Source: Flavobacterium sp. (GTDB lineage: Bacteria > Bacteroidota > Bacteroidia > Flavobacteriales > Flavobacteriaceae). Taken from it: 64,000 bases of DNA. Both the position numbers and the translations under genes were made by a program. Position 1 is the stretch's first letter; the number at the start of each line of letters is the position of its first letter. The notes beneath the pieces were generated by a model, which worked only from the letters and a program-made list of their open reading frames with translations, was not told the origin of the DNA and ran no database searches. This document shows, in pieces, positions 1 through 64,000 of this stretch. The stretch covers positions 182-64,181 of the forward strand of contig DAOOOV010000013.1 of NCBI GenBank assembly GCA_035387925.1, written 5' to 3'.

Positions 1-40
1 GGTACGAGCGCAAAAGATACAAGCGCAAAGCCCGGCCGCC
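1..40 (-). repeat. Partial copy (5' half) of the Flavo-1-like structured intergenic repeat, truncated by the window edge
   Basis: Reverse complement reads GGCCGGGCTTTGCGCTTGTATCTTTTG, matching the 5' half of the copy at 35232 (GGCCGGGCTGTACGCTCTATCTTT). Confidence 0.6.
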
Positions 41-153
41 AGGCAACGCCCAACATTATGGAAATCATATAACTTAAATTATAATTCGTGTAACGCTTTT
101 CGTGGCATTTCAGGCCAACTTTGCTTCAGAAAATAATTTTTTAACATAGTAAA

Positions 154-639
154 ATGCAAATTACCATGAAAGCAAACATCGGCATCCCGCAAAAAAACAT
201 TGACCAGTGTGCCAAATTATTATCGGTGGTACTGGCCGATGAAATTACGTTATATACCAAGAGCCGCAAATTCCATTGGAATGTATCGGGCAACAGTTTT
301 ATGGAGCTGCACCAGCTTTTTGAAAAGCAGTACACCGCTCTGGAAAAAATCATAGATGAGGTGGCCGAACGCATTAACAAGTTGGGAAAAAACACGATTG
401 GCACCATGAAGGAGTTTTCTGAATTGACCAATTTGAAGGAATCACCAGGTAAGTACCCTTCACAAAAGGAGATGATAGCAGAATTGCTCGCCGACCACGA
501 AACGGTAATCCAACACTTACGCAAGGATATTGAAACCTGCGAAGAGGAAATCAAGGATGCCGCAACCACCGATTTTTTAACCGGTGTGATGGAGCAGCAC
601 GAGACCTTTGCCTGGATCCTGCGTCGTTATTTGAGCTAA
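154..639 (+). CDS. dps: Dps family DNA-binding ferritin-like starvation/stationary-phase protection protein
   Basis: 161 aa with FHWNVSG, HQLFEKQY and DEVAERI ferroxidase-centre motifs and a C-terminal HETFAWIL. Confidence 0.95.
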   Translation: MQITMKANIGIPQKNIDQCAKLLSVVLADEITLYTKSRKFHWNVSGNSFMELHQLFEKQYTALEKIIDEVAERINKLGKNTIGTMKEFSELTNLKESPGKYPSQKEMIAELLADHETVIQHLRKDIETCEEEIKDAATTDFLTGVMEQHETFAWILRRYLS

Positions 640-663
640 ACCCTAACCCCATAACAAACGAAA

Positions 664-1416
664 TTGATACTACAACATACATTTTCTGGTGTGGGCAAGG
701 CGTCGCTGTTTGTCAAACGTTTCTTTGTCGAGGTTTTCACGACTTCGTTCGAGTTCAAGGAGTTCGTTTGGCAATGTTACGCGATCGGCTACCGCTCACT
801 GCCTTTGGTTAGCATTACCGGTTTCATTATGGGTTTGGTACTCACGATACAGTCAAGACCTACCTTGGCTCAGTTTGGTGCCGAATCCTGGATTCCGGGT
901 ATGGTTACTTTGTCGCTGGTACGCGAAATCGCTCCGGTGATTACCGCTTTGATCTGTGCGGGAAAAATTGCGTCGGGGATTGGGGCCGAACTGGGCTCTA
1001 TGAAAGTGACCGAGCAAATTGATGCCATGGAAGTGTCGGCCATCAATCCCTTTAAATACCTCGTTGTAACCCGTATTATGGCCACTACACTGATGGTGCC
1101 TGTACTCGTGATTTATGCAGACTTAGTAGGTTTATTTGGCGGATTCATTGGTTACAATATCCACGGCGAGGTGAGCCTGTTTCGTTTCTTTTCACAGGCG
1201 TTGGAGTCGTTGACTTTTATGGATTTGATTCCGGCCACGATCAAGACGGTGTTCTTTGGTTTTTTCATCGGGATGATAGGTTGCTTTAAAGGATTCCATG
1301 CCGAAAACGGAACCGAAAGCGTAGGTAAGGCAGCGAACTCGGCTGTAGTGACTGCATCGCTATCGATTTTTATCATTGACATGATTGCAGTACAAATCAC
1401 CGATTTAATTTTTTGA
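664..1416 (+). CDS. mlaE: MlaE family ABC transporter permease
   Basis: REIAPVITALICAGKIASGIGAELGSMKVTEQIDAMEV is the MlaE signature; TTG start. Confidence 0.93.
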   Translation: MILQHTFSGVGKASLFVKRFFVEVFTTSFEFKEFVWQCYAIGYRSLPLVSITGFIMGLVLTIQSRPTLAQFGAESWIPGMVTLSLVREIAPVITALICAGKIASGIGAELGSMKVTEQIDAMEVSAINPFKYLVVTRIMATTLMVPVLVIYADLVGLFGGFIGYNIHGEVSLFRFFSQALESLTFMDLIPATIKTVFFGFFIGMIGCFKGFHAENGTESVGKAANSAVVTASLSIFIIDMIAVQITDLIF

Positions 1417-1418
1417 GT

Positions 1419-2195
1419 ATGGAGACAACCGCAAAAGAAACTACAGTAAAAGCGACGCCGCCTTCAAGCGAAATGGTCATTGATATTAAGGATTTACACA
1501 AATCGTTTGGTGCCAACAGTATCCTTAAAGGGGTAAATCTTAAAGTGGCCAAAGGCGAGAGTGTGGTGGTTTTGGGCAAATCTGGATCGGGCAAATCGGT
1601 AACGATTAAATGTTTGGTGGGGCTCATCGCGCCCGACACAGGCGAGCTCAACGTTTTTGGCACCGATGTGACCCAGCTCAACAACAATCAACTCAACGAG
1701 CTACGTGCCAGGATGGGATTTTTGTTCCAGACTGCGGCACTTTACGATTCAATGTCGGTACGGGAAAACCTCGGGTTTACGCTCAGGCATCACAACAAAA
1801 AACTCAGCGCCGATGAAATTGAACAAGCTACTATAGCAGCCTTGCAAGGAGTTGGCCTCGAAGAAGCCATAGATAAGATGCCGTCTGAGCTTTCGGGCGG
1901 GATGCGCAAAAGGATCGGATTGGCCAGGACGATGATCATCAAACCAGAGATTATGTTGTATGATGAACCCACGACGGGGCTCGACACCATCACCTCGCGT
2001 GAAATCAGTGAACTCATACTGGAGTTGCAAAGTAAGAACAAGACCACGTCGATCATCATCACGCACGATATGCCTTGTGCCAGGCTTACTGCCGACCGTA
2101 TTGTGATCCTTAAGGAAGGCGTGATTGCAGCCGAAGGAACCTATGAAGAATTAGAAAAAAGTGAAGACGAATGGGTACGCTCATTTTTTATATAA
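1419..2195 (+). CDS. mlaF: MlaF/Mkl family ABC transporter ATP-binding protein
   Basis: Walker A GKSGSGKS, signature LSGGMRKR, Walker B MLYDEP; ATG at 1419 preferred over TTG at 1413. Confidence 0.92.
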   Translation: METTAKETTVKATPPSSEMVIDIKDLHKSFGANSILKGVNLKVAKGESVVVLGKSGSGKSVTIKCLVGLIAPDTGELNVFGTDVTQLNNNQLNELRARMGFLFQTAALYDSMSVRENLGFTLRHHNKKLSADEIEQATIAALQGVGLEEAIDKMPSELSGGMRKRIGLARTMIIKPEIMLYDEPTTGLDTITSREISELILELQSKNKTTSIIITHDMPCARLTADRIVILKEGVIAAEGTYEELEKSEDEWVRSFFI

Positions 2196-2216
2196 CCCCT
2201 ATAAAGCAAAAATAAC

Positions 2217-3080
2217 ATGAATAAAGAAATACAATTTACCTCGAAATTGGGCATGTTTGTCACCATTGGGCTGGTGGCGTTTATACTCGCCATTTACCTG
2301 ATCGGGAAGCAGCAGAACCTTTTTGGGACTACCTTTGAACTACAATCTAAATTTAAGAACGTAAGCGGGCTAAAGGTGGGCAACCAGGTAAGATTCTCGG
2401 GAATCAATGTGGGCACGATAGACGCTATTGACATTGTGAATGATTCTACGGTAATCGTCAAGGCCAAAATCGATGAGGAAGTACGCAAATTCATCAAGAC
2501 CGATGCACAGGCAAGTATTGGGTCAGACGGTTTGATGGGCGATAAGATCCTGACAATTTCTCCGGGAGCGGCCTCGAACAAAACCGTGGAAGATGGTGCC
2601 ATGATCGCCTCGGCCAAACCGGTTGAAATGGAACAGATCATGAAAAGCCTCCAGACTACTGTAGACAATGCTGGAGAAATCACGACGCAACTCGCCGAGT
2701 TTTCAAAGAAAATGAACAATGAAGATGGGGCACTTTCAAAATTGCTCACAGACGCAGAATTTGGGAACAGCATCAAGAATACGATGACCAACCTCGAGAC
2801 ATTTTCTAAAAACATGAACAATAAGAACAATGTGCTCAACAAGCTCACCAATGATGAAAAACTTGGTAAACAGGTAGATTCGGCGGTAGGGAATCTCAAT
2901 GAAACAGTCAAGGCGGCGCAAAACAATTTCCTGCTTAAAGGCTATTTTAAGAAGAAAAAGCGAGCCGATGAGAAAAAAGCCAGACAGGCCAGAAAGCAGG
3001 CCGAAAAAACCAAAGAACGACAAGCTAAAGTAAAAGCAGAGTTGCAGGAAATAAAAAATGACAGCCAGCCAAACCATTAG
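2217..3080 (+). CDS. mlaD: MlaD/MCE family protein with coiled-coil C-terminus and basic tail
   Basis: N-terminal TM segment, MCE motifs GLKVGNQVRFSGINVGTI and SIGSDGLMGDKILTI; follows mlaEF. Confidence 0.92.
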   Translation: MNKEIQFTSKLGMFVTIGLVAFILAIYLIGKQQNLFGTTFELQSKFKNVSGLKVGNQVRFSGINVGTIDAIDIVNDSTVIVKAKIDEEVRKFIKTDAQASIGSDGLMGDKILTISPGAASNKTVEDGAMIASAKPVEMEQIMKSLQTTVDNAGEITTQLAEFSKKMNNEDGALSKLLTDAEFGNSIKNTMTNLETFSKNMNNKNNVLNKLTNDEKLGKQVDSAVGNLNETVKAAQNNFLLKGYFKKKKRADEKKARQARKQAEKTKERQAKVKAELQEIKNDSQPNH

Positions 3081-3197
3081 CAATGGGAATTCTATAATCT
3101 TTTAAAGCAATCGCGTAAGGGATTTACGTCCGGAAAATTGAATTTTAGCAACTTGTATCACAACGTATTAACACACAATTATTTAAAAGTATACAAG

Positions 3198-3572
3198 ATG
3201 AAAAATCCAAAGAAACTTGGCATCTGGATGGATCATAGCATGGCCCATGTCATGGAGTTTACCGACGAGCATTTTGAAGTAAACACAATTGAATCAGAGT
3301 ATCCGCTCAAAGGGCAACACCAGCAAACTACTGCAATTACCCAAGCACAACGCAATAAGCAGTACAAGTACTATAAGAAATTAGGAGAAATCATTAAGGA
3401 TTATTACCAAGTAATTCTTTTTGGGCCAACCGACGCAAAGATAGAATTGTTCAACTTACTTAGTGACGATGCCCGTTTTGTTAAAATCCAGGTAGAGATT
3501 AAGGAAACCGACCGTATGACCAGAAAACAACTGCATTCATTTGTCAATGAATATTTTACAGTATCGCACTAA
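3198..3572 (+). CDS. Small eRF1 middle-domain-like (baeRF/host-attachment-like, RNase H fold) hypothetical protein
   Basis: GIWMDHSMAHV at the N-terminus and VILFGPTDAK..LFNLL resemble stand-alone eRF1-domain-2 proteins; ATG at 3198 preferred. Confidence 0.55.
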   Translation: MKNPKKLGIWMDHSMAHVMEFTDEHFEVNTIESEYPLKGQHQQTTAITQAQRNKQYKYYKKLGEIIKDYYQVILFGPTDAKIELFNLLSDDARFVKIQVEIKETDRMTRKQLHSFVNEYFTVSH

Positions 3573-3660
3573 CAACAGTGACTTAGTGTTAAAAGAGAAT
3601 CCCGGTGTAATATCCGGGATTTTTTTTTGTAATTTAGGTTCATAACCAATACCAACAATT

Positions 3661-4071
3661 ATGAGAAAATTTATCCTAATCCCGATTATGGTAATTGCTA
3701 CGCTGATGGGTTGCCAAAAAAGCAAGCTAGAGGCTGCCGCCGAAGCCGATGTAGCCGCTGCCGAAGCTGCCCTTGACAGCGCAGAAAGCAACCAGGTAGC
3801 CGTTCGCAAGGCGGCAACTGCAGCAGAGTGGCAGGAATTCAAGGAACAGGCCAATATCCTAATCCAGCAAAACAAGATTCGCATAGACGAACTGAAAGCC
3901 AGCGCTAAGGAGTCTGGAGACAAAAGCATGGAGGCAATCGAGGAAAAAAATAGGCAATTGCAAAACAAACTCGAATCGTATAAAAATGATGCGAGCGAAG
4001 ATTGGGAAGCCTTCAAGGCCGGTTTCAACCAGGACAAGGATGACTTGCGGCGCGAACTGCTCAATAAATAA
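3661..4071 (+). CDS. Helical hydrophilic lipoprotein (stress-induced acidophilic repeat/LEA-like)
   Basis: Signal peptide with lipobox LMGC; Ala/Glu/Lys-rich coiled coil ending WEAFKAGFNQDKDDL. Confidence 0.7.
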   Translation: MRKFILIPIMVIATLMGCQKSKLEAAAEADVAAAEAALDSAESNQVAVRKAATAAEWQEFKEQANILIQQNKIRIDELKASAKESGDKSMEAIEEKNRQLQNKLESYKNDASEDWEAFKAGFNQDKDDLRRELLNK

Positions 4072-4080
4072 ACTTTCAAG

Positions 4081-4105
4081 GCGGGACTCGGTTTCCGCTT
4101 TTTTT
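4081..4105 (+). terminator. Rho-independent terminator
   Basis: GCGGGA-ctcggtt-TCCGC stem followed by T7, just after the stop at 4071. Confidence 0.7.
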
Positions 4106-4210
4106 GTCCCTGAACTGGAAAATGTGTAACGAATTGTAAAAGTTCTATAACACAATTGTGCGCGTTTGATGGCATCTTTGTAAGACAAGAAACCAAATAA
4201 AACACAACAC

Positions 4211-4366
4211 ATGTCAAGTTTACTCTACATTATTGCAGTGGTGCTGGTAATTGCCTGGGCCATCGGATTTTTTGCTTACAGCGTAGGCGGAATCATCCAT
4301 ATTTTGCTCGTCATCGCCATCGTTGCGATATTACTCAGGATCATTCAGGGAAAGAAAGTATTATAA
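4211..4366 (+). CDS. lmo0937 family small membrane protein (51 aa; absent from the ORF track)
   Basis: Translated by hand: MSSLLYIIAVVLVIAWAIGFFAYSVGGIIHILLVIAIVAILLRIIQGKKVL, the typical two-TM lmo0937 pattern (W..GF...GG.IH.LLV.A). Confidence 0.88.
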   Translation: MSSLLYIIAVVLVIAWAIGFFAYSVGGIIHILLVIAIVAILLRIIQGKKVL

Positions 4367-4385
4367 ATCATTTAAATATCACATT

Positions 4386-4736
4386 ATGAAATCAGTTAAT
4401 AGCAAGTTAGCATTGGGATTATTGGGCGGATTGGCCGCTGGAGCATTATTGGGCGTTTTGTTCGCTCCGGATAAAGGGTCAAATACCAGAAAGAAAATCG
4501 CCGACAAAGGCAAAGACTACGCCGACGATCTTAAGAACAAATACGACACGATTTTGGGTTCGGTAACCCGTAAGTACGAGAATTTGTTCCAGGAAGGCGA
4601 AGAGTTACTCGCCGATGGAAAGTCGCGCTATGAGCAGCTCAAGGCAGAAGGCAAGTCTAAGTTCAATGATTTAAAAGACGAAGCCAAATCGAAATTAGAA
4701 GAAGCCAAAAACGAAGTAAGCGCCTACAAAGCTTAA
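4386..4736 (+). CDS. YtxH domain-containing protein
   Basis: LGLLGGLAAGALLGVLFAPDKGSNTRKKI is the YtxH motif; ATG at 4386 preferred over the upstream track start. Confidence 0.9.
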   Translation: MKSVNSKLALGLLGGLAAGALLGVLFAPDKGSNTRKKIADKGKDYADDLKNKYDTILGSVTRKYENLFQEGEELLADGKSRYEQLKAEGKSKFNDLKDEAKSKLEEAKNEVSAYKA

Positions 4737-4775
4737 TTCTTATCTTAGCCTAAAATAAGACTAACCGTTAAAATC

Positions 4776-5126
4776 ATGGAAAATCCGACAACAATCGAAG
4801 CGCTTTTAGAGAAAGCAGAGAATTACACACGCACTTCTATCGAGCTGGCCAAGCTCCAGGCGATAGACAAGGGTGCTGATATCGTTTCCTCGGCTGTTGC
4901 CGGAGTCGCAATTACAGTTGTTGTCGGGACTTCCCTGATTTTACTCAATATAGGGGTAGCCTTTTGGATAGGCGAGCAGTTGGGTGCCGCTTACTACGGA
5001 TTTTTTGCCGTTGCCGGCTTTCACTTACTTGTGGCGATTTTATTGTATGTATTTAGGAACCAATGGATTAAACTTCCTATCAGCGACCGCATTATTACCG
5101 GTATGCTAACACCAAAAAGAAGATGA
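4776..5126 (+). CDS. Holin-X/YqjE-like (phage_holin_3_6 family) membrane protein
   Basis: Y..TSIEL.KL N-terminus, two TM helices, located after ytxH. Confidence 0.7.
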   Translation: MENPTTIEALLEKAENYTRTSIELAKLQAIDKGADIVSSAVAGVAITVVVGTSLILLNIGVAFWIGEQLGAAYYGFFAVAGFHLLVAILLYVFRNQWIKLPISDRIITGMLTPKRR

Positions 5127-5527
5127 ATACTAAAAACGCTACCACCGATCTAGACGAACGAATCGTGATGCTCCAGGCAAAAAAAGCTGGGGAATGGGAA
5201 GAACTCAAAAAACAATTTGAGGTCACTAAAGAAAGTCTTCGGCCCATGAACCTTGTAAAAGGTGTATTTCAGGACATTACAAGTTCACCAGATATCAAAA
5301 AAAATATAGTTGGCAATGTCGTTGGACTTGCCACGGGCTATCTTTCTAAAAAAATCGTTTTTGGAGGCACGCACAATCCGCTCAAGAAAATTGCCGGTGC
5401 CATACTGCAATTTGCCGTCACTAATTTTGTAGGTAAAAAGATGGAAAAATCGGCCAAGGAAAGAACCGAAGAACAAGAGCAACCCTTGTCACATCGGTCA
5501 GAGACACAACAACCTATTTCAAACTAA
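5123..5527 (+). CDS. Hypothetical protein, third gene of the ytxH-holin-like operon
   Basis: Overlaps the previous stop (ATGA coupling); ESLRPMNLVK and amphipathic GLATGYLSKK segments. Confidence 0.7.
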   Translation: MNTKNATTDLDERIVMLQAKKAGEWEELKKQFEVTKESLRPMNLVKGVFQDITSSPDIKKNIVGNVVGLATGYLSKKIVFGGTHNPLKKIAGAILQFAVTNFVGKKMEKSAKERTEEQEQPLSHRSETQQPISN

Positions 5528-6663
5528 TAAGTTACGTATTCTGTAATTTCAAGGCCGTAACCAATCATTCCGACGCGTTTTGCATGCTCGGCATTGGAGA
5601 CGAGTTTGATTTTAGAGATGTCGATGTCGTGTAGTATCTGCGCACCTATACCAAAATCCTTGATGTCCATCTTAATTTGCGGTGCTTTAAAAATGCCTTT
5701 GGCTTGTAGTTGCTTGAGTTCGGCCAGACGATTAAGTAAATCGTTGGCTTGTAGTTCCTGATTGATAAATAAAATGGCACCTCGTCCTTCTTCATGGATC
5801 AACTGGAACATATCGTCGAGTTTCTTGTCGGCGTTATTGGTCAAAGTCCCTAAAATGTCATTGTTGGTTAGGGTAGAATTGATACGGGTGAGAATCGCAT
5901 CCCCATTATTCCAGGTTCCTTTCGTGAGTGCAATGTGCACTTGTTTGTTTGTGGTTTGTTGGTAAGCGCGTAACCTAAAATCGCCAAATCTCGTGGCAAT
6001 TTCAAAATCTTCTTTCTTTACAATGAGACTGTCGTGCTGCATGCGATAAGCGACCAAATCTTCTATCGAGACGAGTTTGAGGTTGAATTTTTTAGCGACT
6101 TCTACCAATTCGGGCAAACGCGCCATCGATCCATCCTCATTCATAATCTCACAAATCACACCTGCCGATTTGAATCCGGCCAAACGTGCAAAATCTATCG
6201 CCGCCTCGGTGTGTCCGGTTCTCCTGAGTACGCCACCTTGCTTGGCAATCAAAGGGAATACGTGTCCTGGGCGCGCCAAATCGTGCGATTTGATTTCGGG
6301 ATTCACCAACGACAATACGGTTTTGGCACGATCAACAGCAGAAATCCCAGTGGTCACACCGTGTCCACGCAAATCTACCGATACGGTAAAAGCGGTTTCC
6401 ATGTGATCGGTATTATTGTGTACCATCGCGTGCAAACCAAGTTCCTTACAGCGGTTTTCTGTGAGCGGCGCGCAAATCAATCCGCGTCCGTGTGTGGCCA
6501 TGAAATTGATCATTTCGGGCGTTGCCATTTCGGCAGCAGCGAGAAAATCCCCTTCATTTTCACGATCTTCATCATCTACAACAATAATGACTTTGCCCTG
6601 ACGGATGTCTTCTATGGCTTCTTCTATGGTGTTGAGTTTGATGGTTTGGGCAATCGTTGTCAT
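5524..6663 (-). CDS. ribB: 3,4-dihydroxy-2-butanone-4-phosphate synthase fused to a degenerate GTP cyclohydrolase II domain (RibBX-type)
   Basis: [12 protein letters not shown] and RRTGHTEA are RibB motifs; the C-terminal domain lacks the HSEC...CDC Zn ligands. Confidence 0.92.
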
Positions 6664-8090
6664 TTCTTTTTGAATATTTTGTTGAAGGTTTTGCGCAGCG
6701 GTTCGGTTATCGCATCCATGCTGATAAAGCTGATGTCATTCGTGGCGCGATAGGTGAGCAGCAATGCCAACGGTGTGAGGATAAAGGTCGCCATCCAGCA
6801 ACCCATAAATGGTGTCATGCCACTTTCCTGCGCTACCTTTTTGCTGAAGGTGTTGATGAAGTGGTAAATGATGAATATCAAAACGGCAAAAACAATAGGC
6901 AAACCCAGTCCGCCTTTCCTGATAATTGCCCCCAGAGGTGCCCCGATGAAAAACATCAGGATACACGCAAAGGCGATTACAAATTTGTCGTATAGCGCAA
7001 TCCAGTGGCTGTTGATGATTTTTCGTTTGTAGTCCATTTCAAGTTTGGTCCCGTCGATGGCGAACGTTGAACTTACGATGTTCCCGGCCGCAACTTTAAG
7101 TATGGTGGATTGTTCTACGGGTTTGAAATTCGTGAGCAGAGGCTTGTTCATGGGCAATTTACCATTGACAGGATCGTTGGGCGTAAACGCATTGATACCG
7201 GTACGCATGTAGATGTTGTCGGAGAACGAAACCACATCTTTTTGATAGCTCTTGTTCAACGAATCGAGTGTGTAGCGCAGTTCGTTGATGTTGAGCATGG
7301 TATTGGTGTTGTTGATAGAAAAATCTACAGATCCGGCGTTATTGAGTTTGGCCAGATCCAGGTTGATGATGTATTTTTTGAACGCACTTTTGGCAAACGG
7401 CAGTTTTTTGCGTTCCTCGAATTTTTTAGGGACAAGATCTTCGTAGTAATACCCATCGTTGAGTACCAATTTTAAAATGTTTGATTTTTCATTGCTCATC
7501 AGTTCACCGGTTTTGGCCTTGATGACATTGCGGCTGCCTTCAAACGGCCCGGCTTTTTTATGGATGGTGACGCCTTTAAGGTAGTTGCCGTTTTCGCCTT
7601 CTTTTTTCTCAACCTTAATATTATACGAACCCACATCCGAGAACTGCCCTTCGGCAATCGCCATGGCTGGTTTCATCTGTGCAATGTCTTTTCTAAAGTT
7701 GATGAATTTGTACTCGGCATACGGAATCACATTGTTGGCAAAGAAGAACGCAGCGACACTCAAAAGCAAGATAAAAATAGACAGGCTCTTCATGGCGCGC
7801 TGTAATGAAATTCCCGCCGATTTCATCGCGGCAAACTCGTAATTTTCGGCAAAACTGCCAAACGTCATGATCGATGCCAAAAGTACCGAAAGCGGCAACA
7901 CCAGCGGAATGATACGCGGCATGGCAAACAATAAAAACTTAAGGACAAGAATAAAATCAAGATCTTTTCCCGCCAATTCAGAAATGAATAGCCAGACGGT
8001 TTGAAGTATGAAGATAAAGAAGAGGATGACAAATACCGAGGCAAATGTACCCAGGAAACTTTTTAAAAGATATCTGTCGAGGATTTTCAC
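6660..8090 (-). CDS. LptF/LptG family LPS export permease
   Basis: N-terminal KILDRYLLKSF, TM helices, ENYEFAAMKSAGISL motif, large periplasmic domain, C-terminal GAPLGAIIRKGG. Confidence 0.88.
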   Translation of the reverse strand: MKILDRYLLKSFLGTFASVFVILFFIFILQTVWLFISELAGKDLDFILVLKFLLFAMPRIIPLVLPLSVLLASIMTFGSFAENYEFAAMKSAGISLQRAMKSLSIFILLLSVAAFFFANNVIPYAEYKFINFRKDIAQMKPAMAIAEGQFSDVGSYNIKVEKKEGENGNYLKGVTIHKKAGPFEGSRNVIKAKTGELMSNEKSNILKLVLNDGYYYEDLVPKKFEERKKLPFAKSAFKKYIINLDLAKLNNAGSVDFSINNTNTMLNINELRYTLDSLNKSYQKDVVSFSDNIYMRTGINAFTPNDPVNGKLPMNKPLLTNFKPVEQSTILKVAAGNIVSSTFAIDGTKLEMDYKRKIINSHWIALYDKFVIAFACILMFFIGAPLGAIIRKGGLGLPIVFAVLIFIIYHFINTFSKKVAQESGMTPFMGCWMATFILTPLALLLTYRATNDISFISMDAITEPLRKTFNKIFKKK

Positions 8091-8098
8091 TTCAAAAA

Positions 8099-8758
8099 TT
8101 AATCTAACTTATTGATGTAGTATTTTGGGTATTTACTCGCGTCAAAGGTAAACTGATTTTTTGATAATGGCTGATTGGTTTTAAAAGAATTAACAGTGAG
8201 TGTGGTTTTGGTCCCGTTTTTACCCACTTCAATTAAATTGTAGATGTTTTTGGTCTGGATGTCAATGCCCAACAGGATTTCTTTGCGTTGGTCTTTGCTG
8301 TTGGTCGGGGTCAATTTAATGTATTGGATTTGGCGCCCTTTGACATTTTGAACAATGTCCCAGAAAAATTTGTATCCGGTATTGAAAAAGGTCAGCATCT
8401 TAGAAGGTGAAACCGCTGTATCATCTTTCTCATTAAATTTGGTGACAGAAATTTCCTCGTCTTCGGGATTGATGGTGTAGATTTTCTTACCGTCGAACAT
8501 CTTGGTGACGCCCATCAGGTTAAGCACGTACATATTGCCCTGAATGGTAACATTTCCCTTACTTTCCTGGTTGATGTTTTCTTTAGAATTGTTCAGCGCG
8601 TACTTAAAGTCGATGACGATATTCTTGTAACTTTTTACCTTTGAGGTTACCTGGTCAAGCAGATCTTTTGCTTTTTTATCCTGGGCCTGGACGGAGAAAC
8701 TAAATAGAAGTAGGAATGCGATTGGGACAAGCTTTTTCATTCGGCTAATTTTGTTCAT
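8099..8758 (-). CDS. lolA: LolA-like outer-membrane lipoprotein carrier protein
   Basis: Signal peptide (alternative start 8740), FDGKKIYTI..EDEEI motif, directly downstream of ftsK. Confidence 0.75.
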   Translation of the reverse strand: MNKISRMKKLVPIAFLLLFSFSVQAQDKKAKDLLDQVTSKVKSYKNIVIDFKYALNNSKENINQESKGNVTIQGNMYVLNLMGVTKMFDGKKIYTINPEDEEISVTKFNEKDDTAVSPSKMLTFFNTGYKFFWDIVQNVKGRQIQYIKLTPTNSKDQRKEILLGIDIQTKNIYNLIEVGKNGTKTTLTVNSFKTNQPLSKNQFTFDASKYPKYYINKLD

Positions 8759-11231
8759 TATTAAAAAATTGATCCAATGCGCTCAAATCGGTGATATTGA
8801 CATTTCGTGCTTTGCTTCCCTCAAAAGGGCCAACGATTCCGGCGGCTTCGAGTTGGTCGATCAGTCGTCCGGCGCGGTTATAACCCAATTTCAGTTTGCG
8901 TTGCAGCAATGAAGCCGAGCCTTGCTGTGAGGTCACAATAATCTCTGCGGCTTCCCTAAATAGCGCATCTCTTTCAGAAATGTCCATATCAAGATTGATG
9001 CCACTCTCGCCTTCACCAACGTATTCAGGGAGCAGGTAAGCATTGGGATACGCCTTCTGCGAACCAATAAATTCTGTAATCTTTTCTACCTCAGGTGTGT
9101 CCACAAAAGCGCATTGCACGCGGATCACATCGTTTCCGTTAGAATACAACAAATCGCCTCGCCCGATGAGTTGATCGGCACCTTGCGTGTCCAAAATCGT
9201 ACGTGAATCGATCTTAGATGTCACGCGAAAAGCAATCCTCGCCGGGAAATTCGCTTTAATAATTCCCGTAATTACGTTCACCGATGGCCGTTGCGTAGCA
9301 ATAATCAAGTGGATTCCAATCGCTCTGGCGAGCTGGGCCAAACGAGCAATCGGTGTCTCTACTTCTTTTCCTGCGGTCATGATCAAATCGGCAAACTCAT
9401 CCACGACAAGTACTATATAAGGCAGGAAACGATGCCCATTCTCGGGATTGAGTTTGCGGTTCTTGAACTTTTCGTTGTACTCCTTGATATTGCGCACCAT
9501 CGCGTCTTTGAGCAGCGAATAGCGGTCGTCCATTTCTACGCAAAGCGAATTGAGCGTATTGATGACCTTGTTGTTATCGGTAATGATCGCATCGCCAGAA
9601 TCGGGTAGCTTGGCGAGATAATGTCTTTCTATTTTATTGAACAACGTGAGCTCGACTTTTTTCGGGTCGACGAGTACGAATTTCACCTCGGCCGGATGTT
9701 TCTTGTATAGCAACGAAGTCAATACCGCATTGAGCCCAACCGATTTTCCTTGCCCGGTTGCACCAGCCATGAGTAAGTGTGGCATCTTGGCGAGATCCAC
9801 GACGAAAGTTTCGTTAGAGATGGTTTTCCCGAGTGCAATGGGCAGTTCCATTTCGGCTTCCTGGAATTTCGCGGCACCGATGACACTTTTCATTGAAACC
9901 ATCGTTGGGTTTTTGTTCGGTACTTCGATACCGATGGTTCCCTTGCCCGGAATCGGCGCGATGATACGGATTCCCAAAGCCGAAAGTGACAACGCGATAT
10001 CGTCTTCAAGGCTCTTGATTTTTGAAATTCGGATTCCCGCTTCCGGTACAATTTCATACAAAGTCACCGACGGACCTACAGTAGCCTTAATCTGGGCAAT
10101 TTCAATTTTATAATTGCGTAGTGTTTCTACGATGTTGTTCTTGTTTTCCTCGAGTTCGGCCTGGTTGATGGTAATGCCGCCGCCCGAGTATTCCTTTAAT
10201 AAGTCAAGCGTAGGGAATTTGTAATTGGACAAATCCAAAGTAGGGTCGAACAAACCGAAATCTTCAACGAGTTTGGCCGCAAGATTTTCTTCAATAATGT
10301 CTTCTTCGGGTGCTTTCTCAATCGTGAACGCATCGTCGTTGGTATGAATGACCTCTGGTTCTGCGGGTTTTATTGGCGCAATCGGCGAAAGCGCGATCGG
10401 TTTTTCCTCAATCGGCTTGTCGGTATGTAAATGAATCTCAGACGGATGTTCTATCGTTGGTTTTAACGCGTCCTTGTTGATTTCAAACTGCGAGACCGGC
10501 TTTAATTCTGGCTCTGGAAAATCCTCTTCTTCAATTTCCATTACCTCTGATTTTACGGCAAATTCTTCTAGGTTATAGGCCTTTTCGGCTTCAGTCGATG
10601 GTGCCATCATCGTTTTTACAGAGGCAAGGCTTTCGTCGATTTCACTTTTGCTTTTTTCAAAAAACGATTTGACACTGTCGGGCGACACTTTAATTTTGAA
10701 AATCAGGTAAATGATGATGCCAAAAATCAAAACGAGCAATGTTCCGGTCTTGCCGATGTAATCCTGGGCAAATTGATTCATTTCATATCCTATCGTACCA
10801 CCGAGTTCGGGTAGAGAAGTGGCAAAAAATCCAAAGAGGATTGAAATGAGTACCATCGCGAACAAGTCCCAAAACCAAATATTCTTTAATTTTTTTAACG
10901 GGATGTCAAGCGCGAGGAAAGAACCAGTCAGGAAAAACAACTTGACCAAAAGGAAAGCGGCGACGCCAAATCCGCGATAGACAAAAAAGTCGGCGAGTAT
11001 GGCACCAAATTTTCCGAGCCAGTTGTGTACTTTTTCAGATCGGGCTAAGGTTCCCAGCGCGCTTTGGTCTTCATGACCGTAAATGAAAAAGGAAATAAAA
11101 GCCACGAGCAACGCGATGGCAAACAAGATGAGCAGTGCGCCCACAAGTAATTTATGCTGTCGGGTGATTTTCCATGTTTTCTTTGCCGAAGGGGCGGTTT
11201 TAGCTGCAGTTTCCTTTGTCGTTTTTGCCAT
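8745..11231 (-). CDS. ftsK: DNA translocase FtsK
   Basis: N-terminal 4-TM domain, MPHLLMAGATGQGKS, VVDEFADLIM, HLIIATQRPS, gamma domain SASLLQRKLKLGYNRAGR. Confidence 0.97.
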   Translation of the reverse strand: MAKTTKETAAKTAPSAKKTWKITRQHKLLVGALLILFAIALLVAFISFFIYGHEDQSALGTLARSEKVHNWLGKFGAILADFFVYRGFGVAAFLLVKLFFLTGSFLALDIPLKKLKNIWFWDLFAMVLISILFGFFATSLPELGGTIGYEMNQFAQDYIGKTGTLLVLIFGIIIYLIFKIKVSPDSVKSFFEKSKSEIDESLASVKTMMAPSTEAEKAYNLEEFAVKSEVMEIEEEDFPEPELKPVSQFEINKDALKPTIEHPSEIHLHTDKPIEEKPIALSPIAPIKPAEPEVIHTNDDAFTIEKAPEEDIIEENLAAKLVEDFGLFDPTLDLSNYKFPTLDLLKEYSGGGITINQAELEENKNNIVETLRNYKIEIAQIKATVGPSVTLYEIVPEAGIRISKIKSLEDDIALSLSALGIRIIAPIPGKGTIGIEVPNKNPTMVSMKSVIGAAKFQEAEMELPIALGKTISNETFVVDLAKMPHLLMAGATGQGKSVGLNAVLTSLLYKKHPAEVKFVLVDPKKVELTLFNKIERHYLAKLPDSGDAIITDNNKVINTLNSLCVEMDDRYSLLKDAMVRNIKEYNEKFKNRKLNPENGHRFLPYIVLVVDEFADLIMTAGKEVETPIARLAQLARAIGIHLIIATQRPSVNVITGIIKANFPARIAFRVTSKIDSRTILDTQGADQLIGRGDLLYSNGNDVIRVQCAFVDTPEVEKITEFIGSQKAYPNAYLLPEYVGEGESGINLDMDISERDALFREAAEIIVTSQQGSASLLQRKLKLGYNRAGRLIDQLEAAGIVGPFEGSKARNVNITDLSALDQFFNNEQN

Positions 11232-11281
11232 CCTGAGTTGAAATAATTGCTATAAAAATAGGGAAAAAATCGGATTTTGGA

Positions 11282-11656
11282 TTATAAAACTTTTGGCATA
11301 TAAATCATCAAACCGATAGCAATGGCGGTCATTGCCGCAAAAAATACCGCACCGGCAGCGATGTCTTTGATAAAGCCGATTTTTTCATGAAATTCGGGGT
11401 GGATAAAGTCTGCTATTTTCTCCACGGCGGTATTGAGCCCTTCTATACCAAGCACCAATCCGATGGCCAGCGTTTGCAGCATCCATTCGGTCATGGAGAT
11501 TTCAAAGTAAAAGCCCGCCACCACCATGAGTACGCCAATTGAGGCCTGTACCATTACACTGTGCTCTGTGGTGAGTAATTTTACGGCTCCTTTGAGCGCG
11601 AATCCCATACTCTTGAACCGGCCGCTAAAGAAAGTGTTGTCTTTTTCGAATGCCAT
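11282..11656 (-). CDS. dgkA: Diacylglycerol kinase (DgkA)/undecaprenol kinase family
   Basis: EGLNTAVEKIAD and IKDIAAGAV motifs, three TM helices. Confidence 0.88.
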   Translation of the reverse strand: MAFEKDNTFFSGRFKSMGFALKGAVKLLTTEHSVMVQASIGVLMVVAGFYFEISMTEWMLQTLAIGLVLGIEGLNTAVEKIADFIHPEFHEKIGFIKDIAAGAVFFAAMTAIAIGLMIYMPKVL

Positions 11657-11664
11657 CGCGAGGG

Positions 11665-12162
11665 TTATAATGCAGCCAAAGCGGCTTCGTAATTGGGTTC
11701 ATCACTGATGTTTCCTACTTGTTCGGTGTGGGTAATGACACCATTTTCATTGATGACCACCACCGCGCGCGAATGCAATCCGTTAAAAATACCTTCGGTG
11801 ATTTCAAGCCCGTAAGCCTTGCCAAAACTGCCGTCTACAAAATCAGAAAGACAGATAGCGTTATCGATACCTTCTACACCGCAAAAACGTTTCATGGCAA
11901 ATGGCAGGTCGCGCGCAATGCAAAGCACTTTGGTATTGGGCAGGTTGGCTGCGCGCTCATTGAATTTACGTACCGACATCGCGCAGGTACTCGTATCAAT
12001 GCTCGGAAAAATATTCAAAACCAGTTTATGGCCTTTGAAATCGTTGAGCGTTGCCACCGACAAATCGTTCCTGACGAGTTTAAAATCGGGCGCAGCGGTA
12101 TTTATTTTTGGCAGTTCGCCATTGGTGTGTATTGGATTTCCTCCTAAAATTATCGTAGCCAT
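11665..12162 (-). CDS. tpx: Thiol peroxidase (atypical 2-Cys peroxiredoxin)
   Basis: NIFPSIDTSTCAMS and DLPFAMKRFCG motifs. Confidence 0.95.
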   Translation of the reverse strand: MATIILGGNPIHTNGELPKINTAAPDFKLVRNDLSVATLNDFKGHKLVLNIFPSIDTSTCAMSVRKFNERAANLPNTKVLCIARDLPFAMKRFCGVEGIDNAICLSDFVDGSFGKAYGLEITEGIFNGLHSRAVVVINENGVITHTEQVGNISDEPNYEAALAAL

Positions 12163-12259
12163 AGGTTGTTTTTTTTACTGCCCAAAAGTAAGGATTTATT
12201 TGCGGAGATAAAACACCAAAGACGATATTGCCGAATTCTCACCTGCAATAAAAAAAACA

Positions 12260-12300
12260 AAAAAACATCGCACTGGTTATGGCCGGTACGATGTCTTTTT
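12260..12300. terminator. Hairpin terminator downstream of the ahpC-trx-DUF operon
   Basis: A-run, ACATCG..CGATGT stem, T-run. Confidence 0.55.
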
Positions 12301-12314
12301 GAAATTGGATAAAA

Positions 12315-12572
12315 TTACTTGTCTATCGAGCCCAAAACCCGTTGCATGAAAGCATTTAGCGCTTGTTTTTTATCGGTTCCAGACTGGATGAGTTTGTGTA
12401 CTTCGAGTGCGCCATACATATTAGAGATGAGTTCGCCAATCACATCGAGTTCTTCATCTTTGAGCGAGGGAACTTCGGTGAGCGCCTCGAGTACTTCAAT
12501 GGTTTCAATGAGGTAATCGGCATCATTGTCTTCAATGAATTGCGTGAGTTGTTTGATTACCGGAAGCTTCAT
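12315..12572 (-). CDS. Conserved Flavobacteriia acidic small protein (DUF6952-like)
   Basis: MKLPVIKQL...EELDVIGELISNMYGALEV; translationally coupled to the thioredoxin gene. Confidence 0.75.
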   Translation of the reverse strand: MKLPVIKQLTQFIEDNDADYLIETIEVLEALTEVPSLKDEELDVIGELISNMYGALEVHKLIQSGTDKKQALNAFMQRVLGSIDK

Positions 12573-12877
12573 ACGATTTCGTTTACAAGGTCGTTAAGCA
12601 CTTCGGCTTTGTTGGTCTGCGTTTCGTTGGTAAGTTTCCCGTTGACGAAAGTCGCAAAAGTGGGCAGGTTAGATACATTGGCCAGCTTCCTCGACTCGGG
12701 TGCATTTTCTGCATCCACCAAAACAAAAGTGATATTGTCATTCTCGGCAGCCAGCTTCTTGAACTTTGGTTTCATGATCCGGCAGTTGCCACACCACGAA
12801 GCCGAGTATTGCACGACTACTTTTTCGTTGGTGTTGACGATATTTTGAAGGGTGTCTTCGTTTAATTCTATGAGCAT
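12569..12877 (-). CDS. Thioredoxin family protein
   Basis: 102 aa, WCGNC active site, cis-Pro motif LPTF. Confidence 0.92.
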   Translation of the reverse strand: MLIELNEDTLQNIVNTNEKVVVQYSASWCGNCRIMKPKFKKLAAENDNITFVLVDAENAPESRKLANVSNLPTFATFVNGKLTNETQTNKAEVLNDLVNEIV

Positions 12878-12891
12878 ATTTTTAGATTTTG

Positions 12892-12996
12892 AGACACGGC
12901 TGCGCCTTTGGACACGCCCTTTGGGTTTTGGACGCGCTGCGCTTTAGACAGTAAGATCAGTCAAAAGCGCCGCGTGTCTAAAGTGAAACGTGTCTG
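12892..12996. repeat. REP-like inverted array of ~16-nt AGACACGCTGCGCTTT units (copy 1)
   Basis: Three to four direct units at 12892-12949 and inverted units at 12962-12996; same family as 37931-38087. Confidence 0.8.
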
Positions 12997-12997
12997 A

Positions 12998-13636
12998 TTA
13001 ATTGGCCGATAAATACGCAGCAGTACTATTCCTATCCGCGCTCATAGCCTCTTTACCGCTTTCCCAGTTGGCCGGGCAAACTTCACCTTTGGTTTGGATG
13101 TGGGTGTAGGCATCAATCAGTCGCAAGAATTCGTTTACGTTCCTGCCCAGTGGCATATCGTTGACGCTTTCGTGGAAGATTTTTCCGGTTTCATCTATCA
13201 GGTAGGTGGCGCGGAAAGTGACATTAGAACCCTCTATCATGATTGAGTCTGTCTCTTCGCTGTAACTTGTAGAATCGATATCTAAGATACCAAGGATATT
13301 GGATAGGTTTCTGTTGGTGTCGGCAAGAATTGGGTAGGTAACGCCTTCAATACCACCCGCATTTTTTGGTGTGTTGAGCCAGGCAAAGTGCACTTCATTG
13401 GTGTCGCAAGAAGCGCCGATTACCATAGTATTGCGTTTCTCGAATTCTTGTAAAGCCGCCTGGAATGCGTGCAACTCGGTAGGGCAAACAAAAGTAAAAT
13501 CTTTCGGGTACCAGAACAAGATTACTTTTTTGTTGTTTTGTACCGCCTCATCCAGCACGTTGATTTTTAAATTATCGCCCATAAAAGAGATGGCGTCTAC
13601 GGTAATGCTTGGGAATTTTTTTCCTACTAGTGACAT
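12998..13636 (-). CDS. ahpC: Typical 2-Cys peroxiredoxin (AhpC/TSA)
   Basis: FWYPKDFTFVCPTE and EVCPANW motifs; ATG at 13636 preferred. Confidence 0.95.
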   Translation of the reverse strand: MSLVGKKFPSITVDAISFMGDNLKINVLDEAVQNNKKVILFWYPKDFTFVCPTELHAFQAALQEFEKRNTMVIGASCDTNEVHFAWLNTPKNAGGIEGVTYPILADTNRNLSNILGILDIDSTSYSEETDSIMIEGSNVTFRATYLIDETGKIFHESVNDMPLGRNVNEFLRLIDAYTHIQTKGEVCPANWESGKEAMSADRNSTAAYLSAN

Positions 13637-13672
13637 AATGTATATGGTTTTTAAAATTATTATTTGATGGCG

Positions 13673-13680
13673 CAAAATTA
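13673..13680 (-). promoter_or_regulatory. Bacteroidetes housekeeping-sigma -7 element of ahpC
   Basis: TAATTTTG on the minus strand matches TAnnTTTG. Confidence 0.65.
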
Positions 13681-13713
13681 GGCATAAAGTAGTTTTGTTT
13701 TTATAAATTAAAC

Positions 13714-13749
13714 ATTCTATTTCGCTATCAATAGATAGTTTTGGGTTAT
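13714..13749 (-). promoter_or_regulatory. Putative OxyR-type operator upstream of ahpC
   Basis: Minus strand ATAA-N7-CTAT-N6-ATAG-N7-GAAT; same geometry as the katG box. Confidence 0.6.
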
Positions 13750-13760
13750 TCAAAGCACAA

Positions 13761-13897
13761 TCCGGCTGTACGCTATAGCTTTTGTTCTAAAATGCTTTTT
13801 TGAAACCAGCGTAAAGCGCTTCGGTTGGTCGCGTTTGCGCTGGGCAAAAAATGCATTTTACTCTCAAAAGGCTGCCGCTGCCATCCGGGCTAGGCTC
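13761..13897 (+). repeat. Flavo-1-like structured intergenic repeat with a long apical hairpin
   Basis: GGCTGTACGCTATAGCTTTTG...CAAAAGGCTGCCGCTGCCATCC with nested stems TAAAATGC/GCATTTTA and CCAGCG/CGCTGG. Confidence 0.7.
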
Positions 13898-14157
13898 GGC
13901 ACTCCAAAGATTTACTGCGGCACATTAACATTTGATGCAGAAATGCTGCTTTGACGATTTGCAGGGAATTAGTAGATTGCCTTCAGGGAAGGGGCGGTAA
14001 CGTCCCTATAAATTTTAAAAATATCCGAAATGCAGGAAAACTGGAAGATTTCATAAAGTTTCATTTGTGCCCAATCATCAAGTCATCGATTCTGTTCCAA
14101 ATTGAATAAATGTCATGAGTAATTGCGGGTTCATTTTTACATTTGATTCCTCCCAAT

Positions 14158-14188
14158 AAAAAAGCGTCCCGATAATGGAACGCTCTTT
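14158..14188 (-). terminator. katG terminator
   Basis: AGCGT(c)CC..GGAACGCT hairpin with an A-run on the plus strand (U-tract on minus). Confidence 0.6.
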
Positions 14189-14242
14189 AAATTTGTTTGT
14201 ATTATTCGGCTGCGCCTTGGGCGGAGCAATTTAGTAGCAACA

Positions 14243-16534
<2,292 letters not shown>

Positions 16535-16568
16535 TTAGCCTTTCTTTTGCTATGCGCGAAGCGTTTTA

Positions 16569-16604
16569 ATTTAATATTACTATCCGTTAATCGTCAAAAT
16601 TTAT
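16569..16604 (-). promoter_or_regulatory. Putative OxyR-type operator upstream of katG
   Basis: Minus strand ATAA-N7-CGAT-N6-ATAG-N7-AAAT. Confidence 0.6.
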
Positions 16605-16613
16605 GTTTGCTAT

Positions 16614-16646
16614 TTTGAGTGCCCTGTCTTTTCTTTTATATATTTG
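16614..16646 (+). promoter_or_regulatory. Housekeeping promoter (-33/-7) of the APC permease
   Basis: TTTG-N21-TATATTTG. Confidence 0.6.
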
Positions 16647-16672
16647 TTTGCAACAGACAGCAACAAGAAATT

Positions 16673-18592
16673 ATGGCATTCAACGACTTATTTAGAAAGA
16701 AAACCGTACAGGACATTCTTAAACAGGTAGCGCAAAATGAATCAGAAGGGCATCATTCGCTCGGCAAACATTTAACCACAAGGGATTTAACGGCATTTGG
16801 TATTGCAGCGATAGTGGGCGCGGGGATTTTTAGCACTATCGGTAAGGCAAGTGCCGATGGTGGGCCAGCAGTAATCTTCTTGTTTCTTTTCACGGCAATG
16901 GCTTGTGGCTTTGCGGCTTTTGCTTATGCCGAATTTGCATCGATGGTTCCCGTTTCCGGAAGTGCATACACTTATTCTTATGTAGCTTTTGGAGAAATCA
17001 TCGCCTGGATTATTGGCTGGGCACTGATTATGGAATACGCCATTGGTAACATCACCGTCGCTATTTCGTGGAGCGATTATTTTACGGGTTTGCTCGAAGG
17101 GATGAACATTCACCTGCCGCAATATGTACAAATGGATTACCTGACCGCCTCCAACAGTTTCAGGGATGCCACGGCGCTTATGCAGGGCGGGAAATCATTT
17201 GAAAACCTTAGCGCCGGGCTGCAGAGCGCTTATACCGCCTGGACCACCGCTCCAACCATAGGATCGTTTCATTTGGTAGCCGATTTGCCGGCTTTGTTCA
17301 TCATAGTTGTCATCACCGCTTTGGTATACCGCGGTATGAAAGAATCGAGAAATGCCAGCAACTTAATGGTGGTGGTAAAGTTGTGCATCATCCTGTTAGT
17401 GATTGCTGTCGGCGTTTTTTATGTGGATACCAATAACTGGCATCCGTTTGCGCCTAATGGCGTATCGGGCGTGCTTAAAGGCGTTTCGGCGGTCTTCTTT
17501 GCCTATATTGGTTTTGATGCGATTTCGACCACTGCCGAGGAATGTAAGAATCCGCAACGCGATTTGCCGCGCGGTATGATGTGGGCCATCATTATTTGTA
17601 CCCTTCTATACATTGTCATCGCTTTGGTGCTCACCGGAATGGTTAATTATTCGGAGCTTAATGTTGGTGATCCCCTGGCATTTGTGTTCCAAAAACTCAA
17701 TATGCAATGGATGTCGGGGATCATAGCCGTAAGTGCTGTCGTCGCTATGGCCAGTGTACTTTTGGTTTTCCAGATGGGACAGCCGCGAATCTGGATGAGC
17801 ATGAGCCGCGACGGATTGCTGCCAAAACGGTACTCTCGGGTTCACCCTAAATTCAAGACACCCTCGTATGCGACTATTGTTACCGGTTTCGTGGTTGCAG
17901 TTCCGGCCTTGTTCCTGAATTTGACTATGGTGACCGATCTGTGCAGTATAGGCACCTTGTTTGCATTTGTACTGGTTTGCGCTGGCGTTTTGGTGCTCCA
18001 GAACAAGCCGGGCATACCTCGTGGAAAATTCAAAACGCCTTATATAAACGCCAAGTACATTGCGCCGATTTTGTTGCTGGGCGGGCTGGTTTTTGCCTTT
18101 GTTTATAATAAGCAATCCACCATGGATTTTCTCACCAATGAAAAACAAATCAATACGCCCGAAGCGATTGTTACTGCACTGAGTCAAACCGATACCAAGA
18201 TTGTTTACGAATACCTGATTGCCAAAAATGAAAATGACGCTACCATTACAGATCTTGAAGCACTCTTGAGCAAGTACAGCGAAGATGATGTCGTTTATAG
18301 AAATACGATAGACAGTTTGCCTATCGCCGAATCTGTTAAGTACGAAAGCGGTTTTGCCTTATTCAAACACAAAATCCCGATGTGGATATTTTTGGTAGTG
18401 CTTATTGGGCTCGTGATTTGGGCAATTAGAGAAAACCTGTCGCTTATTCCGTTGCTTGGGTTGGTGTCGTGCCTCTACATGATGGCCGAACTCAGTGTCT
18501 GGAATTGGATTTATTTTACTTGCTGGTTGCTCATCGGGCTAATGATCTACTTTGGGTTTAGCAGGAAAAACAGCAAACTCAACAACGCATAA
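16673..18592 (+). CDS. APC family amino acid permease (cationic amino acid transporter-like)
   Basis: GIAAIVGAGIF, GSAYTYSY, FFAYIGFDAIST, EECKNPQRDLP motifs; ATG at 16673 preferred. Confidence 0.93.
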   Translation: MAFNDLFRKKTVQDILKQVAQNESEGHHSLGKHLTTRDLTAFGIAAIVGAGIFSTIGKASADGGPAVIFLFLFTAMACGFAAFAYAEFASMVPVSGSAYTYSYVAFGEIIAWIIGWALIMEYAIGNITVAISWSDYFTGLLEGMNIHLPQYVQMDYLTASNSFRDATALMQGGKSFENLSAGLQSAYTAWTTAPTIGSFHLVADLPALFIIVVITALVYRGMKESRNASNLMVVVKLCIILLVIAVGVFYVDTNNWHPFAPNGVSGVLKGVSAVFFAYIGFDAISTTAEECKNPQRDLPRGMMWAIIICTLLYIVIALVLTGMVNYSELNVGDPLAFVFQKLNMQWMSGIIAVSAVVAMASVLLVFQMGQPRIWMSMSRDGLLPKRYSRVHPKFKTPSYATIVTGFVVAVPALFLNLTMVTDLCSIGTLFAFVLVCAGVLVLQNKPGIPRGKFKTPYINAKYIAPILLLGGLVFAFVYNKQSTMDFLTNEKQINTPEAIVTALSQTDTKIVYEYLIAKNENDATITDLEALLSKYSEDDVVYRNTIDSLPIAESVKYESGFALFKHKIPMWIFLVVLIGLVIWAIRENLSLIPLLGLVSCLYMMAELSVWNWIYFTCWLLIGLMIYFGFSRKNSKLNNA

Positions 18593-18626
18593 AAAAAGCC
18601 GTTAGGAACATCGTTGTACGGCTTTT
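18592..18626. terminator. Bidirectional terminator between convergent genes
   Basis: AAAAAAGCCGT...ACGGCTTTT. Confidence 0.65.
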
Positions 18627-18654
18627 GGTTTATGTGACTGCAGTTGGGCGCTTG

Positions 18655-20073
18655 TTACAGCTTGATAAACTTTTTGGTGATTTTGCCTTGGTCGGCGACC
18701 ATTTCAATGAGGTAACTTCCCGATTGGAGCGCCGATACATCCAAAGACATAGCGGGTGACAATTGTTTTTCTCCGACAGTTTGAACGAGTTGTCCCAAAG
18801 TGTTGTAAATCCTTGCCGACTGCAACGTGATTCTTTCGTTGGTTTCTACTTTTAGTACTTGCTGAACGGGGTTCGGGTAGCATTTGATCCCATTGTTTTT
18901 TTCAAAATCTTCGGTCGCTAAAGGATTGTAAAATACGGTCGAAACCGGATTGGTCGTAATCGGAAAATTGAAATCAAAATAAATCTTGGCCTGGTTAAGT
19001 ACCACATCACCAGCCTGGATACCGGCAATCGGCCTGATCTGAAAGCTCACGTATCCGTGGCTGTTGGGTTCATCCACCGACGCGGCGGGCAGGTTGATAT
19101 TATCAAATGCAAATTCAATCTTATTGGCCGCCAAGGTCACGTGACAAGGATGGCTTAAAAAAACCATTTGTAAGGTATTGATATCGAGTTTGTCAGACAA
19201 AAGGTCGGTGATGACGACATCTTCTGCAACTTCGTTGCCCGTATTCTGGAACCGGATGGTGTATTGCAACGGAAACGGATGGTTGTTTACCGGCTGAGAC
19301 GAAGAAGAAACGCTTTTTTCATTGGGATCATACGATCCGGTAACAGTCTGTGAAAGCACCGTGTGGTTGTTGGTGCTGGCTTCATCGCTGTCTTCGGGCG
19401 TGATGTGCGCGGTACATTCAACAATGTCACCTATGTTTACTGCAGGAGTTTCCATAGGCGAGTTTACGTTTAAGGTTAGCGCAATCTCCCGGGTTTCAAA
19501 AGGTTTGAGGTTGGAGTATGTCCAGTTCAGTGCGGCAAAAGTGCTTACCGCCTGCGGACTGGCCATGACAAAGTCGAGTAAGTTTTCGTTGTAATTGAAA
19601 GTGATGTTCCCGTCAATGGTGGTTGTTCCCTTATTTTTATACACAATCTTATACAAAGCGTCAAATCCCGGGCGAACTGCCGATACAGGAACAATGCTAA
19701 TCTCAACATCCTCGTGCGTACCATTGGGTAAAATACAAAAACCAGCGATGGCACTATTGCCCAAACCCTGGAAAGTGCAGGTGAAGGATTCTGGCGAGAG
19801 GTGGTAATACGGATTGTCGAATTGCGGCATCACCGTAATATTTTGCTCAGGACTGTTAAAAGTATAATTGCCATTCCCGTCGCAAAAAGTCGTGCCGCTC
19901 GATTGCGCGCCATGCATAATTTTTATTGGAATTGAAATCGCAGGTGTGTCTGACAGGCTGCAACCATTGTCGTCGGCGTCAATTCTAATGCTTCCGCTGA
20001 TCGTGTTGTAATCGATCTGCGCGAAACCCGAAAATGCAATCAAAAGCCCTATCGCTAATAATAACTTCTTCAT
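18655..20073 (-). CDS. T9SS type A C-terminal-domain cargo protein with DUF11/DUF7619-like Ig domains
   Basis: Signal peptide MKKLLLAIG, TGSYDPNEK, YTIRFQNTG, AKIYFDFNFPITTN, and CTD YPNPV...GSYLIEM...KKFIKL. Confidence 0.88.
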   Translation of the reverse strand: MKKLLLAIGLLIAFSGFAQIDYNTISGSIRIDADDNGCSLSDTPAISIPIKIMHGAQSSGTTFCDGNGNYTFNSPEQNITVMPQFDNPYYHLSPESFTCTFQGLGNSAIAGFCILPNGTHEDVEISIVPVSAVRPGFDALYKIVYKNKGTTTIDGNITFNYNENLLDFVMASPQAVSTFAALNWTYSNLKPFETREIALTLNVNSPMETPAVNIGDIVECTAHITPEDSDEASTNNHTVLSQTVTGSYDPNEKSVSSSSQPVNNHPFPLQYTIRFQNTGNEVAEDVVITDLLSDKLDINTLQMVFLSHPCHVTLAANKIEFAFDNINLPAASVDEPNSHGYVSFQIRPIAGIQAGDVVLNQAKIYFDFNFPITTNPVSTVFYNPLATEDFEKNNGIKCYPNPVQQVLKVETNERITLQSARIYNTLGQLVQTVGEKQLSPAMSLDVSALQSGSYLIEMVADQGKITKKFIKL

Positions 20074-20424
20074 TAGAATTTGTTTTTTGCGTTTTGCCAC
20101 CTGTTCAAAAAACAAGTAAACACGTTTTATAAAGATTTAAGCCTATGGTCTTTAATCGACAGGATTTTAAGGTAGCTAATTTAACATTTTATTTAGAAAG
20201 ACAATAAATTTGTGGAGAAATCATTGCGATTAAATTCAAACTCCTTTAAAAAATCCTGAAATGCAGACAAAATTGAGTTGCTCCAGTCCTTGATATATAA
20301 GGAATTTCTGCATTGATTTTCGTTTTGACGTGCGCAACAATATTTTCACTTCAACTTCTTACCAAACTTATAAACAAAAAACTGTAATTTTGCTACACTT
20401 TTTAAACACAAAAAACAATATACC

Positions 20425-21828
20425 ATGAGTTCATTTGACGTAGTCGTTATAGGTTCTGGCCCTGGCGGATATGTGTCGGCGATCCGTTGCGCACAACTCG
20501 GCTTTAAAACCGCAATTATTGAAAAATACCCTACTTTGGGCGGAACCTGCCTCAATGTGGGTTGTATACCTTCTAAGGCCTTACTCGATTCTTCGCACCA
20601 TTACCACGATGCCATTTCTCATTTTGCCGAGCACGGGATAGAAATCAGCGGCGACATCAAAATGAACCTCAAAAAGATGATCGAGCGCAAAGCATCGGTG
20701 GTAGACCAAAACGTCAGCGGCATCAAATATTTGATGGACAAAAATAAGATCACCGTTTTTGAAGGGATCGGATCCTTCCAAGATGCCACGCACATTAAAG
20801 TCACCAACGGTAAAAACTCCGAAGTGATCGAAGCCAAAAACACTATCATCGCTACCGGTTCTAAACCATCGACTTTGCCGTTCATCAAAATCGACAAGAA
20901 ACGCATCATCACATCAACCGAAGCTTTGCAACTTACCGAAATCCCAAAACACCTCGTCGTTATTGGTGGCGGCGTCATTGGGCTCGAGCTTGGCCAAGTG
21001 TATTTGCGTCTGGGCGCGCAGGTATCGGTAGTCGAATTCATGGATCGCATCATTCCGGGAATGGACAGCGCGCTTTCTAAAGAACTCACCAAAGTCCTTA
21101 AAAAACAAGGCATGAAATTCTACACATCGCACAAAGTGAAATCGGTCGAGACCAAAGGCAAAACGGTCACTGTTTTAGCCGATTCCCCAAAAGGAGAAAC
21201 CGTTACGCTCGAAGGCGATTACGCACTGGTTTCTGTCGGAAGGCGTCCATACACCGATGGGCTTGCTGCCGAAAAAGCCGGCATTACACTCACCGACCGC
21301 GGACAAATCGAAGTCAATGACCATTTGCAGACCAATGTTTCTAATATCTACGCAATTGGCGATGTCGTTCGCGGCGCCATGCTCGCACACAAAGCCGAAG
21401 AAGAAGGCGTGATGGTGGCCGAAATTCTCGCCGGACAAAAGCCGCACATCGATTACAACCTGATTCCTGGTGTCGTTTACACCTGGCCCGAAGTGGCTGC
21501 GGTAGGAAAAACAGAAGAACAATTAAAAGAATCGGGAGTTGCCTATAAAGCCGGAAGTTTCCCGTTCAAGGCGCTCGGAAGATCACGCGCGAGCGGAGAC
21601 ACCGATGGTTTCGTGAAGATCCTCGCCGATGCCAAAACCGATGAAGTCCTGGGCGTACACATGATTGGCGCAAGAACTGCCGACTTGATTGCCGAAGCCG
21701 TCACTGCAATGGAGTTCCGCGCTTCTGCCGAAGACCTTTCAAGAATGAGCCACGCGCACCCAACCTATGCCGAAGCCGTCAAGGAAGCCGCCCTCGACGC
21801 TACAGACAAGCGTCCGTTGCACATGTAA
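20425..21828 (+). CDS. lpdA: Dihydrolipoamide dehydrogenase
   Basis: GGTCLNVGCIPSK redox disulfide, GGGVIGLE, HAHPTYAE. Confidence 0.97.
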   Translation: MSSFDVVVIGSGPGGYVSAIRCAQLGFKTAIIEKYPTLGGTCLNVGCIPSKALLDSSHHYHDAISHFAEHGIEISGDIKMNLKKMIERKASVVDQNVSGIKYLMDKNKITVFEGIGSFQDATHIKVTNGKNSEVIEAKNTIIATGSKPSTLPFIKIDKKRIITSTEALQLTEIPKHLVVIGGGVIGLELGQVYLRLGAQVSVVEFMDRIIPGMDSALSKELTKVLKKQGMKFYTSHKVKSVETKGKTVTVLADSPKGETVTLEGDYALVSVGRRPYTDGLAAEKAGITLTDRGQIEVNDHLQTNVSNIYAIGDVVRGAMLAHKAEEEGVMVAEILAGQKPHIDYNLIPGVVYTWPEVAAVGKTEEQLKESGVAYKAGSFPFKALGRSRASGDTDGFVKILADAKTDEVLGVHMIGARTADLIAEAVTAMEFRASAEDLSRMSHAHPTYAEAVKEAALDATDKRPLHM

Positions 21829-21892
21829 AATAAAAAATAACCCATCGTTTGTCGTTCGACATTGGTCATTTGTCATTCAACTTTCCACCAAC

Positions 21893-21927
21893 AAAAAACC
21901 CGTCCAGCAATGAACGGGTTTTGTTTT
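21893..21927. terminator. Bidirectional terminator
   Basis: AAAAAACCCGT-ccagcaatga-ACGGGTTTTGTTTT. Confidence 0.65.
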
Positions 21928-21962
21928 CAATGGCGGCGAGCAGCACAATGGCGATGTTTTCC

Positions 21963-22877
21963 TTAAAGTGCCGGTTTTGTTTTCCTCAAAGTTTTCCTGT
22001 ACACGAGAAAGCCCAAAAATGCAAGTAAGGCAAGGCTCCACAATTGTACCACAAACGCCAGCACCGATTCCAGGATGTACCAACCGGTTTTGATCGATTC
22101 GATCAGTTGCAAGCCAATATTAGGCCGCGGCGTCACGACACTCGCCACCAATTCCTTTCGCGTGGTTTCGGGTTGGTAGATTTTCAAAGTCACCGTACTA
22201 AAGGCAATCTGGTCTTTCAAAGCGAGGTTGCTCAGTTTGGCCTGGTCGTAATTTTCGTTTTTGCCCGCTAGCGCTTCTTCGGCATCGATAATCTGACTGA
22301 GTTTTTTGCCTTTGCTGTCAATCGCTTTTTCAATGCGCCGTTGCTGCGTGCTATTGCGATTTTGCGTCAATTGGTTAGACAACAATTGCAGGCTCACGTC
22401 GTCGGCTTTGATGACGCGAGCATCCAGGAAATCGACTTCTTTGGCAATGGTTCGCACTACGGTATCCAATTGGGCATTGGGCACTCGGATCGTCAGGTTG
22501 CTTTCTACGGTATACCTTGTGGTGACCAGTGTACTGTCCTGGCTGAATTGGGTTTCATCGCGATGCGAAATGACGCTTTCCAGATTAGAATGGGTCACGA
22601 GCCCGCCGAATCGGGTTGTGGTCTTCTCAATATCCGAGGTCGATTTCGCAACATCTGTCACCTTAAACCTGAAATCGGCCGTACGGATGAATTTTCTGTT
22701 GTCGCTGAATTTTTTTGCGGTATCGGCAGCGTTCGCGGCGTTGCCCATTGCGGTACTTTCGCTAGCCGATGAAGTGGCGACAGCAGCTTCTTCAGAAGCA
22801 GTTTCGCCTTGTTTGCAGGAAATAAAAAGAGTAGTGGCGGCCAGCAAGGCCCATGCAGGTTTCATGATTGTCCTCAT
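21963..22877 (-). CDS. DUF4349 family lipoprotein with C-terminal TM helix
   Basis: Lipobox FISC, RKFIRTADFRFKV, LTIRVPN, FSTVTLKIYQ, C-terminal hydrophobic helix; start 22877 or 22865. Confidence 0.82.
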   Translation of the reverse strand: MRTIMKPAWALLAATTLFISCKQGETASEEAAVATSSASESTAMGNAANAADTAKKFSDNRKFIRTADFRFKVTDVAKSTSDIEKTTTRFGGLVTHSNLESVISHRDETQFSQDSTLVTTRYTVESNLTIRVPNAQLDTVVRTIAKEVDFLDARVIKADDVSLQLLSNQLTQNRNSTQQRRIEKAIDSKGKKLSQIIDAEEALAGKNENYDQAKLSNLALKDQIAFSTVTLKIYQPETTRKELVASVVTPRPNIGLQLIESIKTGWYILESVLAFVVQLWSLALLAFLGFLVYRKTLRKTKPAL

Positions 22878-23049
22878 AATTTGATTGTTAAAGATTAAAC
22901 GTATTGTGAATGGATTTTGCGCTAAACCATAAGTAGTGTTCAATCGATAAGCATCAAATTTTTAAGAAGTTGGTTGCGCCGCAATAAAAAGCGTGCCACA
23001 ATTTTTCTGCGGTTTTTGTTGTAATTTTGGCCCGAGCTAAACCTGACTT

Positions 23050-24339
23050 TTGAGAACTTCTGCCCGCAAGACCATCTTAGACCCGATCCGATTCAAACAA
23101 CAGCTTTTGCATTGGTCGGCACCACTACGGGAAATTGTCTACCTGGACAGCAATGACCATCATGATGCTTACTGCCAATACGACTGTGTACTTGCCGTGG
23201 ATGCATTTACGTCTTTGCAAACCGATTATCTCAACGCATTCGAAGACCTCAAACAATACCAGCAAAACGCCAAAGACTGGCTTTTCGGATACCTGTCGTA
23301 CGACCTCAAAAACGATGTAGAAGCCTTACATTCAAACAATTTTGACGGATTGGGTTTCCCCGATTTGTTTTTTTTTCAACCCAAGAAAATCTTCCTGCTT
23401 CAGGGCAAAACGCTCGAAATGCAATACCTGGCCTTGTGCGACGATGAAATAGACGGGGACTTTGAAGCGATTCTGGGTTGCGAGCGTTTCAGTCGGGAAT
23501 CCGATGCGCAAAAACTGGCAGTCCAACAGCGGATTTCCAAAGAAAATTACCTCGCAAAAGTAGGCGAGATGCTGGCGCACATCCATCGAGGGGATATTTA
23601 CGAAGCCAATTTCTGCATGGAGTTTTTTGCCGAAAATGCCTCGATTGATCCCATCCAAAAATTCGAAAAACTCAATGCCATTTCCCGACCGCCATTTGCC
23701 GTCTTTTTCAAAAACAACCAGCATTTCCTGCTGTCGGCTTCGCCCGAGCGCTACCTTCAAAAATCGGGTGAGCGGCTCGTTTCGCAGCCCATCAAAGGTA
23801 CCGCGCCGCGTTTTGCTGATGCTGATAAAGATACCGAGTCTAAGCAGCAGCTCGCATCAGACCCAAAAGAGCGTTCAGAAAACATCATGATTACCGATTT
23901 GGTGCGCAATGATTTGTCGCGTACGGCACAAAAAGGTTCGGTACAGGTTGCAGAACTCTGCGGGATTTACTCCTTTATGCAGGTACACCAAATGATTACC
24001 ACGATTGAATCGAAACTGTCCCAGGATTATAACTCTGTCGACGTTTTCAAAACCACGTTTCCTATGGGCAGCATGACCGGCGCGCCCAAAATTTCGGCCA
24101 TGCAGATCATTGAAAAACTCGAAGAGACCAAACGCGGATTGTACAGCGGTGCTGTTGGTTATTTCACGCCAGCCGGCGATTTCGACTTCAACGTGGTGAT
24201 TCGTAGTATTCTGTATAACGCTCAAAAAAAATATGTTTCGTTCTCTGTGGGCAGCGCCATCACCTCGTTGTCTACTCCAGAAAAAGAATACGAGGAATGT
24301 TTGCTCAAAGCAAAGGCGATGCGCGAAGTGCTCTCCTAA
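23050..24339 (+). CDS. pabB: Aminodeoxychorismate synthase component I
   Basis: GDIYEAN, SASPERYL, PIKGT, KERSENIMITDLVRNDLS, FPMGSMTGAPK chorismate-binding motifs; TAATTTTG box at 23022. Confidence 0.88.
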   Translation: MRTSARKTILDPIRFKQQLLHWSAPLREIVYLDSNDHHDAYCQYDCVLAVDAFTSLQTDYLNAFEDLKQYQQNAKDWLFGYLSYDLKNDVEALHSNNFDGLGFPDLFFFQPKKIFLLQGKTLEMQYLALCDDEIDGDFEAILGCERFSRESDAQKLAVQQRISKENYLAKVGEMLAHIHRGDIYEANFCMEFFAENASIDPIQKFEKLNAISRPPFAVFFKNNQHFLLSASPERYLQKSGERLVSQPIKGTAPRFADADKDTESKQQLASDPKERSENIMITDLVRNDLSRTAQKGSVQVAELCGIYSFMQVHQMITTIESKLSQDYNSVDVFKTTFPMGSMTGAPKISAMQIIEKLEETKRGLYSGAVGYFTPAGDFDFNVVIRSILYNAQKKYVSFSVGSAITSLSTPEKEYEECLLKAKAMREVLS

Positions 24340-24365
24340 TCCAATTGAAATTGCTAAATTTGGGC

Positions 24366-25676
24366 ATGTTTGAAAAATTCCAGTCGCATCTGGCCAAAAA
24401 TCTTAATTTCCTGCAAGGCAAACGTTTGTTGTTGGCCATCAGCGGCGGCATAGACAGCATGGTAATGCTTGATTTGCTCGTCAGATCCCGACAGGAAATC
24501 GCCATCGCTCATTGCAATTTCCAGTTGCGTGGCGCCGAGAGCGTGGCCGATGAAAAATGGGTCAGGGATTACGCAGCCCAACACCAGATCCCGATTTTTG
24601 TGACGCATTTTGATACCAAAACCTTCGCTGAAGATTACAAATTGTCAACCCAGGTAGCGGCGCGCGAACTTCGTTACAACTGGTTTTACGAATTGCTCGA
24701 CACCCACAATTTCGACTACGTGCTCACCGCGCACCATGCCGACGACAACCTCGAGACTTTCCTGATCAACCTTTCGCGTGGGACGGGCTTAGACGGATTA
24801 ATCGGAATCCCGCAGCAAAATGACAGGATTGTCCGCCCTTTGTTGGTTTTCAATCGAAGCGAAATTGAGCATTATGCCAGCGCCAATAAAATCCAATGGC
24901 GCGAAGACAGCAGCAATGCCTCAGACAATTATTTGCGCAACAAAATCCGCCACAACCTTGTCCCGATGTTAAAAGATTTGCATCCGGATTTCCTGGCTTC
25001 GTTTGCAAAAACCCAGCAATACCTGCAGCAATCGCAGGAGCTTGCAGAAGATGCGGCAGTAATGGTGTACCAACAGGTGGCACAGGAAGCCAACGATGAA
25101 ATCCATTTCAACCTTAAAAAACTCAAACAATTACCCAATTATAAATCGTATCTGTACCAATGGCTCAGGGAATTTGGGTTTACCGCTTGGGAGGATATTT
25201 ATCACCTGGCAGAAAGCCAATCGGGCAAACAAATATTATCGACCGAATACCGACTGTTAAAAAACCGGGATTTTCTTATCCTACGCCCTTTGGGCAAGGA
25301 AACGGAGCCTGAGGAATTTTGGATTGAGAAGGACAGCCAAGTTAATATTCCCTTAAAACTCACATTTAGTAAAACTGAAGCACAATCGGGCGGTTCCAAT
25401 TCCGTTATATTTGTCGACGAGGAAAAACTCGGGTTTCCGTTGCTGCTCAGGCGATGGAAACAAGGTGATGTTTTTCTGCCCGCAGGCATGAACGGCCAGT
25501 CTAAAAAACTCAGTAAATTCTTCAAGGATGAAAAGTTGTCTTTGATAGAAAAGGAAAATACCTGGCTATTGTGTTCTGCAAACCAAATCGTATGGGTAAT
25601 TGGGCGTCGTGCCGACGAACGGTTCAAACCCACACCAACAACGAAACAAATTTTGAAAATAGCTTTAACCCCATGA
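24366..25676 (+). CDS. tilS: tRNA(Ile)-lysidine synthase
   Basis: AISGGIDS, AHCNFQLRG, ARELRYNWF, TAHHADDNLET, YLRNKIRH; ATG at 24366. Confidence 0.96.
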   Translation: MFEKFQSHLAKNLNFLQGKRLLLAISGGIDSMVMLDLLVRSRQEIAIAHCNFQLRGAESVADEKWVRDYAAQHQIPIFVTHFDTKTFAEDYKLSTQVAARELRYNWFYELLDTHNFDYVLTAHHADDNLETFLINLSRGTGLDGLIGIPQQNDRIVRPLLVFNRSEIEHYASANKIQWREDSSNASDNYLRNKIRHNLVPMLKDLHPDFLASFAKTQQYLQQSQELAEDAAVMVYQQVAQEANDEIHFNLKKLKQLPNYKSYLYQWLREFGFTAWEDIYHLAESQSGKQILSTEYRLLKNRDFLILRPLGKETEPEEFWIEKDSQVNIPLKLTFSKTEAQSGGSNSVIFVDEEKLGFPLLLRRWKQGDVFLPAGMNGQSKKLSKFFKDEKLSLIEKENTWLLCSANQIVWVIGRRADERFKPTPTTKQILKIALTP

Positions 25677-27724
25677 AACAACAAATGAGCGAATCCCGCC
25701 AAAAATGGAGCAACATCCTGTTTGCCATTTTGACCTTCCTGACCTTTGTCGCTGCCAACGCACAGCTACTCGAACCCGTGAAATGGACTTCGAGAATCGA
25801 GAAGAAATCAGCCACCAATTTCATCCTGCACTTTGACGCCACGATAGAAAAAGATTGGCATGTGTACTCGCAGTTCACACCCGAAGGCGGCCCGCTGCCC
25901 ATGGAATTCGATTTCAAAAACAGCAAAGGGAATTACAAGCTTGTAGGCAAAGCAATCGAAGGGAAGTACAAGACTCAATACAACGAAGTATTTGAGGTGA
26001 ATGAATACTATTTTGAGTCTAAGGCGCATATCCAACAGGAAATCAGCGTGACCAACCCCAAGCTAAAAACCGTTGAGGTCGTGCTCGATTACCAGGTTTG
26101 TAAAACCTCTTGTATCAATGGCAATGAAAAGTTTAACTTTACCATACCGGCCCAGTTGCCAACCGAGGCAGCTTCTGCGCCGGTGACTCCAGAAATGACC
26201 GCAGACACCGCACAAACTACAGCCGTTCCAGAAGTGAAACCACAACCTGAAATTGTCACGGCCAACACCACCCAGGAAGCTAAAGCGCCCGAGCAAAAAC
26301 CGGCAGAAAGCAAAGGACTGCTCACCATTTTCTTCCTCGCTTTCCTTGGCGGATTTGCCGCCTTGCTCACGCCTTGCGTCTTCCCGATGATTCCGCTTAC
26401 CGTGAGTTTCTTTACCAAACAAAGCGGTACGCGCAGCAAAGGGATCGCCAATGCGCTTTTCTACGCTTTCTCAATCATCTTCATATACGTAGCACTCGGC
26501 TTGGCCGTCACCGGAATTTTTGGTGCCGAAGCCTTGAACCAACTGTCTACAAGCGTGATTTTCAACGTAGTATTCTTTGTGATTTTGGTATTTTTTGCCA
26601 TCTCTTTCCTGGGTGCTTTTGAAATCGTGTTGCCGCAATCCTGGGCCAATAAGGTAGACCAACAAGCCGGGAAATCGGGGCTGATCGCCATATTTTTCAT
26701 GGCCTTGGCGTTGGCTATCGTTTCGTTTTCGTGTACCGGACCTATTGTAGGGACATTGCTTGTAGAATCGGCGTCAAAAGGCGGTATTGCTCCGATTGTA
26801 GGTATGCTTGGATTCTCTTCGGCGATTGCGTTGCCGTTTATGTTATTCGCATTATTTCCGTCTTGGTTGAATTCTTTGCCCAAATCGGGCGGTTGGATGA
26901 ATACCGTAAAAGTCTGTTTGGGTTTCCTTGAACTTGCCCTTGCGTTTAAATTCCTGTCGAATGCCGATTTGGTGTTGCAATTGCACTTGCTTGAGCGCGA
27001 AGTATTCATCGCCATCTGGATTGCCATTTTCGGAACTTGGGCGATGTACTTACTAGGGAAAATCACACTGGCGCACGACGGGCCGCTGGGGTATATCTCA
27101 ACGGGACGTTTGCTCATGGGTGTGCTTGTACTTACGTTTACCATTTATTTGATTCCCGGAATTTGGGGCGCACCGCTCAAATTAATCAGTGCTTTCCCGC
27201 CGCCGATGGAATACAGCGAAAGTCCCTTGGGTCTTGGTGGCGAGACCGCCGCAATTGCTGAGCTGCCCGAAGGTGCCAAAAGCGGCCCGCACAGTTTGGT
27301 GGTTTTTGACGATTATGAAAAAGGACTCGCTTACGCCAAATCGGTGAACAAACCGGTCATGCTTGATTTCACTGGGTTTGCCTGTGTGAATTGCCGTAAG
27401 ATGGAGAACAACGTTTGGTCGGATGCCAAAATTTTGCCGATTTTGAGGGATGAGGTGGTTTTGATTTCGCTATATGTAGATGACAAACGCCCTTTGCCTG
27501 CGTCAGAACAAACCGTGACAAAGGATGGCGATGAGATAGAAACCATCGGTGACAAATGGACCGAATTCATGATCTCGAAATACCAGACCAATACCCAGCC
27601 GTTGTATGTTTTGATTGACCTTGAAGGCAACAACCTCAATACAGTAAAGCCAACAATCAGCTATGTCAGTGTCTCCGAATATGAGAGCTGGCTCAAGCAA
27701 GGTCTGGCCAACTTCAAGAAGTAA
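25673..27724 (+). CDS. dsbD: Protein-disulfide reductase DsbD family (N-domain, TM domain, thioredoxin domain)
   Basis: YQVCKTSC, LLTPCVFPMIP, SFSCTGP, FTGFACVNCRKME; ATG at 25673 overlaps the tilS stop. Confidence 0.93.
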   Translation: MKQQMSESRQKWSNILFAILTFLTFVAANAQLLEPVKWTSRIEKKSATNFILHFDATIEKDWHVYSQFTPEGGPLPMEFDFKNSKGNYKLVGKAIEGKYKTQYNEVFEVNEYYFESKAHIQQEISVTNPKLKTVEVVLDYQVCKTSCINGNEKFNFTIPAQLPTEAASAPVTPEMTADTAQTTAVPEVKPQPEIVTANTTQEAKAPEQKPAESKGLLTIFFLAFLGGFAALLTPCVFPMIPLTVSFFTKQSGTRSKGIANALFYAFSIIFIYVALGLAVTGIFGAEALNQLSTSVIFNVVFFVILVFFAISFLGAFEIVLPQSWANKVDQQAGKSGLIAIFFMALALAIVSFSCTGPIVGTLLVESASKGGIAPIVGMLGFSSAIALPFMLFALFPSWLNSLPKSGGWMNTVKVCLGFLELALAFKFLSNADLVLQLHLLEREVFIAIWIAIFGTWAMYLLGKITLAHDGPLGYISTGRLLMGVLVLTFTIYLIPGIWGAPLKLISAFPPPMEYSESPLGLGGETAAIAELPEGAKSGPHSLVVFDDYEKGLAYAKSVNKPVMLDFTGFACVNCRKMENNVWSDAKILPILRDEVVLISLYVDDKRPLPASEQTVTKDGDEIETIGDKWTEFMISKYQTNTQPLYVLIDLEGNNLNTVKPTISYVSVSEYESWLKQGLANFKK

Positions 27725-27726
27725 AG

Positions 27727-27756
27727 AAAATCCCAATCGAAAGGTTGGGATTTTTT
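27727..27756 (+). terminator. dsbD terminator
   Basis: AAAATCCCAA-tcgaaagg-TTGGGATTTTTT. Confidence 0.75.
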
Positions 27757-27792
27757 GTTTATTTTCATCGGGTGATTTTTTTTTGAAAAAAA

Positions 27793-27820
27793 AGGAGGGT
27801 GTTGGCACTTACAGTTGTCT
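27793..27820 (+). promoter_or_regulatory. Putative ECF-sigma promoter of the Kazal lipoprotein
   Basis: AGGGT-N14-TTGTC, identical in spacing to the motif at 52140-52167. Confidence 0.55.
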
Positions 27821-27847
27821 AAGCTAAGAATCTAAAAAATCAACGAT

Positions 27848-29287
27848 ATGAAAACCATCAAACTTTTACTTTTCTTTGCGGTGTTTGCTACCGTTACCTT
27901 TTATTCGTGTTCGGATTCTGATCCGATCGAAAACAAGACCGCGGCCATCCCGCAAAAAAGTATCGCATTGCGTACGGCAATCAACGAAATCAAGAAAGCC
28001 AACGAAATCAGTGGCAAGCCTGCCAAAGCACAAGCCAGGACAGCGACCAATCCGTTTTGTTTTAATTTTGTTTATCCGCTGACTTTGTCGTTGAGCAACA
28101 ACACCACAATCACCATTACCAGTTTCGAAGGTTTGTTGGATGTACTCGGCAGCGAATCGCCCAGTTTGTACGTGGTTGGAATCGGGTTTCCGTTCCAGGT
28201 GACCTACGGAGGCGCAGTCCACACCATAGCGACCGAAGGTCAGTTTATTGCCCTGATCCAGTATTGTGGTTTCAATACGCTCAATTTTGATTTGTCGCAA
28301 ACGGCTTGTTTTGAATTCGTGTATCCGTTGGGCATCATCGTCGCAGACGACTTGCTCGACGAAGTAAATTCGAATGAAGAATTGCAAAATTATATCAGCC
28401 AGAATAACAATTACGGCATCAATCTCGTCTATCCGGTTTCGGTCAATTATGGCGGTGAAATCGTGGTTATCAATAACATTTATGAGATGTACGAGATGAT
28501 CAACAATTGCGATGTGTGCATCTGTACTTTAGAATATGCACCGGTTTGTGTGCAAACGCCCAACGGTATTGTAGTATACAGCAATTTGTGTTTTGCTATG
28601 TGTGCGGGTTATGACCAAAATGATTTGGTATCTTGTAATCCATCTACCGATTGCAGCATCACCAACGTCCAGGTTACTCCTGGTGTTTGCAATAATGCCA
28701 CTTATGAGCTCACCATCAATTTTACTTACAACAATCCAACGGCGACCAACTTTAATGTGGTGACTGGTTCTGGTATAGTTGTGGGCAATTATAACCTGGC
28801 TGATCTACCCATTACAATCCCCAATTATCCGCTGGCCCTGACTACCGTAGATAACTTGCACATTGAAATGACCGGTGGCTGTGTTGGATATGCGTCATGG
28901 TCAACGCCTAATTGTATCTGCAACTGCCCAACGAATTTTGATCCGGTTTGTGTGCAAACGCCTACAGGACTAGTGCAATACGACAACGCTTGTTTTGCAC
29001 AATGCGCCGGGCACTCACCAAACGATTTTGTTACCTGTGGCGTAGTACCCAATAACTTTGGTACCCAATTGGGCTCTTGCTTCCAGATGAATTACCCTGT
29101 TCAGGTAATGTCAAGCGGCCAGGTCATCACGGTAAACAGCAACGGCGAATTGTTGCAATATTGGAACCCTGCGATGGGTGCCTTACCCAATATGGTCTAT
29201 CCGATAACGGTTACTTTTGGCAACCAAACGATGATCTTTGCCAATGCCGCAGCATTCCAGGCTCAGATTGCCACTTCGTGCAACTAA
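27848..29287 (+). CDS. Cys-rich lipoprotein with YP(I/V) repeats and two Kazal-type domains
   Basis: Lipobox FYSC followed by SDSD; CICTLEYAPVC...YSNLCFAMC...C and CNCPTNFDPVC...YDNACFAQC...C fit the Kazal Cys spacing. Confidence 0.78.
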   Translation: MKTIKLLLFFAVFATVTFYSCSDSDPIENKTAAIPQKSIALRTAINEIKKANEISGKPAKAQARTATNPFCFNFVYPLTLSLSNNTTITITSFEGLLDVLGSESPSLYVVGIGFPFQVTYGGAVHTIATEGQFIALIQYCGFNTLNFDLSQTACFEFVYPLGIIVADDLLDEVNSNEELQNYISQNNNYGINLVYPVSVNYGGEIVVINNIYEMYEMINNCDVCICTLEYAPVCVQTPNGIVVYSNLCFAMCAGYDQNDLVSCNPSTDCSITNVQVTPGVCNNATYELTINFTYNNPTATNFNVVTGSGIVVGNYNLADLPITIPNYPLALTTVDNLHIEMTGGCVGYASWSTPNCICNCPTNFDPVCVQTPTGLVQYDNACFAQCAGHSPNDFVTCGVVPNNFGTQLGSCFQMNYPVQVMSSGQVITVNSNGELLQYWNPAMGALPNMVYPITVTFGNQTMIFANAAAFQAQIATSCN

Positions 29288-29376
29288 AGGAATGAAAGGG
29301 AAATAAATTAGTAGTTATTTTTTATTGCCACACACACTTTGCAGAAAGGGTGTGTGGTAATAAGTTTTTATAAAGG

Positions 29377-29904
29377 ATGCATCAAAGAAACCTACAGCCT
29401 GAAACCCAATTGTGCTCAGAAAGCGTCTTCAAGACGGTTTTTGAGTCGCATTTTAAATTGCTGCGGAATTTCCTGATATTCAAATTTAAGGATGTAGAAA
29501 GGGCAGAGGATACGGCGCAAAATGCCTTTGTCGTGCTTTGGGAAAACTGTGCCATGATCAAGCCAGAACAGGCCAAAAGTTTTCTGTTCACCACCGCGAT
29601 ACGGCTCTCACTGAACCTGATTAAGCACGATAAAGTTGTCCTGAATTTTGAATTGCAATCAAAATCCAACGGCACACACCACGAATCGCCCGAGTTCCTC
29701 TTGCTGGAAAGCGAACTCAAAAAGCGACTCGAAAAAGCCATCAGCGATTTGCCCGAAAAACAGCGTACCGTATTTTTACTGAACCGGTTTGAAAACCAAT
29801 CCTATACCCAAATTGCGGCTTTGCTCGACCTGTCGGTAAAAACTGTAGAAAAAAGGATGCACCTGGCGCTCGTCTCATTGCGTCAGGTCGTCAAAAACGT
29901 TTGA
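29377..29904 (+). CDS. ECF RNA polymerase sigma factor (FecI-like)
   Basis: AEDTAQNAFVVLWEN (region 2) and LPEKQRTVFLLNRFENQSYTQIAALL..SVKTVEKRMH (region 4). Confidence 0.93.
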   Translation: MHQRNLQPETQLCSESVFKTVFESHFKLLRNFLIFKFKDVERAEDTAQNAFVVLWENCAMIKPEQAKSFLFTTAIRLSLNLIKHDKVVLNFELQSKSNGTHHESPEFLLLESELKKRLEKAISDLPEKQRTVFLLNRFENQSYTQIAALLDLSVKTVEKRMHLALVSLRQVVKNV

Positions 29905-29918
29905 CCCAAATAAATGAA

Positions 29919-30836
29919 ATGAAGATGGATAACGCAAACAATGAAAACACATTCCTGGCCGATTGGCTCGACGGTAAAATAACCGACGCCGCTTTGCGCG
30001 AGAAAGTATCGGCTGCCGATTTTGAAGCCTACCTCAAACTGAGGGAAACTTTGGGCTTGTACCAAATCGCCGATCCCGACATGGCGCAACAATACGCCAA
30101 GATAAAAGCCAAACGCATTGCCGCCAACAACGCCAAACCCGTTCGCAAAATAAGGCCTTACGTGTATTTATCGGTCGCGGCGAGCCTGTTGCTGTTTTTT
30201 GGGTTCTACCAGTTTTTCGCGTTTGCCAATCACCTGCAAACCGGTTATGGTGAAACAACTGCTTTGACGTTGGCCGATGGTTCGGTCGTGACACTCAACG
30301 CCCAATCAAAGGTAGATTATCCGCCGCTTTTCAAGTACAATCGCCAACTGCAACTCGATGGCGAGGCTTACTTTGAAGTACAGAAAGGCAGCCAATTCAC
30401 TGTTGCAACGGCGCTCGGCGAAGTAGCCGTCCTGGGTACCAAATTCAATGTCGTCGCGCAAGATGGTTTTTTTGAGGTGGTTTGCTTAGACGGGCGCGTA
30501 AAAGTCACGCACAACCGGCAATCGACGATTCTAACCAAGGGCGAAGCCGTTCGTTTTTTCAAACAAAGACAAGAAGAATGGACGCAAAATAGCAACCGCG
30601 AACCCGATTGGATCGGTGGCGAATCGACCTTTAAAAATACGCCGCTGCAGCAGGTCATCCGGCAGTTTGAAAACCAGTACCATTGTTCTGTACAATATCC
30701 CGAAGCGCTGGGCAACATCCGATTTACGGGAAGTTTTACGCACCGAAATCTTGAAACGGCTTTGCAGTCGATTTGTATCCCGTTGCAATTGCAACACACC
30801 CAAACCGGCAACCGCAAAATTTCGCTGGCGCAATGA
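29919..30836 (+). CDS. FecR family anti-sigma/sensor
   Basis: Single TM, LADGSVVTLNAQS, LDGEAYFEV, VLGTKFNV, C-terminal FTGSF; ATG at 29919 or 29925. Confidence 0.92.
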   Translation: MKMDNANNENTFLADWLDGKITDAALREKVSAADFEAYLKLRETLGLYQIADPDMAQQYAKIKAKRIAANNAKPVRKIRPYVYLSVAASLLLFFGFYQFFAFANHLQTGYGETTALTLADGSVVTLNAQSKVDYPPLFKYNRQLQLDGEAYFEVQKGSQFTVATALGEVAVLGTKFNVVAQDGFFEVVCLDGRVKVTHNRQSTILTKGEAVRFFKQRQEEWTQNSNREPDWIGGESTFKNTPLQQVIRQFENQYHCSVQYPEALGNIRFTGSFTHRNLETALQSICIPLQLQHTQTGNRKISLAQ

Positions 30837-33124
30837 TTCGGTTCTTGTCGATTTTGATGGTACTTTTGACGATTTCGGTCGGCTCGGCGCAGCAGGTTGA
30901 AACGGCTGACATTTCCTACCAGTCTGCCAATCTGAGCAAAGTGCTCGCGGATGCAGAATCGGCTTACCAAATCAAGTATTCCTACATCGACAGCATCGTG
31001 GCGCCTAAAAGCATCACGCTTGCCGCCGGTAAATACACGCCCGATTCGCTTCACAGCCAAATTGCGCAACAAAGTGGGCTTACGATTGTAAAGATCGATT
31101 CTCGTTACTATTCTGTTTACGACGATACACAAACGGTGCGGCAGGAATGGCTCAAGGAAATCCTTGTAGAAGGACTGCTTTCTAAAGGCATCAGCAAAAC
31201 CGGTGAAAAAGTGGTGATTTCCCCGCAAAAACTAGAAGCGTTGCCAGGCGTGACCGATGCCGATATTTTATTTTCGCTCCAACAGTTGCCCGGTGTGAAA
31301 AGCCCCAATGAAACAGCCAGCGGATTGCATGTGCGCGGCGGAACGTCTGACCAGAACCTGATCCTTTGGGACGGCATCCGCATGTACCATCCGGGTCATT
31401 TGTTTGGGATGATTTCTGGTTTCAATCCCAATGCTGTGGATGCGGTGCATTTTTACAACAAGGCTACCGATGCCAGATTCGGGGAACGGATTTCAAGTGT
31501 CATTGATATTAAAACCTCCGACAAAATCCCACAGCAATTCCAGGCCAATGCCGGACTAAACGCACTCAACGGAGATCTTGATGTGCGCGTTCCAATCCTA
31601 AAAGACAAATTGTCCATCGAACTCTCGGGTAGGAAATCATATACAGAGTGGCTGCAGACACCCACGTTTGACGCGTTGGCCAAAAAGGTTTTCCAGCATA
31701 CGAATTTCAAGGATTTCAACAATAGCAATCATTTTGATTTTGAGGATTATTCGGCTAAAGTCAATTACCGTCCTTTTAAAGATACCAAGATTGCATTTAC
31801 TTCAATCCTTATCGACAATTACCTTGATTTCAGTAGTGTTGCGCCAGGCGATGGGCCGCGGAACCAGAGAATGGATATTTTTAATCAGGGTTACAGCGCC
31901 AACTGGAGCCAAAAGTATGGAGCCAAATGGCGCCAGAACGTATTGCTGTATTACTCGGCTTACACCTTCAATTACCTGCGCAGGCAAGACTACACTTTGA
32001 ATCGGTTTGACGAATACGACAAGCGCAACCGCATCACCGATTCTGGGCTTGAGGCCAATTTTAACTATCGTTTCACTTCCAGCCTCCAGCTCGATTTTGG
32101 CTATCAGCATATGGGCAATGACCTTTCGCATTCGTTTACCGCACGCAATCAGGGATTTGAGATCGACCTCGACAACAAACGCCTTCTCAATGTTACCCAA
32201 GTGGGTTATCTACAGGCCAGTTACCATTGGCATCAGTGGGATTTCAGGGCTGGTGCGCGCTACAATTATTATCGCGCGTTGCAGGCCAATAGTGTCGAGC
32301 CGCGCCTGTTTGTGCAAAGACGGTTGGGCAGGCGACTCGTCTGGCAAGCCACTTACGAGAAAAAGAGCCAGATCATGAACCAAATCCGCGAAAGCGTTAC
32401 CAATGAGTTGAGCCTTGAGAATTATGTGTGGTTGCTGTCGGATGGTAAGCAGTATCCGATTCAACGCGCGAGCCAACTCAGCAGCGGGCTGATCTACAAA
32501 ACCAAGTCGTGGCTCATCGATGCTGATGCTTATTACAAACAAACCCAAGGCATCACGTCTTTGGCATTTGGGTCGCTGTACCGTTATGATACTGCCATAC
32601 GAAACGGGAAGAATTTCACCAAGGGAATTGACTTGCTGATCCAGAAGACGGCTGCAGACTGGCGCGCGTGGATCAACTATACGTATCAGGATTCGCAACA
32701 GCGATTCGATGGGTTCAATGGCGATGCTTATTTTGCGTCGAATGCCTCGATTTGGCATGCGTTTAATTTGTCGGTTTACAAAAAATGGAACAGATATGCT
32801 TTGGCTGTCGGCTGGAACTGGCATACCGGAAAACCTTACAGCGTGCTCGATGCCGATGGAAATGTGGTTTCACTCAATAAAGAGCGGCTGCCCCATTATC
32901 ATAGGTTGGATATTTCGGGAACCTATCAATTCCGGGAAGCGAAAAACTGGTCGGGGAAAATCGGGTTTTCTGTGCTCAACGCATACAACCAGCGAATCGT
33001 AATCAGCAAAGAGTATGAAAGAATTACTACAACCATCAACGAAGTACAGGATTTCAGGTACTCCGTCAGGGATTTTTATGCTTTGGGTTTTACGCCGAAC
33101 CTTTTTATTCGCGTCAACCTATAA
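30833..33124 (+). CDS. TonB-dependent receptor with N-terminal STN-like signalling domain
   Basis: Signal peptide, STN-like segment, plug LQQLPGV...VRGGTSDQNLILWDG, beta-barrel, C-terminal GFTPNLFIRVNL; ATG overlaps the fecR stop. Confidence 0.9.
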   Translation: MIRFLSILMVLLTISVGSAQQVETADISYQSANLSKVLADAESAYQIKYSYIDSIVAPKSITLAAGKYTPDSLHSQIAQQSGLTIVKIDSRYYSVYDDTQTVRQEWLKEILVEGLLSKGISKTGEKVVISPQKLEALPGVTDADILFSLQQLPGVKSPNETASGLHVRGGTSDQNLILWDGIRMYHPGHLFGMISGFNPNAVDAVHFYNKATDARFGERISSVIDIKTSDKIPQQFQANAGLNALNGDLDVRVPILKDKLSIELSGRKSYTEWLQTPTFDALAKKVFQHTNFKDFNNSNHFDFEDYSAKVNYRPFKDTKIAFTSILIDNYLDFSSVAPGDGPRNQRMDIFNQGYSANWSQKYGAKWRQNVLLYYSAYTFNYLRRQDYTLNRFDEYDKRNRITDSGLEANFNYRFTSSLQLDFGYQHMGNDLSHSFTARNQGFEIDLDNKRLLNVTQVGYLQASYHWHQWDFRAGARYNYYRALQANSVEPRLFVQRRLGRRLVWQATYEKKSQIMNQIRESVTNELSLENYVWLLSDGKQYPIQRASQLSSGLIYKTKSWLIDADAYYKQTQGITSLAFGSLYRYDTAIRNGKNFTKGIDLLIQKTAADWRAWINYTYQDSQQRFDGFNGDAYFASNASIWHAFNLSVYKKWNRYALAVGWNWHTGKPYSVLDADGNVVSLNKERLPHYHRLDISGTYQFREAKNWSGKIGFSVLNAYNQRIVISKEYERITTTINEVQDFRYSVRDFYALGFTPNLFIRVNL

Positions 33125-33161
33125 AAAAATCCTAACTTTCGGCTGGGATTCGTTTGATTAT

Positions 33162-33539
33162 TTATTTCAGGATGTGCTGGCTTAGAATGCGATACACTTC
33201 ATTGATGTTGTTGCCGCCTTTCCCGAATTGTTTCTTGATGGGCAATTCCTCGTCCTTGATCCAGATTTTGAGTTCGGCATCAAGGTCAAGCAATCCGGCG
33301 CTTTCCTTTGAGAATTTAATGACATTGCCGTAAGGTATTGACAGGTAATCGACCTTTGTTCCTACAAGTTGCTTTTCTACCAATATCAATCGTTTATTGG
33401 TGAAAATGAACATGTCCTTGATTACTTTGTAAGCTTTCTCGATATTCTCGCCATCGATGATGATGGGTTCGAATTCTTTTTTGATGTCGTCGAGGTTGAC
33501 CTCAGAGGCGTTTCCTAAAATGGCGTTGAATATTCCCAT
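33162..33539 (-). CDS. Bacterial PH domain-containing protein (bPH_1/YjqA-like)
   Basis: DMFIFTNKRLILVEKQ...DYLSIPY...ESAGLLDLDAELKIWI. Confidence 0.88.
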   Translation of the reverse strand: MGIFNAILGNASEVNLDDIKKEFEPIIIDGENIEKAYKVIKDMFIFTNKRLILVEKQLVGTKVDYLSIPYGNVIKFSKESAGLLDLDAELKIWIKDEELPIKKQFGKGGNNINEVYRILSQHILK

Positions 33540-33650
33540 GTTGATGTATAATTGGTTTGAGGTTCAAAATTAATTCAAATCGATGGGGAAGCGACAGAAA
33601 TTTTACTATTTTTAACGTATCAACTAAACGCCAATTAAAATTTCTACGCC

Positions 33651-35186
33651 ATGCTCATCAAAATCTTTGGCAGCGCCGTTTTCGGTGTCGAAGCTACCAC
33701 CATCACCATCGAAGTCAACATTGACAAAGGTATCGGGTACCACCTCGTCGGGCTCCCAGACAATGCTATCAAAGAAAGCAGTTACCGCATTGCCGCTGCG
33801 CTCAAGAACAACGGGTTTTCGATGCCCGGAAAAAAAATCACCATCAATATGGCGCCCGCCGATCTCAGAAAGGAAGGTTCGGCCTATGACTTGCCGCTCG
33901 CCATTGGTATCCTTGCCGGCTCGGGACAGATCAAATCCGATGCAGTTGCCGACTACCTCATTATGGGCGAACTCTCGCTAGACGGCAGCCTGCAGCCCAT
34001 CAAAGGCGCGCTGCCCATCGCCATCAAGGCCAAACACGAAGGATTCAAGGGATTTTTCCTGCCCATGCAGAATGCCAAGGAAGCGGCCATCGTCGCCGGA
34101 TTAGACGTTTATGGCGTCGAGAACCTGCAGGAAGTAATTTCATTTTTCGACGGCAAATCCACGATCGAGCCCTTAGTAATCGACACCCGCGCCGAATTCT
34201 ACAAAACGATTGATTGCTGCGAGAACGATTTCTCGGATGTCAAAGGGCAGGAAAGCATCAAGCGCTGTATGGAAATTGCTGCAGCGGGCGGGCACAACAT
34301 CATCTTGGTGGGGCCGCCGGGCGCCGGGAAAACCATGCTCGCCAAACGCTTGCCCGGCATATTGCCTCCCATGACGTTGCGCGAGGCGCTCGAAACCACC
34401 AAAATCCACAGCGTGGCCGGAAAATTAAAAGAAGTGGGGCTCATGAACCAACGCCCGTTTCGCAGTCCGCACCATACCATATCCAATGTCGCGCTCGTAG
34501 GCGGCGGCAGCTACCCGCAACCCGGTGAAATCTCTATGGCGCACAACGGCGTGCTGTTTCTGGATGAACTGCCCGAGTTCAAACGCGAAGTACTCGAGGT
34601 GATGCGCCAACCGCTCGAAGACCGAGAAGTCACGATTTCACGCGCCAAATTCACCGTAACTTATCCGTCGTCGTTTATGCTCGTAGCCAGCATGAACCCA
34701 AGCCCGGGCGGTTTCTTTAACGATGCCGATGCGCCGGTGACCAGTTCGCCGCACGAGATGCAACGGTATTTGAACAAAATTTCGGGGCCGTTGCTCGACC
34801 GCATCGACATTCATATAGAAGTAACGCCGGTGCCATTTGAGAAACTGTCTGATGAACGCCAGTCAGAAAACAGCGCACAAATCCGCGAAAGGGTTACCAA
34901 AGCCAGAGAAATCCAGTCCAATCGGTTTGCAGAAATGGAGTCGGTCAACTATAATGCGCAAATGGGCAGCAAATTGATCCGTGACCATTGCAGGCTCGAC
35001 ACGGTTTCACTACAATTGCTCAAAACCGCTATGGAACGGCTTAACCTGTCGGCACGTGCCTATGACAGGATTTTAAAGGTGTCCCGCACAATCGCCGACC
35101 TCGAAGGCAGTGAAAATATCGGACCCAACCACATCGGCGAGGCCATCCAATACCGCAGTCTGGATCGCGAAGGCTGGCTCGGCTGA
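33651..35186 (+). CDS. comM: YifB/ComM family Mg-chelatase-like AAA+ ATPase
   Basis: [62 protein letters not shown]. Confidence 0.93.
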
Positions 35187-35231
35187 CCAAAAACATCAGT
35201 TATCCATTATCAATTAAATTAGACGTGTCCC

Positions 35232-35311
35232 TGCGGGCCGGGCTGTACGCTCTATCTTTCGCGGCTTGCTGCGCTGCGCCGCAAAAGGATGCCGCTGCCA
35301 TCCCTCACGCG
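35232..35311 (+). repeat. Flavo-1-like structured intergenic repeat
   Basis: GCGGGCCGGGCTGTACGCTCTATCTTT-hairpin-AAAAGGATGCCGCTGCCATCCCTCACGC. Confidence 0.75.
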
Positions 35312-35399
35312 CATCCGTATGTTAATAGGCATTTTAGGACACGATTTTGGTTCGGGTTTTCAGAATCAATTCGTATTTTTGGAATCCTAATACCAACTC

Positions 35400-36158
35400 A
35401 TGAAGATCGTTATTTCTCCAGCCAAATCGCTCGATTATGAAACGCCGTTGCCTACCCAACGGCACACGACGGCCAAGTTCCTTAAAGACAGCCGCGTCAT
35501 CCACAAAGTTCTTAAAAAGAAAAAGCCCAAGGAACTGATGGGACTTATGGATATCTCAGACAAGTTGGCCGATCTCAATTGGCAACGCAACAAAGCCTGG
35601 AAAACGCCATTCACTGCAGCAAATGCACGTCCGGCGTTGTACGCTTTTGCAGGCGATGTGTATATCGGATTGGATTCGTATACGATTCCCGAAGACCAAC
35701 TCGACCGTTTGCAAGACAGCTTAAGGATTCTTTCGGGATTGTACGGCTTGCTCAAACCGCTGGATTTAATCCAACCGTACCGCCTGGAAATGGGCACCGA
35801 TTTGCCTGTTGGCGAGCACAAAAACCTATACGCGTACTGGAAACCCAAACTTACTGCCGCGCTCAACAAAGAACTCAAAAAAAAGGAGTTGTTTGTGAAT
35901 CTGGCGAGCAACGAGTACTTTTCGGCTATCGATGCCAAGGCTTTGAAGGTTCCGGTGATCACACCAGAATTCCTGGATATGAAAGACGGCAAGCTCAAGA
36001 TGATTAGTTTCTTTGCCAAAAAGGCGCGCGGCCTGATGGTGCGTTACATCATCGATACCCGCGCCGAGACTATTGACGATTTGAAAGGCTTCAATTATGA
36101 CGGTTACCGCTTTGATGCCAACCTGTCTAAAGGCAATAAATTGGTTTTCACGCGATGA
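35400..36158 (+). CDS. yaaA: Peroxide stress protein YaaA
   Basis: MKIVISPAKSLD, ILSGLYGLLKPLD..PYRLEMG, NLASNEY, SFFAKKARG. Confidence 0.96.
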   Translation: MKIVISPAKSLDYETPLPTQRHTTAKFLKDSRVIHKVLKKKKPKELMGLMDISDKLADLNWQRNKAWKTPFTAANARPALYAFAGDVYIGLDSYTIPEDQLDRLQDSLRILSGLYGLLKPLDLIQPYRLEMGTDLPVGEHKNLYAYWKPKLTAALNKELKKKELFVNLASNEYFSAIDAKALKVPVITPEFLDMKDGKLKMISFFAKKARGLMVRYIIDTRAETIDDLKGFNYDGYRFDANLSKGNKLVFTR

Positions 36159-36232
36159 ATTAACGCAATGTTAATTTTAGATGACATACCCCTGAAATTA
36201 TTACATTTACCCACTATTAAAAAACAACCATA

Positions 36233-37408
36233 ATGATTAAGAAAAGTCTACTTCTCGCCGGAATGTTTTGTACAATGAGCCTGTTTGCGCAGGATGAACT
36301 CATCAAAAAGGTTATCGGCAACGCCTCATTGAATTCTAAATTTGTGTTTAAGGAAACCTTGAATCTCGAGCGTACGTCGGTAAAAAACCAAGGTTCTGCA
36401 GGTACTTGCTGGAGCTATTCTGGGAATTCTTTCATCGAGTCAGAAATGATTAAAAACGGGAAGAAACCCGTGGATTTGGCCGAGATTTTTACCGCTCGAA
36501 ATGTTTATCTGGGAAAAGCCAGGAATTATATCCTCATGAACGGCAATATGGGGCTTGGTGATGGCGGCGAAACACATGACGTGGTCAATATGATCAAGAA
36601 ATACGGAGCCATGCCGCAATCTGCCTATACTATGGAAGATTATGGGAAAGGCTCGGTTAAGTCAGACGAGTTCCAAGCGGGCCTCAAAGCCATCCTGGAT
36701 GCCTATCTCAAGAATGAAGACAAGAACAAAGGAATTTCGTGGGTGAAGGATGTCAACGATTATATGGATCAAAAGTTTGGTAAGGTGCCGGAGACGTTTG
36801 TCTATAACGGAAAAACCTACACGCCCAAATCGTTCGCTAAAGAAGTCGTGGGCATCAATCCAAGTGACTATATGGAATTTTCCTCTTATAAAGACAGCCC
36901 GTATTACGAGAGGATTGTCTTGCCTGTTTCTGATAACTGGAGCTATGACTGGTTGTACAACGTGCCCATGGCCGAATTGACCGACATCATTGACAATGCA
37001 CTCGCCAAAGGCTACACCGTTGCTTGGGGAACCGACGTTTCCGAGCCGTATTTTAGCTGGAAAAATGGCGTAGCACAAGTGCCCAATATGGATTTGAACA
37101 ACATCACTCCCGAACAAAAAAAGACACTTTTCGATGGGCCAACCCAGGAAAAAGTGATCAGCGAGGATTTGCGTCTGGAAGGGTTGTACAGTTTAACAAC
37201 CACCGATGACCATGCCATGCAGATTGTAGGCAAGGCGACCGACCAAAACGGAAAAGAATACTACAAGATTAAAAACTCCTGGGGCGAATCTAACGATTAC
37301 AAAGGATATATGTACGTGACCAAAACTTTCGTACAGCTAAAATCAACCGGTATTTTGGTTAACAAAGGCGGCGTGCCCAAAGCAATCAAAAGTAAATTGC
37401 AATCCTAG
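36233..37408 (+). CDS. pepC: Secreted C1B family cysteine aminopeptidase (PepC/bleomycin-hydrolase-like)
   Basis: QGSAGTCWSYS (catalytic Cys), DDHAMQIVG (His), KIKNSWG (Asn); signal peptide. Confidence 0.88.
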   Translation: MIKKSLLLAGMFCTMSLFAQDELIKKVIGNASLNSKFVFKETLNLERTSVKNQGSAGTCWSYSGNSFIESEMIKNGKKPVDLAEIFTARNVYLGKARNYILMNGNMGLGDGGETHDVVNMIKKYGAMPQSAYTMEDYGKGSVKSDEFQAGLKAILDAYLKNEDKNKGISWVKDVNDYMDQKFGKVPETFVYNGKTYTPKSFAKEVVGINPSDYMEFSSYKDSPYYERIVLPVSDNWSYDWLYNVPMAELTDIIDNALAKGYTVAWGTDVSEPYFSWKNGVAQVPNMDLNNITPEQKKTLFDGPTQEKVISEDLRLEGLYSLTTTDDHAMQIVGKATDQNGKEYYKIKNSWGESNDYKGYMYVTKTFVQLKSTGILVNKGGVPKAIKSKLQS

Positions 37409-37460
37409 TATAGCAAGATCCGAGTATTCGCGAATCGATACGCAAAACAAATTCCCCATC

Positions 37461-37495
37461 AAAAAAAAAATCCCGCTCGAAGCGGGATTTTTTTT
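37461..37495. terminator. Bidirectional terminator
   Basis: A10-TCCCGC-tcgaa-GCGGGA-T8. Confidence 0.85.
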
Positions 37496-37502
37496 GGTTT
37501 TT

Positions 37503-37844
37503 TTATTCAAAATCTTCATAAAGTCGTAAAGTTTCTGTGGTCGTTTTGCGCTGGTTGAGTGACAATTCGCGCATGGCTTCGACCCCGTTTTTGGCGGTGC
37601 GGTTTATTTTTTTGAGCCTGGCCGAAAAATCTTCAAGTTTGCTGGCATCGCTGCTGCTGAGTTTGTTTTTGAGCTCTTCGGCAAATTCAAGAAATTCGGG
37701 AACAACCGTGCTGTTCGCCTCATAATCCGACTTGAGGTCCTCGAATGACTCCCTGATCTCTTTACTCAAATCATTAGAGAAGTATTCACTTTTGCTTCTA
37801 AATTCCTCAAGCATTCTCTTGGTGTTATTTCTAAAAAAGCCCAT
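37503..37844 (-). CDS. Hypothetical helical protein
   Basis: 113 aa ORF with an AT-rich upstream region, ending at a terminator; no motif recognised. Confidence 0.65.
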   Translation of the reverse strand: MGFFRNNTKRMLEEFRSKSEYFSNDLSKEIRESFEDLKSDYEANSTVVPEFLEFAEELKNKLSSSDASKLEDFSARLKKINRTAKNGVEAMRELSLNQRKTTTETLRLYEDFE

Positions 37845-37930
37845 AATCTTCTAAATAGGTTAGGTTTAACTTGTTTGAAATCAATCAAATATAAGGATTT
37901 ATTTTGAAGATGGGTGATTTGTTGATAATT

Positions 37931-38087
37931 TGGACACGCTTTGCTTTAGACACGGCTGCGCCTTTAGACACGCTTCGCTTTAGACAAAAAAAGACGGAAA
38001 ATCGACTGTTTCCGGTTTATAATTAATTTTCGAGTTATTCGGTTTCAGTCTACAGCCCACAGGGCGTGTCCAAAGCGCAGCGTGTCT
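37931..38087. repeat. REP-like inverted array of AGACACGCTGCGCTTT units (copy 2)
   Basis: Direct units at 37931-37985 and inverted units at 38048-38087; the inverted arm is nearly identical to 12892-12932. Confidence 0.8.
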
Positions 38088-38089
38088 TC

Positions 38090-39682
38090 TTAGTGCATCG
38101 CATCCGCCGGATTAACCTTCGATTTCCCTTTCCTAATAAACAGAATCACCGGAATACAACACAAAAACATAATGCCGAGGTACATAAAAATGTCCATATA
38201 CGACAACACCGTACTTTGTTTCATCACGCCATAATCCAACGCTTGGTAAGCTTTACCGAGTGCTTCATTTGGCGAAAATCCTTTAGCCATAAAACCCTGT
38301 TGCATTTGCGCCACGCGCTGTTGTACTTCGAGTTTCGAGGTGTCGAGATGCGAAACCAAATTCACGCGGTGTTCCTGGGTAAAACGCGTAATAAACGTCG
38401 TGATGATGGCAATCCCGAAAGAACCGCCCAACTGTCGCATCATCCCGGTAAACGCCGCGCCTTCGCCGATGCTTTTCCCTTTTAGGGTAGACAAGGCCAT
38501 CGTCGTAATCGGGACAAAAAGCAAGCCGAGTCCGATGCCACGCAAAATCAACGGCCAAAACAAATGTTCGGCGCCGGTGTCTGGTGTCATCACTTCATGC
38601 ATCCAAAACGTAAAGCCAAAAAAGATCAAAAAGCCTATCGCTACCAAATAAGCCTGCGGTACGCCTTTCTGGATCAGGTTTCCGATAATCGGCATCATAA
38701 ACGCCGTGGTAATCGATCCGGGAATCAGAAGCAAACCCGATTGGGTAGCGGTCCAGCCCAAAATCTGTTGCGTGTAAATGGGGATGACGAGCGTGGATCC
38801 GTACAGTCCAAATCCGAGAATAAAGCACATGAGCGTGCCAATGCGCAAATTGGCATCCTTCAACACCTTAAGGTTTACCACGGGATATTCATAAGTCATT
38901 TCGCGCCAGATGAACGCCAACAACCCAAAGACGGTAACGACGCTCAAAACCACAATCAGCGGTTCATTAAACCAATCGTCCTGCTGGCCGTGTTCGAGCA
39001 CAAATTGAAGCGAACCGATGAAAGAGGCCAGGAAAAAAATGCCCCACCAATCTACCTGGTTGGCCTTGAGTTTTTCCCCGTATTTTGGGCTTTTTACAAA
39101 CGTAATGGTCAGGAAAGTCGCAATAATCCCCAGCGGAATGTTGATGTAAAAGATATACGGCCACGAAAAATTATCGGTGAGGTAACCACCCAAAGGCGGA
39201 CCCAAAGTAGGGCCAACTATAACGCCCATCCCGTAAATGGCCTGCGCCATCCCGCGTTTGGCTACCGGATAACTCTCGGTAATAATGGTCTGCGCGGTCA
39301 CGAGCAACGCGCCGCCGCCAAGTCCTTGTATGAACCTGAAAGCCACGAGTTCCCAGATATTGTCGGCGTTGCCACAAAGAAAAGAGGAGACCGTAAAAAT
39401 GATGATCGACACCGCAAAATAATTGCGCCGTCCAAACTGCTGTGAGAGCCAACTCGTCATCGGGATTACGATCACATTGGCAATCGCATAAGACGTAATC
39501 ACCCAAGCCACGTCGGTTAAGGTTGCGCCTAGGCTGCCGCGCATATCGGTGAGCGCCACGTTCACGATGGTCGTATCCACAATCTCAAGCAAAGCACACA
39601 TCACCGCGGTAATCGTAATGATGACGCGCCTAAAGCCGTATTCTACCAAATCATCTTCGGGCGCTGTTATTGCTGCTGCCAT
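38090..39682 (-). CDS. emrB: DHA2 family MFS efflux permease (EmrB-like)
   Basis: LEIVDTTIVNVAL, GPTLGPPLGG, WPYIFYINIPLG, 14-TM pattern. Confidence 0.92.
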   Translation of the reverse strand: MAAAITAPEDDLVEYGFRRVIITITAVMCALLEIVDTTIVNVALTDMRGSLGATLTDVAWVITSYAIANVIVIPMTSWLSQQFGRRNYFAVSIIIFTVSSFLCGNADNIWELVAFRFIQGLGGGALLVTAQTIITESYPVAKRGMAQAIYGMGVIVGPTLGPPLGGYLTDNFSWPYIFYINIPLGIIATFLTITFVKSPKYGEKLKANQVDWWGIFFLASFIGSLQFVLEHGQQDDWFNEPLIVVLSVVTVFGLLAFIWREMTYEYPVVNLKVLKDANLRIGTLMCFILGFGLYGSTLVIPIYTQQILGWTATQSGLLLIPGSITTAFMMPIIGNLIQKGVPQAYLVAIGFLIFFGFTFWMHEVMTPDTGAEHLFWPLILRGIGLGLLFVPITTMALSTLKGKSIGEGAAFTGMMRQLGGSFGIAIITTFITRFTQEHRVNLVSHLDTSKLEVQQRVAQMQQGFMAKGFSPNEALGKAYQALDYGVMKQSTVLSYMDIFMYLGIMFLCCIPVILFIRKGKSKVNPADAMH

Positions 39683-39712
39683 TTATTTTGTTTCAAGAAT
39701 TAATATTTTTTA

Positions 39713-39799
39713 GGAGCCGGGAACCTGCTGTCCGCTCTATCTTTTGTCCGCTAAAGAAGCGGAACAAAAGGATGCCGCGTCCATCAGGGCTAGGGCTCC
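39713..39799 (+). repeat. Flavo-1-like structured intergenic repeat
   Basis: GCTGTCCGCTCTATCTTTTG-(CCGCT..AGCGG)-CAAAAGGATGCCGCGTCCATC within a GGAGCC/GGCTCC closing stem. Confidence 0.75.
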
Positions 39800-39810
39800 G
39801 GTTTCCGGAA

Positions 39811-39892
39811 CTTCAATATTCGTTGTTCGTTAATCAACATTCAAACTTCGCAAAATCTTGAACAACGAAGTTTGAACAATACAATATTGAAG
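39811..39892. repeat. Heptamer-based inverted-repeat element (CAACATT/CGTTGTT family)
   Basis: CTTCAATATT...AATATTGAAG and TTCAAACTTCG/CGAAGTTTGAA arms. Confidence 0.65.
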
Positions 39893-39906
39893 TTAGGATT
39901 TCGTGC

Positions 39907-40986
39907 TTATTTCAAGTGAACGTCAACATCCGCATTCATCCCCGCACGCAACAACTTGATTTTCTCCACGTCATTGTTCGCATCCAAGCTGATTTTTACC
40001 GGAAGCCTTTGTATGGTTTTCACAAAATTCCCTGTCGCGTTATCAGGCGGCAATAGTGAAAACCGCGAACCCGTTGCCGGCGAAAACGAAGCTACCGTCC
40101 CTTGAAATTCGGTATCGGGATACGCATCCACCTTGATCGATACTTTCTGCCCAACCACCATCTTATTGAGTTGCGTTTCCTTGAAATTGGCAATCACCCA
40201 AGCTTCTTTGTTGTTGATGATGTAAAACAATGACTGTCCCGGCTGGATGAATTGCCCCGGCTGGATCCCGATTTTAGAAACCTGCCCGTCGGTAGAAGCC
40301 GTCACGACCGTGTACCCCAGGTTGAGCTGGGCGGCTTCGAGCGCGGCCTTGGCCCGGTTGATATTGGCGGCGGCCACCTCGGTCTGTTTGCTCGTCACAT
40401 TCGATTTGGCCACCACCACCGATTTCTGGTAGGCACTGGCTTTTTCCTGCTGCTGTAAAATGCGGAGCTGGCTTTCGGCTTCCTGCTTGGCGGCAAGCGC
40501 TTGTTCGTATTGCTGTTTGGTGATCGAGTGGTTTTTGTAAAGGTTGTTGTAGCGCTCATAATCAGCTGCGGCACGTCCCAAACGGATTTTCGCGGTTTCA
40601 ATATTGCCACCCGCCGACAATACATTGGCCGACGAGACGGCAATATTCGCGGTGGCGCTGCCCACGTCGGCTTTAGACACTTCGTAACTGCCTTGGGCGG
40701 CCACGAGTGCGGCTTTGGCGTCCTCGAGTTTCACAGCGTAATCCTTATCGTCTATGGTGAAAAGCGTGTCGCCTTGTTTGACGAAATCATTGTCCTTGAC
40801 ATAGACTTTGGTTATGTAACCCGCCACACGAGGAATGATGGGATTCATGTTCTTTTCAATCTGCGCATCGTCGGTGCCTTCGTGAGCGAGCGAGTGCACG
40901 TATTTGTAGATTCCGTAGGTTCCGCCAGCGAGAATCAATACGGCGAAAATCAAGAGGAACTTTTTGTTGGTTTTTTTCTTTTCCAT
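39907..40986 (-). CDS. emrA: HlyD family membrane fusion protein (EmrA-like)
   Basis: TDDAQI, PATGSRFSLLPPDNATGNFVKTIQRLPVKI; ATG at 40986. Confidence 0.92.
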   Translation of the reverse strand: MEKKKTNKKFLLIFAVLILAGGTYGIYKYVHSLAHEGTDDAQIEKNMNPIIPRVAGYITKVYVKDNDFVKQGDTLFTIDDKDYAVKLEDAKAALVAAQGSYEVSKADVGSATANIAVSSANVLSAGGNIETAKIRLGRAAADYERYNNLYKNHSITKQQYEQALAAKQEAESQLRILQQQEKASAYQKSVVVAKSNVTSKQTEVAAANINRAKAALEAAQLNLGYTVVTASTDGQVSKIGIQPGQFIQPGQSLFYIINNKEAWVIANFKETQLNKMVVGQKVSIKVDAYPDTEFQGTVASFSPATGSRFSLLPPDNATGNFVKTIQRLPVKISLDANNDVEKIKLLRAGMNADVDVHLK

Positions 40987-40993
40987 GGTAAAA

Positions 40994-42346
40994 TTAGTTT
41001 TGAGAGAAATTGAAAGATTGCAGGAGTTGCCCCGCGGCATTGAGCAATTCGTAATATTTGAGCGCCACGTTCGCTTTGGCATTGGCCTGGTTGACCTGCG
41101 CGCCGAGTTGGTCTACGTCGGCTTCGAGCAAATCGTTGGTATCGACCAGGCCGTTGTCGTATTTGTCCTTTACAATGCGGTAGTTTTCGCTCGCCTGTTC
41201 TACCGATTCGTTGTAAACTTTGTCTTGTTTGACCGATAGGTTGTATTCTTCCTGCGCCTTGACTATTTCTGTTTTGATGCGGTTAGAAAGGAGAGCAGCC
41301 TGTGTCTGGGCTTCGAGTGCTTTGCTTTTGGCGGCTTTGACCTCGTCTGCGTTCTTGAAGATCGAGCTCAGGTTGTACGAAAGTCCAACACCTACGTTCA
41401 TGGCGTTTTTCACGGTAATGACATTGTTGAGGTCGAGCGCAATATAACCACCGCTCAGGCCAAGAGATGGATAATAACCGGCTTTGGCTACCTTAATGTT
41501 GGCCTCGGCCGCTTGTCCCATTAAATGAACAGCCTCAAGATCCTTACGGCTTTGCAAGGCTTCGGATTCGTTTTTCACGACATTCTTGAACAAGTTGGCG
41601 TCGATGTTGGCCGGGCTTACTTCGATTAGGGTTTCGGCAGGCAATTTCAGTAAGGCAATTAACTTGTAGTTTATGATGCGTATATCTTTCTCGGCATCGT
41701 CTAATGACAGTTGTATTTTAGAAACCTGCAGTTGCGATTTGAGCAAATCGTTGCGCGCAATCAAACCGTTTTTTTCGAGGGCCGTAAAGTCGGTGACGCG
41801 CTGCTGGCTGCGTTTGAGGCTTTCGCGGAACAGTTCTACTGATTTTTGCGTTTTGTACAATTGGGCGTAGTATTCAATTACCTGTAAGGCAGTTTCTTCT
41901 TTGGTGTACGCGGCGCTTGCCGATTCGGCCTGGTATAATTTTTCGGAAGCCCTAATGCTGTTCTTGAGTTTGAAGCCCGAGAAAAGAGGTAGGCTCAGAT
42001 TGGCCTGACCGAGCATTAATTGGTCTACTTTGGCCGATTCTTTTTTGGCATTGGTCGTGGTGGTATTTTCACTGGAAGCATTCAACACGCTGCCTTGCTT
42101 GATGTCGGCGTTGGTGAGCCGCATGTATTGCCCTGAAATCTTAAGATCGGGATAGCGATTGTTTTTGACGCTTTGCAGTTCGTATTTTTTGGTGGTCTTT
42201 TTGGCATTGGCTAGGCCAACTTCATCGCTTTTCTCGAGCGCCATGGCAACGGCGTCGTGCAATGAGATCGAGGTTTTTTGTTGGGCTTCAACCTGCTGGA
42301 GCCCGAGACAAAAAATAGACACCAGCAAAAGAAATTTATTGTTCAT
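40994..42346 (-). CDS. TolC family outer-membrane efflux protein
   Basis: Signal peptide MNNKFLL, AGYYPSLGLSGGY, KYDNGLVDTNDLLEA; ATG at 42346. Confidence 0.92.
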   Translation of the reverse strand: MNNKFLLLVSIFCLGLQQVEAQQKTSISLHDAVAMALEKSDEVGLANAKKTTKKYELQSVKNNRYPDLKISGQYMRLTNADIKQGSVLNASSENTTTTNAKKESAKVDQLMLGQANLSLPLFSGFKLKNSIRASEKLYQAESASAAYTKEETALQVIEYYAQLYKTQKSVELFRESLKRSQQRVTDFTALEKNGLIARNDLLKSQLQVSKIQLSLDDAEKDIRIINYKLIALLKLPAETLIEVSPANIDANLFKNVVKNESEALQSRKDLEAVHLMGQAAEANIKVAKAGYYPSLGLSGGYIALDLNNVITVKNAMNVGVGLSYNLSSIFKNADEVKAAKSKALEAQTQAALLSNRIKTEIVKAQEEYNLSVKQDKVYNESVEQASENYRIVKDKYDNGLVDTNDLLEADVDQLGAQVNQANAKANVALKYYELLNAAGQLLQSFNFSQN

Positions 42347-42959
42347 AAGTAAGTAAGGCTTTGATGGTTTGCTGCAGGTGTTTGGTGAGGTCGTTTTTGA
42401 TGTAGTGGTCAAATTTGGCATCGGTGTCCAGGTTTAGGATTTCTTCGTACAGCGGACGGTTCATCTGGAATTGAAAGAATGCTCCTAAAACCGTAGGCAT
42501 TATCAAAGGAACCTGAATGTTTTTAGAGAACACCCCTTTTTCCTGGCCTTGCGCAATGATTTTAGAAAGCAGTTCGAGGTTGGTACGCTTGACTTGGGTA
42601 AAGGACTTGAAGTCGATGTTACGCTTTTTAGAAGACAATTCAAAATGCAGGATCTGGTAAATGCATTTGTTTTTGTTGACCTTGGCAATGTAAAGTGCAA
42701 TGAGCTTGTCTATTTTTTCTAGTGGTTCTATGGCTTCTTTGACCAAGTTATCGAGCTGCATTTTCATGTCGGCGGTACGGAAGAAAATCAGTGCTTCGAG
42801 CATTTTTTCTTTCGAACCGAAATAGTACGAAACCATGGCAATGTTGATTTGGGCTTCTTTTGAGATGTCTCTGATGGAAGTTCCGTCAAATCCTTTTTCG
42901 GCAAACAGCCGCTCGGCCACTTGCAAAATCTGGATTTGTTTGTCATTGAATTCTGTCAT
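42336..42959 (-). CDS. TetR/AcrR family transcriptional regulator
   Basis: ILQVAERLFAEKGFDGTSIRDISKEAQINIAMVSYYFGSKE helix-turn-helix. Confidence 0.95.
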   Translation of the reverse strand: MTEFNDKQIQILQVAERLFAEKGFDGTSIRDISKEAQINIAMVSYYFGSKEKMLEALIFFRTADMKMQLDNLVKEAIEPLEKIDKLIALYIAKVNKNKCIYQILHFELSSKKRNIDFKSFTQVKRTNLELLSKIIAQGQEKGVFSKNIQVPLIMPTVLGAFFQFQMNRPLYEEILNLDTDAKFDHYIKNDLTKHLQQTIKALLTYEQ

Positions 42960-42985
42960 GTGGATTTTGATTTTGAAATCGCAGA

Positions 42986-43021
42986 CAAAATTAAACGTTT
43001 GTTTTATTTAAACGTTTGTTT
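42986..43021 (-). promoter_or_regulatory. -7 element with tandem putative TetR operator
   Basis: TAATTTTG at 42986-42993 overlapped by two TTAAACGTTTGTTT copies (42991 and 43008). Confidence 0.6.
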
Positions 43022-43059
43022 AGTTTTGGTTTAACGTTTTTTTAACGGCTTATCGTTTA

Positions 43060-43106
43060 AAGCTTACGGGCTACAAGCTACAGGCTACAAGGTACAAGCT
43101 ATAAGC
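43060..43106. repeat. Heptamer tandem repeat (RRGCTAC, about six copies)
   Basis: gggctac aagctac aggctac aaggtac aagctat. Confidence 0.8.
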
Positions 43107-43107
43107 T

Positions 43108-43692
43108 TTAGGCGGTGAGCCAGTTTTTGAGGATTTGCTTTCCATAAGGCGTCAAGATGCTTTCGGGATGGAATTGCATGCTGCGCACATCAAGGGTTTT
43201 GTGGCGCAACGACATGATTTGCCCATCGTCATCGATTGAGGTAACTTCTAGTGAATCGGGTAGGGAATTGGGGTCAACGGCCCACGAATGGTAACGACCC
43301 ACCTCAAACGGCGATTCGATTTCGTGAAACAGGAATTCGTCATTCACGACCGTTTGGGCTTGTGTAGATATGCCGTGATAGACTTTGTCCAGGTTTACGA
43401 TGGCACCGCCAAAGACTTCGGCGATGGCCTGTTGGCCCAAACAAATACCCAGGATGCTTTTGGTTTTGGCGTAGGTGCGGATGACGTCTTTGAGCAATCC
43501 GGCTTCGTCGGGGATTCCCGGACCCGGTGAGAGCAGGATTTTGTTGAACGGTGCAATCTCGTTGAGGTCGAATTCGTCGTTTCGGTAAACGGTGACTTCG
43601 GCGCGTAGATCTTCCAGGTAGTGCACAAGGTTGTAGGTGAAGGAATCGTAGTTGTCGATGACCAGGACTTTAGGCTGTTGGTTGCTCATCAT
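43108..43692 (-). CDS. trpG: Anthranilate/aminodeoxychorismate synthase component II (class I glutamine amidotransferase)
   Basis: IDNYDSFTYNL, LSPGPG, GICLGQQAI, GRYHSW, QFHPES. Confidence 0.93.
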   Translation of the reverse strand: MMSNQQPKVLVIDNYDSFTYNLVHYLEDLRAEVTVYRNDEFDLNEIAPFNKILLSPGPGIPDEAGLLKDVIRTYAKTKSILGICLGQQAIAEVFGGAIVNLDKVYHGISTQAQTVVNDEFLFHEIESPFEVGRYHSWAVDPNSLPDSLEVTSIDDDGQIMSLRHKTLDVRSMQFHPESILTPYGKQILKNWLTA

Positions 43693-43853
43693 TCGTTGTT
43701 CAACATTTGTTGTTCATCATTCGTTGTTCAACATTCGTTGTTCAACATTTATTTTGCTGCGCTCCATAAAATCGGTTGCGCCTCGGGTCAATATTTATTT
43801 TTTTACGAAGTTAATCTTTTTTGAAGATTGAACAAAGAACCACGAATGTTGAA
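43689..43853. repeat. 14-mer tandem array (CATTCGTTGTTCAA, about four copies) with an inverted copy at 43828-43853
   Basis: Direct inspection; the array overlaps the trpG start codon. Confidence 0.8.
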
Positions 43854-43866
43854 TTTTGTAGGATGC

Positions 43867-43945
43867 CGCGAGAAGGATGGCAGCGGCTATCCTTTTGTTT
43901 TTTTCTTTAGAAAACAAAAGATAGTAGCGGACAGCCTGACCCGCA
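43867..43945 (-). repeat. Flavo-1-like structured intergenic repeat
   Basis: Reverse complement: TGCGGGTCAGGCTGTCCGCTACTATCTTTTG...CAAAAGGATAGCCGCTGCCATCCTTCTCGC. Confidence 0.75.
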
Positions 43946-43991
43946 GGGCTCGCCAAAAAGTAATCTAAAATTTAAAATTTACCATTTAAAA

Positions 43992-44549
43992 TTAATAGTA
44001 AAGCGTGACTTTCAAATCAAATTCATCATAAATGGTACGGTCGCCGAGGTCGTCAAAGAAGCTGCCAGAGCCATATTGGATACCATATTTGGTACGGTCT
44101 ACGGTGAATTCGGTCGTAGCGGTTTTGCCTTTGAACGACAAATCGAACTTAACCGGGTTGGTTTTGCCCTTGATGGTAAGGTCGGCGGTAATGGTGTACA
44201 GGTTTTGCTTTTTGAGTGCGATGGTTTTGAAGGTGAGTGTGGCGGTCTTGAACTCATCGGTGTTGAAGAAATCGGGGGATTTGAGGTGGCCTTCGAGCTT
44301 GGCTTTGTCTTTACCGGTGTTATCGGTGTTGGAGAGTGTGGTCATGTTGGCAGTGAATGTGCCGCCGGTAAGTTTCTTTTTGGTAAACGTGAGCGAGCCG
44401 TCCTTGAAGTTGATCGTGCCGCTGTGTTCGCCGGTGACCTTTTTGCCGGTCCAGGAAATCAGGCTTTTTTTGGTATCGATCTTTTTAATTTGTGCCGAGA
44501 GCGTACCGAAGCAAAGGAGCAGTAGCGGTACAAAGAGTATTTTTTTCAT
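43992..44549 (-). CDS. YceI family periplasmic lipid/polyisoprenoid-binding protein
   Basis: SWTGKKVTGEHSG, LEGHLKSPDFF, VDRTKYGIQYGSGSFF. Confidence 0.93.
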   Translation of the reverse strand: MKKILFVPLLLLCFGTLSAQIKKIDTKKSLISWTGKKVTGEHSGTINFKDGSLTFTKKKLTGGTFTANMTTLSNTDNTGKDKAKLEGHLKSPDFFNTDEFKTATLTFKTIALKKQNLYTITADLTIKGKTNPVKFDLSFKGKTATTEFTVDRTKYGIQYGSGSFFDDLGDRTIYDEFDLKVTLYY

Positions 44550-44630
44550 GGGCTGCGGTTTTTAACTGTTATTCAGGCTCTTAAAGTTACTAAATAAAAC
44601 CAACCTATGGTGGATTCGGGCTTTTTTTTT

Positions 44631-44670
44631 AAAAGCAAAACCCCGACAATTGCTTGCCGGGGTTTGCCTT
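44631..44670 (-). terminator. Terminator after the first yceI
   Basis: GCAAAACCCCG(A)CAA-ttgc-TTGCCGGGGTTTGC hairpin. Confidence 0.65.
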
Positions 44671-44692
44671 TCATAGCAATTTAACCCATAGA

Positions 44693-45262
44693 TTAGAACT
44701 GCAAAGTTGCGGTAATGTCGAAGTTGTCGTTGATGGCTTTGTCGCCAAGGTTGTCAAAGAAGCTTCCTGATCCGTATTTGATGTCGAATTTGGTACGGTC
44801 GATGCTTACTTTAGCAGTAGCGGTGTTTCCTTTTACCGTTACATCGAAAGTTACCGGATTGGTGGTTTCCTTGATAGTCAAATCGGCCGTTACGGTGTAA
44901 GTGCCATTGCCTTTGTCGGCGATTTTTTTGAAGACCAATTTAGAAGTTGGGAACTTTTCTGTCCCAAAGAAATCAGGTGATTTCAAGTGGCCTTCTAATT
45001 TTTCCTTGCCTTCGCCTGCTTTAAGGTCGGTTACGGTGATCGATGCCATGTCTACGGTGAAGGTTCCGCCGGTTAATTTTTTCCCGCTGAAAACCAGTGC
45101 ACCTTCTTTGAGGCTTACATTTCCTGAATGTTGTCCGGTTACTTTTTTACCTACCCATTCTAATTTGCTTTTGGCAACGTCTACTTTTTTTGTTTGCGCC
45201 GATACGGCTGCGGTTGAAAAAGCTACCAATAAGGCGATTGCGATTGTTTTTAAATTTTTCAT
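44693..45262 (-). CDS. YceI family protein (paralogue)
   Basis: EWVGKKVTGQHSG, LEGHLKSPDFF, IDRTKFDIKYGSGSFF. Confidence 0.93.
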   Translation of the reverse strand: MKNLKTIAIALLVAFSTAAVSAQTKKVDVAKSKLEWVGKKVTGQHSGNVSLKEGALVFSGKKLTGGTFTVDMASITVTDLKAGEGKEKLEGHLKSPDFFGTEKFPTSKLVFKKIADKGNGTYTVTADLTIKETTNPVTFDVTVKGNTATAKVSIDRTKFDIKYGSGSFFDNLGDKAINDNFDITATLQF

Positions 45263-45311
45263 TGTTGAAATTGAATTTGGTTACTACTGATTATTAAGGA
45301 TTAAATGATAC

Positions 45312-45767
45312 TTACTTCGTTCTGAATTTCTCGAGCAATTCATTGAGTTGCACCAGTTCTTGCGGGATGAGGTTGGCCGCGAATTTTTCTTCGTGTTCGA
45401 TGACTTTGGGATCGAGTGCCGTAAGGACGTCGAGTCCTTTTTGGGTAATGTGTACTTCGATTTTTCGGCGGTTCTCCGGGCAAACCTCGCGGGTCACAAA
45501 ATCTTTGAGCAATAATTTGTCTACCAAGCGCGTAGTATTGCTGGTTTTCGCCAGCATGCGTTCCTGAATTACAAACATATTGGCTGGCTGGCCTTTCTGT
45601 CCTCTTAGGATGCGCAGTACATTGTATTGCTCGCTAGACACATCATACGGTTTTAAAATTTCGCTAAAACTGTCGTTGATTACGTTCTGGGTGTAAATGA
45701 TATTGAGGACGGCTTTTTTGGCCTCGCTCATCTTTACATTCGATTTGATGATCTCTTCGATTTTCAT
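45312..45767 (-). CDS. MarR family winged-helix regulator
   Basis: EQYNVLRILRG, SNTTRLVDKL, CPENRRKIEVHITQKG; ATG at 45767. Confidence 0.93.
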   Translation of the reverse strand: MKIEEIIKSNVKMSEAKKAVLNIIYTQNVINDSFSEILKPYDVSSEQYNVLRILRGQKGQPANMFVIQERMLAKTSNTTRLVDKLLLKDFVTREVCPENRRKIEVHITQKGLDVLTALDPKVIEHEEKFAANLIPQELVQLNELLEKFRTK

Positions 45768-45784
45768 ATCTCCAAGTGTAAAAA

Positions 45785-45827
45785 TTGTAGGTACAAATGT
45801 ACAATGTTTTTTTATTTGTATATACAA
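45785..45827. promoter_or_regulatory. Putative MarR operator pair overlapping the marR -7 element
   Basis: TTGTAGGTACAA (45785) and TTGTATATACAA (45816); TACATTTG on the minus strand at 45794-45801. Confidence 0.6.
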
Positions 45828-45905
45828 GTGTTTATTAAATTTTTGTTAAACTACCCGCAACGGTTTTAAGATTGTTTAATTTTAGTGGGGCTTAAAATAA
45901 ACGAT

Positions 45906-46415
45906 ATGGTAAGAGTGATTGTGTGGCTTTTTTCGCTTTCGGTAGCTGTTTCGGCTAACGCGCAGCAACCCTTAAAAGTCTACGTAAAGAACGGCGTAAC
46001 GGTTAAATCTTATGATTTTAACGAATTAGCACCCTTACTCAACAAACAGAATGATACCACTTATGTCGTTAATTTTTGGGCCACCTGGTGCAAACCCTGT
46101 GTTGAAGAGTTGCCCCATTTTGAGAAGCTGCATGCGAATTTCAAGGATCAAAAAGTAAAAGTACTTTTGGTGAGCCTCGATTTACCCAAGCAAGTAGAAA
46201 GCAACCTGATTCCATACATTAGAAAGAAGCAATTGCAATCGTATGTGGTGCATCTAGGCGATCCTGACATGAACAGTTGGATCAATAAAGTGGATCCGCA
46301 ATGGTCGGGCGCGATTCCCGCGACGATCATCTATAATGGGCGTAAAAGGAAATTCTACGAGCAAAGCTTCTCGTATGAACAACTCCAAACCGAACTAGAA
46401 AAAATCAAAAATTAA
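45906..46415 (+). CDS. TlpA-like thiol:disulfide oxidoreductase
   Basis: VVNFWATWCKPCVEELP, WSGAIPAT; signal peptide. Confidence 0.9.
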   Translation: MVRVIVWLFSLSVAVSANAQQPLKVYVKNGVTVKSYDFNELAPLLNKQNDTTYVVNFWATWCKPCVEELPHFEKLHANFKDQKVKVLLVSLDLPKQVESNLIPYIRKKQLQSYVVHLGDPDMNSWINKVDPQWSGAIPATIIYNGRKRKFYEQSFSYEQLQTELEKIKN

Positions 46416-46432
46416 CCATTAATTACATTACT

Positions 46433-47044
46433 ATGAAAAGATTAAAAATGATTGCCGTAGCACTCGTGGTTGTTACCTTAAGTGCCTTTACGCCAAAAAC
46501 GGCGCCGACGGGTTACAAAATAGGCGACGTGGCTACCGATTTTAGCCTCAAAAACATTGACGGCAGGATGGTTTCGCTCAAAGATTACCCAAACGCTAAA
46601 GGATTTATCGTCGTTTTTACCTGCAACCATTGCCCATTTTCTAAGGCATATGAAGACCGAATTGTGGCGCTCGATAAGCAATACAGCGATTTGGGTTATC
46701 CAGTCATCGCCATCAACCCCAACAACCCGGCCAAACAACCCGAGGATTCGTTTGAGAACATGCGCCGCAGGGCTAAAGAAAAAGCGTTTACATTCCCGTA
46801 TCTGTTCGATGAAGGACAGAAAATTTACCCACAATACGGCGCCACCAAAACGCCACATGTGTATGTATTGCAAAAATCTGCCAAAGGCAACATCGTGAAA
46901 TACATCGGTGCGATAGATGACAACTACGACGATGTGTCTGCAGTAAAAGAAAAATATGTAGAAAATGCGGTGAATGCGCTGCTTGAAAACAAGGAAATTT
47001 CGGTAAAGGAAACCAAAGCCATCGGCTGTTCTATTAAAGCTTAA
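46433..47044 (+). CDS. Exported thioredoxin-like/AhpC-TSA redoxin
   Basis: VFTCNHCPF, YGATKTPH, C-terminal AIGCSIK. Confidence 0.88.
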   Translation: MKRLKMIAVALVVVTLSAFTPKTAPTGYKIGDVATDFSLKNIDGRMVSLKDYPNAKGFIVVFTCNHCPFSKAYEDRIVALDKQYSDLGYPVIAINPNNPAKQPEDSFENMRRRAKEKAFTFPYLFDEGQKIYPQYGATKTPHVYVLQKSAKGNIVKYIGAIDDNYDDVSAVKEKYVENAVNALLENKEISVKETKAIGCSIKA

Positions 47045-47047
47045 CTT

Positions 47048-47365
47048 ATGAATTTAGACCAAAATGATTGGCTCAGCCAACTAGAATCCGACCCAAATGC
47101 TGTCATTCTTGACGTGCGTACCCAAAGTGAATGGGAAGAAGGCATCATCCCCAACGCCATCCATATCGACATCTATAAAGGACAAGGTTTCATTTATGAA
47201 GTAGACGCGCTAGACAAGTCAAAGAATTATTACGTGTATTGCAAAGCCGGCGGACGAAGCGCCCAAGCCTGTAGTATCATGAACCAATTGGGATTTGAAA
47301 ATACCTACAATTTATTGGGCGGTATCATGGAGTGGGACGGCGAAGTGATCGCTCCCGAGTCCTGA
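47048..47365 (+). CDS. Rhodanese-like domain protein
   Basis: LDVRT..EW, YVYCKAGGRSAQAC, YNLLGGIMEW. Confidence 0.92.
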   Translation: MNLDQNDWLSQLESDPNAVILDVRTQSEWEEGIIPNAIHIDIYKGQGFIYEVDALDKSKNYYVYCKAGGRSAQACSIMNQLGFENTYNLLGGIMEWDGEVIAPES

Positions 47366-47809
47366 GCGGTCTAACGAATGTCCCCGTAATTTCCTACGGA
47401 TGGCGTAGTAAAAATACTTGAGTTGCTCTTTTCTCGATCTCCCGGCGCGAACAACGAGCGTCTTTTCACCGATAAGGCCAATCCTAACCTGATAACCATA
47501 AGACTTGTAAGAAATAGCCATGCCAAAGGCAACAGCAATCAACGCAAGCAATAGCAGCTTAAGCAGCAAATCGAGTTGCAGATCGTACACCAGCAACCAG
47601 GTAAAAACGAAGGCGGTGAGCAAGAACAGTAAGTTTAGCTCGAACCGCCTTTTTTTTATGAGGTTGATTTTCTTGATTTCGTCTATTTTGATTACACTAG
47701 AATCTTTACCATTGTGTACGACTACACGGCTATCGGACACAATCCCAATAGCGTTATTGAGGTGGTGTTTGTTGGTTTTGGTTGCGGTCATATTTGAAAT
47801 CTTTACCAT
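47312..47809 (-). CDS. Hypothetical membrane protein (two TM segments)
   Basis: 165 aa ORF with a hydrophobic hairpin; its 3' end overlaps the convergent rhodanese gene. Confidence 0.55.
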   Translation of the reverse strand: MVKISNMTATKTNKHHLNNAIGIVSDSRVVVHNGKDSSVIKIDEIKKINLIKKRRFELNLLFLLTAFVFTWLLVYDLQLDLLLKLLLLALIAVAFGMAISYKSYGYQVRIGLIGEKTLVVRAGRSRKEQLKYFYYAIRRKLRGHSLDRSGLGSDHFAVPLHDTAQ

Positions 47810-48115
47810 TTCAAATACGAGTTTGCGGATACTTTGGATTTAGCTATGGTCGATTTATTTTTTAGTAAAATCGAGGCCCAAAAATCCCCCCGAATTATTT
47901 GACCTGGCAGCAATGCTACCGGGAAAAACGCTTGTCGAAGAAAATGAGGCCGACATCACTCTGGCCGAAACGACCTGCAACAATATTATTTTTGACGCCA
48001 TCCAAGCCGACGCAGCCTAAACGCAACTGTGTTTGTTGATTGAATCCCGCAACCTCTAAAGTACTTTTTTTTAGCTCAAACTGCGACCCGATATTGCCGG
48101 GAAAGGAAGTCTGAT

Positions 48116-50623
48116 TTAAAACTGCAAACGCAGCCCCAAATTAGGGCTAAAGCCGAGTGCATAAGTGTCCACGCTTTCAATCGTATTGCGTTGTAGGTTC
48201 ACGCGATAATACCGATTCACCTGATTGTCCTGGTCTAAAAGATTCCATAGGGAAAGGCTTGTGGTCAGGGCTGTGTTCGCGTTGAAACTCCAGGACCGCG
48301 AGGCCGAAAAATTGACCTGGAAAAAATCGTTGAGCCGCGCCGAATTGGCCTCGGTATAAGATATCTTCGGGCTCGCCGGATTGACCGGATCCACAATAAT
48401 TCCTGCAGGCGGCGTATAAAGCCTGCCCGTATGCCATTTGGCGCCGAGCGCGAGTTTGAGTTTGCCGGATTCATAAGTTCCGGCCCAACCAACCGCATGC
48501 GAGATGGTGGTATTGTTAGGGAACTCGGCGGGCGAAAGGCGATCGAATCGGTACTGGTTGTTATTGAACGCGTAGGAGATCCAGGTGTAAAATTTCGGGA
48601 AACTTTTCTGCAGTAGCACTTCTGTGCCCCAAATACGGTAGTCGCCGGTTAATTCTGCGAACTCATATTGATTTTGAAAACCTTGGCTTTTGCTCGAAAT
48701 TCCTTGGTTTTTTTTATAGAAATTGTCCACAGAGAGCAACCAGCGGTTATTCGAATAAGATACACCAAATGAGAGTTGCCCGCTTTTCTGTAGCGGAATG
48801 TCGCCACCATTGGCCAAAGCCCAACGTCTTTTTTCGATACCCAAAAAGTCCTGCTGCAATTCAATGACTTGCGAGAGCGATTGGCTTTTGGCTTCGGCGA
48901 GCAGTGAAAGTGTCCAGTGTTGGGTTATTTTTTGGCTTACAGACAGCCGCGGCTCTAGCCTAAATCGTTTGATTTTTTCAAAATAATTGCCGCGCAGTCC
49001 TAATTGGAGTTGCGTTTTTTCATCGCAGCTTTTGTACTGGCTTTCGGCGACAACGGCATGCGTACGCGATAGTTGACGGTCAATGCTAGACAACGTAGGA
49101 TTGTCTATTTGACTCATGTCCTTAATCTGGATTTCATCCAATTGGTAGCCGATTGCCAACGAATATTTTTGACCCAGGACAAAACCCTCGCGAAGCTTAA
49201 ATCCTTGGTTAAAAACACGGTTTTGCTGCCTGGTTTTACGGGTATTACCAGCTTGGTTTTCAGCGTCGAGCTCGTACCACGAAAAGTAGGCCTGTAATTG
49301 GGTCTGATGGCGCTGGTTCCATTGCGATTGCCAATGCAGGCTGGAACCAAAGTTCTTTTGGGAGAGGTAACTGTTTTTTTCTAAAAATCCGCTCTGCTGG
49401 ATGAAATCTACCTGGTTCTCTAAGCCGATGCCATCAATGATGAGTTCATGTTTTTCGCCGATTTTCTGGTGGTATTGCAGCGAAAAATCATAAAAGTAAA
49501 AATCCCGGTTGGCTCCCACGGGCACAGTTTGGTCTTCATTGAGATCGGTTACGATATTGCTGCCGAAAACCCGATTTTCATATGCCTTGAATGCAGGGGT
49601 CTTGACGATGTCGGTGAAGGTACGCCGACCCGCAGCCTGTAGCGTAGAACGGTTGGAGAGCTTCACCTTTGAAAAGAAATTCGCGCTGATCATGTCTACC
49701 GCTACCGCATTGTAACAACTGTCTATCGATTGGGTATGCGACGACAGGTCTACGAGTGATGACACGCTTTCGCCGAAGAACGCCGAACTCCCGTTCTTAG
49801 AAATCCTGATTTTCGTGGTGACCATGGGGTTGAACGCAGAAATCAATCCAAAGAAATGGCTCGTCTGGAACATTCGGATGCCATTCCATAAAAAAAGGTT
49901 TTGATCGTGCGTGCCGCCGCGTACGTTGAGGTTCGACACCGTTTCGTCGATGCTCACCACGCCGGGTAATTGGTGCATGGTCTGGAGCACATCTGGCTCG
50001 GTCAAACCAGGCAATATACCAAATTTCCCTGGTTTTACTGTGACGGTTCCCGACGGACTTTTGCTGATCCCACTAGCCAGGTAGCGTTGCGTCTCGATGG
50101 TGGTGAGCTGTTGCGCAATCACTTTGAGCGCAATCTGAGGGCATTCGGGCACATACAAATCCTGCGGACTCAGTATTTTTGGCGTGTATCCTTGGTGCCG
50201 GATGCTGATGGTATTGGGTGTGAGTACCGGCAATTCAAAATAACCATTGGTGTTGGAGGCGGTTGTGATACCCAACGATGCAATGCTAATCGCGGCATGT
50301 TCAATCGGCGCACCCGTTTCGGCGTCGATGAGGTAGCCACACAAGGGCTTGTCCATTTTTTTGTCGTTGTAGACCGAGTAGTACTGCTGCGAGATTGCGG
50401 CAATCTTGAGGCGGGTGTTTTTTTGGATATACTCTAGTTTTTCCTGTAGGCCAAGTGTCGGTGCAGGCGGTAGCAATCGGTAAACGGCCAACTCTTCATC
50501 GATATAGCTAAAGCGCACGCCATGCTGCTGCGCCATCCCGCCTAGGATACTTTTTAACGGCTGGGTTTGCTGCGCCTGGCACAACAGAGAAAAAAGCAGC
50601 AATATGTACAGAAAATAGCGCAC
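48116..50623 (-). CDS. TonB-dependent receptor with STN-like and carboxypeptidase-regulatory-like N-terminal domains
   Basis: HGVRFSYIDE (STN-like), LCGYLIDAETGAPIEHA..NTNGYF, plug LPGV...VRGGTHDQNLFLWNG, C-terminal GFSPNLGLRLQF. Confidence 0.9.
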   Translation of the reverse strand: MRYFLYILLLFSLLCQAQQTQPLKSILGGMAQQHGVRFSYIDEELAVYRLLPPAPTLGLQEKLEYIQKNTRLKIAAISQQYYSVYNDKKMDKPLCGYLIDAETGAPIEHAAISIASLGITTASNTNGYFELPVLTPNTISIRHQGYTPKILSPQDLYVPECPQIALKVIAQQLTTIETQRYLASGISKSPSGTVTVKPGKFGILPGLTEPDVLQTMHQLPGVVSIDETVSNLNVRGGTHDQNLFLWNGIRMFQTSHFFGLISAFNPMVTTKIRISKNGSSAFFGESVSSLVDLSSHTQSIDSCYNAVAVDMISANFFSKVKLSNRSTLQAAGRRTFTDIVKTPAFKAYENRVFGSNIVTDLNEDQTVPVGANRDFYFYDFSLQYHQKIGEKHELIIDGIGLENQVDFIQQSGFLEKNSYLSQKNFGSSLHWQSQWNQRHQTQLQAYFSWYELDAENQAGNTRKTRQQNRVFNQGFKLREGFVLGQKYSLAIGYQLDEIQIKDMSQIDNPTLSSIDRQLSRTHAVVAESQYKSCDEKTQLQLGLRGNYFEKIKRFRLEPRLSVSQKITQHWTLSLLAEAKSQSLSQVIELQQDFLGIEKRRWALANGGDIPLQKSGQLSFGVSYSNNRWLLSVDNFYKKNQGISSKSQGFQNQYEFAELTGDYRIWGTEVLLQKSFPKFYTWISYAFNNNQYRFDRLSPAEFPNNTTISHAVGWAGTYESGKLKLALGAKWHTGRLYTPPAGIIVDPVNPASPKISYTEANSARLNDFFQVNFSASRSWSFNANTALTTSLSLWNLLDQDNQVNRYYRVNLQRNTIESVDTYALGFSPNLGLRLQF

Positions 50624-50625
50624 CC

Positions 50626-51528
50626 TTATGGCAACGGATTAAGGCTAATGGTATTTCCCGATTGTTTCAAATCGAGGTGGTAGGTGACCGCAATAATTTT
50701 GAGCGCCGCATCCAGGTCATTGCCCGGAATCGAGCCAGAAAACAATTGTTGGGTTTGCAACGCACTGTCAATAGAAACGTCATATTGCCTCTCCAATTCG
50801 GCGAGGACGGCGGTAAAAGAGGCGTTTTCAAAAAGCAGTTCGTAGCGCGTCCATTCGGGTGCGATGGCTTTTGTAGTAGCTAAAATCCTGTCGGATTCGT
50901 TAATGACGATGCGTTGTCCAGGAAGAATTATTTGTTGCGTCGTTGCTGAGGCTACGCTGACTTTGCCTTCGTAACAGGTTACTTCAAAACGGTTGTCCCT
51001 GGCCTTGACGTTGAATTGGGTGCCCAGCACCGTGACCGAGCCCAGGTTGGTTTCGACCGTGAATTTTTGCCCTTTGGCTACCTTGAAATAGGCTTCACCT
51101 TGAAGTGAAACCTCGCGGTTGCTACTCCAGTCCCAGGATTTGAAACTTGCCTGCGAACCGGCATTGAGCAAGACCTGCGATTGGTCGGGTAACGAGAAGG
51201 CATACATTTCTCCATTGCCGGCGGCATGCCTGGTGGGCTGTAAAAGATAAAAGCCGATCCCAAGCAATACTACAATCATTGCGGCAGCAGCAATCCATGT
51301 TTTGCGGTAGAACGGGATGACTTTGACCGGCGCGATTTTTTCGTGGGCGATAACGTGCGCCAGTATAGCATCATCGGCGGTGCGAGGCGACTGCAGTTTT
51401 TCAAAGTTTTGTTTCATTCGCAGCAACGTTGGGTATTCGGGACTGCGCTCGAGTTGCTGCAGTTCGGCCGCACTCAGGCTTTGGTCGAGCCAGCGGGCCA
51501 AAAACGTATCGTCTTTATAATTATCCAT
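50626..51528 (-). CDS. FecR family anti-sigma/sensor
   Basis: DDTFLARWL, single TM, LPDQSQVLLNAGS, LQGEAYFKV, VLGTQFNV; ATG at 51528. Confidence 0.92.
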   Translation of the reverse strand: MDNYKDDTFLARWLDQSLSAAELQQLERSPEYPTLLRMKQNFEKLQSPRTADDAILAHVIAHEKIAPVKVIPFYRKTWIAAAAMIVVLLGIGFYLLQPTRHAAGNGEMYAFSLPDQSQVLLNAGSQASFKSWDWSSNREVSLQGEAYFKVAKGQKFTVETNLGSVTVLGTQFNVKARDNRFEVTCYEGKVSVASATTQQIILPGQRIVINESDRILATTKAIAPEWTRYELLFENASFTAVLAELERQYDVSIDSALQTQQLFSGSIPGNDLDAALKIIAVTYHLDLKQSGNTISLNPLP

Positions 51529-51572
51529 GGGGATCGTTGATTTCTTAAAGGACAAAATGATTTGTATTTACC

Positions 51573-52088
51573 CTACCTAAAGTGGTCTATTTGTTCGCGC
51601 ATCGATAGCAAGGCACCGTGGATACGCTTTTCTACTGCTTTTTGGCTAATGCCAAGCATTTCGGCAATCTCGCGGTATTTCTTGCCTTCGATGCGGTTGA
51701 GTAACAAAGCGGTGCGTTGCGCCTGGGTGAGGCTGGCGATGGCTTTGTCGAATTTATCGCGAAACTCGGTTTCTTCCATAAGGTATTCGGGGCTGGCGTA
51801 ATCGGTGGTGTCGTTGGGTTTGCTGTCGCGGTATTTCAATTCGACTTTTTGGTAGGCCAGCTCGTTGAGGCTGGCGTTGTTGGCCACGCGGTAGAGAAAT
51901 GATTTGGGGAACCGCACTTCGGCACAATGTTGCCAGAGTTTGATAAAGGCATCCTGCGCGATATCATCTGCGAGATTGTCGCTCCCAAATTTAAAGTACA
52001 GGTAATTGCGCAGCGAATAGAAATTTTTTTTAAAAAACTGCGTAAAAACAATTTCGGTGCAAATGCCTTGTTTTTCAGGCTCTTCCAT
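51573..52088 (-). CDS. ECF RNA polymerase sigma factor (paralogue of 29377)
   Basis: ADDIAQDAFIKLWQHC and LTQAQRTALLLNRIEGKKYREIAEMLGISQKAVEKRIH. Confidence 0.93.
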   Translation of the reverse strand: MEEPEKQGICTEIVFTQFFKKNFYSLRNYLYFKFGSDNLADDIAQDAFIKLWQHCAEVRFPKSFLYRVANNASLNELAYQKVELKYRDSKPNDTTDYASPEYLMEETEFRDKFDKAIASLTQAQRTALLLNRIEGKKYREIAEMLGISQKAVEKRIHGALLSMREQIDHFR

Positions 52089-52139
52089 GAGTTGTTCTGT
52101 TTTATCTGTTGGTGAAATTACTAAAAAGTTAATTTTCTG

Positions 52140-52167
52140 GGTAGGGTAGATGATAAAAACTTTGTCC
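52140..52167 (+). promoter_or_regulatory. Putative ECF-sigma promoter
   Basis: AGGGT-N14-TTGTC, same geometry as 27793-27820. Confidence 0.55.
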
Positions 52168-52229
52168 TATCAGCAAAGTTTAACCAAGCACTCTTTTCAA
52201 AGCGTTTAAAACGTCTTAAAAATTATAGC

Positions 52230-52349
52230 ATGATGATCTGGAAATCCAACAATACGCGCACGCCAAAGTACTATTGCCTGCAGGCGGTTATTTGGTTGTT
52301 TATTGTGGTGCTGGTGTGGCTTATCGACAAGCGATTCGAAATTATTTAA
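52230..52349 (+). CDS. Candidate 39-aa single-TM small protein (not in the ORF track)
   Basis: MMIWKSNNTRTPKYYCLQAVIWLFIVVLVWLIDKRFEII; A/T-rich initiation context; lies between the putative ECF promoter and the lipoprotein gene. Confidence 0.35.
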   Translation: MMIWKSNNTRTPKYYCLQAVIWLFIVVLVWLIDKRFEII

Positions 52350-52372
52350 TATAAATCTTTAATAACTTAACT

Positions 52373-52846
52373 ATGAAAACCTTCAAAATCTTACCTGTCC
52401 TCGCTGCTTTGTTTTTGCTTTCGGCTTCTTGCCAATCAGATGACAGCAACAACTCGCCGACTTTTCCGCAAAACTTACAGGCCATCAACAATGTAAACCA
52501 ATCGGTACAGCAGGGTGCGTGGCGCATTACTTATTATTTTGATACCGACAGCGATGAGACCTCACGCTACACCAATTACACTTTTACATTTGGTTCGGGC
52601 AATGTGCTTACCGCGAGCAATGGCACCAATACTTACACGGGCACTTGGCTGGTCACCAACAGCAACAGCAATGACGACAATCCGCAAAGCGACCTCGATT
52701 TCAATATCGCTTTCTCAAGTCCGGCAAACTTTCAGGATCTTACCGATGACTGGGATATTGTAAGTTACACCGCGACGCGCATCGAACTTATCGACATCAG
52801 CGGCGGTAATGGCGGGACCGACCATCTGGTTTTTGAAAAAAATTAA
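52373..52846 (+). CDS. Hypothetical lipoprotein (lipocalin-like beta-barrel predicted)
   Basis: Lipobox LSASC followed by QSDDS; GAWRITYY, YTFTFG, LTDDWDIV, LVFEK pattern. Confidence 0.78.
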   Translation: MKTFKILPVLAALFLLSASCQSDDSNNSPTFPQNLQAINNVNQSVQQGAWRITYYFDTDSDETSRYTNYTFTFGSGNVLTASNGTNTYTGTWLVTNSNSNDDNPQSDLDFNIAFSSPANFQDLTDDWDIVSYTATRIELIDISGGNGGTDHLVFEKN

Positions 52847-52873
52847 ACCTGCCGCAAGAGTTGTCCCATATCG

Positions 52874-52900
52874 AAGAGGCGATAACACGCCTCTTTTTTT
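52874..52900 (+). terminator. Terminator
   Basis: AAGAGGCG-ataaca-CGCCTCTT followed by a T-run. Confidence 0.8.
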
Positions 52901-53005
52901 GTACCCAAAAGTCAAGGATTATTTCAGAAACTTTACCTGAAATTGTATAAGGCGTAAAACCGATGTAGATGGTAAATTTACCCTAAACAATTAATTCTAA
53001 AGGCG

Positions 53006-53350
53006 ATGCAAACCAATCAAGATCCCAACCAAAATCCCAGCGTTCACAAAAGTGAAAGCGAGGCAAAAACCAATGCCTTACATGAACACGAACCTACCAT
53101 TAATGGAGCCGATCCCGCCGAAGAATGGGTCTAATCGCATAATCCCATCAACGTTGGCCAAAACAGCTACAATGATTATTTGGGCGATGAAAACCGCGAC
53201 AGTAGCCACGATTTATCGATTGACCTTTCAAACGACAATCGATACCGCGATGATTTGGCCAAAGAGAAGGCAGATAAAGAACCCGCCATTGAACTGGGTC
53301 TTGTAAACCCGGACCACGACGATTTCGAACCCAAAAGAACAGGTAAATAA
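53006..53350 (+). pseudogene. Acidic hydrophilic small-protein gene interrupted by an in-frame TAA (53132-53134)
   Basis: The frame reads MQTNQDPNQNP...AEEWV*SHNPINVGQNSYNDYLGDE...DFEPKRTGK* with the same composition on both sides, and ends at a terminator. Confidence 0.5.
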
Positions 53351-53388
53351 AAACGGGTTGAGGCCGAAAAGCTTCAACCCATTTTTTT
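53351..53388. terminator. Bidirectional terminator
   Basis: AAAACGGGTTGAGGC-cgaaaa-GCTTCAACCCATTTTTT. Confidence 0.75.
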
Positions 53389-54216
53389 AGCGTGGATCGC
53401 CATTACGGGGACTGTGGCATGGAAAGCCAATTGCCGGGACAGGCTAAAGAAAAACAGCTTCTCAAAAAAGTTCTTTTCATGTACCGCCAATGCGATAAGG
53501 TTGTTGTGGTGCGAATCTGCAAAGTCTAATGCCATTTCTTCTACGGCATTGGTGGCAAACATATGAAAGCTGATGTCGGCGCCGGCAAATTCCTCGCTCC
53601 ATTCCTTGATGATGCGCGACTCGCTGCGATCGGGCGCGTCTTTGATTTGTAGTACATCGATGTGGGCTTTCAACGCTTCGGCAAAAGGTAACAGTTGTCG
53701 TAGGATTTTGAGGTAAGGTTTCTCGTATTTTACGAGCAGCAACAAGTTGACTACCGCAGGTAAACTCGCCGACGCCGGAATCGCCAAAACCATCCCCGAC
53801 GCCCTGTTGATGACTTGCTCGGCCACGGTTCCTACGAATACCGCTTTGAGTCCGGTGGCGCCTTTGGTTCCCATTACGATACAATCGATATTTTCTGAAG
53901 CCTCGACTTCTAGTATTTTCTCGACCACATTACCGCGCTCCAGCACATGCGAAAGATTGACTTCGGTGGCGAGGTGTTTTTCTGCGAGTTGCTTGAGTTT
54001 GGGGACTTCGCTTTTATAATTTTCAAATTCCCCCCACTCGGCGATGTTATAATTTTGGGCCAGGAAAGGTGCGTATTCTGAATAGGGCATCACGTCTTCT
54101 GGATACACGTGTAATGTAATAATTTCTGCCCCGAGTTTTTTGGCCAGTTGCAAAGCGTACCCAAATGCGTGGAGTGAATTTTCAGAAAAATCGGTTGGAA
54201 AGAGTATTTTTTTCAT
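53374..54216 (-). CDS. Universal stress protein (tandem USP)
   Basis: MKKILFPTDFSENS, IVMGTKGATG...VGTVAEQVI. Confidence 0.93.
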   Translation of the reverse strand: MKKILFPTDFSENSLHAFGYALQLAKKLGAEIITLHVYPEDVMPYSEYAPFLAQNYNIAEWGEFENYKSEVPKLKQLAEKHLATEVNLSHVLERGNVVEKILEVEASENIDCIVMGTKGATGLKAVFVGTVAEQVINRASGMVLAIPASASLPAVVNLLLLVKYEKPYLKILRQLLPFAEALKAHIDVLQIKDAPDRSESRIIKEWSEEFAGADISFHMFATNAVEEMALDFADSHHNNLIALAVHEKNFFEKLFFFSLSRQLAFHATVPVMAIHAKKMG

Positions 54217-54273
54217 GACTCAAACAGGTTATAATTTGAATCACAAAGCTAGGTTTGGCAGCGGCTAAAAACT

Positions 54274-54287
54274 ATGATATTTATCAG
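54274..54287. promoter_or_regulatory. FNR-like box upstream of usp
   Basis: ATGAT-ATTT-ATCAG, 22 bp from TAGCTTTG (minus strand, 54244-54251). Confidence 0.7.
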
Positions 54288-54309
54288 GAATACAACGCAA
54301 TAACTTGAG

Positions 54310-54990
54310 TTAATCGCTCATCCTGGCGAGCTTGCCACGGTCTTTGATGATGATTTTTTTACCGTTGAGCTCTATGAGCCCCGATTTATTGAAATCAGAC
54401 AACAACCTAATGCAACTTTCTGTAGCCGTACCAATCATACTGGCAATCTCTTCACGTGAGAGTTGTAACTTTAGGGTTTTGTCTGTGTTGGCGCCAAATT
54501 CATCCTCGAGGTACAACAGCGTGTGGGCCAGCCTTTCCTTGACGGTTTTTTGGGCCATATCTACCATGAAGTTATCGGCTTCGCGCAAATCGCCGCAGAT
54601 GGTTTTCATGACATTCATTGAGAAACGGTTGTTTTCATTGAAAAAAGCGAGCATCTCACTTTTGGGGATAAAGCAAACCTGCATGTCCTCGAGCGCTATG
54701 GCACTAAGGTTGGCCGGTTCATCGCTGATCATAGACCGTTGGCCCAACAGTTCGCCTTTCTTGACCAGATGCACGATTTGGTCGCGGCCGTTAGAGCTGA
54801 GTTTGGTCATTTTACACACACCGTCTTTCACACAGAAAACCCCGTTGATGTTCTCGCCTTCGGTAAAAATCGTTTCGCCTTTGCGCACAATCCGCGAGGT
54901 TTTGCAATTGGCCATCCTGACCAACTCTTCTTTGCTTAACGCTTTTAGTGAACTGAGTTCGAGTACCATACATTGCTCACATTTACTCAT
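54310..54990 (-). CDS. fnr: Crp/Fnr family regulator, FNR-like with N-terminal Cys
   Basis: MSKCEQC, ALEDMQVCFIP, HTH SREEIASMIGTATESCIR; ATG at 54990; divergent from the cco locus. Confidence 0.8.
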   Translation of the reverse strand: MSKCEQCMVLELSSLKALSKEELVRMANCKTSRIVRKGETIFTEGENINGVFCVKDGVCKMTKLSSNGRDQIVHLVKKGELLGQRSMISDEPANLSAIALEDMQVCFIPKSEMLAFFNENNRFSMNVMKTICGDLREADNFMVDMAQKTVKERLAHTLLYLEDEFGANTDKTLKLQLSREEIASMIGTATESCIRLLSDFNKSGLIELNGKKIIIKDRGKLARMSD

Positions 54991-55031
54991 AATTAAAAAG
55001 GAATTTAGCTGCGACAAATGTACGTTTTTAC

Positions 55032-55045
55032 ATGACATATATCAT
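55032..55045. promoter_or_regulatory. FNR-like box between fnr and ccoI
   Basis: ATGAC-ATAT-ATCAT, 22 bp from CAATTTTG (55068) and 9 bp from the fnr -7 box (55015-55022). Confidence 0.7.
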
Positions 55046-55097
55046 ATTTTATCAATGAATGTTGCCGCAATTTTGCTTCAGGTAAAATGAGCAGATT

Positions 55098-57554
55098 ATG
55101 GATCATACTAAGTATTGTTTCCATTGTGGATTAGATATCGCACCCACCGAGTTGATTGTTTTTAGCGATAAAAATTTCTGTTGCAACGGTTGCAAGACCG
55201 TTTTTGAAATCTTCTCCCAGAATGGATTGGAATCGTATTACGATTTAGAAAAATCACCCGGCGCCACGCCATTATCCAACAGCAACAAGTACGATTTTTT
55301 AGACAACGAGAAAATCGTCAAGCGATTGTTGCAATTTGACGAGGGCAACACCCAGATTGTACAATTGAATATCCCGCACATCCATTGCAGTTCGTGCATT
55401 TGGATTCTTGAAAACCTCAGGAAACTCCGGCCAGAGATTTCATCCTCGCAGGTCAACTTCCATGAAAAAACGGTACGGATCACTTTCAATTCGCAAACCA
55501 TCAGCCTTAAGGAATTGGTTTGCCTTTTGGGCGCTATCGGTTACGAGCCTTATATCTCGCTTGAAGATTACGACTCCGGGAAAAAATCAGAAGACAAAAC
55601 CCTAACCTATAAGTTGGGCGTGGCGTTTTTCTGTTTCGGCAATATCATGCTGTTGTCGTTCCCCGAATATTTTGAGATGAAGGAATATTGGCTCGACCAG
55701 TACCGCGGTTTTTTCAGGCTGCTCATTTTTGGGCTTTCGTTGCCGAGTTTCTTCTATTCGGCCAGCGGTTATTACGTGGCGGCCTACAAAAGCATCCGGT
55801 CGCGCATGCTCAACATAGAAATCCCCATTGCGTTAGGTATTGTCATTATGTTCGTGAGAAGTGTCGTTGATATCACTTTTGATTACGGCCCCGGTTTTTT
55901 TGACAGCCTTACGGGACTTATCTTTTTTATGTTACTCGGCAAAATGTTCCAGATCAAAACCTATAGTTTTTTGAGTTTTGAGCGCGATTATAAATCGTAT
56001 TTCCCTATTGCTGTCACGCGGATTACCGACGCCGGCGAAGAAAACATCCCCATCTACGAGATCAATCCCGGCGACAAATTACTCATCCGCAACCAGGAAC
56101 TCATTCCCGCAGACGGTATCCTGGTATCGGCACACGCTGCCATAGATTACAGTTTTGTCACCGGTGAATCGGTACCGGTGATGAAAGAATGTGGCGATCG
56201 CATCTACGCCGGCGGCAGGCTCAACGGCGCACTTATCGAGATGGGCGTTCTGCAATCGGTGTCACAGAGTTACCTCACCCAATTGTGGAGCAATGAGGTG
56301 TTTGAGAAGAAAGCCAAAAGACAATTCCAGTCTATCACCGATAAGGTAAGCCATTACTTTACCCCAGTTCTGCTGGCGCTTGCCTTTGCGGGTTTTGGCT
56401 ATTGGATTTTCAGAAATACAGACACCGCCTTTAACGTGTTTACCGCGGTACTCATCGTGGCCTGCCCATGTGCGTTGGCGTTGACGGCGCCTTTTACGCT
56501 CGGCAATATGTTACGCATATACGGCCGCGCCAAGTTCTACATCAAGAATGCCACGGTGATCGAGCAACTGGCCAAAGTAGATACGGTGGTTTTCGATAAG
56601 ACGGGAACCATCACCTCTGGGAAACTATCGGCCATCACTTATGAAGGTAGTTATTTGTCGGACAATAAATTGGGTTGGATTAAGAATATCGTGCGCGCGT
56701 CTAACCATCCGTTGAGCCGCATGTTGTATGACTTTCTGCCCGAAGCGAAAAACCTTACGGTCGATAAGTTTGAAGAAATTGCGGGTTATGGCATCGATGC
56801 CCGCGTTGATGGGAATGCCATCCGTATCGGGTCTGCGGGTTTTGTTGGTGCAAAGGCCGATGTTTCATTGACACAGACCGTAATTTACATCAGCATCAAC
56901 GGTATTGTAATGGGCAAATACATCTTCCACAACCAATACCGCGAAGGGCTTTCGGGCTTGTTTGCTGCGCTGCATCCGCGTTACGACATCCGCGTTTTGT
57001 CTGGAGACAACGAAGGCGAGCGTGCAGTACTGGAAACCTTGCTGCCCAAAGACACAATTATGGTTTTCAACCAGAAACCGCAGCAAAAGCTCGACTATAT
57101 CAAATTATTGCAAATCGAAGGCAAGCGCGTGATGATGGTAGGCGATGGGTTAAACGACGCCGGAGCGCTCGCGCAAAGCGATGTGGGGATTGCCATTTCT
57201 GAGAATGTAAACGTCTTTTCACCGGCTTGTGATGCCATTCTCGACGCTTCGCAATTCAGCAGGCTGGGTGAGTTGCTGGCACTTTCCAAAAAAGCGATGC
57301 TTACCATCAAGTGGAGTTTCGGGCTGTCGCTGCTCTACAACGTAGTGGGATTGACCTTTGCGCTTACGGGCAATTTAATGCCACTCGTGGCGGCGATCAT
57401 CATGCCGCTGAGTACCATCACCATAGTGAGTTTTGTCACGCTGATGAGCAATTGGTACGGGCGCCGCATCAAGCAGGCTGCAAATGTTGTAAAGTATGAT
57501 AAATATCATGGTTTAGGCCAACCCCGCAAAGTAATTTTGAATACACAAATTTAA
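55098..57554 (+). CDS. ccoI: Cu-translocating P1B-type ATPase for cbb3 assembly (CcoI/FixI)
   Basis: CFHCG/CCNGC N-terminus, HCSSC, TGES, CPC, DKTGT, HPLS, GDGLND. Confidence 0.93.
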   Translation: MDHTKYCFHCGLDIAPTELIVFSDKNFCCNGCKTVFEIFSQNGLESYYDLEKSPGATPLSNSNKYDFLDNEKIVKRLLQFDEGNTQIVQLNIPHIHCSSCIWILENLRKLRPEISSSQVNFHEKTVRITFNSQTISLKELVCLLGAIGYEPYISLEDYDSGKKSEDKTLTYKLGVAFFCFGNIMLLSFPEYFEMKEYWLDQYRGFFRLLIFGLSLPSFFYSASGYYVAAYKSIRSRMLNIEIPIALGIVIMFVRSVVDITFDYGPGFFDSLTGLIFFMLLGKMFQIKTYSFLSFERDYKSYFPIAVTRITDAGEENIPIYEINPGDKLLIRNQELIPADGILVSAHAAIDYSFVTGESVPVMKECGDRIYAGGRLNGALIEMGVLQSVSQSYLTQLWSNEVFEKKAKRQFQSITDKVSHYFTPVLLALAFAGFGYWIFRNTDTAFNVFTAVLIVACPCALALTAPFTLGNMLRIYGRAKFYIKNATVIEQLAKVDTVVFDKTGTITSGKLSAITYEGSYLSDNKLGWIKNIVRASNHPLSRMLYDFLPEAKNLTVDKFEEIAGYGIDARVDGNAIRIGSAGFVGAKADVSLTQTVIYISINGIVMGKYIFHNQYREGLSGLFAALHPRYDIRVLSGDNEGERAVLETLLPKDTIMVFNQKPQQKLDYIKLLQIEGKRVMMVGDGLNDAGALAQSDVGIAISENVNVFSPACDAILDASQFSRLGELLALSKKAMLTIKWSFGLSLLYNVVGLTFALTGNLMPLVAAIIMPLSTITIVSFVTLMSNWYGRRIKQAANVVKYDKYHGLGQPRKVILNTQI
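57496..57509. promoter_or_regulatory. FNR-like box inside the ccoI 3' end, upstream of ccoS
   Basis: ATGAT-AAAT-ATCAT, 22 bp from TAATTTTG (57532-57539). Confidence 0.72.
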
Positions 57555-57557
57555 GGT

Positions 57558-57749
57558 ATGAGTGTCATTTATCTATTAATCTCCATCAGCATTATTGTAG
57601 CGATTTGTTTCTTCATCGCCTTCATCAGGGCGGTTAAGACTGGCCAGTATGAGGACGATTATACGCCATCGGTACGCATGCTTTTTGATGACGAACTAAC
57701 AAAAACTCCAGATAAACAATTACAAACCCAAGCAAAAAAACAGATTTAA
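57558..57749 (+). CDS. ccoS: cbb3 oxidase maturation protein CcoS
   Basis: TM helix followed by AVKTGQYEDDYTPSVRMLFDD. Confidence 0.92.
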   Translation: MSVIYLLISISIIVAICFFIAFIRAVKTGQYEDDYTPSVRMLFDDELTKTPDKQLQTQAKKQI

Positions 57750-57751
57750 TT

Positions 57752-59941
57752 ATGGAAATGCAACAGTTTTATTATGACAACAAAATTGTAAAAAAGTTCC
57801 TTTACGCCACGATCGTTTTTGGTGTAATAGGGATGACCGTCGGGCTATTGCTGGCGTTCTTTTTTCTATTCCCAAACCTTACCGATGGTATTTCGTTCCT
57901 GAGTTTCGGGCGCTTAAGGCCGTTGCACACCAACGCGGTCATTTTTGCTTTTGTGGGCAACGCAATGTTTGCGGGAATTTACTATTCGCTACAGCGGCTT
58001 TTAAAGGCGCGTATGTTCAGCGATTTTTTAAGCAACCTGCATTTTTGGGGCTGGCAACTCATCATCCTTTCTGCGGCAGTGACGCTGCCTTTGGGTTTTT
58101 CAACCTCAAAAGAATATGCCGAACTCGAATGGCCTATTGACATCGCCATAGCGTTAATCTGGGTGGTTTTCGGAATCAATATGATCGGGACCATTTTGCG
58201 CAGGCGCGAACGTCATTTGTATGTGGCCATCTGGTTTTACCTTGCTACATTTGTAACTGTTGCGGTATTGCATATTTTCAATAGTTTGGCATTGCCGGTA
58301 TCGGCGCTCAAAAGCTACTCGGTATATGCTGGGGTTCAGGACGCGCTTGTACAATGGTGGTATGGGCACAATGCCGTGGCGTTTTTCCTTACCACGCCGT
58401 TCCTCGGACTCATGTATTATTTCGTGCCTAAGGCAGCCAACCGCCCCGTGTATTCTTACCGTTTGTCTATCGTACACTTTTGGTCGTTGATTTTTATCTA
58501 TATCTGGGCCGGACCGCACCACCTTTTGTATTCGGCTTTGCCAAACTGGGCGCAAAACCTCGGCGTAGTATTTTCTATTATGTTGATTGCTCCGTCTTGG
58601 GGTGGTATGATCAACGGATTGCTTACTTTGAGAGGCGTTTGGGATAAAGTGCGTACAGAACCCGTATTGAAATTCTTCGTCGTTGCTATTACCGGTTACG
58701 GTATGGCCACGCTCGAAGGGCCCATGTTGTCGCTTAAAAGTTTCAACGCCGTAGCCCACTTTACCGATTGGATTATTGCCCACGTACACGTTGGCGCAAT
58801 GGCCTGGAACGGATTCATGGCGTTTGGTATGATTTACTGGTTGATTCCCCGTATGACCAAAGGGCCTTTGTTTTCTACCAAACTGGCGCACGTGCATTTC
58901 TGGATTGGTACCTTGGGAATCATTATCTATACGCTTCCGATGTATGTGGCCGGATTTACCCAGGCTTCTATGTGGAATCAATTCAACCCAGACGGAACTT
59001 TGACTTACGGAAACTTCCTTGAAACCGTTCAGCAAATTATTCCTATGTATTGGATGCGTGCCATTGGTGGAACCATGTACATCATCGGTATGTTCATCTT
59101 GGTTTACAACATCATCCGCACGGTTAGGGCCAATGCTGCTATCGCTGATGAAGCTGCCGAAGCACCTGCTTTAGAGCCAATAACCACTGGTCGAATCAAA
59201 GGCGAGAAATTCCACCCTTGGCTCGAAAGACGTCCAATCCAATTGACGATTTTGGCTACCGTTGCCATCCTGATTGGAGGAATCATACAAATTGTCCCAA
59301 CCATCATGGTTAAATCGAATATCCCAACCATTGCCAGCGTAAAACCTTATACGCCGCTTGAACTCGAAGGCCGCGATTTGTACATCCGTGAAGGTTGTGT
59401 GGGTTGTCACTCGCAAATGGTACGTCCGTTTAGAAGTGAGGTAGAACGTTACGGGCCGCAAGCCAAAGCCGGAGAATTCGTTTACGATCACCCATTCCTA
59501 TGGGGATCTAAAAGAACCGGTCCCGATTTGCTTCGCGTGGGCGGAAAATACAACGACAACTGGCATTTCAACCATATGTGGGATCCGCAATCAACCTCTG
59601 CCGGATCAATCATGCCGGGTTACAAATGGCTGTTCGACAACAAGGCACTCGATATTTCTAACATCGCCGGTAAAATGAAAGCCATGCAAACCCTCGGCGT
59701 TCCTTATACCGATGCCGATATCGCCAATGCCAACGCCGCGATTGCCGAGCAAGCCAAAAAAATCGAAGCCAACCTGCATACCGATCCCGACTATGTAAAA
59801 AGTTATGACGAAAGCAGGCAGAAAGCGGCCGCGAGAGGCGAAGCATTCGTACCGATGGAACAACGCGAAATCGTAGCGATGATTGCCTACATCCAAAGGC
59901 TGGGAACCGACATTAAAGTGAAAGACAACCAAAAAAACTAA
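57752..59941 (+). CDS. ccoNO: cbb3-type cytochrome c oxidase fused subunits I/II (CcoNO)
   Basis: GRLRPLHTN, QWWYGHNAV, WAGPHHL, AHVH, then GCVGCHSQM and SKRTGPDL. Confidence 0.97.
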   Translation: MEMQQFYYDNKIVKKFLYATIVFGVIGMTVGLLLAFFFLFPNLTDGISFLSFGRLRPLHTNAVIFAFVGNAMFAGIYYSLQRLLKARMFSDFLSNLHFWGWQLIILSAAVTLPLGFSTSKEYAELEWPIDIAIALIWVVFGINMIGTILRRRERHLYVAIWFYLATFVTVAVLHIFNSLALPVSALKSYSVYAGVQDALVQWWYGHNAVAFFLTTPFLGLMYYFVPKAANRPVYSYRLSIVHFWSLIFIYIWAGPHHLLYSALPNWAQNLGVVFSIMLIAPSWGGMINGLLTLRGVWDKVRTEPVLKFFVVAITGYGMATLEGPMLSLKSFNAVAHFTDWIIAHVHVGAMAWNGFMAFGMIYWLIPRMTKGPLFSTKLAHVHFWIGTLGIIIYTLPMYVAGFTQASMWNQFNPDGTLTYGNFLETVQQIIPMYWMRAIGGTMYIIGMFILVYNIIRTVRANAAIADEAAEAPALEPITTGRIKGEKFHPWLERRPIQLTILATVAILIGGIIQIVPTIMVKSNIPTIASVKPYTPLELEGRDLYIREGCVGCHSQMVRPFRSEVERYGPQAKAGEFVYDHPFLWGSKRTGPDLLRVGGKYNDNWHFNHMWDPQSTSAGSIMPGYKWLFDNKALDISNIAGKMKAMQTLGVPYTDADIANANAAIAEQAKKIEANLHTDPDYVKSYDESRQKAAARGEAFVPMEQREIVAMIAYIQRLGTDIKVKDNQKN

Positions 59942-59944
59942 GCC

Positions 59945-60145
59945 ATGTTTGAAGCTATAAAACACAATATGGAGACCATTGCAGGAGTTGCGATCTATCC
60001 GATTATCTCTTTGCTGATATTCTTTTTCTTCTTCGTGGCGCTAGGATATTGGGTTTTCTCCTATAAAAGAGAAAAAATCATGGAGCTCAGCAATTTGCCA
60101 TTAAACGACAACCAAAACGATCACCCTTTAAATTCTGAAAAATGA
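59945..60145 (+). CDS. ccoQ: cbb3 oxidase subunit CcoQ
   Basis: Single TM, positioned between ccoNO and ccoP. Confidence 0.85.
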   Translation: MFEAIKHNMETIAGVAIYPIISLLIFFFFFVALGYWVFSYKREKIMELSNLPLNDNQNDHPLNSEK

Positions 60146-61089
60146 AAAAGTTCTTTCCTGCCTGGGTACGGGTACCATTAATTTTCTTTTCCGTTTTTGC
60201 GGCTATGGAGTATTTTACCGATTCTGGCGACCGTCCGGCGTTTATAAAATTCCCGATGATATCGGTGTTCCTGTTCGTATTCCTGTTCCTGCTGATTGCC
60301 ATAGAAGTTGTGGTCAGTGCCGTAGATAATGTGATGTATCAATTGCTCAGCGACGAGCAAAAGAAGCAATTGACAGAAGTGTCCTCGATAGACATCAGCC
60401 TTACCGACTCGCCGACTTATAAAAAAATAATGAAATGGCTCACCAAATCTGAGCCGGTAGAAAACAACGAATTCCTGCTGCTCGACCACAATTACGACGG
60501 CATCAAGGAGCTTGACAACAAATTGCCGCCCTGGTGGTTGTACCTCTTCTATGGCTGTATCATTTTTGGCGCAGTTTACTTGGTTCGTTACGAAATCATG
60601 GGTGGCGACAACCAGGAGATGGAACTCAAGAAAGAGATGGCACTTGCCAAAGAAGAAGTGGCCAAATACATGCTCACCGCGCCAGACCGTATGGATGAAA
60701 GCAAAGTGACCAAACTTACCGAGGCTGCCGATTTGGCCGCAGGAAAAGAAATTTATACCAACGTGTGTGCGGCTTGTCACCGGGCAGACGCAGGAGGCCA
60801 GATTGGTCCTAACCTTACAGACGAACATTGGATTTTTGGCGGCGACATCAAAAACGTGTTCCACACCATTTCAAACGGTGGCCGGGACGGGAAAGGGATG
60901 GTCGCCTGGAAAGCTACCCTGAAACCGACACAGATTCAACAGGTTGCGAGCTACATCTTGTCGCTTCAGGGCAGCAATCCTAAAGATGCCAAAGCACCCG
61001 AAGGAGACCTCTGGACCGAGCCCGCAGGAGCAAAAACGGTAGCAGTAGCCGACCCCAATACCGCAGCGCCCGAACCTAAAAAACCATAA
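60142..61089 (+). CDS. ccoP: cbb3 oxidase cytochrome c subunit CcoP
   Basis: DHNYDGIKELDNKLPPWW, CAACH, GPNLTD, GMVAWK. Confidence 0.95.
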   Translation: MKKFFPAWVRVPLIFFSVFAAMEYFTDSGDRPAFIKFPMISVFLFVFLFLLIAIEVVVSAVDNVMYQLLSDEQKKQLTEVSSIDISLTDSPTYKKIMKWLTKSEPVENNEFLLLDHNYDGIKELDNKLPPWWLYLFYGCIIFGAVYLVRYEIMGGDNQEMELKKEMALAKEEVAKYMLTAPDRMDESKVTKLTEAADLAAGKEIYTNVCAACHRADAGGQIGPNLTDEHWIFGGDIKNVFHTISNGGRDGKGMVAWKATLKPTQIQQVASYILSLQGSNPKDAKAPEGDLWTEPAGAKTVAVADPNTAAPEPKKP

Positions 61090-61091
61090 AA

Positions 61092-62513
61092 ATGTCAACC
61101 AATACCGGAGGCGAAACCTTCAGGGATTCCATCGGCACCATAGACGATGAAGGGAAAAGGAAGTTTCTTTTCCCTAAAAAACCCAGCGGGAAATTTTACA
61201 AGTACCGCAAAATAGTAAGTTATTTTCTGCTGTTGATCCTCGTTGCGATCCCGTTCGTGAAGGTCAACGGCAACCAATTGATGCTGTTCAACGTCCTGGA
61301 ACGCCGGTTCAATATCTTCGGGTTCCCGTTCTGGCCCCAGGACTTTTACATCTTTGTGCTCGTGATGATCACCATGGTGGTCTTTGTGATCCTGTTTACG
61401 GTGGTTTTTGGGCGCATTTTCTGCGGATGGATTTGTCCGCAGACGATTTTCCTCGAGATGGTTTTTAGGCGCATCGAATATTGGATAGACGGTGATCGCG
61501 GTGCGCAGATCAGGCTCGCCAAACAAGAATGGAACGCCGAGAAAATCCGCAAGCGCTTACTCAAATGGACCATCTTTTTCATTTTCTCATTCCTGATCGC
61601 CAACATCTTCCTGGCTTATGTGATTGGTAGCGATGCGCTGTGGCTCATGATGGAAGACGGCCCGGTAAACCAATCGGCCAATTTTATCGCGCTCCTCATT
61701 TTTACGGGCGTATTTTATTTTGTTTTTGCGTGGTTCCGCGAGCAGGTTTGTATCATCGCTTGCCCTTACGGAAGGTTGCAGGGTGTACTGCTCGACAACA
61801 AATCGATCAATGTGGCCTACGATTTTGTGCGAGGTGAAAAAGAAACCGGCCGCGCCAAGTTCAACAAGAAAGAAGATCGCGCCACGACCGGAAAAGGCGA
61901 CTGCATCGATTGTATGCAATGTGTGCATGTTTGTCCTACGGGAATCGATATCCGAAACGGGACGCAGCTCGAATGTACCAATTGCACCGCCTGTATTGAC
62001 GAGTGCGATACTATTATGAAAAGCGTGGGCTTGCCGGTAGGCTTGATCCGTTACGCGTCCGAAGACGAAATCGAGAAGAAAGAAAAGTTCCGTTTTACGG
62101 CGCGTATGAAAGGTTATACGGCGGTTTTATTGATTCTATTTGGGATCCTCAGCGGATTGCTCTTGCTGCGCAATGATGTCGAGGCCGAAGTTTTGCGACT
62201 GCCCGGACAGTTGTTCCAGCACAAAGGGGAAAACATCAGCAACGTATACACCTACAAGATTGTGAACAAAACGGTGCATGAATTTAAAGACATCCATTTT
62301 GAACTACTCAACTCCAAAGGAACTATTAAACCGGTAGGCAAAGCGCATTTTACTGTGCCCAAACAAGGCATTTCGCAGGGAACGCTGTTTATAGAAATCA
62401 ACCAATACCTGCTCGATGGCGACAAAACCAAACTCAGGATTGGGGTTTATGACGGTAAGAACCTCATAGAAACCACCAAGACCAACTTCCTGGGACCGAG
62501 AAGTTTTAACTAA
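61092..62513 (+). CDS. ccoG: Cytochrome c oxidase accessory protein CcoG
   Basis: CGWICPQ, CPYGR, CIDCMQCVHVCP, CTNCTACIDEC. Confidence 0.95.
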   Translation: MSTNTGGETFRDSIGTIDDEGKRKFLFPKKPSGKFYKYRKIVSYFLLLILVAIPFVKVNGNQLMLFNVLERRFNIFGFPFWPQDFYIFVLVMITMVVFVILFTVVFGRIFCGWICPQTIFLEMVFRRIEYWIDGDRGAQIRLAKQEWNAEKIRKRLLKWTIFFIFSFLIANIFLAYVIGSDALWLMMEDGPVNQSANFIALLIFTGVFYFVFAWFREQVCIIACPYGRLQGVLLDNKSINVAYDFVRGEKETGRAKFNKKEDRATTGKGDCIDCMQCVHVCPTGIDIRNGTQLECTNCTACIDECDTIMKSVGLPVGLIRYASEDEIEKKEKFRFTARMKGYTAVLLILFGILSGLLLLRNDVEAEVLRLPGQLFQHKGENISNVYTYKIVNKTVHEFKDIHFELLNSKGTIKPVGKAHFTVPKQGISQGTLFIEINQYLLDGDKTKLRIGVYDGKNLIETTKTNFLGPRSFN

Positions 62514-62524
62514 AAAAAGAAATC

Positions 62525-62974
62525 ATGAAAATCAATTGGGGAACTTCGATCGTCATTGCCTTTGTACTGTTTATGTCTTTCATCTTTTATTTCATCATAA
62601 GGGTGCAGAGCGATGCCAAATACCATAACGAATTGGTGGTAGAGGAATATTACAAACACGATGCGCATTACAGTGACGAATACGCAAAGGTGCAAAATGC
62701 GCAGGATTTGCAACAGAAGCCTTTAATCTCTAACACAACAGCAGGGGTGAGTATTCTGTTCCCTAACACATTCAATCCCCAGAAAATTAAAGGCAAAGTG
62801 TCCCTTTACCGGCCGTCTGCAAAGAAGATGGATTTTGAGCGTCCCGTTCAATTATCCGGATCCACACTGCTCATACCTAAAAGTGAATTTGTGGGCGGCA
62901 ATTGGGACATGACCCTTTCGTGGGAATACGAAGGAAAGTCCTACCTCATGAAAGACAAGTTATACATCAACTGA
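62525..62974 (+). CDS. ccoH: FixH/CcoH family protein
   Basis: INWGTSIV TM, ELVVEEYY, LYRPS..DF. Confidence 0.88.
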   Translation: MKINWGTSIVIAFVLFMSFIFYFIIRVQSDAKYHNELVVEEYYKHDAHYSDEYAKVQNAQDLQQKPLISNTTAGVSILFPNTFNPQKIKGKVSLYRPSAKKMDFERPVQLSGSTLLIPKSEFVGGNWDMTLSWEYEGKSYLMKDKLYIN

Positions 62975-63675
62975 TGCTGTATTCGGCTATTTTTTTGGGA
63001 CTGATCAGCAGCCTGCACTGCGTTGGCATGTGCGGGCCCATTGCCATGATGCTGCCCGTTGCCCGCAGCAATCCAAAAAAGAAAGCCTTACAATTACTCG
63101 CATACCACGCTGGGCGCATAGGATCTTATGCCGCAATCGGGCTGCTTTTTGGCTGGATCGGCCAAGGTCTTTATCTCGCCGGAGTCCAGCAGCGACTCTC
63201 CATTTTCGCCGGAGTTCTGATGATTACCATTACCGTGGTTCCAGAAAGTACTTTCGCCAAATACAATTTTTCACGCCCCATATATAAGGCTGTTTCGGCT
63301 TTAAAATCCATGCTTGGTAGCCAATTCAGGAATCAGTCTTTGCAGGGCATTTTTACCATCGGGTTGCTTAATGGGTTGTTGCCGTGCGGAATGGTTTACG
63401 CGGCGCTGTTTGGTGCTCTGGCCATGCAGCACGTTACCTTGGGCAGTTTGTATATGGCGCTTTTTGGGATTGGGACCATCCCACTCATGAGTAGCGTGGT
63501 TTATATGCAACAATTCCTTACACAACCGGTGCGCAATAAAATCCAGAAAATCATCCCGTATGCCATGACGCTAATCGGCGTGCTGTTTGTATTGCGTGGC
63601 TTGGGTTTGGGGATTCCTTATATTTCCCCATCAGAGACAGCGTTGTTTGTCAAAGCCACACCAACCTGTCATTAA
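62974..63675 (+). CDS. Sulfite exporter TauE/SafE (DsbD_2)-like membrane protein of the cco locus
   Basis: SLHCVGMCGPI, YHAGR, NGLLPCGMVY; ATG at 62974. Confidence 0.88.
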   Translation: MLYSAIFLGLISSLHCVGMCGPIAMMLPVARSNPKKKALQLLAYHAGRIGSYAAIGLLFGWIGQGLYLAGVQQRLSIFAGVLMITITVVPESTFAKYNFSRPIYKAVSALKSMLGSQFRNQSLQGIFTIGLLNGLLPCGMVYAALFGALAMQHVTLGSLYMALFGIGTIPLMSSVVYMQQFLTQPVRNKIQKIIPYAMTLIGVLFVLRGLGLGIPYISPSETALFVKATPTCH

Positions 63676-63779
63676 TTCCGTTTCCTCGTTTTTTATTGAA
63701 TTACTCTTAAGTGAATCTTAAGGGTCTTCCTGCAATAGCAATAAGCTAAAACCGTTATTTTTCATAAATATTTTAACCT

Positions 63780-64000
63780 ATGAAACTCTTCATTGCCTTC
63801 ATCCTTTTGGCCTTGCCCATCCAGTGGGAACCCAATTTTGAAAACGCCAAAAAAACGGCCAAAGAAAAACATGAATTGATCCTGCTCAATTTCTCGGGAT
63901 CCGACTGGTGTGGTCCCTGCATCTTGTTTCGACGCGACTATCTCGAGAACGAAGCTTTCGGTCAAATGGCGGCCGATCATCTCGTTTTGGTCAATGCCGA
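63780..64000 (+). CDS. Exported thioredoxin-fold protein, truncated by the window end (not in the ORF track)
   Basis: Translated by hand: MKLFIAFILLALPIQWEPNFENAKKTAKEKHELILLNFSGSDWCGPC... Confidence 0.85.
   Translation, partial: MKLFIAFILLALPIQWEPNFENAKKTAKEKHELILLNFSGSDWCGPCILFRRDYLENEAFGQMAADHLVLVNA

Follow-up and report, generated by a model that had tools for sequence, protein, structure and literature searches.

Two sigma-FecR-TonB-dependent receptor (TBDR) cassettes in a 64,000-nt stretch of Flavobacterium DNA (the window) raise the question of whether the motif shared by the upstream regions of their lipoprotein genes is a promoter read by the ECF sigma factors encoded alongside. A sequence-only reading of the window had proposed as much, and had regarded the two lipoproteins as unrelated, interchangeable payloads. 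The source organism is recorded from wastewater metagenomes only, and the public RNA contigs are fragmentary. The features of cassette 1, all on the plus strand, were as follows:

27725..27756, plus: intrinsic-terminator-like hairpin at the end of the upstream gene, with a 14-bp stem followed by a T-run, just before site 1
27793..27820, plus: site 1, putative ECF promoter of lipo1; -35 GGAGGGT at 27794-27800, -10 TTGTCT at 27815-27820
27848..29287, plus: lipo1, Cys-rich lipoprotein of 479 aa; FYSC lipobox followed by SDSDP
29322..29369, plus: conserved hairpin and T-run in the lipo1-sigma1 gap; -25.1 kcal/mol, z -5.1
29377..29904, plus: sigma1, an ECF sigma factor of 175 aa with Pfam regions 2 and 4
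29925..30836, plus: FecR1 anti-sigma factor; ATG at 29919 or 29925
30833..33124, plus: TBDR1, N-terminally extended TonB-dependent receptor; ATG overlapping the stop of FecR1 (ATGA)

The features of cassette 2 were as follows:

48116..50623, minus: TBDR2, TonB-dependent transducer with N-terminal signalling domain, CarboxypepD_reg-like domain, plug and barrel
50626..51528, minus: FecR2 anti-sigma factor; probable ATG at 51528
51550..51577, minus: site 3, putative ECF promoter of fecR2-TBDR2; -35 GGTAGGGT at 51577-51570, -10 TTTGTCC at 51556-51550
51573..52088, minus: sigma2, an ECF sigma factor of 171 aa with Pfam regions 2 and 4
52113..52120, minus: TAATTTCA, -7 box candidate for sigma2, an instance of the TAATTT[CA]A that recurs upstream of the sigma ATG
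52140..52167, plus: site 2, putative ECF promoter facing the small ORF and lipo2, with sigma2 behind it
52230..52349, plus: small membrane-like ORF of 39 aa in the lipo2 leader; similar small membrane-like ORFs occur in two related loci (L001 and L003)
52373..52846, plus: lipo2, a 157-aa lipoprotein; SASC, then QSDD; lipocalin-like 8-stranded barrel in the model
52873..52896, plus: terminator-like hairpin after lipo2

Both sigmas matched Pfam Sigma70_r2, Sigma70_r4_2, and Sigma70_ECF, with regions 2 and 4 only; both anti-sigma factors contained FecR (E 1e-18) and FecR_C (E 1e-10 to 1e-12), with one hydrophobic segment judged by eye from the sequence; and both receptors carried a Plug domain, so that the earlier sigma-FecR-TBDR gene calls held. 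The sigmas and the FecR proteins had also been called paralogues across the cassettes, in agreement with identities of 43% and 33%, respectively (27% for the TBDRs). The FecI equivalog model NF041727 scored 65.8 and 67 bits against the 260 required, and the best NCBIfam match, TIGR02985 (Bacteroides expansion family 1), scored 112.7 and 109.1 bits against 126.4. Judged by these curated thresholds, the sigmas are relatives of the FecI and TIGR02985 families and not members of them. Their context, FecR and TBDR without a SusD-type gene, would agree with the way ECF239 is described (PMC7826278). The Pfam STN model had no match in the receptor, and a PDB profile search returned PupA only weakly, at E 0.31. 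An AlphaFold model of TBDR2 residues 17-100 (pLDDT 83.6) aligned with the signalling domains of FoxA, PupB, FecA, PupA, FpvA, and HasR (TM 0.65-0.71, probability 1.0), and TBDR2 is accordingly predicted, by fold and not by sequence model, to have an STN-type signalling domain before the plug.

The two motif strings on which the earlier proposal rested were both present, site 1 as AGGAGGGT (27793-27800) followed by TTGTCT (27815-27820) and site 2 as GGTAGGGT (52140-52147) followed by TTGTCC (52162-52167). The genome scan that had been suggested for AGGGT-N14-TTGTC, carried out on both strands of the window, returned three exact matches against 0.04 expected from dinucleotide-preserving shuffles, none of 100 of which contained at least three; all three copies were inside the two cassettes. 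When one mismatch was allowed, only one further match appeared, against 2.9 expected in total, and a scan of the 64 kb with the family pattern found no site besides those of the cassettes. The third exact copy (site 3; 51574-51551, minus strand), which lies ahead of fecR2-TBDR2 and had been overlooked, overlaps the sigma2 stop codon, the TAG at 51575-51573 being inside its -35 block, and the FecR2 start is 22 nt downstream. Site 3 and the 52140 site have in common the extended form GGTAGGGTA...TTTGTCCT.

Among 109 related Flavobacteriaceae loci, a two-part consensus, gGTAGGGT(a/t)ttt-N-(c/t)TGT(T/C)tta, occurred at two fixed places. In 61 of 105 loci a copy stood directly after the sigma gene, ahead of fecR-TBDR; in 52 of 103 loci a copy on the opposite strand, about 50 nt from the sigma gene on its upstream side, preceded a lipoprotein gene. 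The chance expectation was about 0.01 sites per such stretch. A motif search without prior assumption, by 6-mer enrichment upstream of sigma in 79 loci, ranked GGTAGG, GTAGGG, and TAGGGT at the top (49-54 loci, 16- to 24-fold), and about two-thirds of the 306 occurrences of GTAGGG in the loci had TGTT at one fixed offset downstream. The motif is not symmetric; its two parts are held apart by a single fixed spacer, as long as that of a promoter. The sites, 4-60 nt upstream of the start codon and always oriented towards the gene, preceded FecR in 63 cases and a lipoprotein of one single family in 71, and in 32 of 62 loci the motif contained the sigma stop codon. In all 47 two-site loci the last base of TGT(T/C) was identical at both sites (37 T/T and 10 C/C), an agreement confounded by relatedness because the C-type loci form only two to three clades; extra sites of the other type were present in six loci. 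For the variable columns, likeness within a locus was 0.514 and between loci 0.439, and none of 5,000 permutations was as high. Under the strict pattern, about 40-50% of the related loci had no site, which divergence or another wiring may account for. Sigma, FecR, TBDR, and the opposite-strand lipoprotein formed a core set that was kept in 53-59 of 60 full-length loci. Motif, conservation, position, and orientation are direct observations, as are domain content and lipoprotein homology.

The layout is that of an ECF-type promoter, with two blocks, a fixed spacer, and a downstream gene at which they are aimed; neither the AAC of an ECF-type -35 block nor the CGT of an ECF-type -10 block was present, the consensus reading gGTAGGGT ... 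(c/t)TGT(T/C). From the two-part structure, the fixed spacer, the orientation, the short distance to start codons, and the recurrence at the same two positions across Flavobacteriaceae, it is very probable that the motifs are, as had been proposed, the cognate ECF promoters; the subfamily that they serve is FecI-like and uncharacterised. In addition, many loci have TAATTT[CA]A at a distance of 25-35 nt ahead of the sigma ATG, and TAATTTCA is a probable housekeeping (sigma-A type) -7 box of sigma2 itself.

Direct BLAST between lipo1 and lipo2 showed no similarity. The mature N-terminal part of lipo1, however, matched the N-terminal region (E 4e-13), and lipo2 the C-terminal lipocalin-like domain (E 2e-17), of the same canonical lipoprotein of about 340 aa, encoded at the corresponding position in relatives. 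Since the matches fall on separate parts of one protein, lipo1 and lipo2 are non-overlapping modules of one modular, conserved partner family, and neither their supposed unrelatedness nor the notion of an interchangeable payload was borne out. Members of the family combine repeated CF.(V/Y)P modules with one to four lipocalin-like barrels. Lipo1 had no match in Pfam even at E 10; a Kazal-type domain, suggested for its Cys-rich repeats by a cysteine pattern judged by eye only, was likewise rejected at that cut-off. The lipo2 model had a pLDDT of 79.5 (core >90), and its top Foldseek matches were all lipocalin-like yet weak (E at least 1e-3, TM 0.38-0.50); Pfam Lipocalin_4 had no match in lipo2 itself and reached E 0.26 only on the related 340-aa partner protein. 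The acidic residues that had been noted after the lipobox Cys were present in both proteins (CSDSDP in lipo1 and CQSDDS in lipo2). When the export signal was taken as a lipobox Cys with a polar residue behind it and two or more acidic residues within +2 to +6, it was present in lipo1, in lipo2, and in 58 of 71 family members. These residues fit the Bacteroidetes surface-export signal, for which the published consensus is QKDDE, SDDDD, or SDDFE, and surface exposure is predicted.

The explanation that accounts best for these data, and which we consider likely, is that the cassettes are FecIRA-type modules whose own sigma reads GTAGGGT-N15-TGT(C/T) promoters. Each cassette would be a cell-surface signalling module that comprises a TonB-dependent transducer with its N-terminal signalling domain, a membrane anti-sigma factor of the FecR kind, and an ECF sigma resembling FecI. 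By analogy with the family, the occupied receptor would cause the anti-sigma factor to release or activate the sigma, which would bring RNA polymerase to the -35-like block, fixed spacer, and -10-like block. In the presumed ancestral layout, kept by cassette 2, there would be two ECF promoters, one overlapping the sigma stop codon and driving fecR-TBDR and the other on the opposite strand, about 50 nt ahead of the sigma gene, and driving the surface lipoprotein, with a housekeeping-type promoter for the sigma gene itself. In cassette 1, the lipoprotein gene would have moved upstream onto the same strand, the sole remaining ECF promoter lying ahead of lipo1 and being followed by lipo1, the conserved hairpin, and sigma1-fecR1-TBDR1; this derived order without an internal promoter had likewise been overlooked. 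The terminator-like hairpin at 27725..27756 sets lipo1 apart as a new transcription unit. In the sigma1-orthologue loci L082, L085, and L089, a site of the form AAG(T/G)AGGGTG..AGTTGTCT(T/A)AG precedes the lipo1 orthologue by 27-29 nt. The lipoproteins would probably be surface ligand-capture partners of the receptor. We infer this role, the ligand, the position of the transcription start, and the reading of the motif by the adjacent sigma.

Mere chance likeness of two upstream regions deserved consideration, the pattern having been picked from only two short regions, but it was refuted by the third exact copy in the window and by the independent recurrence in 109 loci fetched after the pattern was defined, and its probability is negligible. 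If the motif is real, it might instead be read by a conserved DNA-binding regulator or an alternative sigma encoded elsewhere, in keeping with blocks unlike the canonical AAC/CGT signature and with the six loci that have both TGTT and TGTC sites. We think this improbable: the motif accompanies the sigma gene in >100 loci, spread over many genera, at constant positions with respect to it, shares bases with the sigma stop codon in 32 loci, has the asymmetry and single spacer of a promoter, and co-varies between the two sites of a locus, and the conserved neighbourhood contains no regulator gene besides sigma and FecR.

Other alternatives concern how the promoters are wired. Both sigmas might read all three promoters, so that either input would induce both lipoproteins and fecR2-TBDR2. 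The core AGGGT-N14-TTGTC is identical at all three sites, the likely DNA-reading helix of region 4 (S-x-K-x-V-E-K-R-x-H) is nearly the same in the two 43% identical sigmas, and both sigmas belong to TGTC-type clades; the flanks, however, are lineage specific (AAG.AGGGTG..AGTTGTCT.AG for the sigma1 type and GGTAGGGT(A/T)..(T/C)TGTC for the sigma2 type) and could permit discrimination, and we hold such cross-wiring to be possible but rather doubtful. A stronger reading, in which the modular lipoprotein is a new surface ligand-capture class for SusD-less transducers of Flavobacteriaceae and an ancestral protein was split in this genome between two cassettes that jointly rebuild the full partner set, the two inputs being cross-wired because the sigmas read the same core promoter, is unlikely. 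Nearly even chances can be given to cassette 1 being one autoregulated operon, in which the lipo1 promoter would feed sigma1-fecR1-TBDR1 by partial read-through of the hairpin, an attenuator setting the ratio of lipoprotein to regulators. No more than about 20 nt lie between the sigma1 stop and the FecR1 ATG, which leaves no room for a promoter, and neither this gap nor the 3' end of sigma1 contained a motif site. The hairpin, a putative terminator, attenuator, or 5'UTR element, is separated from the sigma1 ATG by only 13 nt and is kept with its U-run in seven sigma1-type loci, with compensatory, both-side changes in 6 of 17 pairs, and an ECF-type site stands directly upstream of sigma in nine other loci, so autoregulated variants exist. 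Against a single operon, the hairpin resembles a strong terminator that would starve sigma1 of transcript, and a weak housekeeping promoter may overlap it (TAAGTTTT at 29361-29368).

The preferred FecIRA-type arrangement resembles FecI-FecR-FecA of Escherichia coli and the Pseudomonas systems FoxIRA, PupIRB, FpvIR-FpvA, and HasISR in its ECF sigma, single-pass FecR-type anti-sigma factor, and transducer with the signalling-domain fold, and, in the common layout, it resembles the Fec system in that the sigma would drive transport genes and would not itself be autoregulated. It differs from these systems in belonging to the phylum Bacteroidota, in the extra conserved surface-lipoprotein partner, in the anti-sigma gene being itself behind a putative sigma-dependent promoter, and in the consensus GTAGGGT-N15-TGTY, and its sigmas are far under the FecI equivalog cut-off (66-67 versus 260 bits). 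Phylum and sigma-FecR-TBDR logic are those of the Bacteroides ECF/anti-sigma/SusC-like PUL signalling systems (ECF10, now ECF239/ECF240; Casas-Pastor 2021, PMC7826278), whose expansion family TIGR02985 is the best match of the sigmas yet under its cut-off; here, however, no SusD-like gene or glycoside hydrolases were seen in the cassette neighbourhood, and the partner lipoproteins belong to another family, as yet uncharacterised. Canonical ECF promoters (-35 GGAAC, -10 CGTC, spacer ~16) are likewise two-part and asymmetric with a fixed, comparable spacer, and the GTC of the -10-like block is similar to CGTC; the -35 block GTAGGGT, in contrast, lacks AAC, and most relatives have TGTT as their -10 block. 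As in the SusCD and BtuB-BtuG pairs of Bacteroidota, a lipoprotein with an export signal adjoins the TonB-dependent transporter and is predicted to be co-regulated with it, but the folds are CF.(V/Y)P modules and lipocalin-like barrels instead of the TPR-like SusD or the beta-propeller BtuG.

Little is known of FecI-like ECF promoters in Bacteroidota: none of the ECF sigma factors of B. thetaiotaomicron had a known motif (Ryan 2020), FecI-like sigmas are over-represented among ECFs failing promoter prediction (Todor 2020, PMC7776599), and no ECF240 member had been studied experimentally (Casas-Pastor 2021, PMC7826278). GTAGGGT-N15-TGTY is a clean, testable consensus with a fixed layout for a family widespread in Flavobacteriaceae; it would permit regulon prediction from sequence alone, suggests that a conserved and as yet uncharacterised surface lipoprotein belongs to the uptake system, and offers parts for regulated expression systems in flavobacteria. 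The promoter-like signal is real and useful but, as a regulatory element, fairly ordinary; the family to which it belongs has been little studied, and the general picture of cell-surface signalling is unchanged. The proposed transcription units are bordered by the strong terminator-like hairpins at 27725..27756 and 52873..52896.

Both cassettes comprise a lipoprotein gene, an ECF sigma factor gene, a FecR gene, and a TBDR (receptor) gene, and they are paralogous, as the sequence-only reading had proposed, with pairwise identities of 43% for the sigma factors, 33% for the FecR proteins, and 27% for the TBDRs.

Genes of the two cassettes (window positions, strand, product, and Pfam matches)
27848-29287, +, lipo1, lipoprotein of cassette 1
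29377-29904, +, sigma1, sigma factor of cassette 1; sigma-70 regions 2 and 4
about 29925-30836, +, FecR1 of cassette 1; FecR, FecR_C
30833-33124, +, TBDR1 of cassette 1; Plug
48116-50623, -, TBDR2 of cassette 2; Plug
50626-51528, -, FecR2 of cassette 2; FecR, FecR_C
51573-52088, -, sigma2, sigma factor of cassette 2; sigma-70 regions 2 and 4
52230-52349, + (opposite to sigma2), small ORF of 39 aa in cassette 2
52373-52846, + (opposite to sigma2), lipo2, lipoprotein of cassette 2

The host is an uncultured Flavobacterium of activated sludge and wastewater, and its nearest genome is UBA7665, whose sigma2 is 95% identical. The window sequence was found in wastewater and activated-sludge metagenomes only, with the RNA runs contributing a few short contigs at a depth of 1 to 12 that gave no 5' ends. 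The sigma family carries two invariant cysteines, in and before region 2 (C10 and C55 of sigma2), which could represent a redox or metal-binding feature.

Two copies of AGGGT-N14-TTGTC, preceding lipo1 (site 1, 27793) and lipo2 (site 2, 52140), had been put forward as cognate ECF promoters, and both strings were confirmed at these coordinates. A third exact copy, previously overlooked, lies on the minus strand at the sigma2/FecR2 junction (site 3, 51574-51551). With its flanks it reads GGTAGGGTAaATacAaAtcatTTTGTCCT, its counterpart at 52140 being GGTAGGGTAgATgaTaAaaacTTTGTCCT; the TAG within it (51573-51575) is the sigma2 stop codon, and the FecR2 ATG (51528) is located 22 nt past its final C. 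The three exact matches on both strands of the 64-kb window compare with 0.04 in dinucleotide-preserving shuffles, and these exact copies stand out because allowing one mismatch added only one match in the window, against a total expectation of 2.9.

The motif was defined on the window, and the comparison loci, comprising 80 genome loci collected by sigma alignment and 69 metagenome loci with sigma1, were fetched only afterwards. An assumption-free 6-mer enrichment over the 280 nt upstream of the sigma gene ranked GGTAGG, GTAGGG, and TAGGGT at the top, with each present in 49 to 54 of 79 loci and enriched 16- to 24-fold. When GTAGGG served as the anchor (306 occurrences), about two-thirds of the copies were followed by TGTT at a single fixed offset and at no other, and the family consensus was gGTAGGGT(a/t)ttt ... 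(c/t)TGT(T/C)tta, that is, AGGGT-N15-TGTY. Sites of one class (61 of 105 assessable loci) occupied the sigma strand directly past the sigma gene, with the FecR ATG following 4 to 30 nt later; those of the second class (52 of 103 loci) ran opposite to the sigma gene, about 50 nt upstream of it, and preceded a lipoprotein gene. Cultured relatives with this canonical layout include Flavobacterium agri MAH-1 (L003), F. psychrotolerans RB1R5 (L008), and F. paronense CECT 8460 (L012), and the complete genome of Pontimicrobium (CP178208) also carries the system. From the background density, 0.01 sites would be expected by chance per class-position stretch. The sigma stop codon was the TAG of GTAGGGT in 32 of 62 loci, and it thus sits inside the -35 block (G-TAG-GGT) of the putative promoter of fecR, where coding and promoter constraints overlap. 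A further 54 or so sites, where base composition predicts roughly 15, preceded other neighboring genes, which mostly encoded lipoproteins and secreted proteins, including extra copies of the lipoprotein family, as well as a Tat-signal Rieske protein, an ankyrin-repeat protein, a cytochrome-c-like lipoprotein, and an OB-fold protein.

On the strength of this conservation, we consider it likely that GTAGGGT-N15-TGTY is a promoter, which the adjacent sigma factor would recognize. The final base of TGT(T/C) was identical at both canonical sites in all 47 two-site loci (37 T/T and 10 C/C). Two points limit this agreement: all C-type loci fall into just two or three clades, and six loci have an additional site with the other base. 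The non-fixed motif columns were more alike within loci (0.514) than between loci (0.439), a difference reached in none of 5,000 permutations. Candidate sigma columns separating TGTC-type from TGTT-type loci exist and were dropped as evidence because they are confounded by phylogeny. The identical core in the three window sites and the nearly identical helices that putatively read the -35 block make it plausible that sigma1 and sigma2 recognize each other's promoters, whereas the particular flanking bases conserved in each sigma lineage could allow discrimination.

The sigma2 gene is preceded, about 24 nt before its ATG, by TAATTTCA, a modified form of the -7 housekeeping box of Bacteroidetes found repeatedly in relatives, which suggests that the sigma gene is probably not autoregulated in the common layout. 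The housekeeping TAnnTTTG box was found upstream of the sigma gene in only 17 of 60 loci, the TAATTT[CA]A variant being commoner, and a standard sigma-70 promoter scan was uninformative in this phylum. However, nine loci have an ECF-type GGGT...TGTT site directly upstream of the sigma gene on the sigma strand and are predicted autoregulated variants of the layout; in L033, L035, L039, and L044, such sites lie about 65 to 80 nt from the sigma gene.

Cassette 1 has a gene order of its own, which was kept in all three sigma1-orthologue loci with sufficient flanks (L082, L085, and L089; 77 to 83% identity). These loci carry the site AAG(T/G)AGGGTG..AGTTGTCT(T/A)AG 27 to 29 nt upstream of the lipo1 orthologue. 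Remoter sigma1-like marine loci (43 to 52% identity) have the canonical divergent layout, in which the lipoprotein gene runs opposite to the sigma gene, with two sites and the -10 block TTGTCTTA, which argues that cassette 1 is a derived rearrangement in which the putative promoter between sigma and fecR was lost; the sigma1-fecR1 gap is about 20 nt at most. Directly before the sigma1 ATG, in the interval from lipo1 to sigma1, there is a strong hairpin followed by a U-run (29322-29369, +; -25.1 kcal/mol, z -5.1). It is kept in seven sigma1-type loci, with both-side (compensatory) changes in 6 of 17 pairs, and may serve as a terminator, as an attenuator, or as part of a sigma1 leader.

The lipoproteins had been described as unrelated, and direct BLAST of lipo1 against lipo2 indeed gave no similarity, yet clustering of all proteins downstream of sites placed both within one family of 71. 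The canonical partner lipoprotein at related loci, of about 340 aa, has N-terminal repeated CF.(V/Y)P modules that align with mature lipo1 (E 4e-13, 27% identity over 161 aa) and a C-terminal domain of about 110 aa that aligns with lipo2 (E 2e-17); bigger relatives (500 to 600 aa) contain up to four lipo2-type domain copies. Because lipo1 and lipo2 match parts of one canonical protein, the proposed interchangeable payload gives way to a single conserved, modular partner family. In its model, lipo2 forms a barrel of eight strands with a helix at the N-terminus, and every Foldseek match to it was lipocalin-like, all weak. The acidic residues noted after the lipoprotein cysteine held across most of the family, with the N-terminal Cys present in 71 of 71 members and two or more acidic residues between +2 and +7 in 58 of 71, in agreement with the Bacteroidetes lipoprotein export signal known in Capnocytophaga, Bacteroides, and F. 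johnsoniae (PMC5080379). The lipoprotein is most plausibly a surface ligand-binding partner that acts with the receptor.

Two Cys-rich repeats, C-x-C-x3-[YF]-x-P-V-C-V-Q-T-P-x-G-x-V-x-Y-x-N-x-C-F-A-x-C-A-G, occur at about residues 226-262 and 355-393 of lipo1, and marine relatives (e.g., in L101) have up to four; a Kazal-like reading of their cysteine pattern, made by eye, had no Pfam support. The leader of 205 nt that separates site 2 from lipo2 contains the small ORF (39 aa, membrane-like); L001 and L003 have comparable ORFs, of 38 and about 40 aa respectively, which suggests a real small protein. An Rfam search of this long leader gave no match.

Among 60 full-length loci, sigma, FecR, and TBDR genes were present in 58 to 59 and the opposite-strand lipoprotein family in 53; the remaining neighbors were housekeeping genes retained by synteny. 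Pfam STN did not match the receptor N-termini (an extension of about 80 aa), and a profile search of the receptor N-terminus against the PDB reached the PupA signaling domain at no better than E 0.31. A model of TBDR2 residues 17-100 (pLDDT 83.6) matched the signaling domains of FoxA, PupB (complexed with PupR), FecA, PupA, FpvA, and HasR (TM 0.65 to 0.71, probability 1.0). This modeled fold, together with the conserved sigma/FecR/TBDR set, identifies the predicted system as FecIRA-type cell-surface signaling; both sigma factors score under the curated cut-offs of the FecI equivalog and of TIGR02985. Ligand at the receptor would send a signal to FecR, which would free or activate the sigma factor, and the holoenzyme would then start at GTAGGGT-N15-TGTY promoters and raise the receptor, the anti-sigma factor, and the surface lipoprotein(s). 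The dCas12f-sigmaE system is a different one and is promoter independent.

No published description of the GTAGGGT motif was found in the literature searched, although ECF Hub may have a logo for this subgroup. Ryan 2020 reported B. thetaiotaomicron ECF sigma factors without any known motif, predictions are often missing for FecI-like sigma factors (Todor 2020; PMC7776599), and no ECF240 members had yet been studied (Casas-Pastor 2021; PMC7826278). The analysis provides a well-supported promoter consensus and a regulon layout for an uncharacterized flavobacterial FecI-like branch with an unstudied lipoprotein partner.

An accessory gene set 1 to 6 kb upstream of the sigma gene (L004-L017) recurs in about 10 to 12 loci, several members having their own sites. 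It encodes Tat-signal Rieske, cytochrome-c-like lipoprotein, YceI-like, OB-fold (tRNA_anti-like), ankyrin-repeat, and putative outer-membrane barrel proteins, and its content may point to a substrate that is redox active or related to metals. In the window, two tandem YceI-like genes (43992-44549 and 44693-45262, both minus strand) adjoin a MarR-family regulator between the cassettes, and neither is preceded by a promoter site; YceI-like genes lie near the system at other loci too. Four Rfam Flavo-1 (RF01705) matches in the window exceeded the gathering threshold: 13755-13895 (-), 35232-35327 (-), 39717-39795 (-), and 43860-43945 (+). The Spongiivirga citrea locus (L071) has an unusually large predicted local regulon, with seven family-type sites within 14 kb (positions 3902-11916), including some before two small transposase-like or HTH-like ORFs.

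Follow-up and report, generated by a model that had tools for sequence, protein, structure and literature searches.

Trios of an ECF sigma factor, a FecR anti-sigma factor and a TonB-dependent transducer are very numerous in Bacteroidota, and to our knowledge their outputs beyond glycan and iron uptake are mostly unknown. The closest described relatives of the locus analysed here are the FecI/FecR/FecA-type cell-surface signalling (CSS) systems, with which it shares an ECF sigma factor, a FecR with FecR_C, a receptor extension placed before the plug, and adjacent, translationally coupled genes with a putative dedicated sigma-type promoter on the targets. It differs in that the main target appears to be a multi-domain, predicted surface lipoprotein rather than a transport operon, and in that a neighbourhood survey found no ABC transporter or iron-related genes linked to its loci. 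The TonB-dependent receptor (TBDR) is also too divergent to match any solved TBDR structure by profile.

A second point of reference is provided by SusC/SusD and BtuB/BtuG, in which, as here, a lipoprotein bearing a (here predicted) lipoprotein export signal (LES) is encoded together with a TBDR and apparently regulated with it, and many PULs likewise are under ECF/anti-sigma control. Unlike those systems, the present locus has no SusD, its receptor is not of the SusC type (no CarboxypepD_reg; ~760 aa versus ~1000 aa), and the fold of its lipoprotein is unrelated to SusD or BtuG.

The lipoprotein also carries modules resembling the non-classical Kazal inhibitors (CrSPI-1 domain 2, LDTI and the Anemonia elastase inhibitor; MEROPS I1), with the same Cys spacing, PVC motif, [FY]xNxC Asn, P2 Thr/Pro and P2' Tyr, and a loop almost identical to that of CrSPI-1 domain 2. 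In contrast to those proteins, the modules are bacterial, lipid-anchored and set between dYP (defined below) and Ig-like domains; they have a hairpin three residues longer (VQTxxG versus GSDG) and their own conserved C-terminal motif, CAG[YF]TxxD[FL]VxC, and they score below Pfam thresholds. We know of the Kazal family almost only from animals, oomycetes and apicomplexans. Bacterial envelope protease inhibitors include ecotin and the Tannerella forsythia lipoprotein inhibitors miropin and the potempins. The concept of a proteinaceous inhibitor at the envelope or surface, directed against exogenous or self proteases, is common to these and the present case, which differs in being Kazal-like rather than ecotin or serpin, in its CSS/ECF control and in the lack of a cognate protease gene. 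A literature search found no published link between Kazal domains and Flavobacterium in this sense, and the pairing of a CSS trio with a dYP/Kazal-like lipoprotein appears to be previously undescribed.

Gene content and conserved linkage

The window, by which we mean the whole 64-kb stretch of DNA analysed, comes from a Flavobacterium from wastewater. The locus and its flanking elements, all on the + strand, are as follows.

27725..27756 (+): intrinsic terminator of dsbD, a 14-bp stem followed by a T-run
27794..27820 (+): conserved promoter motif of the ECF type, GGAGGGT-N14-TTGTCT, its 3' end 28 nt upstream of the ATG of the lipoprotein gene
27848..29287 (+): lipoprotein gene, 479 aa with 23 Cys
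29322..29363 (+): conserved terminator/attenuator-like hairpin, then GTTTTTAT, between the lipoprotein and sigma genes
29377..29904 (+): ECF sigma factor, 175 aa
29901..30836 (+): FecR-type anti-sigma factor, 311 aa
30833..33124 (+): TBDR, 763 aa from ATG 30833, with signal peptide, N-terminal extension, TonB-box-like LKEILVEG, Plug and barrel
~30893-31147 (+): N-terminal signalling-type extension of the TBDR, ~85 aa, or ~105 aa with the signal peptide
31211-31486 (+): Plug domain of the TBDR (Pfam)

The four co-oriented genes of the original prediction were all found as described, as same-strand ORFs occupying 27848-33124. The assignment of the second and third as an ECF sigma factor and a FecR was confirmed by Pfam: the former matched Sigma70_r2, r4_2 and Sigma70_ECF (regions 2 and 4) above the cut-off, and in NCBIfam it scored above the cut-off for TIGR02937 and below it for TIGR02985, while the latter matched FecR (3.8e-18) and FecR_C (3e-12) and has a TM segment at ~aa 85-108. 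The fecR gene overlaps the sigma stop by 4 bp. For the TBDR, two start candidates were considered (30773 and 30833), of which ATG 30833 is likelier because translation from it begins with a signal peptide and its ATG overlaps the fecR stop codon as ATGA.

The claim that this receptor bears an STN domain is supported only in part. The extension precedes the TonB-box-like LKEILVEG, and among 21 orthologous TBDRs it matched STN in four (best 0.0027) and the related FecR_C in eight (2.5e-10), but the window copy had no STN or other match in Pfam. The barrel model was matched in six of the same 21. The receptor was correctly predicted to have no SusD partner: no SusD gene was found near the four-gene locus, the next gene being a bPH gene on the opposite strand, and the receptor, which is 763 aa long, has Plug alone and matches no SusC/RagA model in NCBIfam, does not place the locus in the SusC/SusD-like class.

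Linkage in other genomes was strong. All four genes were kept together in 68 of ~74 informative genomes (~92% of informative loci), and across the 79 loci surveyed the lipoprotein family occurred in 79, the sigma factor in 69, FecR in 68 and the TBDR in 67, with any further family in at most 31. The genes share one orientation in Flavobacterium but have a divergent layout in marine genera; the linkage outlasts an inversion across genera, and it is also seen across classes. Six loci have the lipoprotein gene without an adjoining trio. No conserved protease gene was found near the 79 loci, and no reads for the locus were present in three metatranscriptomes. The linkage of the four genes is more than chance would give, and we regard them as a real functional unit that has been conserved.

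The gene dsbD, whose adjacency had been flagged as possibly coincidental, adjoins the cassette in ~25 of the 79 loci, all from a subset of Flavobacterium-like genomes. Since a strong terminator also insulates the cassette from dsbD, this adjacency is local synteny only.

Promoter motif and intergenic hairpin

In ~66 loci the lipoprotein gene is immediately preceded by a bipartite motif of the ECF type, GTAGGGT-N14-TTGTCT, which occurs once in the 64-kb window where 0.05 occurrences were expected. Where the layout is divergent, another copy stands in front of fecR-TBDR; the motif common to the lipoprotein gene and fecR-TBDR suggests that they form one regulon. The motif is degenerate at three loci, L030, L062 and L066, all lacking the trio, and in L030 the trio has been deleted and the motif lost with it. 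Induction of the lipoprotein through the adjacent sigma factor, as originally suggested, is therefore well founded on comparative grounds, given this conserved promoter motif, and the locus is very probably a functional, ECF-regulated lipoprotein/TBDR unit.

The 89-nt spacer between the lipoprotein and sigma genes has a folding energy of -25 kcal/mol as a whole, mostly from the hairpin at 29322-29363. This hairpin was present in all co-oriented loci, with compensatory changes at 13 of its 14 pairs.

Architecture of the lipoprotein

The lipoprotein has the lipidated Cys21 and 22 other Cys residues, enough for 11 disulfides, and its parts, again on the + strand, are these.

27848..27925 (+): signal peptide, lipobox Cys21 and LES-like acidic stretch C-SDSDP (NCBIfam lipoprotein signal match at aa 5-27)
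28052..28270 (+): dYP domain 1, aa 69-141, bracketed by Cys71/Cys140 (putative pair)
28301..28513 (+): dYP domain 2, aa 152-222, bracketed by Cys154/Cys221 (putative pair)
28517..28636 (+): Kazal-like module 1, aa 224-263, putative reactive loop C226-T-L228(P1)-E-Y-A-P-V-C234
28652..28903 (+): Ig-like beta-sandwich domain, aa 269-352 (AF2 model, Foldseek)
28913..29038 (+): Kazal-like module 2, aa 356-397, putative loop C360-P-T362(P1)-N-F-D-P-V-C368
29072..29284 (+): dYP domain 3, aa 409-479, bracketed by Cys411/Cys478 (putative pair)

The likeness of the acidic residues after the lipidated Cys to an export signal was borne out, SDSDP fitting the F. johnsoniae LES consensus SDDFE (PMC5080379), and S20, C21 and D23 are invariant or nearly so in the family; surface exposure is predicted on this basis. 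Six YP(I/V/L) repeats had been described. Six half-repeats are indeed present, five of them YP[LVI], but the sixth is FPF, and they pair into three mutually homologous Cys-bracketed domains. Foldseek matched the Ig-like domain to GH2 sandwich domains and the BT_0084 lipoprotein. We propose that the lipoprotein is a beads-on-a-string array of three dYP, one Ig-like and two Kazal-like domains with up to 11 disulfides.

Both profile and motif evidence mark the two Cys-rich modules as Kazal-like. A profile of 54 family modules retrieved only Kazal inhibitors from the PDB (15 of 15 matches; best 1y1c at 3.3e-4, LDTI at 1.1e-3), as did a single-sequence search (seven of seven). The prediction of two Kazal domains nevertheless fared less well against Pfam, where ten of the 54 modules matched Kazal_1 (best E 0.013) and two Kazal_2 (best 0.0063), all below the gathering score, and the two modules of the window matched neither even at E<=10. 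Across 169 modules the six Cys, PVC (P15-V16-C17) and Gly37 were invariant, the [FY]xNxC Asn (N29) was kept in 166, P2 was Pro or Thr and P2' Tyr or Phe. The spacing, C-x-C-x7-C-x13-C-x3-C-x10-C, equals that of LDTI except for a three-residue insertion in the hairpin, as judged from profile alignments; a hairpin and a helix are predicted.

Whether these modules inhibit proteases is a separate matter. P1 is hypervariable (T/D/Q/A/E/L), with Lys and Arg absent among the residues tallied; Thr, Asp and Gln, which are common here, are weak P1 residues for many serine proteases. Proteins with Kazal-like folds that are not inhibitory include follistatin, agrin and OATP, and fold-search matches to the modules included OATP1C1. 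Subtilisin is inhibited by CrSPI-1 domain 2 with a Ki of 2.5 nM, and Kazal domains with acidic P1 target subtilisins (PMC3082530); the loop of CrSPI-1 domain 2 (CTEEYDPVCV) comes very close to the consensus of the family, C-[TP]-x-[ED]-Y-[DA]-P-V-C-V. Modules have been gained, lost and multiplied, from none to six per protein, in tandem runs of up to six as in multi-headed inhibitors, and some close relatives have lost one. From these sequence features we put true inhibition at somewhat short of an even chance; its target would probably be subtilisin-type serine proteases.

The dYP domain, a ~70-aa Cys-bracketed unit of two CFxFxYP-type half-repeats, defines a superfamily recognised in this analysis on lipoproteins, and has no relative in Pfam or the PDB. 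The three copies of the window scored E 1e-24 to 4e-28 against a local HMM, and a profile search at E<=1e-3 retrieved at least 1,799 clusters (50% identity) of Bacteroidota lipoproteins, mostly built of 3-9 dYP domains. Among the best 146 representatives, 132 were Kazal-free, and in four of five informative Kazal-free contexts a homologous trio was present (43-45% identity for the sigma factor, E values as low as 1e-120 for the TBDR) together with the same promoter motif. Kazal can thus no longer stand as the defining feature: it is dYP that the trio keeps as its partner. Because most of the superfamily lacks Kazal modules and some close relatives have lost one, inhibition cannot be the core function, and the protease capture or sensing first suggested as the basis of the system would be at best the specialisation of one sub-branch. 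We propose that receptors of this family were ancestrally partnered with the dYP array and that the Kazal-like modules were inserted later in one sub-branch.

These contexts also bear on two other explanations. In one, the lipoprotein gene has nothing to do with the CSS trio, and its Kazal-like motifs are Cys patterns that arose by chance, a view that could draw on the want of a Pfam-significant Kazal match and on the six trio-less loci. We consider it scarcely credible and effectively refuted by the linkage across inversion and classes, the common promoter motif, the uniformly Kazal PDB profile matches and the Kazal-free trio contexts. In the other, which we judge very unlikely, a periplasm-facing lipoprotein damps its own induction, its Kazal modules inhibiting a FecR-degrading serine protease (a Prc/CtpA-type site-1 protease). 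CSS anti-sigma factors of the FecR/FoxR type are processed by periplasmic serine proteases, and the promoter motif marks the lipoprotein gene as the presumed direct ECF target, both of which would suit such feedback. However, exposure at the surface is what the LES-like residues following Cys21 predict, a stoichiometric regulator would hardly need as many as six Kazal modules in tandem together with Ig domains, and Kazal-free homologues are wired alike, so Kazal-based feedback could not be general.

A proposed signalling module and its significance

The explanation that we favour overall, with somewhat better than even confidence, is a self-contained CSS module that has the surface lipoprotein as its output and probably also as its working partner. 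An extracellular cue would be sensed by the TBDR, whose N-terminal extension would signal to FecR in the inner membrane, and the ECF sigma factor thereby set free would transcribe the lipoprotein gene from its presumed cognate promoter, GTAGGGT-N14-TTGTCT. The hairpin 3' of that gene would let only a fraction of transcripts reach sigma-fecR-TBDR, giving positive feedback; in the divergent layout the second promoter copy would drive fecR-TBDR directly. The acidic export signal would have the lipoprotein flipped to the cell surface, where it may form a complex with the receptor and where the likeliest role of the displayed Kazal-like modules would be canonical, substrate-like inhibition of serine proteases of the subtilisin type.

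The lipoprotein might instead serve nutrition. As the receptor's surface substrate-binding partner (compare SusD, BtuG, HmuY and TbpB), the dYP protein would support ligand import that induces itself through CSS, and the Kazal-like modules would be rigid, disulfide-knotted binding or spacer elements without inhibitory activity. The conservation of dYP rather than Kazal beside the trio, the dispensability of Kazal modules within the family, the single regulon and a variable repeat number typical of surface binding arrays all speak for this, and surface lipoprotein/TBDR pairs are common in Bacteroidota (PMC6143338). On the other hand, the Kazal modules keep the residues that stabilise a canonical loop (Asn 166/169, P2 Thr/Pro, P2' Tyr) and multiply in tandem as in multi-headed inhibitors, while dYP matches no known ligand-binding fold. 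We regard ligand capture with non-inhibitory modules as possible but rather unlikely; its reading of the dYP part is compatible with the CSS module that we favour.

What the analysis defines is one complete portable unit of promoter, target, attenuator, sigma factor, anti-sigma factor and receptor, with a predicted sigma-binding motif that is directly testable. The target belongs to a lipoprotein superfamily that has not been described before and comprises at least 1,799 clusters (50% identity), and dYP is a candidate new domain family. A bolder and, in our estimate, improbable version is a protease-sensing defence circuit, in which the Kazal/dYP lipoprotein would capture subtilisin-type proteases of competitors or predators in sludge and freshwater, and the TonB-dependent transducer would read either the lipoprotein in its loaded state or something that the encounter produces, and so call for more inhibitor through FecR and the ECF sigma factor; the dYP/ECF/FecR/TBDR unit would then more broadly be a widespread, undescribed class of Bacteroidota surface sensor-effectors with exchangeable 'warheads'. 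If true, this would be the first case of an inducible anti-protease system under the control of cell-surface signalling. The Kazal-bearing sub-branch would add a bacterial, lipid-anchored, multi-headed inhibitor to the Kazal family, and, if its modules inhibit subtilases, would point to regulated protease protection in dense communities such as activated sludge.

Gene content, transcription signals and conservation of the cassette

Four genes of one orientation occupied the 27.7-33.2 kb region of the window, with the lipoprotein gene preceding a trio of ECF sigma factor, FecR and TonB-dependent receptor (TBDR) genes. Together with two intergenic signals, they were as follows:

27794-27820, ECF-type promoter motif, ending 28 nt before the lipoprotein ATG
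27848-29287, lipoprotein gene, 479 aa
29322-29363, hairpin, followed by GTTTTTAT
29377-29904, ECF sigma factor gene (Sigma70_r2, r4_2 and Sigma70_ECF in Pfam)
29901-30836, FecR-family anti-sigma factor gene (FecR 3.8e-18, FecR_C 3e-12)
30833-33124, TBDR gene (Plug 7e-8), start most likely at ATG 30833

The signal peptide that results from ATG 30833, and its 4-bp overlap with the fecR stop, made it the likeliest TBDR start. The next gene encoded a bacterial PH-domain protein on the opposite strand and the cassette therefore lacks a SusD partner, as had been predicted. A search of the TBDR profile against the PDB gave no match at E<=0.01. The nearest genome was that of Flavobacterium sp. UBA7665 (L001), whose lipoprotein shared 90% protein identity, and near-identical DNA was carried by activated-sludge and wastewater metagenomes; three wastewater metatranscriptomes, sampled at ~1%, yielded 0 reads on the cassette locus. 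A second, different trio (48116-52166, minus strand; ECF sigma 197 aa, FecR 313 aa, TBDR 840 aa with CarboxypepD_reg and Plug) was flanked by small ORFs without a Pfam match (47312-47839, minus; 52355-52846, plus) and was not adjoined by any gene for a Kazal module or for dYP, our name for a ~70-aa Cys-bracketed domain of two YP-type half-repeats. Ordinary housekeeping neighbours in the window included genes for FtsK (8745-11249, minus), a catalase-peroxidase-like protein (14243-16534, minus), a P-type cation ATPase with an N-terminal metal-binding domain (55086-57554, plus) and a fused cbb3-type oxidase CcoN/CcoO (57716-59941, plus).

Conservation of the neighbourhood was surveyed by scanning one genome per species, which found 174 relatives, 79 of whose loci were fetched, and tblastn and ORF clustering served to count how often each gene family occurred. 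Of the 79 loci, all had the lipoprotein family, 69 the sigma, 68 the FecR and 67 the receptor family, and every other family was present in 31 or fewer; the ORF families of these loci included no conserved protease or other fifth gene. Five loci without the trio were cut by contig ends, and the four-gene linkage, whose conservation the original prediction had left to be checked, held in ~68 of 74 informative loci. Flavobacterium loci had the order lipoprotein-sigma-fecR-TBDR on a single strand, and the species carrying the cassette included Flavobacterium caeni (L021), F. longum (L005), F. lotistagni (L007) and F. sedimenticola (L031). Winogradskyella, Aureisphaera, Ulvibacter, Psychroserpens and further marine genera had an inverted trio, whose start lay ~145 bp upstream from the lipoprotein gene. 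That the linkage outlasts this inversion is strong evidence that lipoprotein and trio are functionally coupled, and coincidental adjacency is an unlikely explanation. The upstream gene dsbD was rejected as a functional partner, given the strong terminator that follows it (14-bp stem, 27725-27756) and the presence of pabB-tilS-dsbD in only about 25 of the 79 loci, all a subset of the Flavobacterium-like ones. The cassette was also present in unrelated contexts. The earlier caution that this adjacency might be coincidental was justified: it is local synteny.

When the 110 nt preceding the lipoprotein start codon were aligned, a bipartite ECF-type motif emerged, [AG][TG]AGGGT-N13/14-(G)TTGTCT[TA]A. 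Across 1.27 Mb (window and loci, both strands), a regular-expression scan placed a single copy per locus there in about 66 loci and almost none elsewhere. The 64-kb window had one copy where 0.05 were expected. Many divergent loci had a second copy, on the opposite strand and between the sigma stop codon and the beginning of fecR, which would drive fecR-TBDR in these loci. The motif had decayed to TTAGGAT...ATTATAT in L030, a locus without the trio, was retained in its near relative L010, and was absent from L062 and L066, which are trio-less too. This distribution, and the loss of the motif with the trio, are what one would expect from the inferred recognition of the motif by the adjacent sigma factor.

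Locus L030 (7800-9600) carried a natural sigma-fecR-TBDR deletion that placed a Mg-chelatase-like gene directly after the lipoprotein gene; the lipoprotein ORF was intact and its post-Cys residues were altered to CDNSNG. In three marine Flavobacteriaceae loci (L055, L057, L059), whose lipoproteins have 2-3 Kazal modules and 2 Ig-like ones, no sigma, FecR or TBDR gene was found within about 5-8 kb of the lipoprotein gene; the matching trio may be encoded at another place in these genomes. These lipoprotein genes retained a GTAGGGT...TTGTTT motif.

A strong hairpin separated the lipoprotein stop codon from the start of the sigma gene in every co-oriented locus. The entire 89-nt spacer of the window cassette folded at -25 kcal/mol, and compensatory double changes were found in 13 of the 14 stem pairs (26 sequences); no Rfam family matched within 27000-34000. 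With the sigma ATG no more than ~15 nt further on, there is no room for a separate promoter, and the simplest reading of the sequence is that the hairpin would act as a terminator or attenuator. Such an element could set a high ratio of lipoprotein to sigma, FecR and receptor while permitting read-through for positive feedback. The stem may also, alongside this role, be a protein-binding palindrome. A CCACA...TGTGG core was common to hairpin stems in many lineages.

Lipoprotein architecture and its Cys-rich modules

An AlphaFold2 model built from 32 homologues (mean pLDDT 78), combined with internal alignment, divided the lipoprotein into the following parts, the Cys pairings being inferred:

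Cys21, lipidated residue after signal peptide and lipobox, then an acidic SDSDP stretch
Cys71/Cys140, bracketing dYP1
Cys154/Cys221, bracketing dYP2
aa 224-263, Kazal-like module 1
aa 269-352, Ig-like beta-sandwich
aa 356-397, Kazal-like module 2
Cys411/Cys478, bracketing dYP3

The six YP repeats of the original prediction were all present and are recast here as six half-repeats, two in each of three ~70-aa domains that are homologous to one another; every half-repeat is modelled as a beta-hairpin and a helix. Besides the lipidated Cys there were 22 others (23 in total), sufficient for 11 disulfides. Foldseek with the whole lipoprotein model returned the Ig-like sandwich only. The residues following Cys21 agreed with the lipoprotein export signal of F. 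johnsoniae, SDDFE at +2 to +6 (PMC5080379), a likeness already noted in the original prediction, and the lipoprotein is therefore plausibly exposed at the cell surface; a role as a periplasmic feedback inhibitor is unlikely. Past the lipid anchor lay a strongly conserved helix (aa 36-50, nt 27953-27997), KSIALRTAINEIKKA, with S38 and R42 invariant. As a superfamily-wide docking motif, this KSIALRT helix was rejected, since it occurred in only 17 of 141 dYP representatives, all from the sub-branch with Kazal modules.

The assignment of the two Cys-rich segments as Kazal domains was supported by profile matches and loop signature and failed at the curated HMM threshold. Pfam gave no Kazal match to the window lipoprotein or its isolated modules, and matched 12 of 54 family modules, all below threshold. 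All matches in PDB searches with a single sequence (7/7) and with a profile (15/15) were short, non-classical Kazal inhibitors, among them the Anemonia elastase inhibitor (E 3.3e-4), CrSPI-1, LDTI, greglin, infestin, rhodniin and dipetalin, and the top full-length TM matches in Foldseek were Kazal domains. Across 169 modules from 79 genomes, six Cys, a Pro-Val-Cys and a Gly were invariant, and the "spacer" Asn of [FY]-x-Asn-x-Cys was kept in 166. The putative inhibitory loop had Pro/Thr at P2, mainly Glu/Asp at P1' and Tyr/Phe at P2', and the P1-equivalent column was among the most variable (T, D, Q, A, E, L), with Lys/Arg absent among the tallied residues. Given the PDB matches and this conserved signature, we treat the modules as divergent, putatively canonical-loop bacterial Kazal-like domains, which resemble the non-classical animal inhibitors yet fall below the curated HMM threshold.

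Loop 1 of the window modules read C-T-L-E-Y-A-P-V-C, the P3-P2' sequence of the third domain of turkey ovomucoid. In the family as a whole, the consensus C-[TP]-x-[ED]-Y-[DA]-P-V-C-V was almost the same as the loop of CrSPI-1 domain 2 (CTEEYDPVCV, P1 Glu), which inhibits subtilisin with a Ki of 2.5 nM, and Kazal domains with an acidic P1 are subtilisin-directed (PMC3082530). Most plausibly, the modules would be aimed at subtilisin-type proteases. A family-specific C-terminal motif, C-A-G-[YF]-T-x-x-D-[FL]-V-x-C (profile positions 36-46; Gly in 167 of the 168 modules with a residue there, Asp in 146 of 169), had no counterpart in the aligned animal Kazal sequences and might form another functional surface. 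In the literature searched, Kazal domains were not found linked to Flavobacterium or Bacteroidota lipoproteins.

The dYP superfamily

Some close relatives of the lipoprotein lacked module 1 or module 2, and marine members had up to six Kazal modules in tandem and 0-3 Ig-like domains. Exhaustive searching by HMMER, using the dYP profile, returned 1,799 clusters at E<=1e-3 (1,125 at E<=1e-10), showing that an empty word-indexed profile search had been a sensitivity artefact. Among the top 146 clusters, 135 had a lipobox-like N-terminus, the usual architectures were four, five or three tandem dYP domains (maximum nine), and Kazal modules were present in only 14. Hosts included Lewinella (Saprospiria) and Pseudotenacibaculum, and source annotations said nothing beyond "hypothetical protein" or "Lipoprotein". 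Comparison with Pfam and PDB sequences found no relatives of dYP, and its derivation from a degenerate Kazal domain was rejected (hhalign probability 0.5%).

Genomic context was sampled for six Kazal-free dYP representatives, one of which lay on a contig too short to be informative. Three (L082, L085, L086) had a divergent sigma-FecR-Plug-receptor trio immediately upstream; in L083/L084 the sigma gene adjoined the lipoprotein gene and fecR-TBDR lay ~5 kb away beyond an inserted methyltransferase gene; no trio was found near L081. These trios shared 43-45% (sigma) and 25-33% (FecR) identity with that of the window cassette, their receptors aligned over the full length at 25-33% identity (E down to 1e-120), and they were clearly nearer to the window trio than was a second, unrelated ECF/FecR pair of L082. 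A GTAGGGT...TGT(C/T)T motif preceded each Kazal-free lipoprotein gene and fecR, including the displaced fecR of L083/L084. With homologous trios and a shared motif at Kazal-free dYP genes, the ancient unit is a dYP lipoprotein with ECF sigma, FecR and receptor, and the Kazal modules are an accessory gained by one sub-branch. The L083/L084 insert (8711-10207) encoded an Eco57I/MmeI-like N6-adenine methyltransferase, and a gene for a large T9SS-tailed M4 metalloprotease lay just past the fecR-TBDR pair.

Proposed working and comparison with known systems

In FecIRA-type cell-surface signalling, information passes from receptor to FecR to sigma factor. By this logic, the receptor would detect an extracellular cue, the sigma factor would then transcribe the lipoprotein gene and fecR-TBDR (by read-through or from a second promoter), and the lipoprotein would arrive at the cell surface. 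There it would probably cooperate with the receptor, given their common regulon and joint inheritance across classes, and the dYP array would be the conserved part that forms the interface or binds the ligand. In the window sub-branch the array would also display a pair of Kazal-like heads, with Leu (L228) and Thr (T362) as their P1 residues, most likely inhibitors of the subtilisin/chymotrypsin/elastase type. The main rival account, that the lipoprotein is a mere substrate-capture partner of a transporter with non-inhibitory Kazal modules, is less likely yet plausible, and agrees with the dYP part of this proposal.

The trio works like FecIRA-type signalling systems and largely qualifies as one, HMM recognition of an STN domain in the window receptor being the sole weak point; the cassette does not qualify as a Sus-like PUL. 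Each component class is already known. To our knowledge, the combination is new: a cell-surface signalling trio devoted to one putative surface lipoprotein, whose domain family is undescribed, with a defined promoter motif and a putative attenuator, and with Kazal-like heads in one branch.

Follow-up and report, generated by a model that had tools for sequence, protein, structure and literature searches.

TrpG hydrolyses glutamine on a Cys-His-Glu triad and hands the ammonia to a chorismate-using component I. One TrpG is able to serve both TrpE and PabB, as in Bacillus subtilis, whose shared trpG/pabA gene belongs to the folate operon and not to the trp operon. Smaller genomes commonly lose amino-acid pathways. 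The amphibolic TrpG/PabA of B. subtilis and its 'metabolic interlock' (Kane, Holmes and Jensen 1972) are cited in a passage of PMC2395257, and TrpG and PabA have been described as indistinguishable by sequence (Kagan et al. 2008, PMC2395257). In Chlamydia, according to a passage of PMC8376405, a subset of trp genes (TrpA, TrpB) survives loss of the full pathway. Our literature search returned no paper describing the retention of trpG after trp loss in Flavobacterium.

We analysed a 64,000-nucleotide stretch of DNA from a Flavobacterium sp. (the window, which here means that whole stretch), located on contig 13 of an assembly of 3.11 Mb in 109 contigs that is 91.97% complete. The window carries a lone trpG. 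It is highly probable that this gene is the remnant of a trp operon that was deleted in place on both sides, and that it has been kept for a folate-branch job with PabB. The features that bear on this reading are the following:

23050-24339, plus strand: pabB, aminodeoxychorismate synthase component I, the probable remaining partner of TrpG (TIGR00553)
38090-39682, minus strand: MFS efflux gene (tblastn synteny in relatives; name taken from the initial annotation)
39907-41082, minus strand: HlyD-like efflux gene (evidence and source of name as above)
40994-42421, minus strand: TolC-like efflux gene (evidence and source of name as above)
42336-42959, minus strand: TetR-family regulator, right flank of the ancestral trp operon (PF00440, PF17938; syntenic in relatives)
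42960-43055, minus strand: tetR upstream region, homologous to the trpA-tetR spacer of locus L058
43060-43107, minus strand: 7-bp tandem array GCTACAA, 5.4 copies (TRF), directly after the trpG stop, in place of trpD-C-F-B-A
43108-43692, minus strand: orphan trpG, probably acting as pabA (class-I glutamine amidotransferase, TrpG/PabA family, 194 aa)
43681-43749, minus strand: 14-bp tandem array, 4.9 copies (TRF score 110, the top score in the window)
43750-43859, minus strand: spacer at the former site of the trp promoter, leader and trpE (alignment with L058)
43860-43945, plus strand: Flavo-1 RNA motif (RF01705), a repeated intergenic element (58.1 bits, gathering score 42)
43992-44549, minus strand: YceI, conserved left flank (PF04264)
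44693-45262, minus strand: YceI, conserved left flank (PF04264)
45312-45827, minus strand: MarR, conserved left flank (PF01047)

Both flanks of trpG (YceI-YceI-MarR and TetR-TolC-HlyD-MFS) lie on the minus strand, as does trpG itself, and the TolC-HlyD-MFS block (38090-42421) has 51-88% identity to the syntenic genes of relatives (tblastn).

The initial annotation had described a lone glutamine amidotransferase spanning 43108-43990, with yceI on one side and tetR on the other. Only one long ORF is found within that span (43108-43692, minus strand, 194 aa); the gene part of the span therefore stands, and its end (43693-43990) consists of 298 intergenic bases of the spacer (43693-43991) that separates trpG from the stop codon of yceI. 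The family assignment is borne out by matches of the product to TIGR00566 trpG_papA (189.2 bits, cut-off 121.05, residues 9-193) and to PF00117 GATase (173.1 bits, cut-off 22.8). The equivalog models for component II of anthranilate synthase or of aminodeoxychorismate synthase, and those for the dual-function enzyme, all scored about 175-210 bits, each below its own cut-off, and with scores so nearly equal TrpG and PabA cannot be separated on sequence alone. The triad C84, H175 and E177 and the residues G57-P58-G59, which we take from family knowledge to be the catalytic residues and the oxyanion strand, respectively, lie in columns that are invariant over 64 operonic and 33 orphan homologues, and the triad is intact in all 33 orphan TrpGs. 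Among the 76 near-invariant columns (at least 97% invariant among the 64 operonic TrpGs), the window TrpG keeps 75, the sole difference being V172M. Its identity to operonic TrpG of same-genus genomes is 72-73%, and gene order identifies the window gene as the orthologue of the trpG that lies inside the trpEGDCFBA operon of other Flavobacteriaceae.

That a trp operon commonly lies between yceI and the TetR-TolC-HlyD-MFS block had been proposed in the initial annotation, and the arrangement was verified in many relatives, where MarR-YceI-trpE-G-D-C-F-B-A-TetR-TolC-HlyD-MFS runs on a single strand. The order from YceI to MFS was found in G008, G012, G015, G021, G006, G001, L058, L061 and L109, with two extra genes that vary; G008, for example, reads MFS, HlyD, TolC, TetR, trpA, carbon-nitrogen hydrolase, trpB, trpF, trpC, trpD, trpG, trpE, unassigned 450-aa protein, YceI. 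G004 has the ancestral order without a TetR match, L060 and L063 hold only the operon-to-MFS side with no YceI, and MarR-YceI-trpEGDCFBA is also present in Maribacter, Arenibacter and Winogradskyella. Some flavobacteria with large genomes have a carbon-nitrogen hydrolase gene inserted between trpB and trpA (L040 9875-10612; L042, L057). Unknown genes between trpB and trpA have been noted in some Flavobacterium species (PMC2395257).

Of the 23 sampled genus genomes in which TrpG was matched, 22 have a single copy, and in trp+ genomes the gene is part of the operon, a few kb away from trpA. In the larger sample, a single copy was found in about 180 of 196 genomes with a match; among the 137 trp+ relatives, 15 have two TrpG-like matches and the rest have one. 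Since relatives combine a single operonic TrpG with a separate PabB, the gene is orthologous to operonic trpG rather than to a separate pabA, and the trpG of the genus is, by gene count, amphibolic and the only amidotransferase open to PabB.

The Bacteroid-trp leader (RF01692) was found in 17 of 24 sampled genus genomes, these being 16 of the 18 in which TrpA scored over the cut-off, and G017, which is fragmentary; the trp+ genomes G005 and G023 gave no match, and L058 and L061 carry the leader. The trpE genes of trp+ loci are preceded by a textbook attenuator that matches RF01692 (L058 1623-1797; L066 ~6990-7180), in which a TACATTTG -7 box is combined with a terminator hairpin and a leader peptide that has three Trp codons in a row (MNNILNNIWWWNSLRQTS in L058). 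The sole trpG of trp+ species sits behind this tryptophan attenuator, which raises the question of how TrpG is supplied for folate in trp+ flavobacteria when the tryptophan leader shuts the operon.

The sister of the window among these loci is L058, a MAG contig with a complete trp operon between the same flanks, in which trpE and trpD directly flank the trpG orthologue. In trees of concatenated MarR, YceI, TrpG, TetR, TolC, HlyD and MFS, the window and L058 were joined with support of 99 (63-row quick tree) and 100/99 (21-row careful tree), and their proteins have 77-78% identity over ~1900 columns. The two DNAs align over both yceI genes and the Flavo-1 motif to ~43868, over trpG, and from ~43046 into tetR and beyond. 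Present in L058 only are an exact TACATTTG -7 box, the leader that begins 5 bp after it (RF01692, 70.8 bits, three consecutive Trp codons and a terminator hairpin), trpE, and trpD through trpA. No remnants of trpE, trpD or trpA were found in the window by tblastn (E<=10) or by DNA alignment of both spacers with L058. We infer deletion in place from this sister locus and not from a visible scar. The proposal of the initial annotation that trp genes had been lost on both sides of trpG agrees with the full operon that L058 holds between the same flanks and with the stubs that other lineages keep.

In the spacer at 43750-43859, only the island AACTTCGTAA (~43803-43812) aligns with L058, and these ~110 bases between the Flavo-1 motif and the 14-bp array are almost without counterpart in relatives. 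The 14-bp array runs into the trpG start codon and yields four mini-ORFs of 5-6 codons upstream, and the 7-bp array at 43060-43107 gives no alignment with L058. The L058 copy of Flavo-1 (1476-1555) occupies the equivalent position downstream of yceI. Four intergenic copies of Flavo-1 occur in the 64 kb of the window (13755-13895, 35232-35327, 39717-39795 and 43860-43945); L058 matches the window in the position after yceI and in that between hlyD and the MFS gene, and it carries one more, its third, in the trpB-trpA spacer. On the other side of trpG, a pair of 16-17-bp repeats with the palindrome core TTAAAC-N4-GTTTAA lies before tetR at 42997-43044, and the 16-17-bp repeat is also found upstream of tetR in L046, L059, L065, L072, L073, L114 and L124. 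These TTAAAC/GTTTAA palindromes probably act as operators for the TetR at the head of the TolC-HlyD-MFS efflux block.

Tandem arrays of this kind are widespread. Heptamer repeats are reported as abundant in bacteria generally in a passage of PMC4692102, and in marine Beggiatoaceae in a passage of PMC4679880. The window genome has 143 distinct arrays of period 7, 14 or 21 (~46 per Mb), 122 of which lie mostly outside long ORFs, and their units are diverse (ACCCTGC, AGTCGAA, AATTATC, CTTTCGA and others). Arrays of 7-8 bp also occur in the trpE-trpG and trpG-trpD spacers of L040, L042, L043, L053, L057, L061 and L063. We considered the arrays at both trpG junctions, one of them the strongest of the window and the other also strong, as deletion scars and rejected this, because they belong to a genome-wide class that is also found within the intact trp operons of relatives, and so they hold no specific evidence on the deletion mechanism. 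It is improbable that the 7-bp-period arrays bracketing trpG are functional, either as hot spots that repeatedly cut the operon or as copy-number-variable setters of a tryptophan-independent trpG expression; if they were, a class of repeats found throughout the genome would be connected with the erosion of operons or the control of genes in Flavobacterium.

As to expression, the 299 bp upstream of the window trpG contain no exact Bacteroidetes-type TAnnTTTG box, and such a box lies near trpG in 4 of 8 other orphan loci scanned. Read-through from the same-strand yceI is a possible source of the window transcript. In a large-genome clade (G008, G012, G015, G001 and F. panacis), the trpE-trpG spacer is ~600 bp long and holds 7-8-bp arrays (for example, L040 16027-16616; likewise L042, L043, L057 and L061), compared with 10-150 bp in most other loci; this long spacer might hold an internal trpG promoter.

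The initial annotation had seen no trpE/D/C/F/B/A nearby, and trpG is indeed the sole trp gene detected on the window contig. Its call for a whole-genome trp search was followed, and neither HMM and tblastn searches nor the leader-RNA model revealed a trp operon elsewhere in the assembly, at its 92% completeness. Profile searches found no TrpA, TrpB, TrpC, TrpD or TrpF in the assembly at that completeness. The assembly encodes just two chorismate-binding proteins, PabB (window 23050-24339) and an isochorismate synthase (contig 23), and by profile searches neither is TrpE, which is absent from the assembly. A tblastn search of the whole genome with eight G008 trp-locus proteins (TrpG excluded; E<=10) returned no trp relics, its matches being PabB, a contig 57 homologue (39% identity) of the 450-aa protein, and a weak carbon-nitrogen hydrolase match (E 1e-4). 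The RF01692 leader had no match in 42000-45500 at E<=5, in the whole window or in the genome. The gene is thus not part of a trpEGDCFBA operon, as neither neighbouring trp genes nor the leader are present in window or assembly. Tryptophanase was not found in the assembly either.

The folate branch is represented. The ORF at 23050-24339 scored 322.7 bits against TIGR00553, just below the cut-off of 328.4, and the highest-scoring TrpE model gave it 249.7 bits. Next to it lie TilS, a dihydrolipoyl dehydrogenase and an ORF without assignment, with no amidotransferase among them, in keeping with the earlier remark that this pabB has no adjoining pabA. As a chorismate-using component I partner for TrpG, the genome encodes PabB and not TrpE. 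The assembly also encodes FolP, the chorismate synthase AroC and a PabC-like class-IV aminotransferase of 279 aa, which matches aminodeoxychorismate lyase best; with these three, the genome should be able to make chorismate and use PABA. The sole other amidotransferase in the assembly that resembles TrpG is CarA, and with no other of the TrpG/PabA type, PabB has no candidate partner but TrpG. PabB orthologues with 57-76% identity are present in 23 of 24 sampled genus genomes, the G010 copy being in two pieces, and the TrpE proteins of sampled genus genomes have 26-28% identity to PabB. In G010 (99% complete, two contigs, trp-less, TrpG retained), pabB at C1:673437-674721 matches as two overlapping pieces, residues 2-121 and 106-428, which suggests a frameshifted or split gene.

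The combination of trp loss with a surviving trpG is recurrent in the genus. A lone trpG between YceI and TetR was found in G009, L059, L065, L072, L105, L114 and L124, and in L073 the trpG-TetR side is present with no YceI match. Loci in which a lone trpG follows YceI and different genes come next include G003, L064, L068-L071, L074, L086, L099, L115 and L126. Cultured species are among both kinds: Flavobacterium sp. DGU11 (L124) shares the layout of the window, whereas F. suaedae (L115) and F. salilacus (L126) have the lone trpG behind yceI and lack the tetR block. Changes on well-supported branches number at least six in the 63-row quick tree and at least four in the 21-row careful tree, a single orphan clade is rejected by the AU test (p = 5e-52), and since every outgroup is trp+ and shares the gene order, the changes are losses. 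Three lineages show trp loss midway, as judged from their sequences. In L094 (a Lacinutrix MAG), positions 2413-3714 contain an intact trpG together with two remnants, the C-terminal third of TrpE (residues 332-466) and a join of TrpD 1-81 to TrpA 220-252; in L069 (10584-10862) and L082 (9529-9636), only the trpA tail remains after trpG; and L059, whose flanks have ~93% DNA identity to trp+ loci L060 and L063, keeps a 32-bp 3' piece of trpE (1400-1431) and a degraded trpA end (~2140-2170).

In 200 same-genus species representatives, evenly drawn and of at least 90% completeness, TrpA was found in 137 and absent in 63, counts that are descriptive only, as the genomes are kin to one another and absence from a draft means 'not found'. 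All 63 TrpA-less genomes are of 4.3 Mb or less, trp+ genomes reach 6.5 Mb, and many of the 63 are 99% complete or closed. On cross-tabulation, 60 of the 63 have a TrpG-like gene. The trp loss around trpG proposed in the initial annotation is supported, but the event is less unusual than was implied there, since it is recurrent and affects roughly one in three of the species sampled in the genus. One genome, G023, has an orphan trpG after yceI at the old site (L049) and a complete trpEGDCFBA elsewhere (L050), the latter with ~50% identity to that of G008, its own trpG and no Bacteroid-trp leader; this looks like trp loss followed by acquisition of a foreign operon.

The case of G023, together with an assembly of 91.97% completeness in 109 contigs, gives some room to the idea that the window organism carries a trp operon in the unassembled 8%, or one re-acquired elsewhere, and that the old-site trpG is a spare copy. 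We regard this as very unlikely, as all six trp families and the leader RNA are absent together with no partial trp match at any contig end, the ancestral trp site is contiguous and empty in the window, and TrpA is likewise missing from 63 of 200 genus genomes, including the many that are 99% complete or closed.

Deletion in place leaves a gene that could be a functionless leftover not yet decayed, or that could serve a partner other than PabB. For the window organism, the link between TrpG and PabB is drawn from sequence, no promoter was recognised upstream of trpG, and two incomplete genomes (G139 and G212, 91-92% complete) have PabB with no TrpG detected, which may reflect assembly gaps or may mean that PabB sometimes does without TrpG. 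Decay is nonetheless hard to reconcile with the state of the gene. Compared with sister locus L058, its frame is intact despite synonymous saturation, and its dN of 0.19 is within the range of the flank genes. The triad and 75 of 76 near-invariant residues are kept. As the saturation of synonymous sites precludes a dN/dS ratio for that pair, the recent orphan L059 was used instead, and against its trp+ kin L060 and L063 it gave dN/dS values for trpG of 0.07-0.08, like those of tetR and hlyD. TrpG is kept in 60 of the 63 TrpA-less genomes, across several independent losses, and in G018 (99% complete) the trp genes, TrpG and PabB are all missing together, a joint absence that fits a TrpG kept for PabB. 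Isochorismate synthase needs no amidotransferase, and it is the only other chorismate-binding enzyme of the genome. A leftover without function, or one with another partner, is accordingly given little credence, and orphan trpG appears to be retained by selection for its role with PabB.

That the gene is a dedicated pabA paralogue which was never in a trp operon, its adjacency to yceI being a coincidence, is extremely unlikely: HMM scores and the literature (Kagan et al. 2008, PMC2395257) leave TrpG and PabA inseparable by sequence, but 122 of 137 trp+ relatives have one TrpG-like match and 15 have two, an operonic trpG accompanied by an orthologous pabA was not found in trp+ relatives, the single copy in the loci examined belongs to an operon with these same YceI and TetR flanks and shares 72-73% identity with the window gene, and trpE and trpD lie directly around the trpG orthologue in L058.

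The reading that we favour, a trpG left by in-place deletion and kept for PabB, would have proceeded as follows. Two deletions would have struck the ancestral site, one taking away trpE with its Bacteroid-trp leader and the trp promoter on the upstream side of trpG, the other trpD-C-F-B-A on the downstream side, leaving trpG alone between yceI and tetR. As trpG is normally the sole TrpG/PabA-type amidotransferase in the genus, it must also supply ammonia to PabB, and after the deletions it would serve PabB only. Glutamine would be hydrolysed on the Cys84-His175-Glu177 triad and the ammonia passed to PabB, which would convert chorismate to 4-amino-4-deoxychorismate; PabC would then yield PABA, and FolP would lead on to folate. 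The service of TrpG to PabB is deduced here from gene counts. With TrpE, D, C, F, B and A and tryptophanase missing, the organism should need external tryptophan and is predicted to be a tryptophan auxotroph; loss of the leader is likewise predicted to have made trpG expression independent of tryptophan.

The locus would provide a natural example of a second job protecting one gene while the surrounding operon erodes, with several independent cases in one genus, and some lineages still show in-between states, in which trpE, trpD or trpA persists as a truncated stub. Tryptophan auxotrophy is predicted for the window organism and for about a third of the sampled Flavobacterium species, all of which have genomes of 4.3 Mb or less, and this bears on the choice of cultivation media and on cross-feeding models. 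For annotation, a lone 'anthranilate synthase component II' in this setting is probably in effect a PabA.

Among described systems, the window gene resembles the TrpG/PabA of B. subtilis in that one amidotransferase subunit would serve TrpE and PabB with no second copy. It differs in that the shared gene was a member of the trp operon, located downstream of a tryptophan-sensing leader, and stayed at the same site after the deletion, and in that sharing in Flavobacterium is deduced from gene counts. With the dedicated PabA of E. coli (NF005946 / PRK08007 type), it has in common the fold family, the triad and a probable role as the partner of PabB in making PABA, but by ancestry it is an operonic trpG that is not adjacent to pabB, and it scores 190 bits against the NF005946 equivalog, the cut-off of which is 332. 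Chlamydia is similar in that some trp genes outlast the pathway, and different in that the gene kept in the window would serve folate. A further counterpart is the trpEGDCFBA operon of Flavobacteriaceae with its Bacteroid-trp leader (RF01692): the window trpG is the orthologous G gene, with its YceI and TetR flanks kept, whereas the leader, trpE and trpD-C-F-B-A that surround it in that operon are gone from window and assembly.
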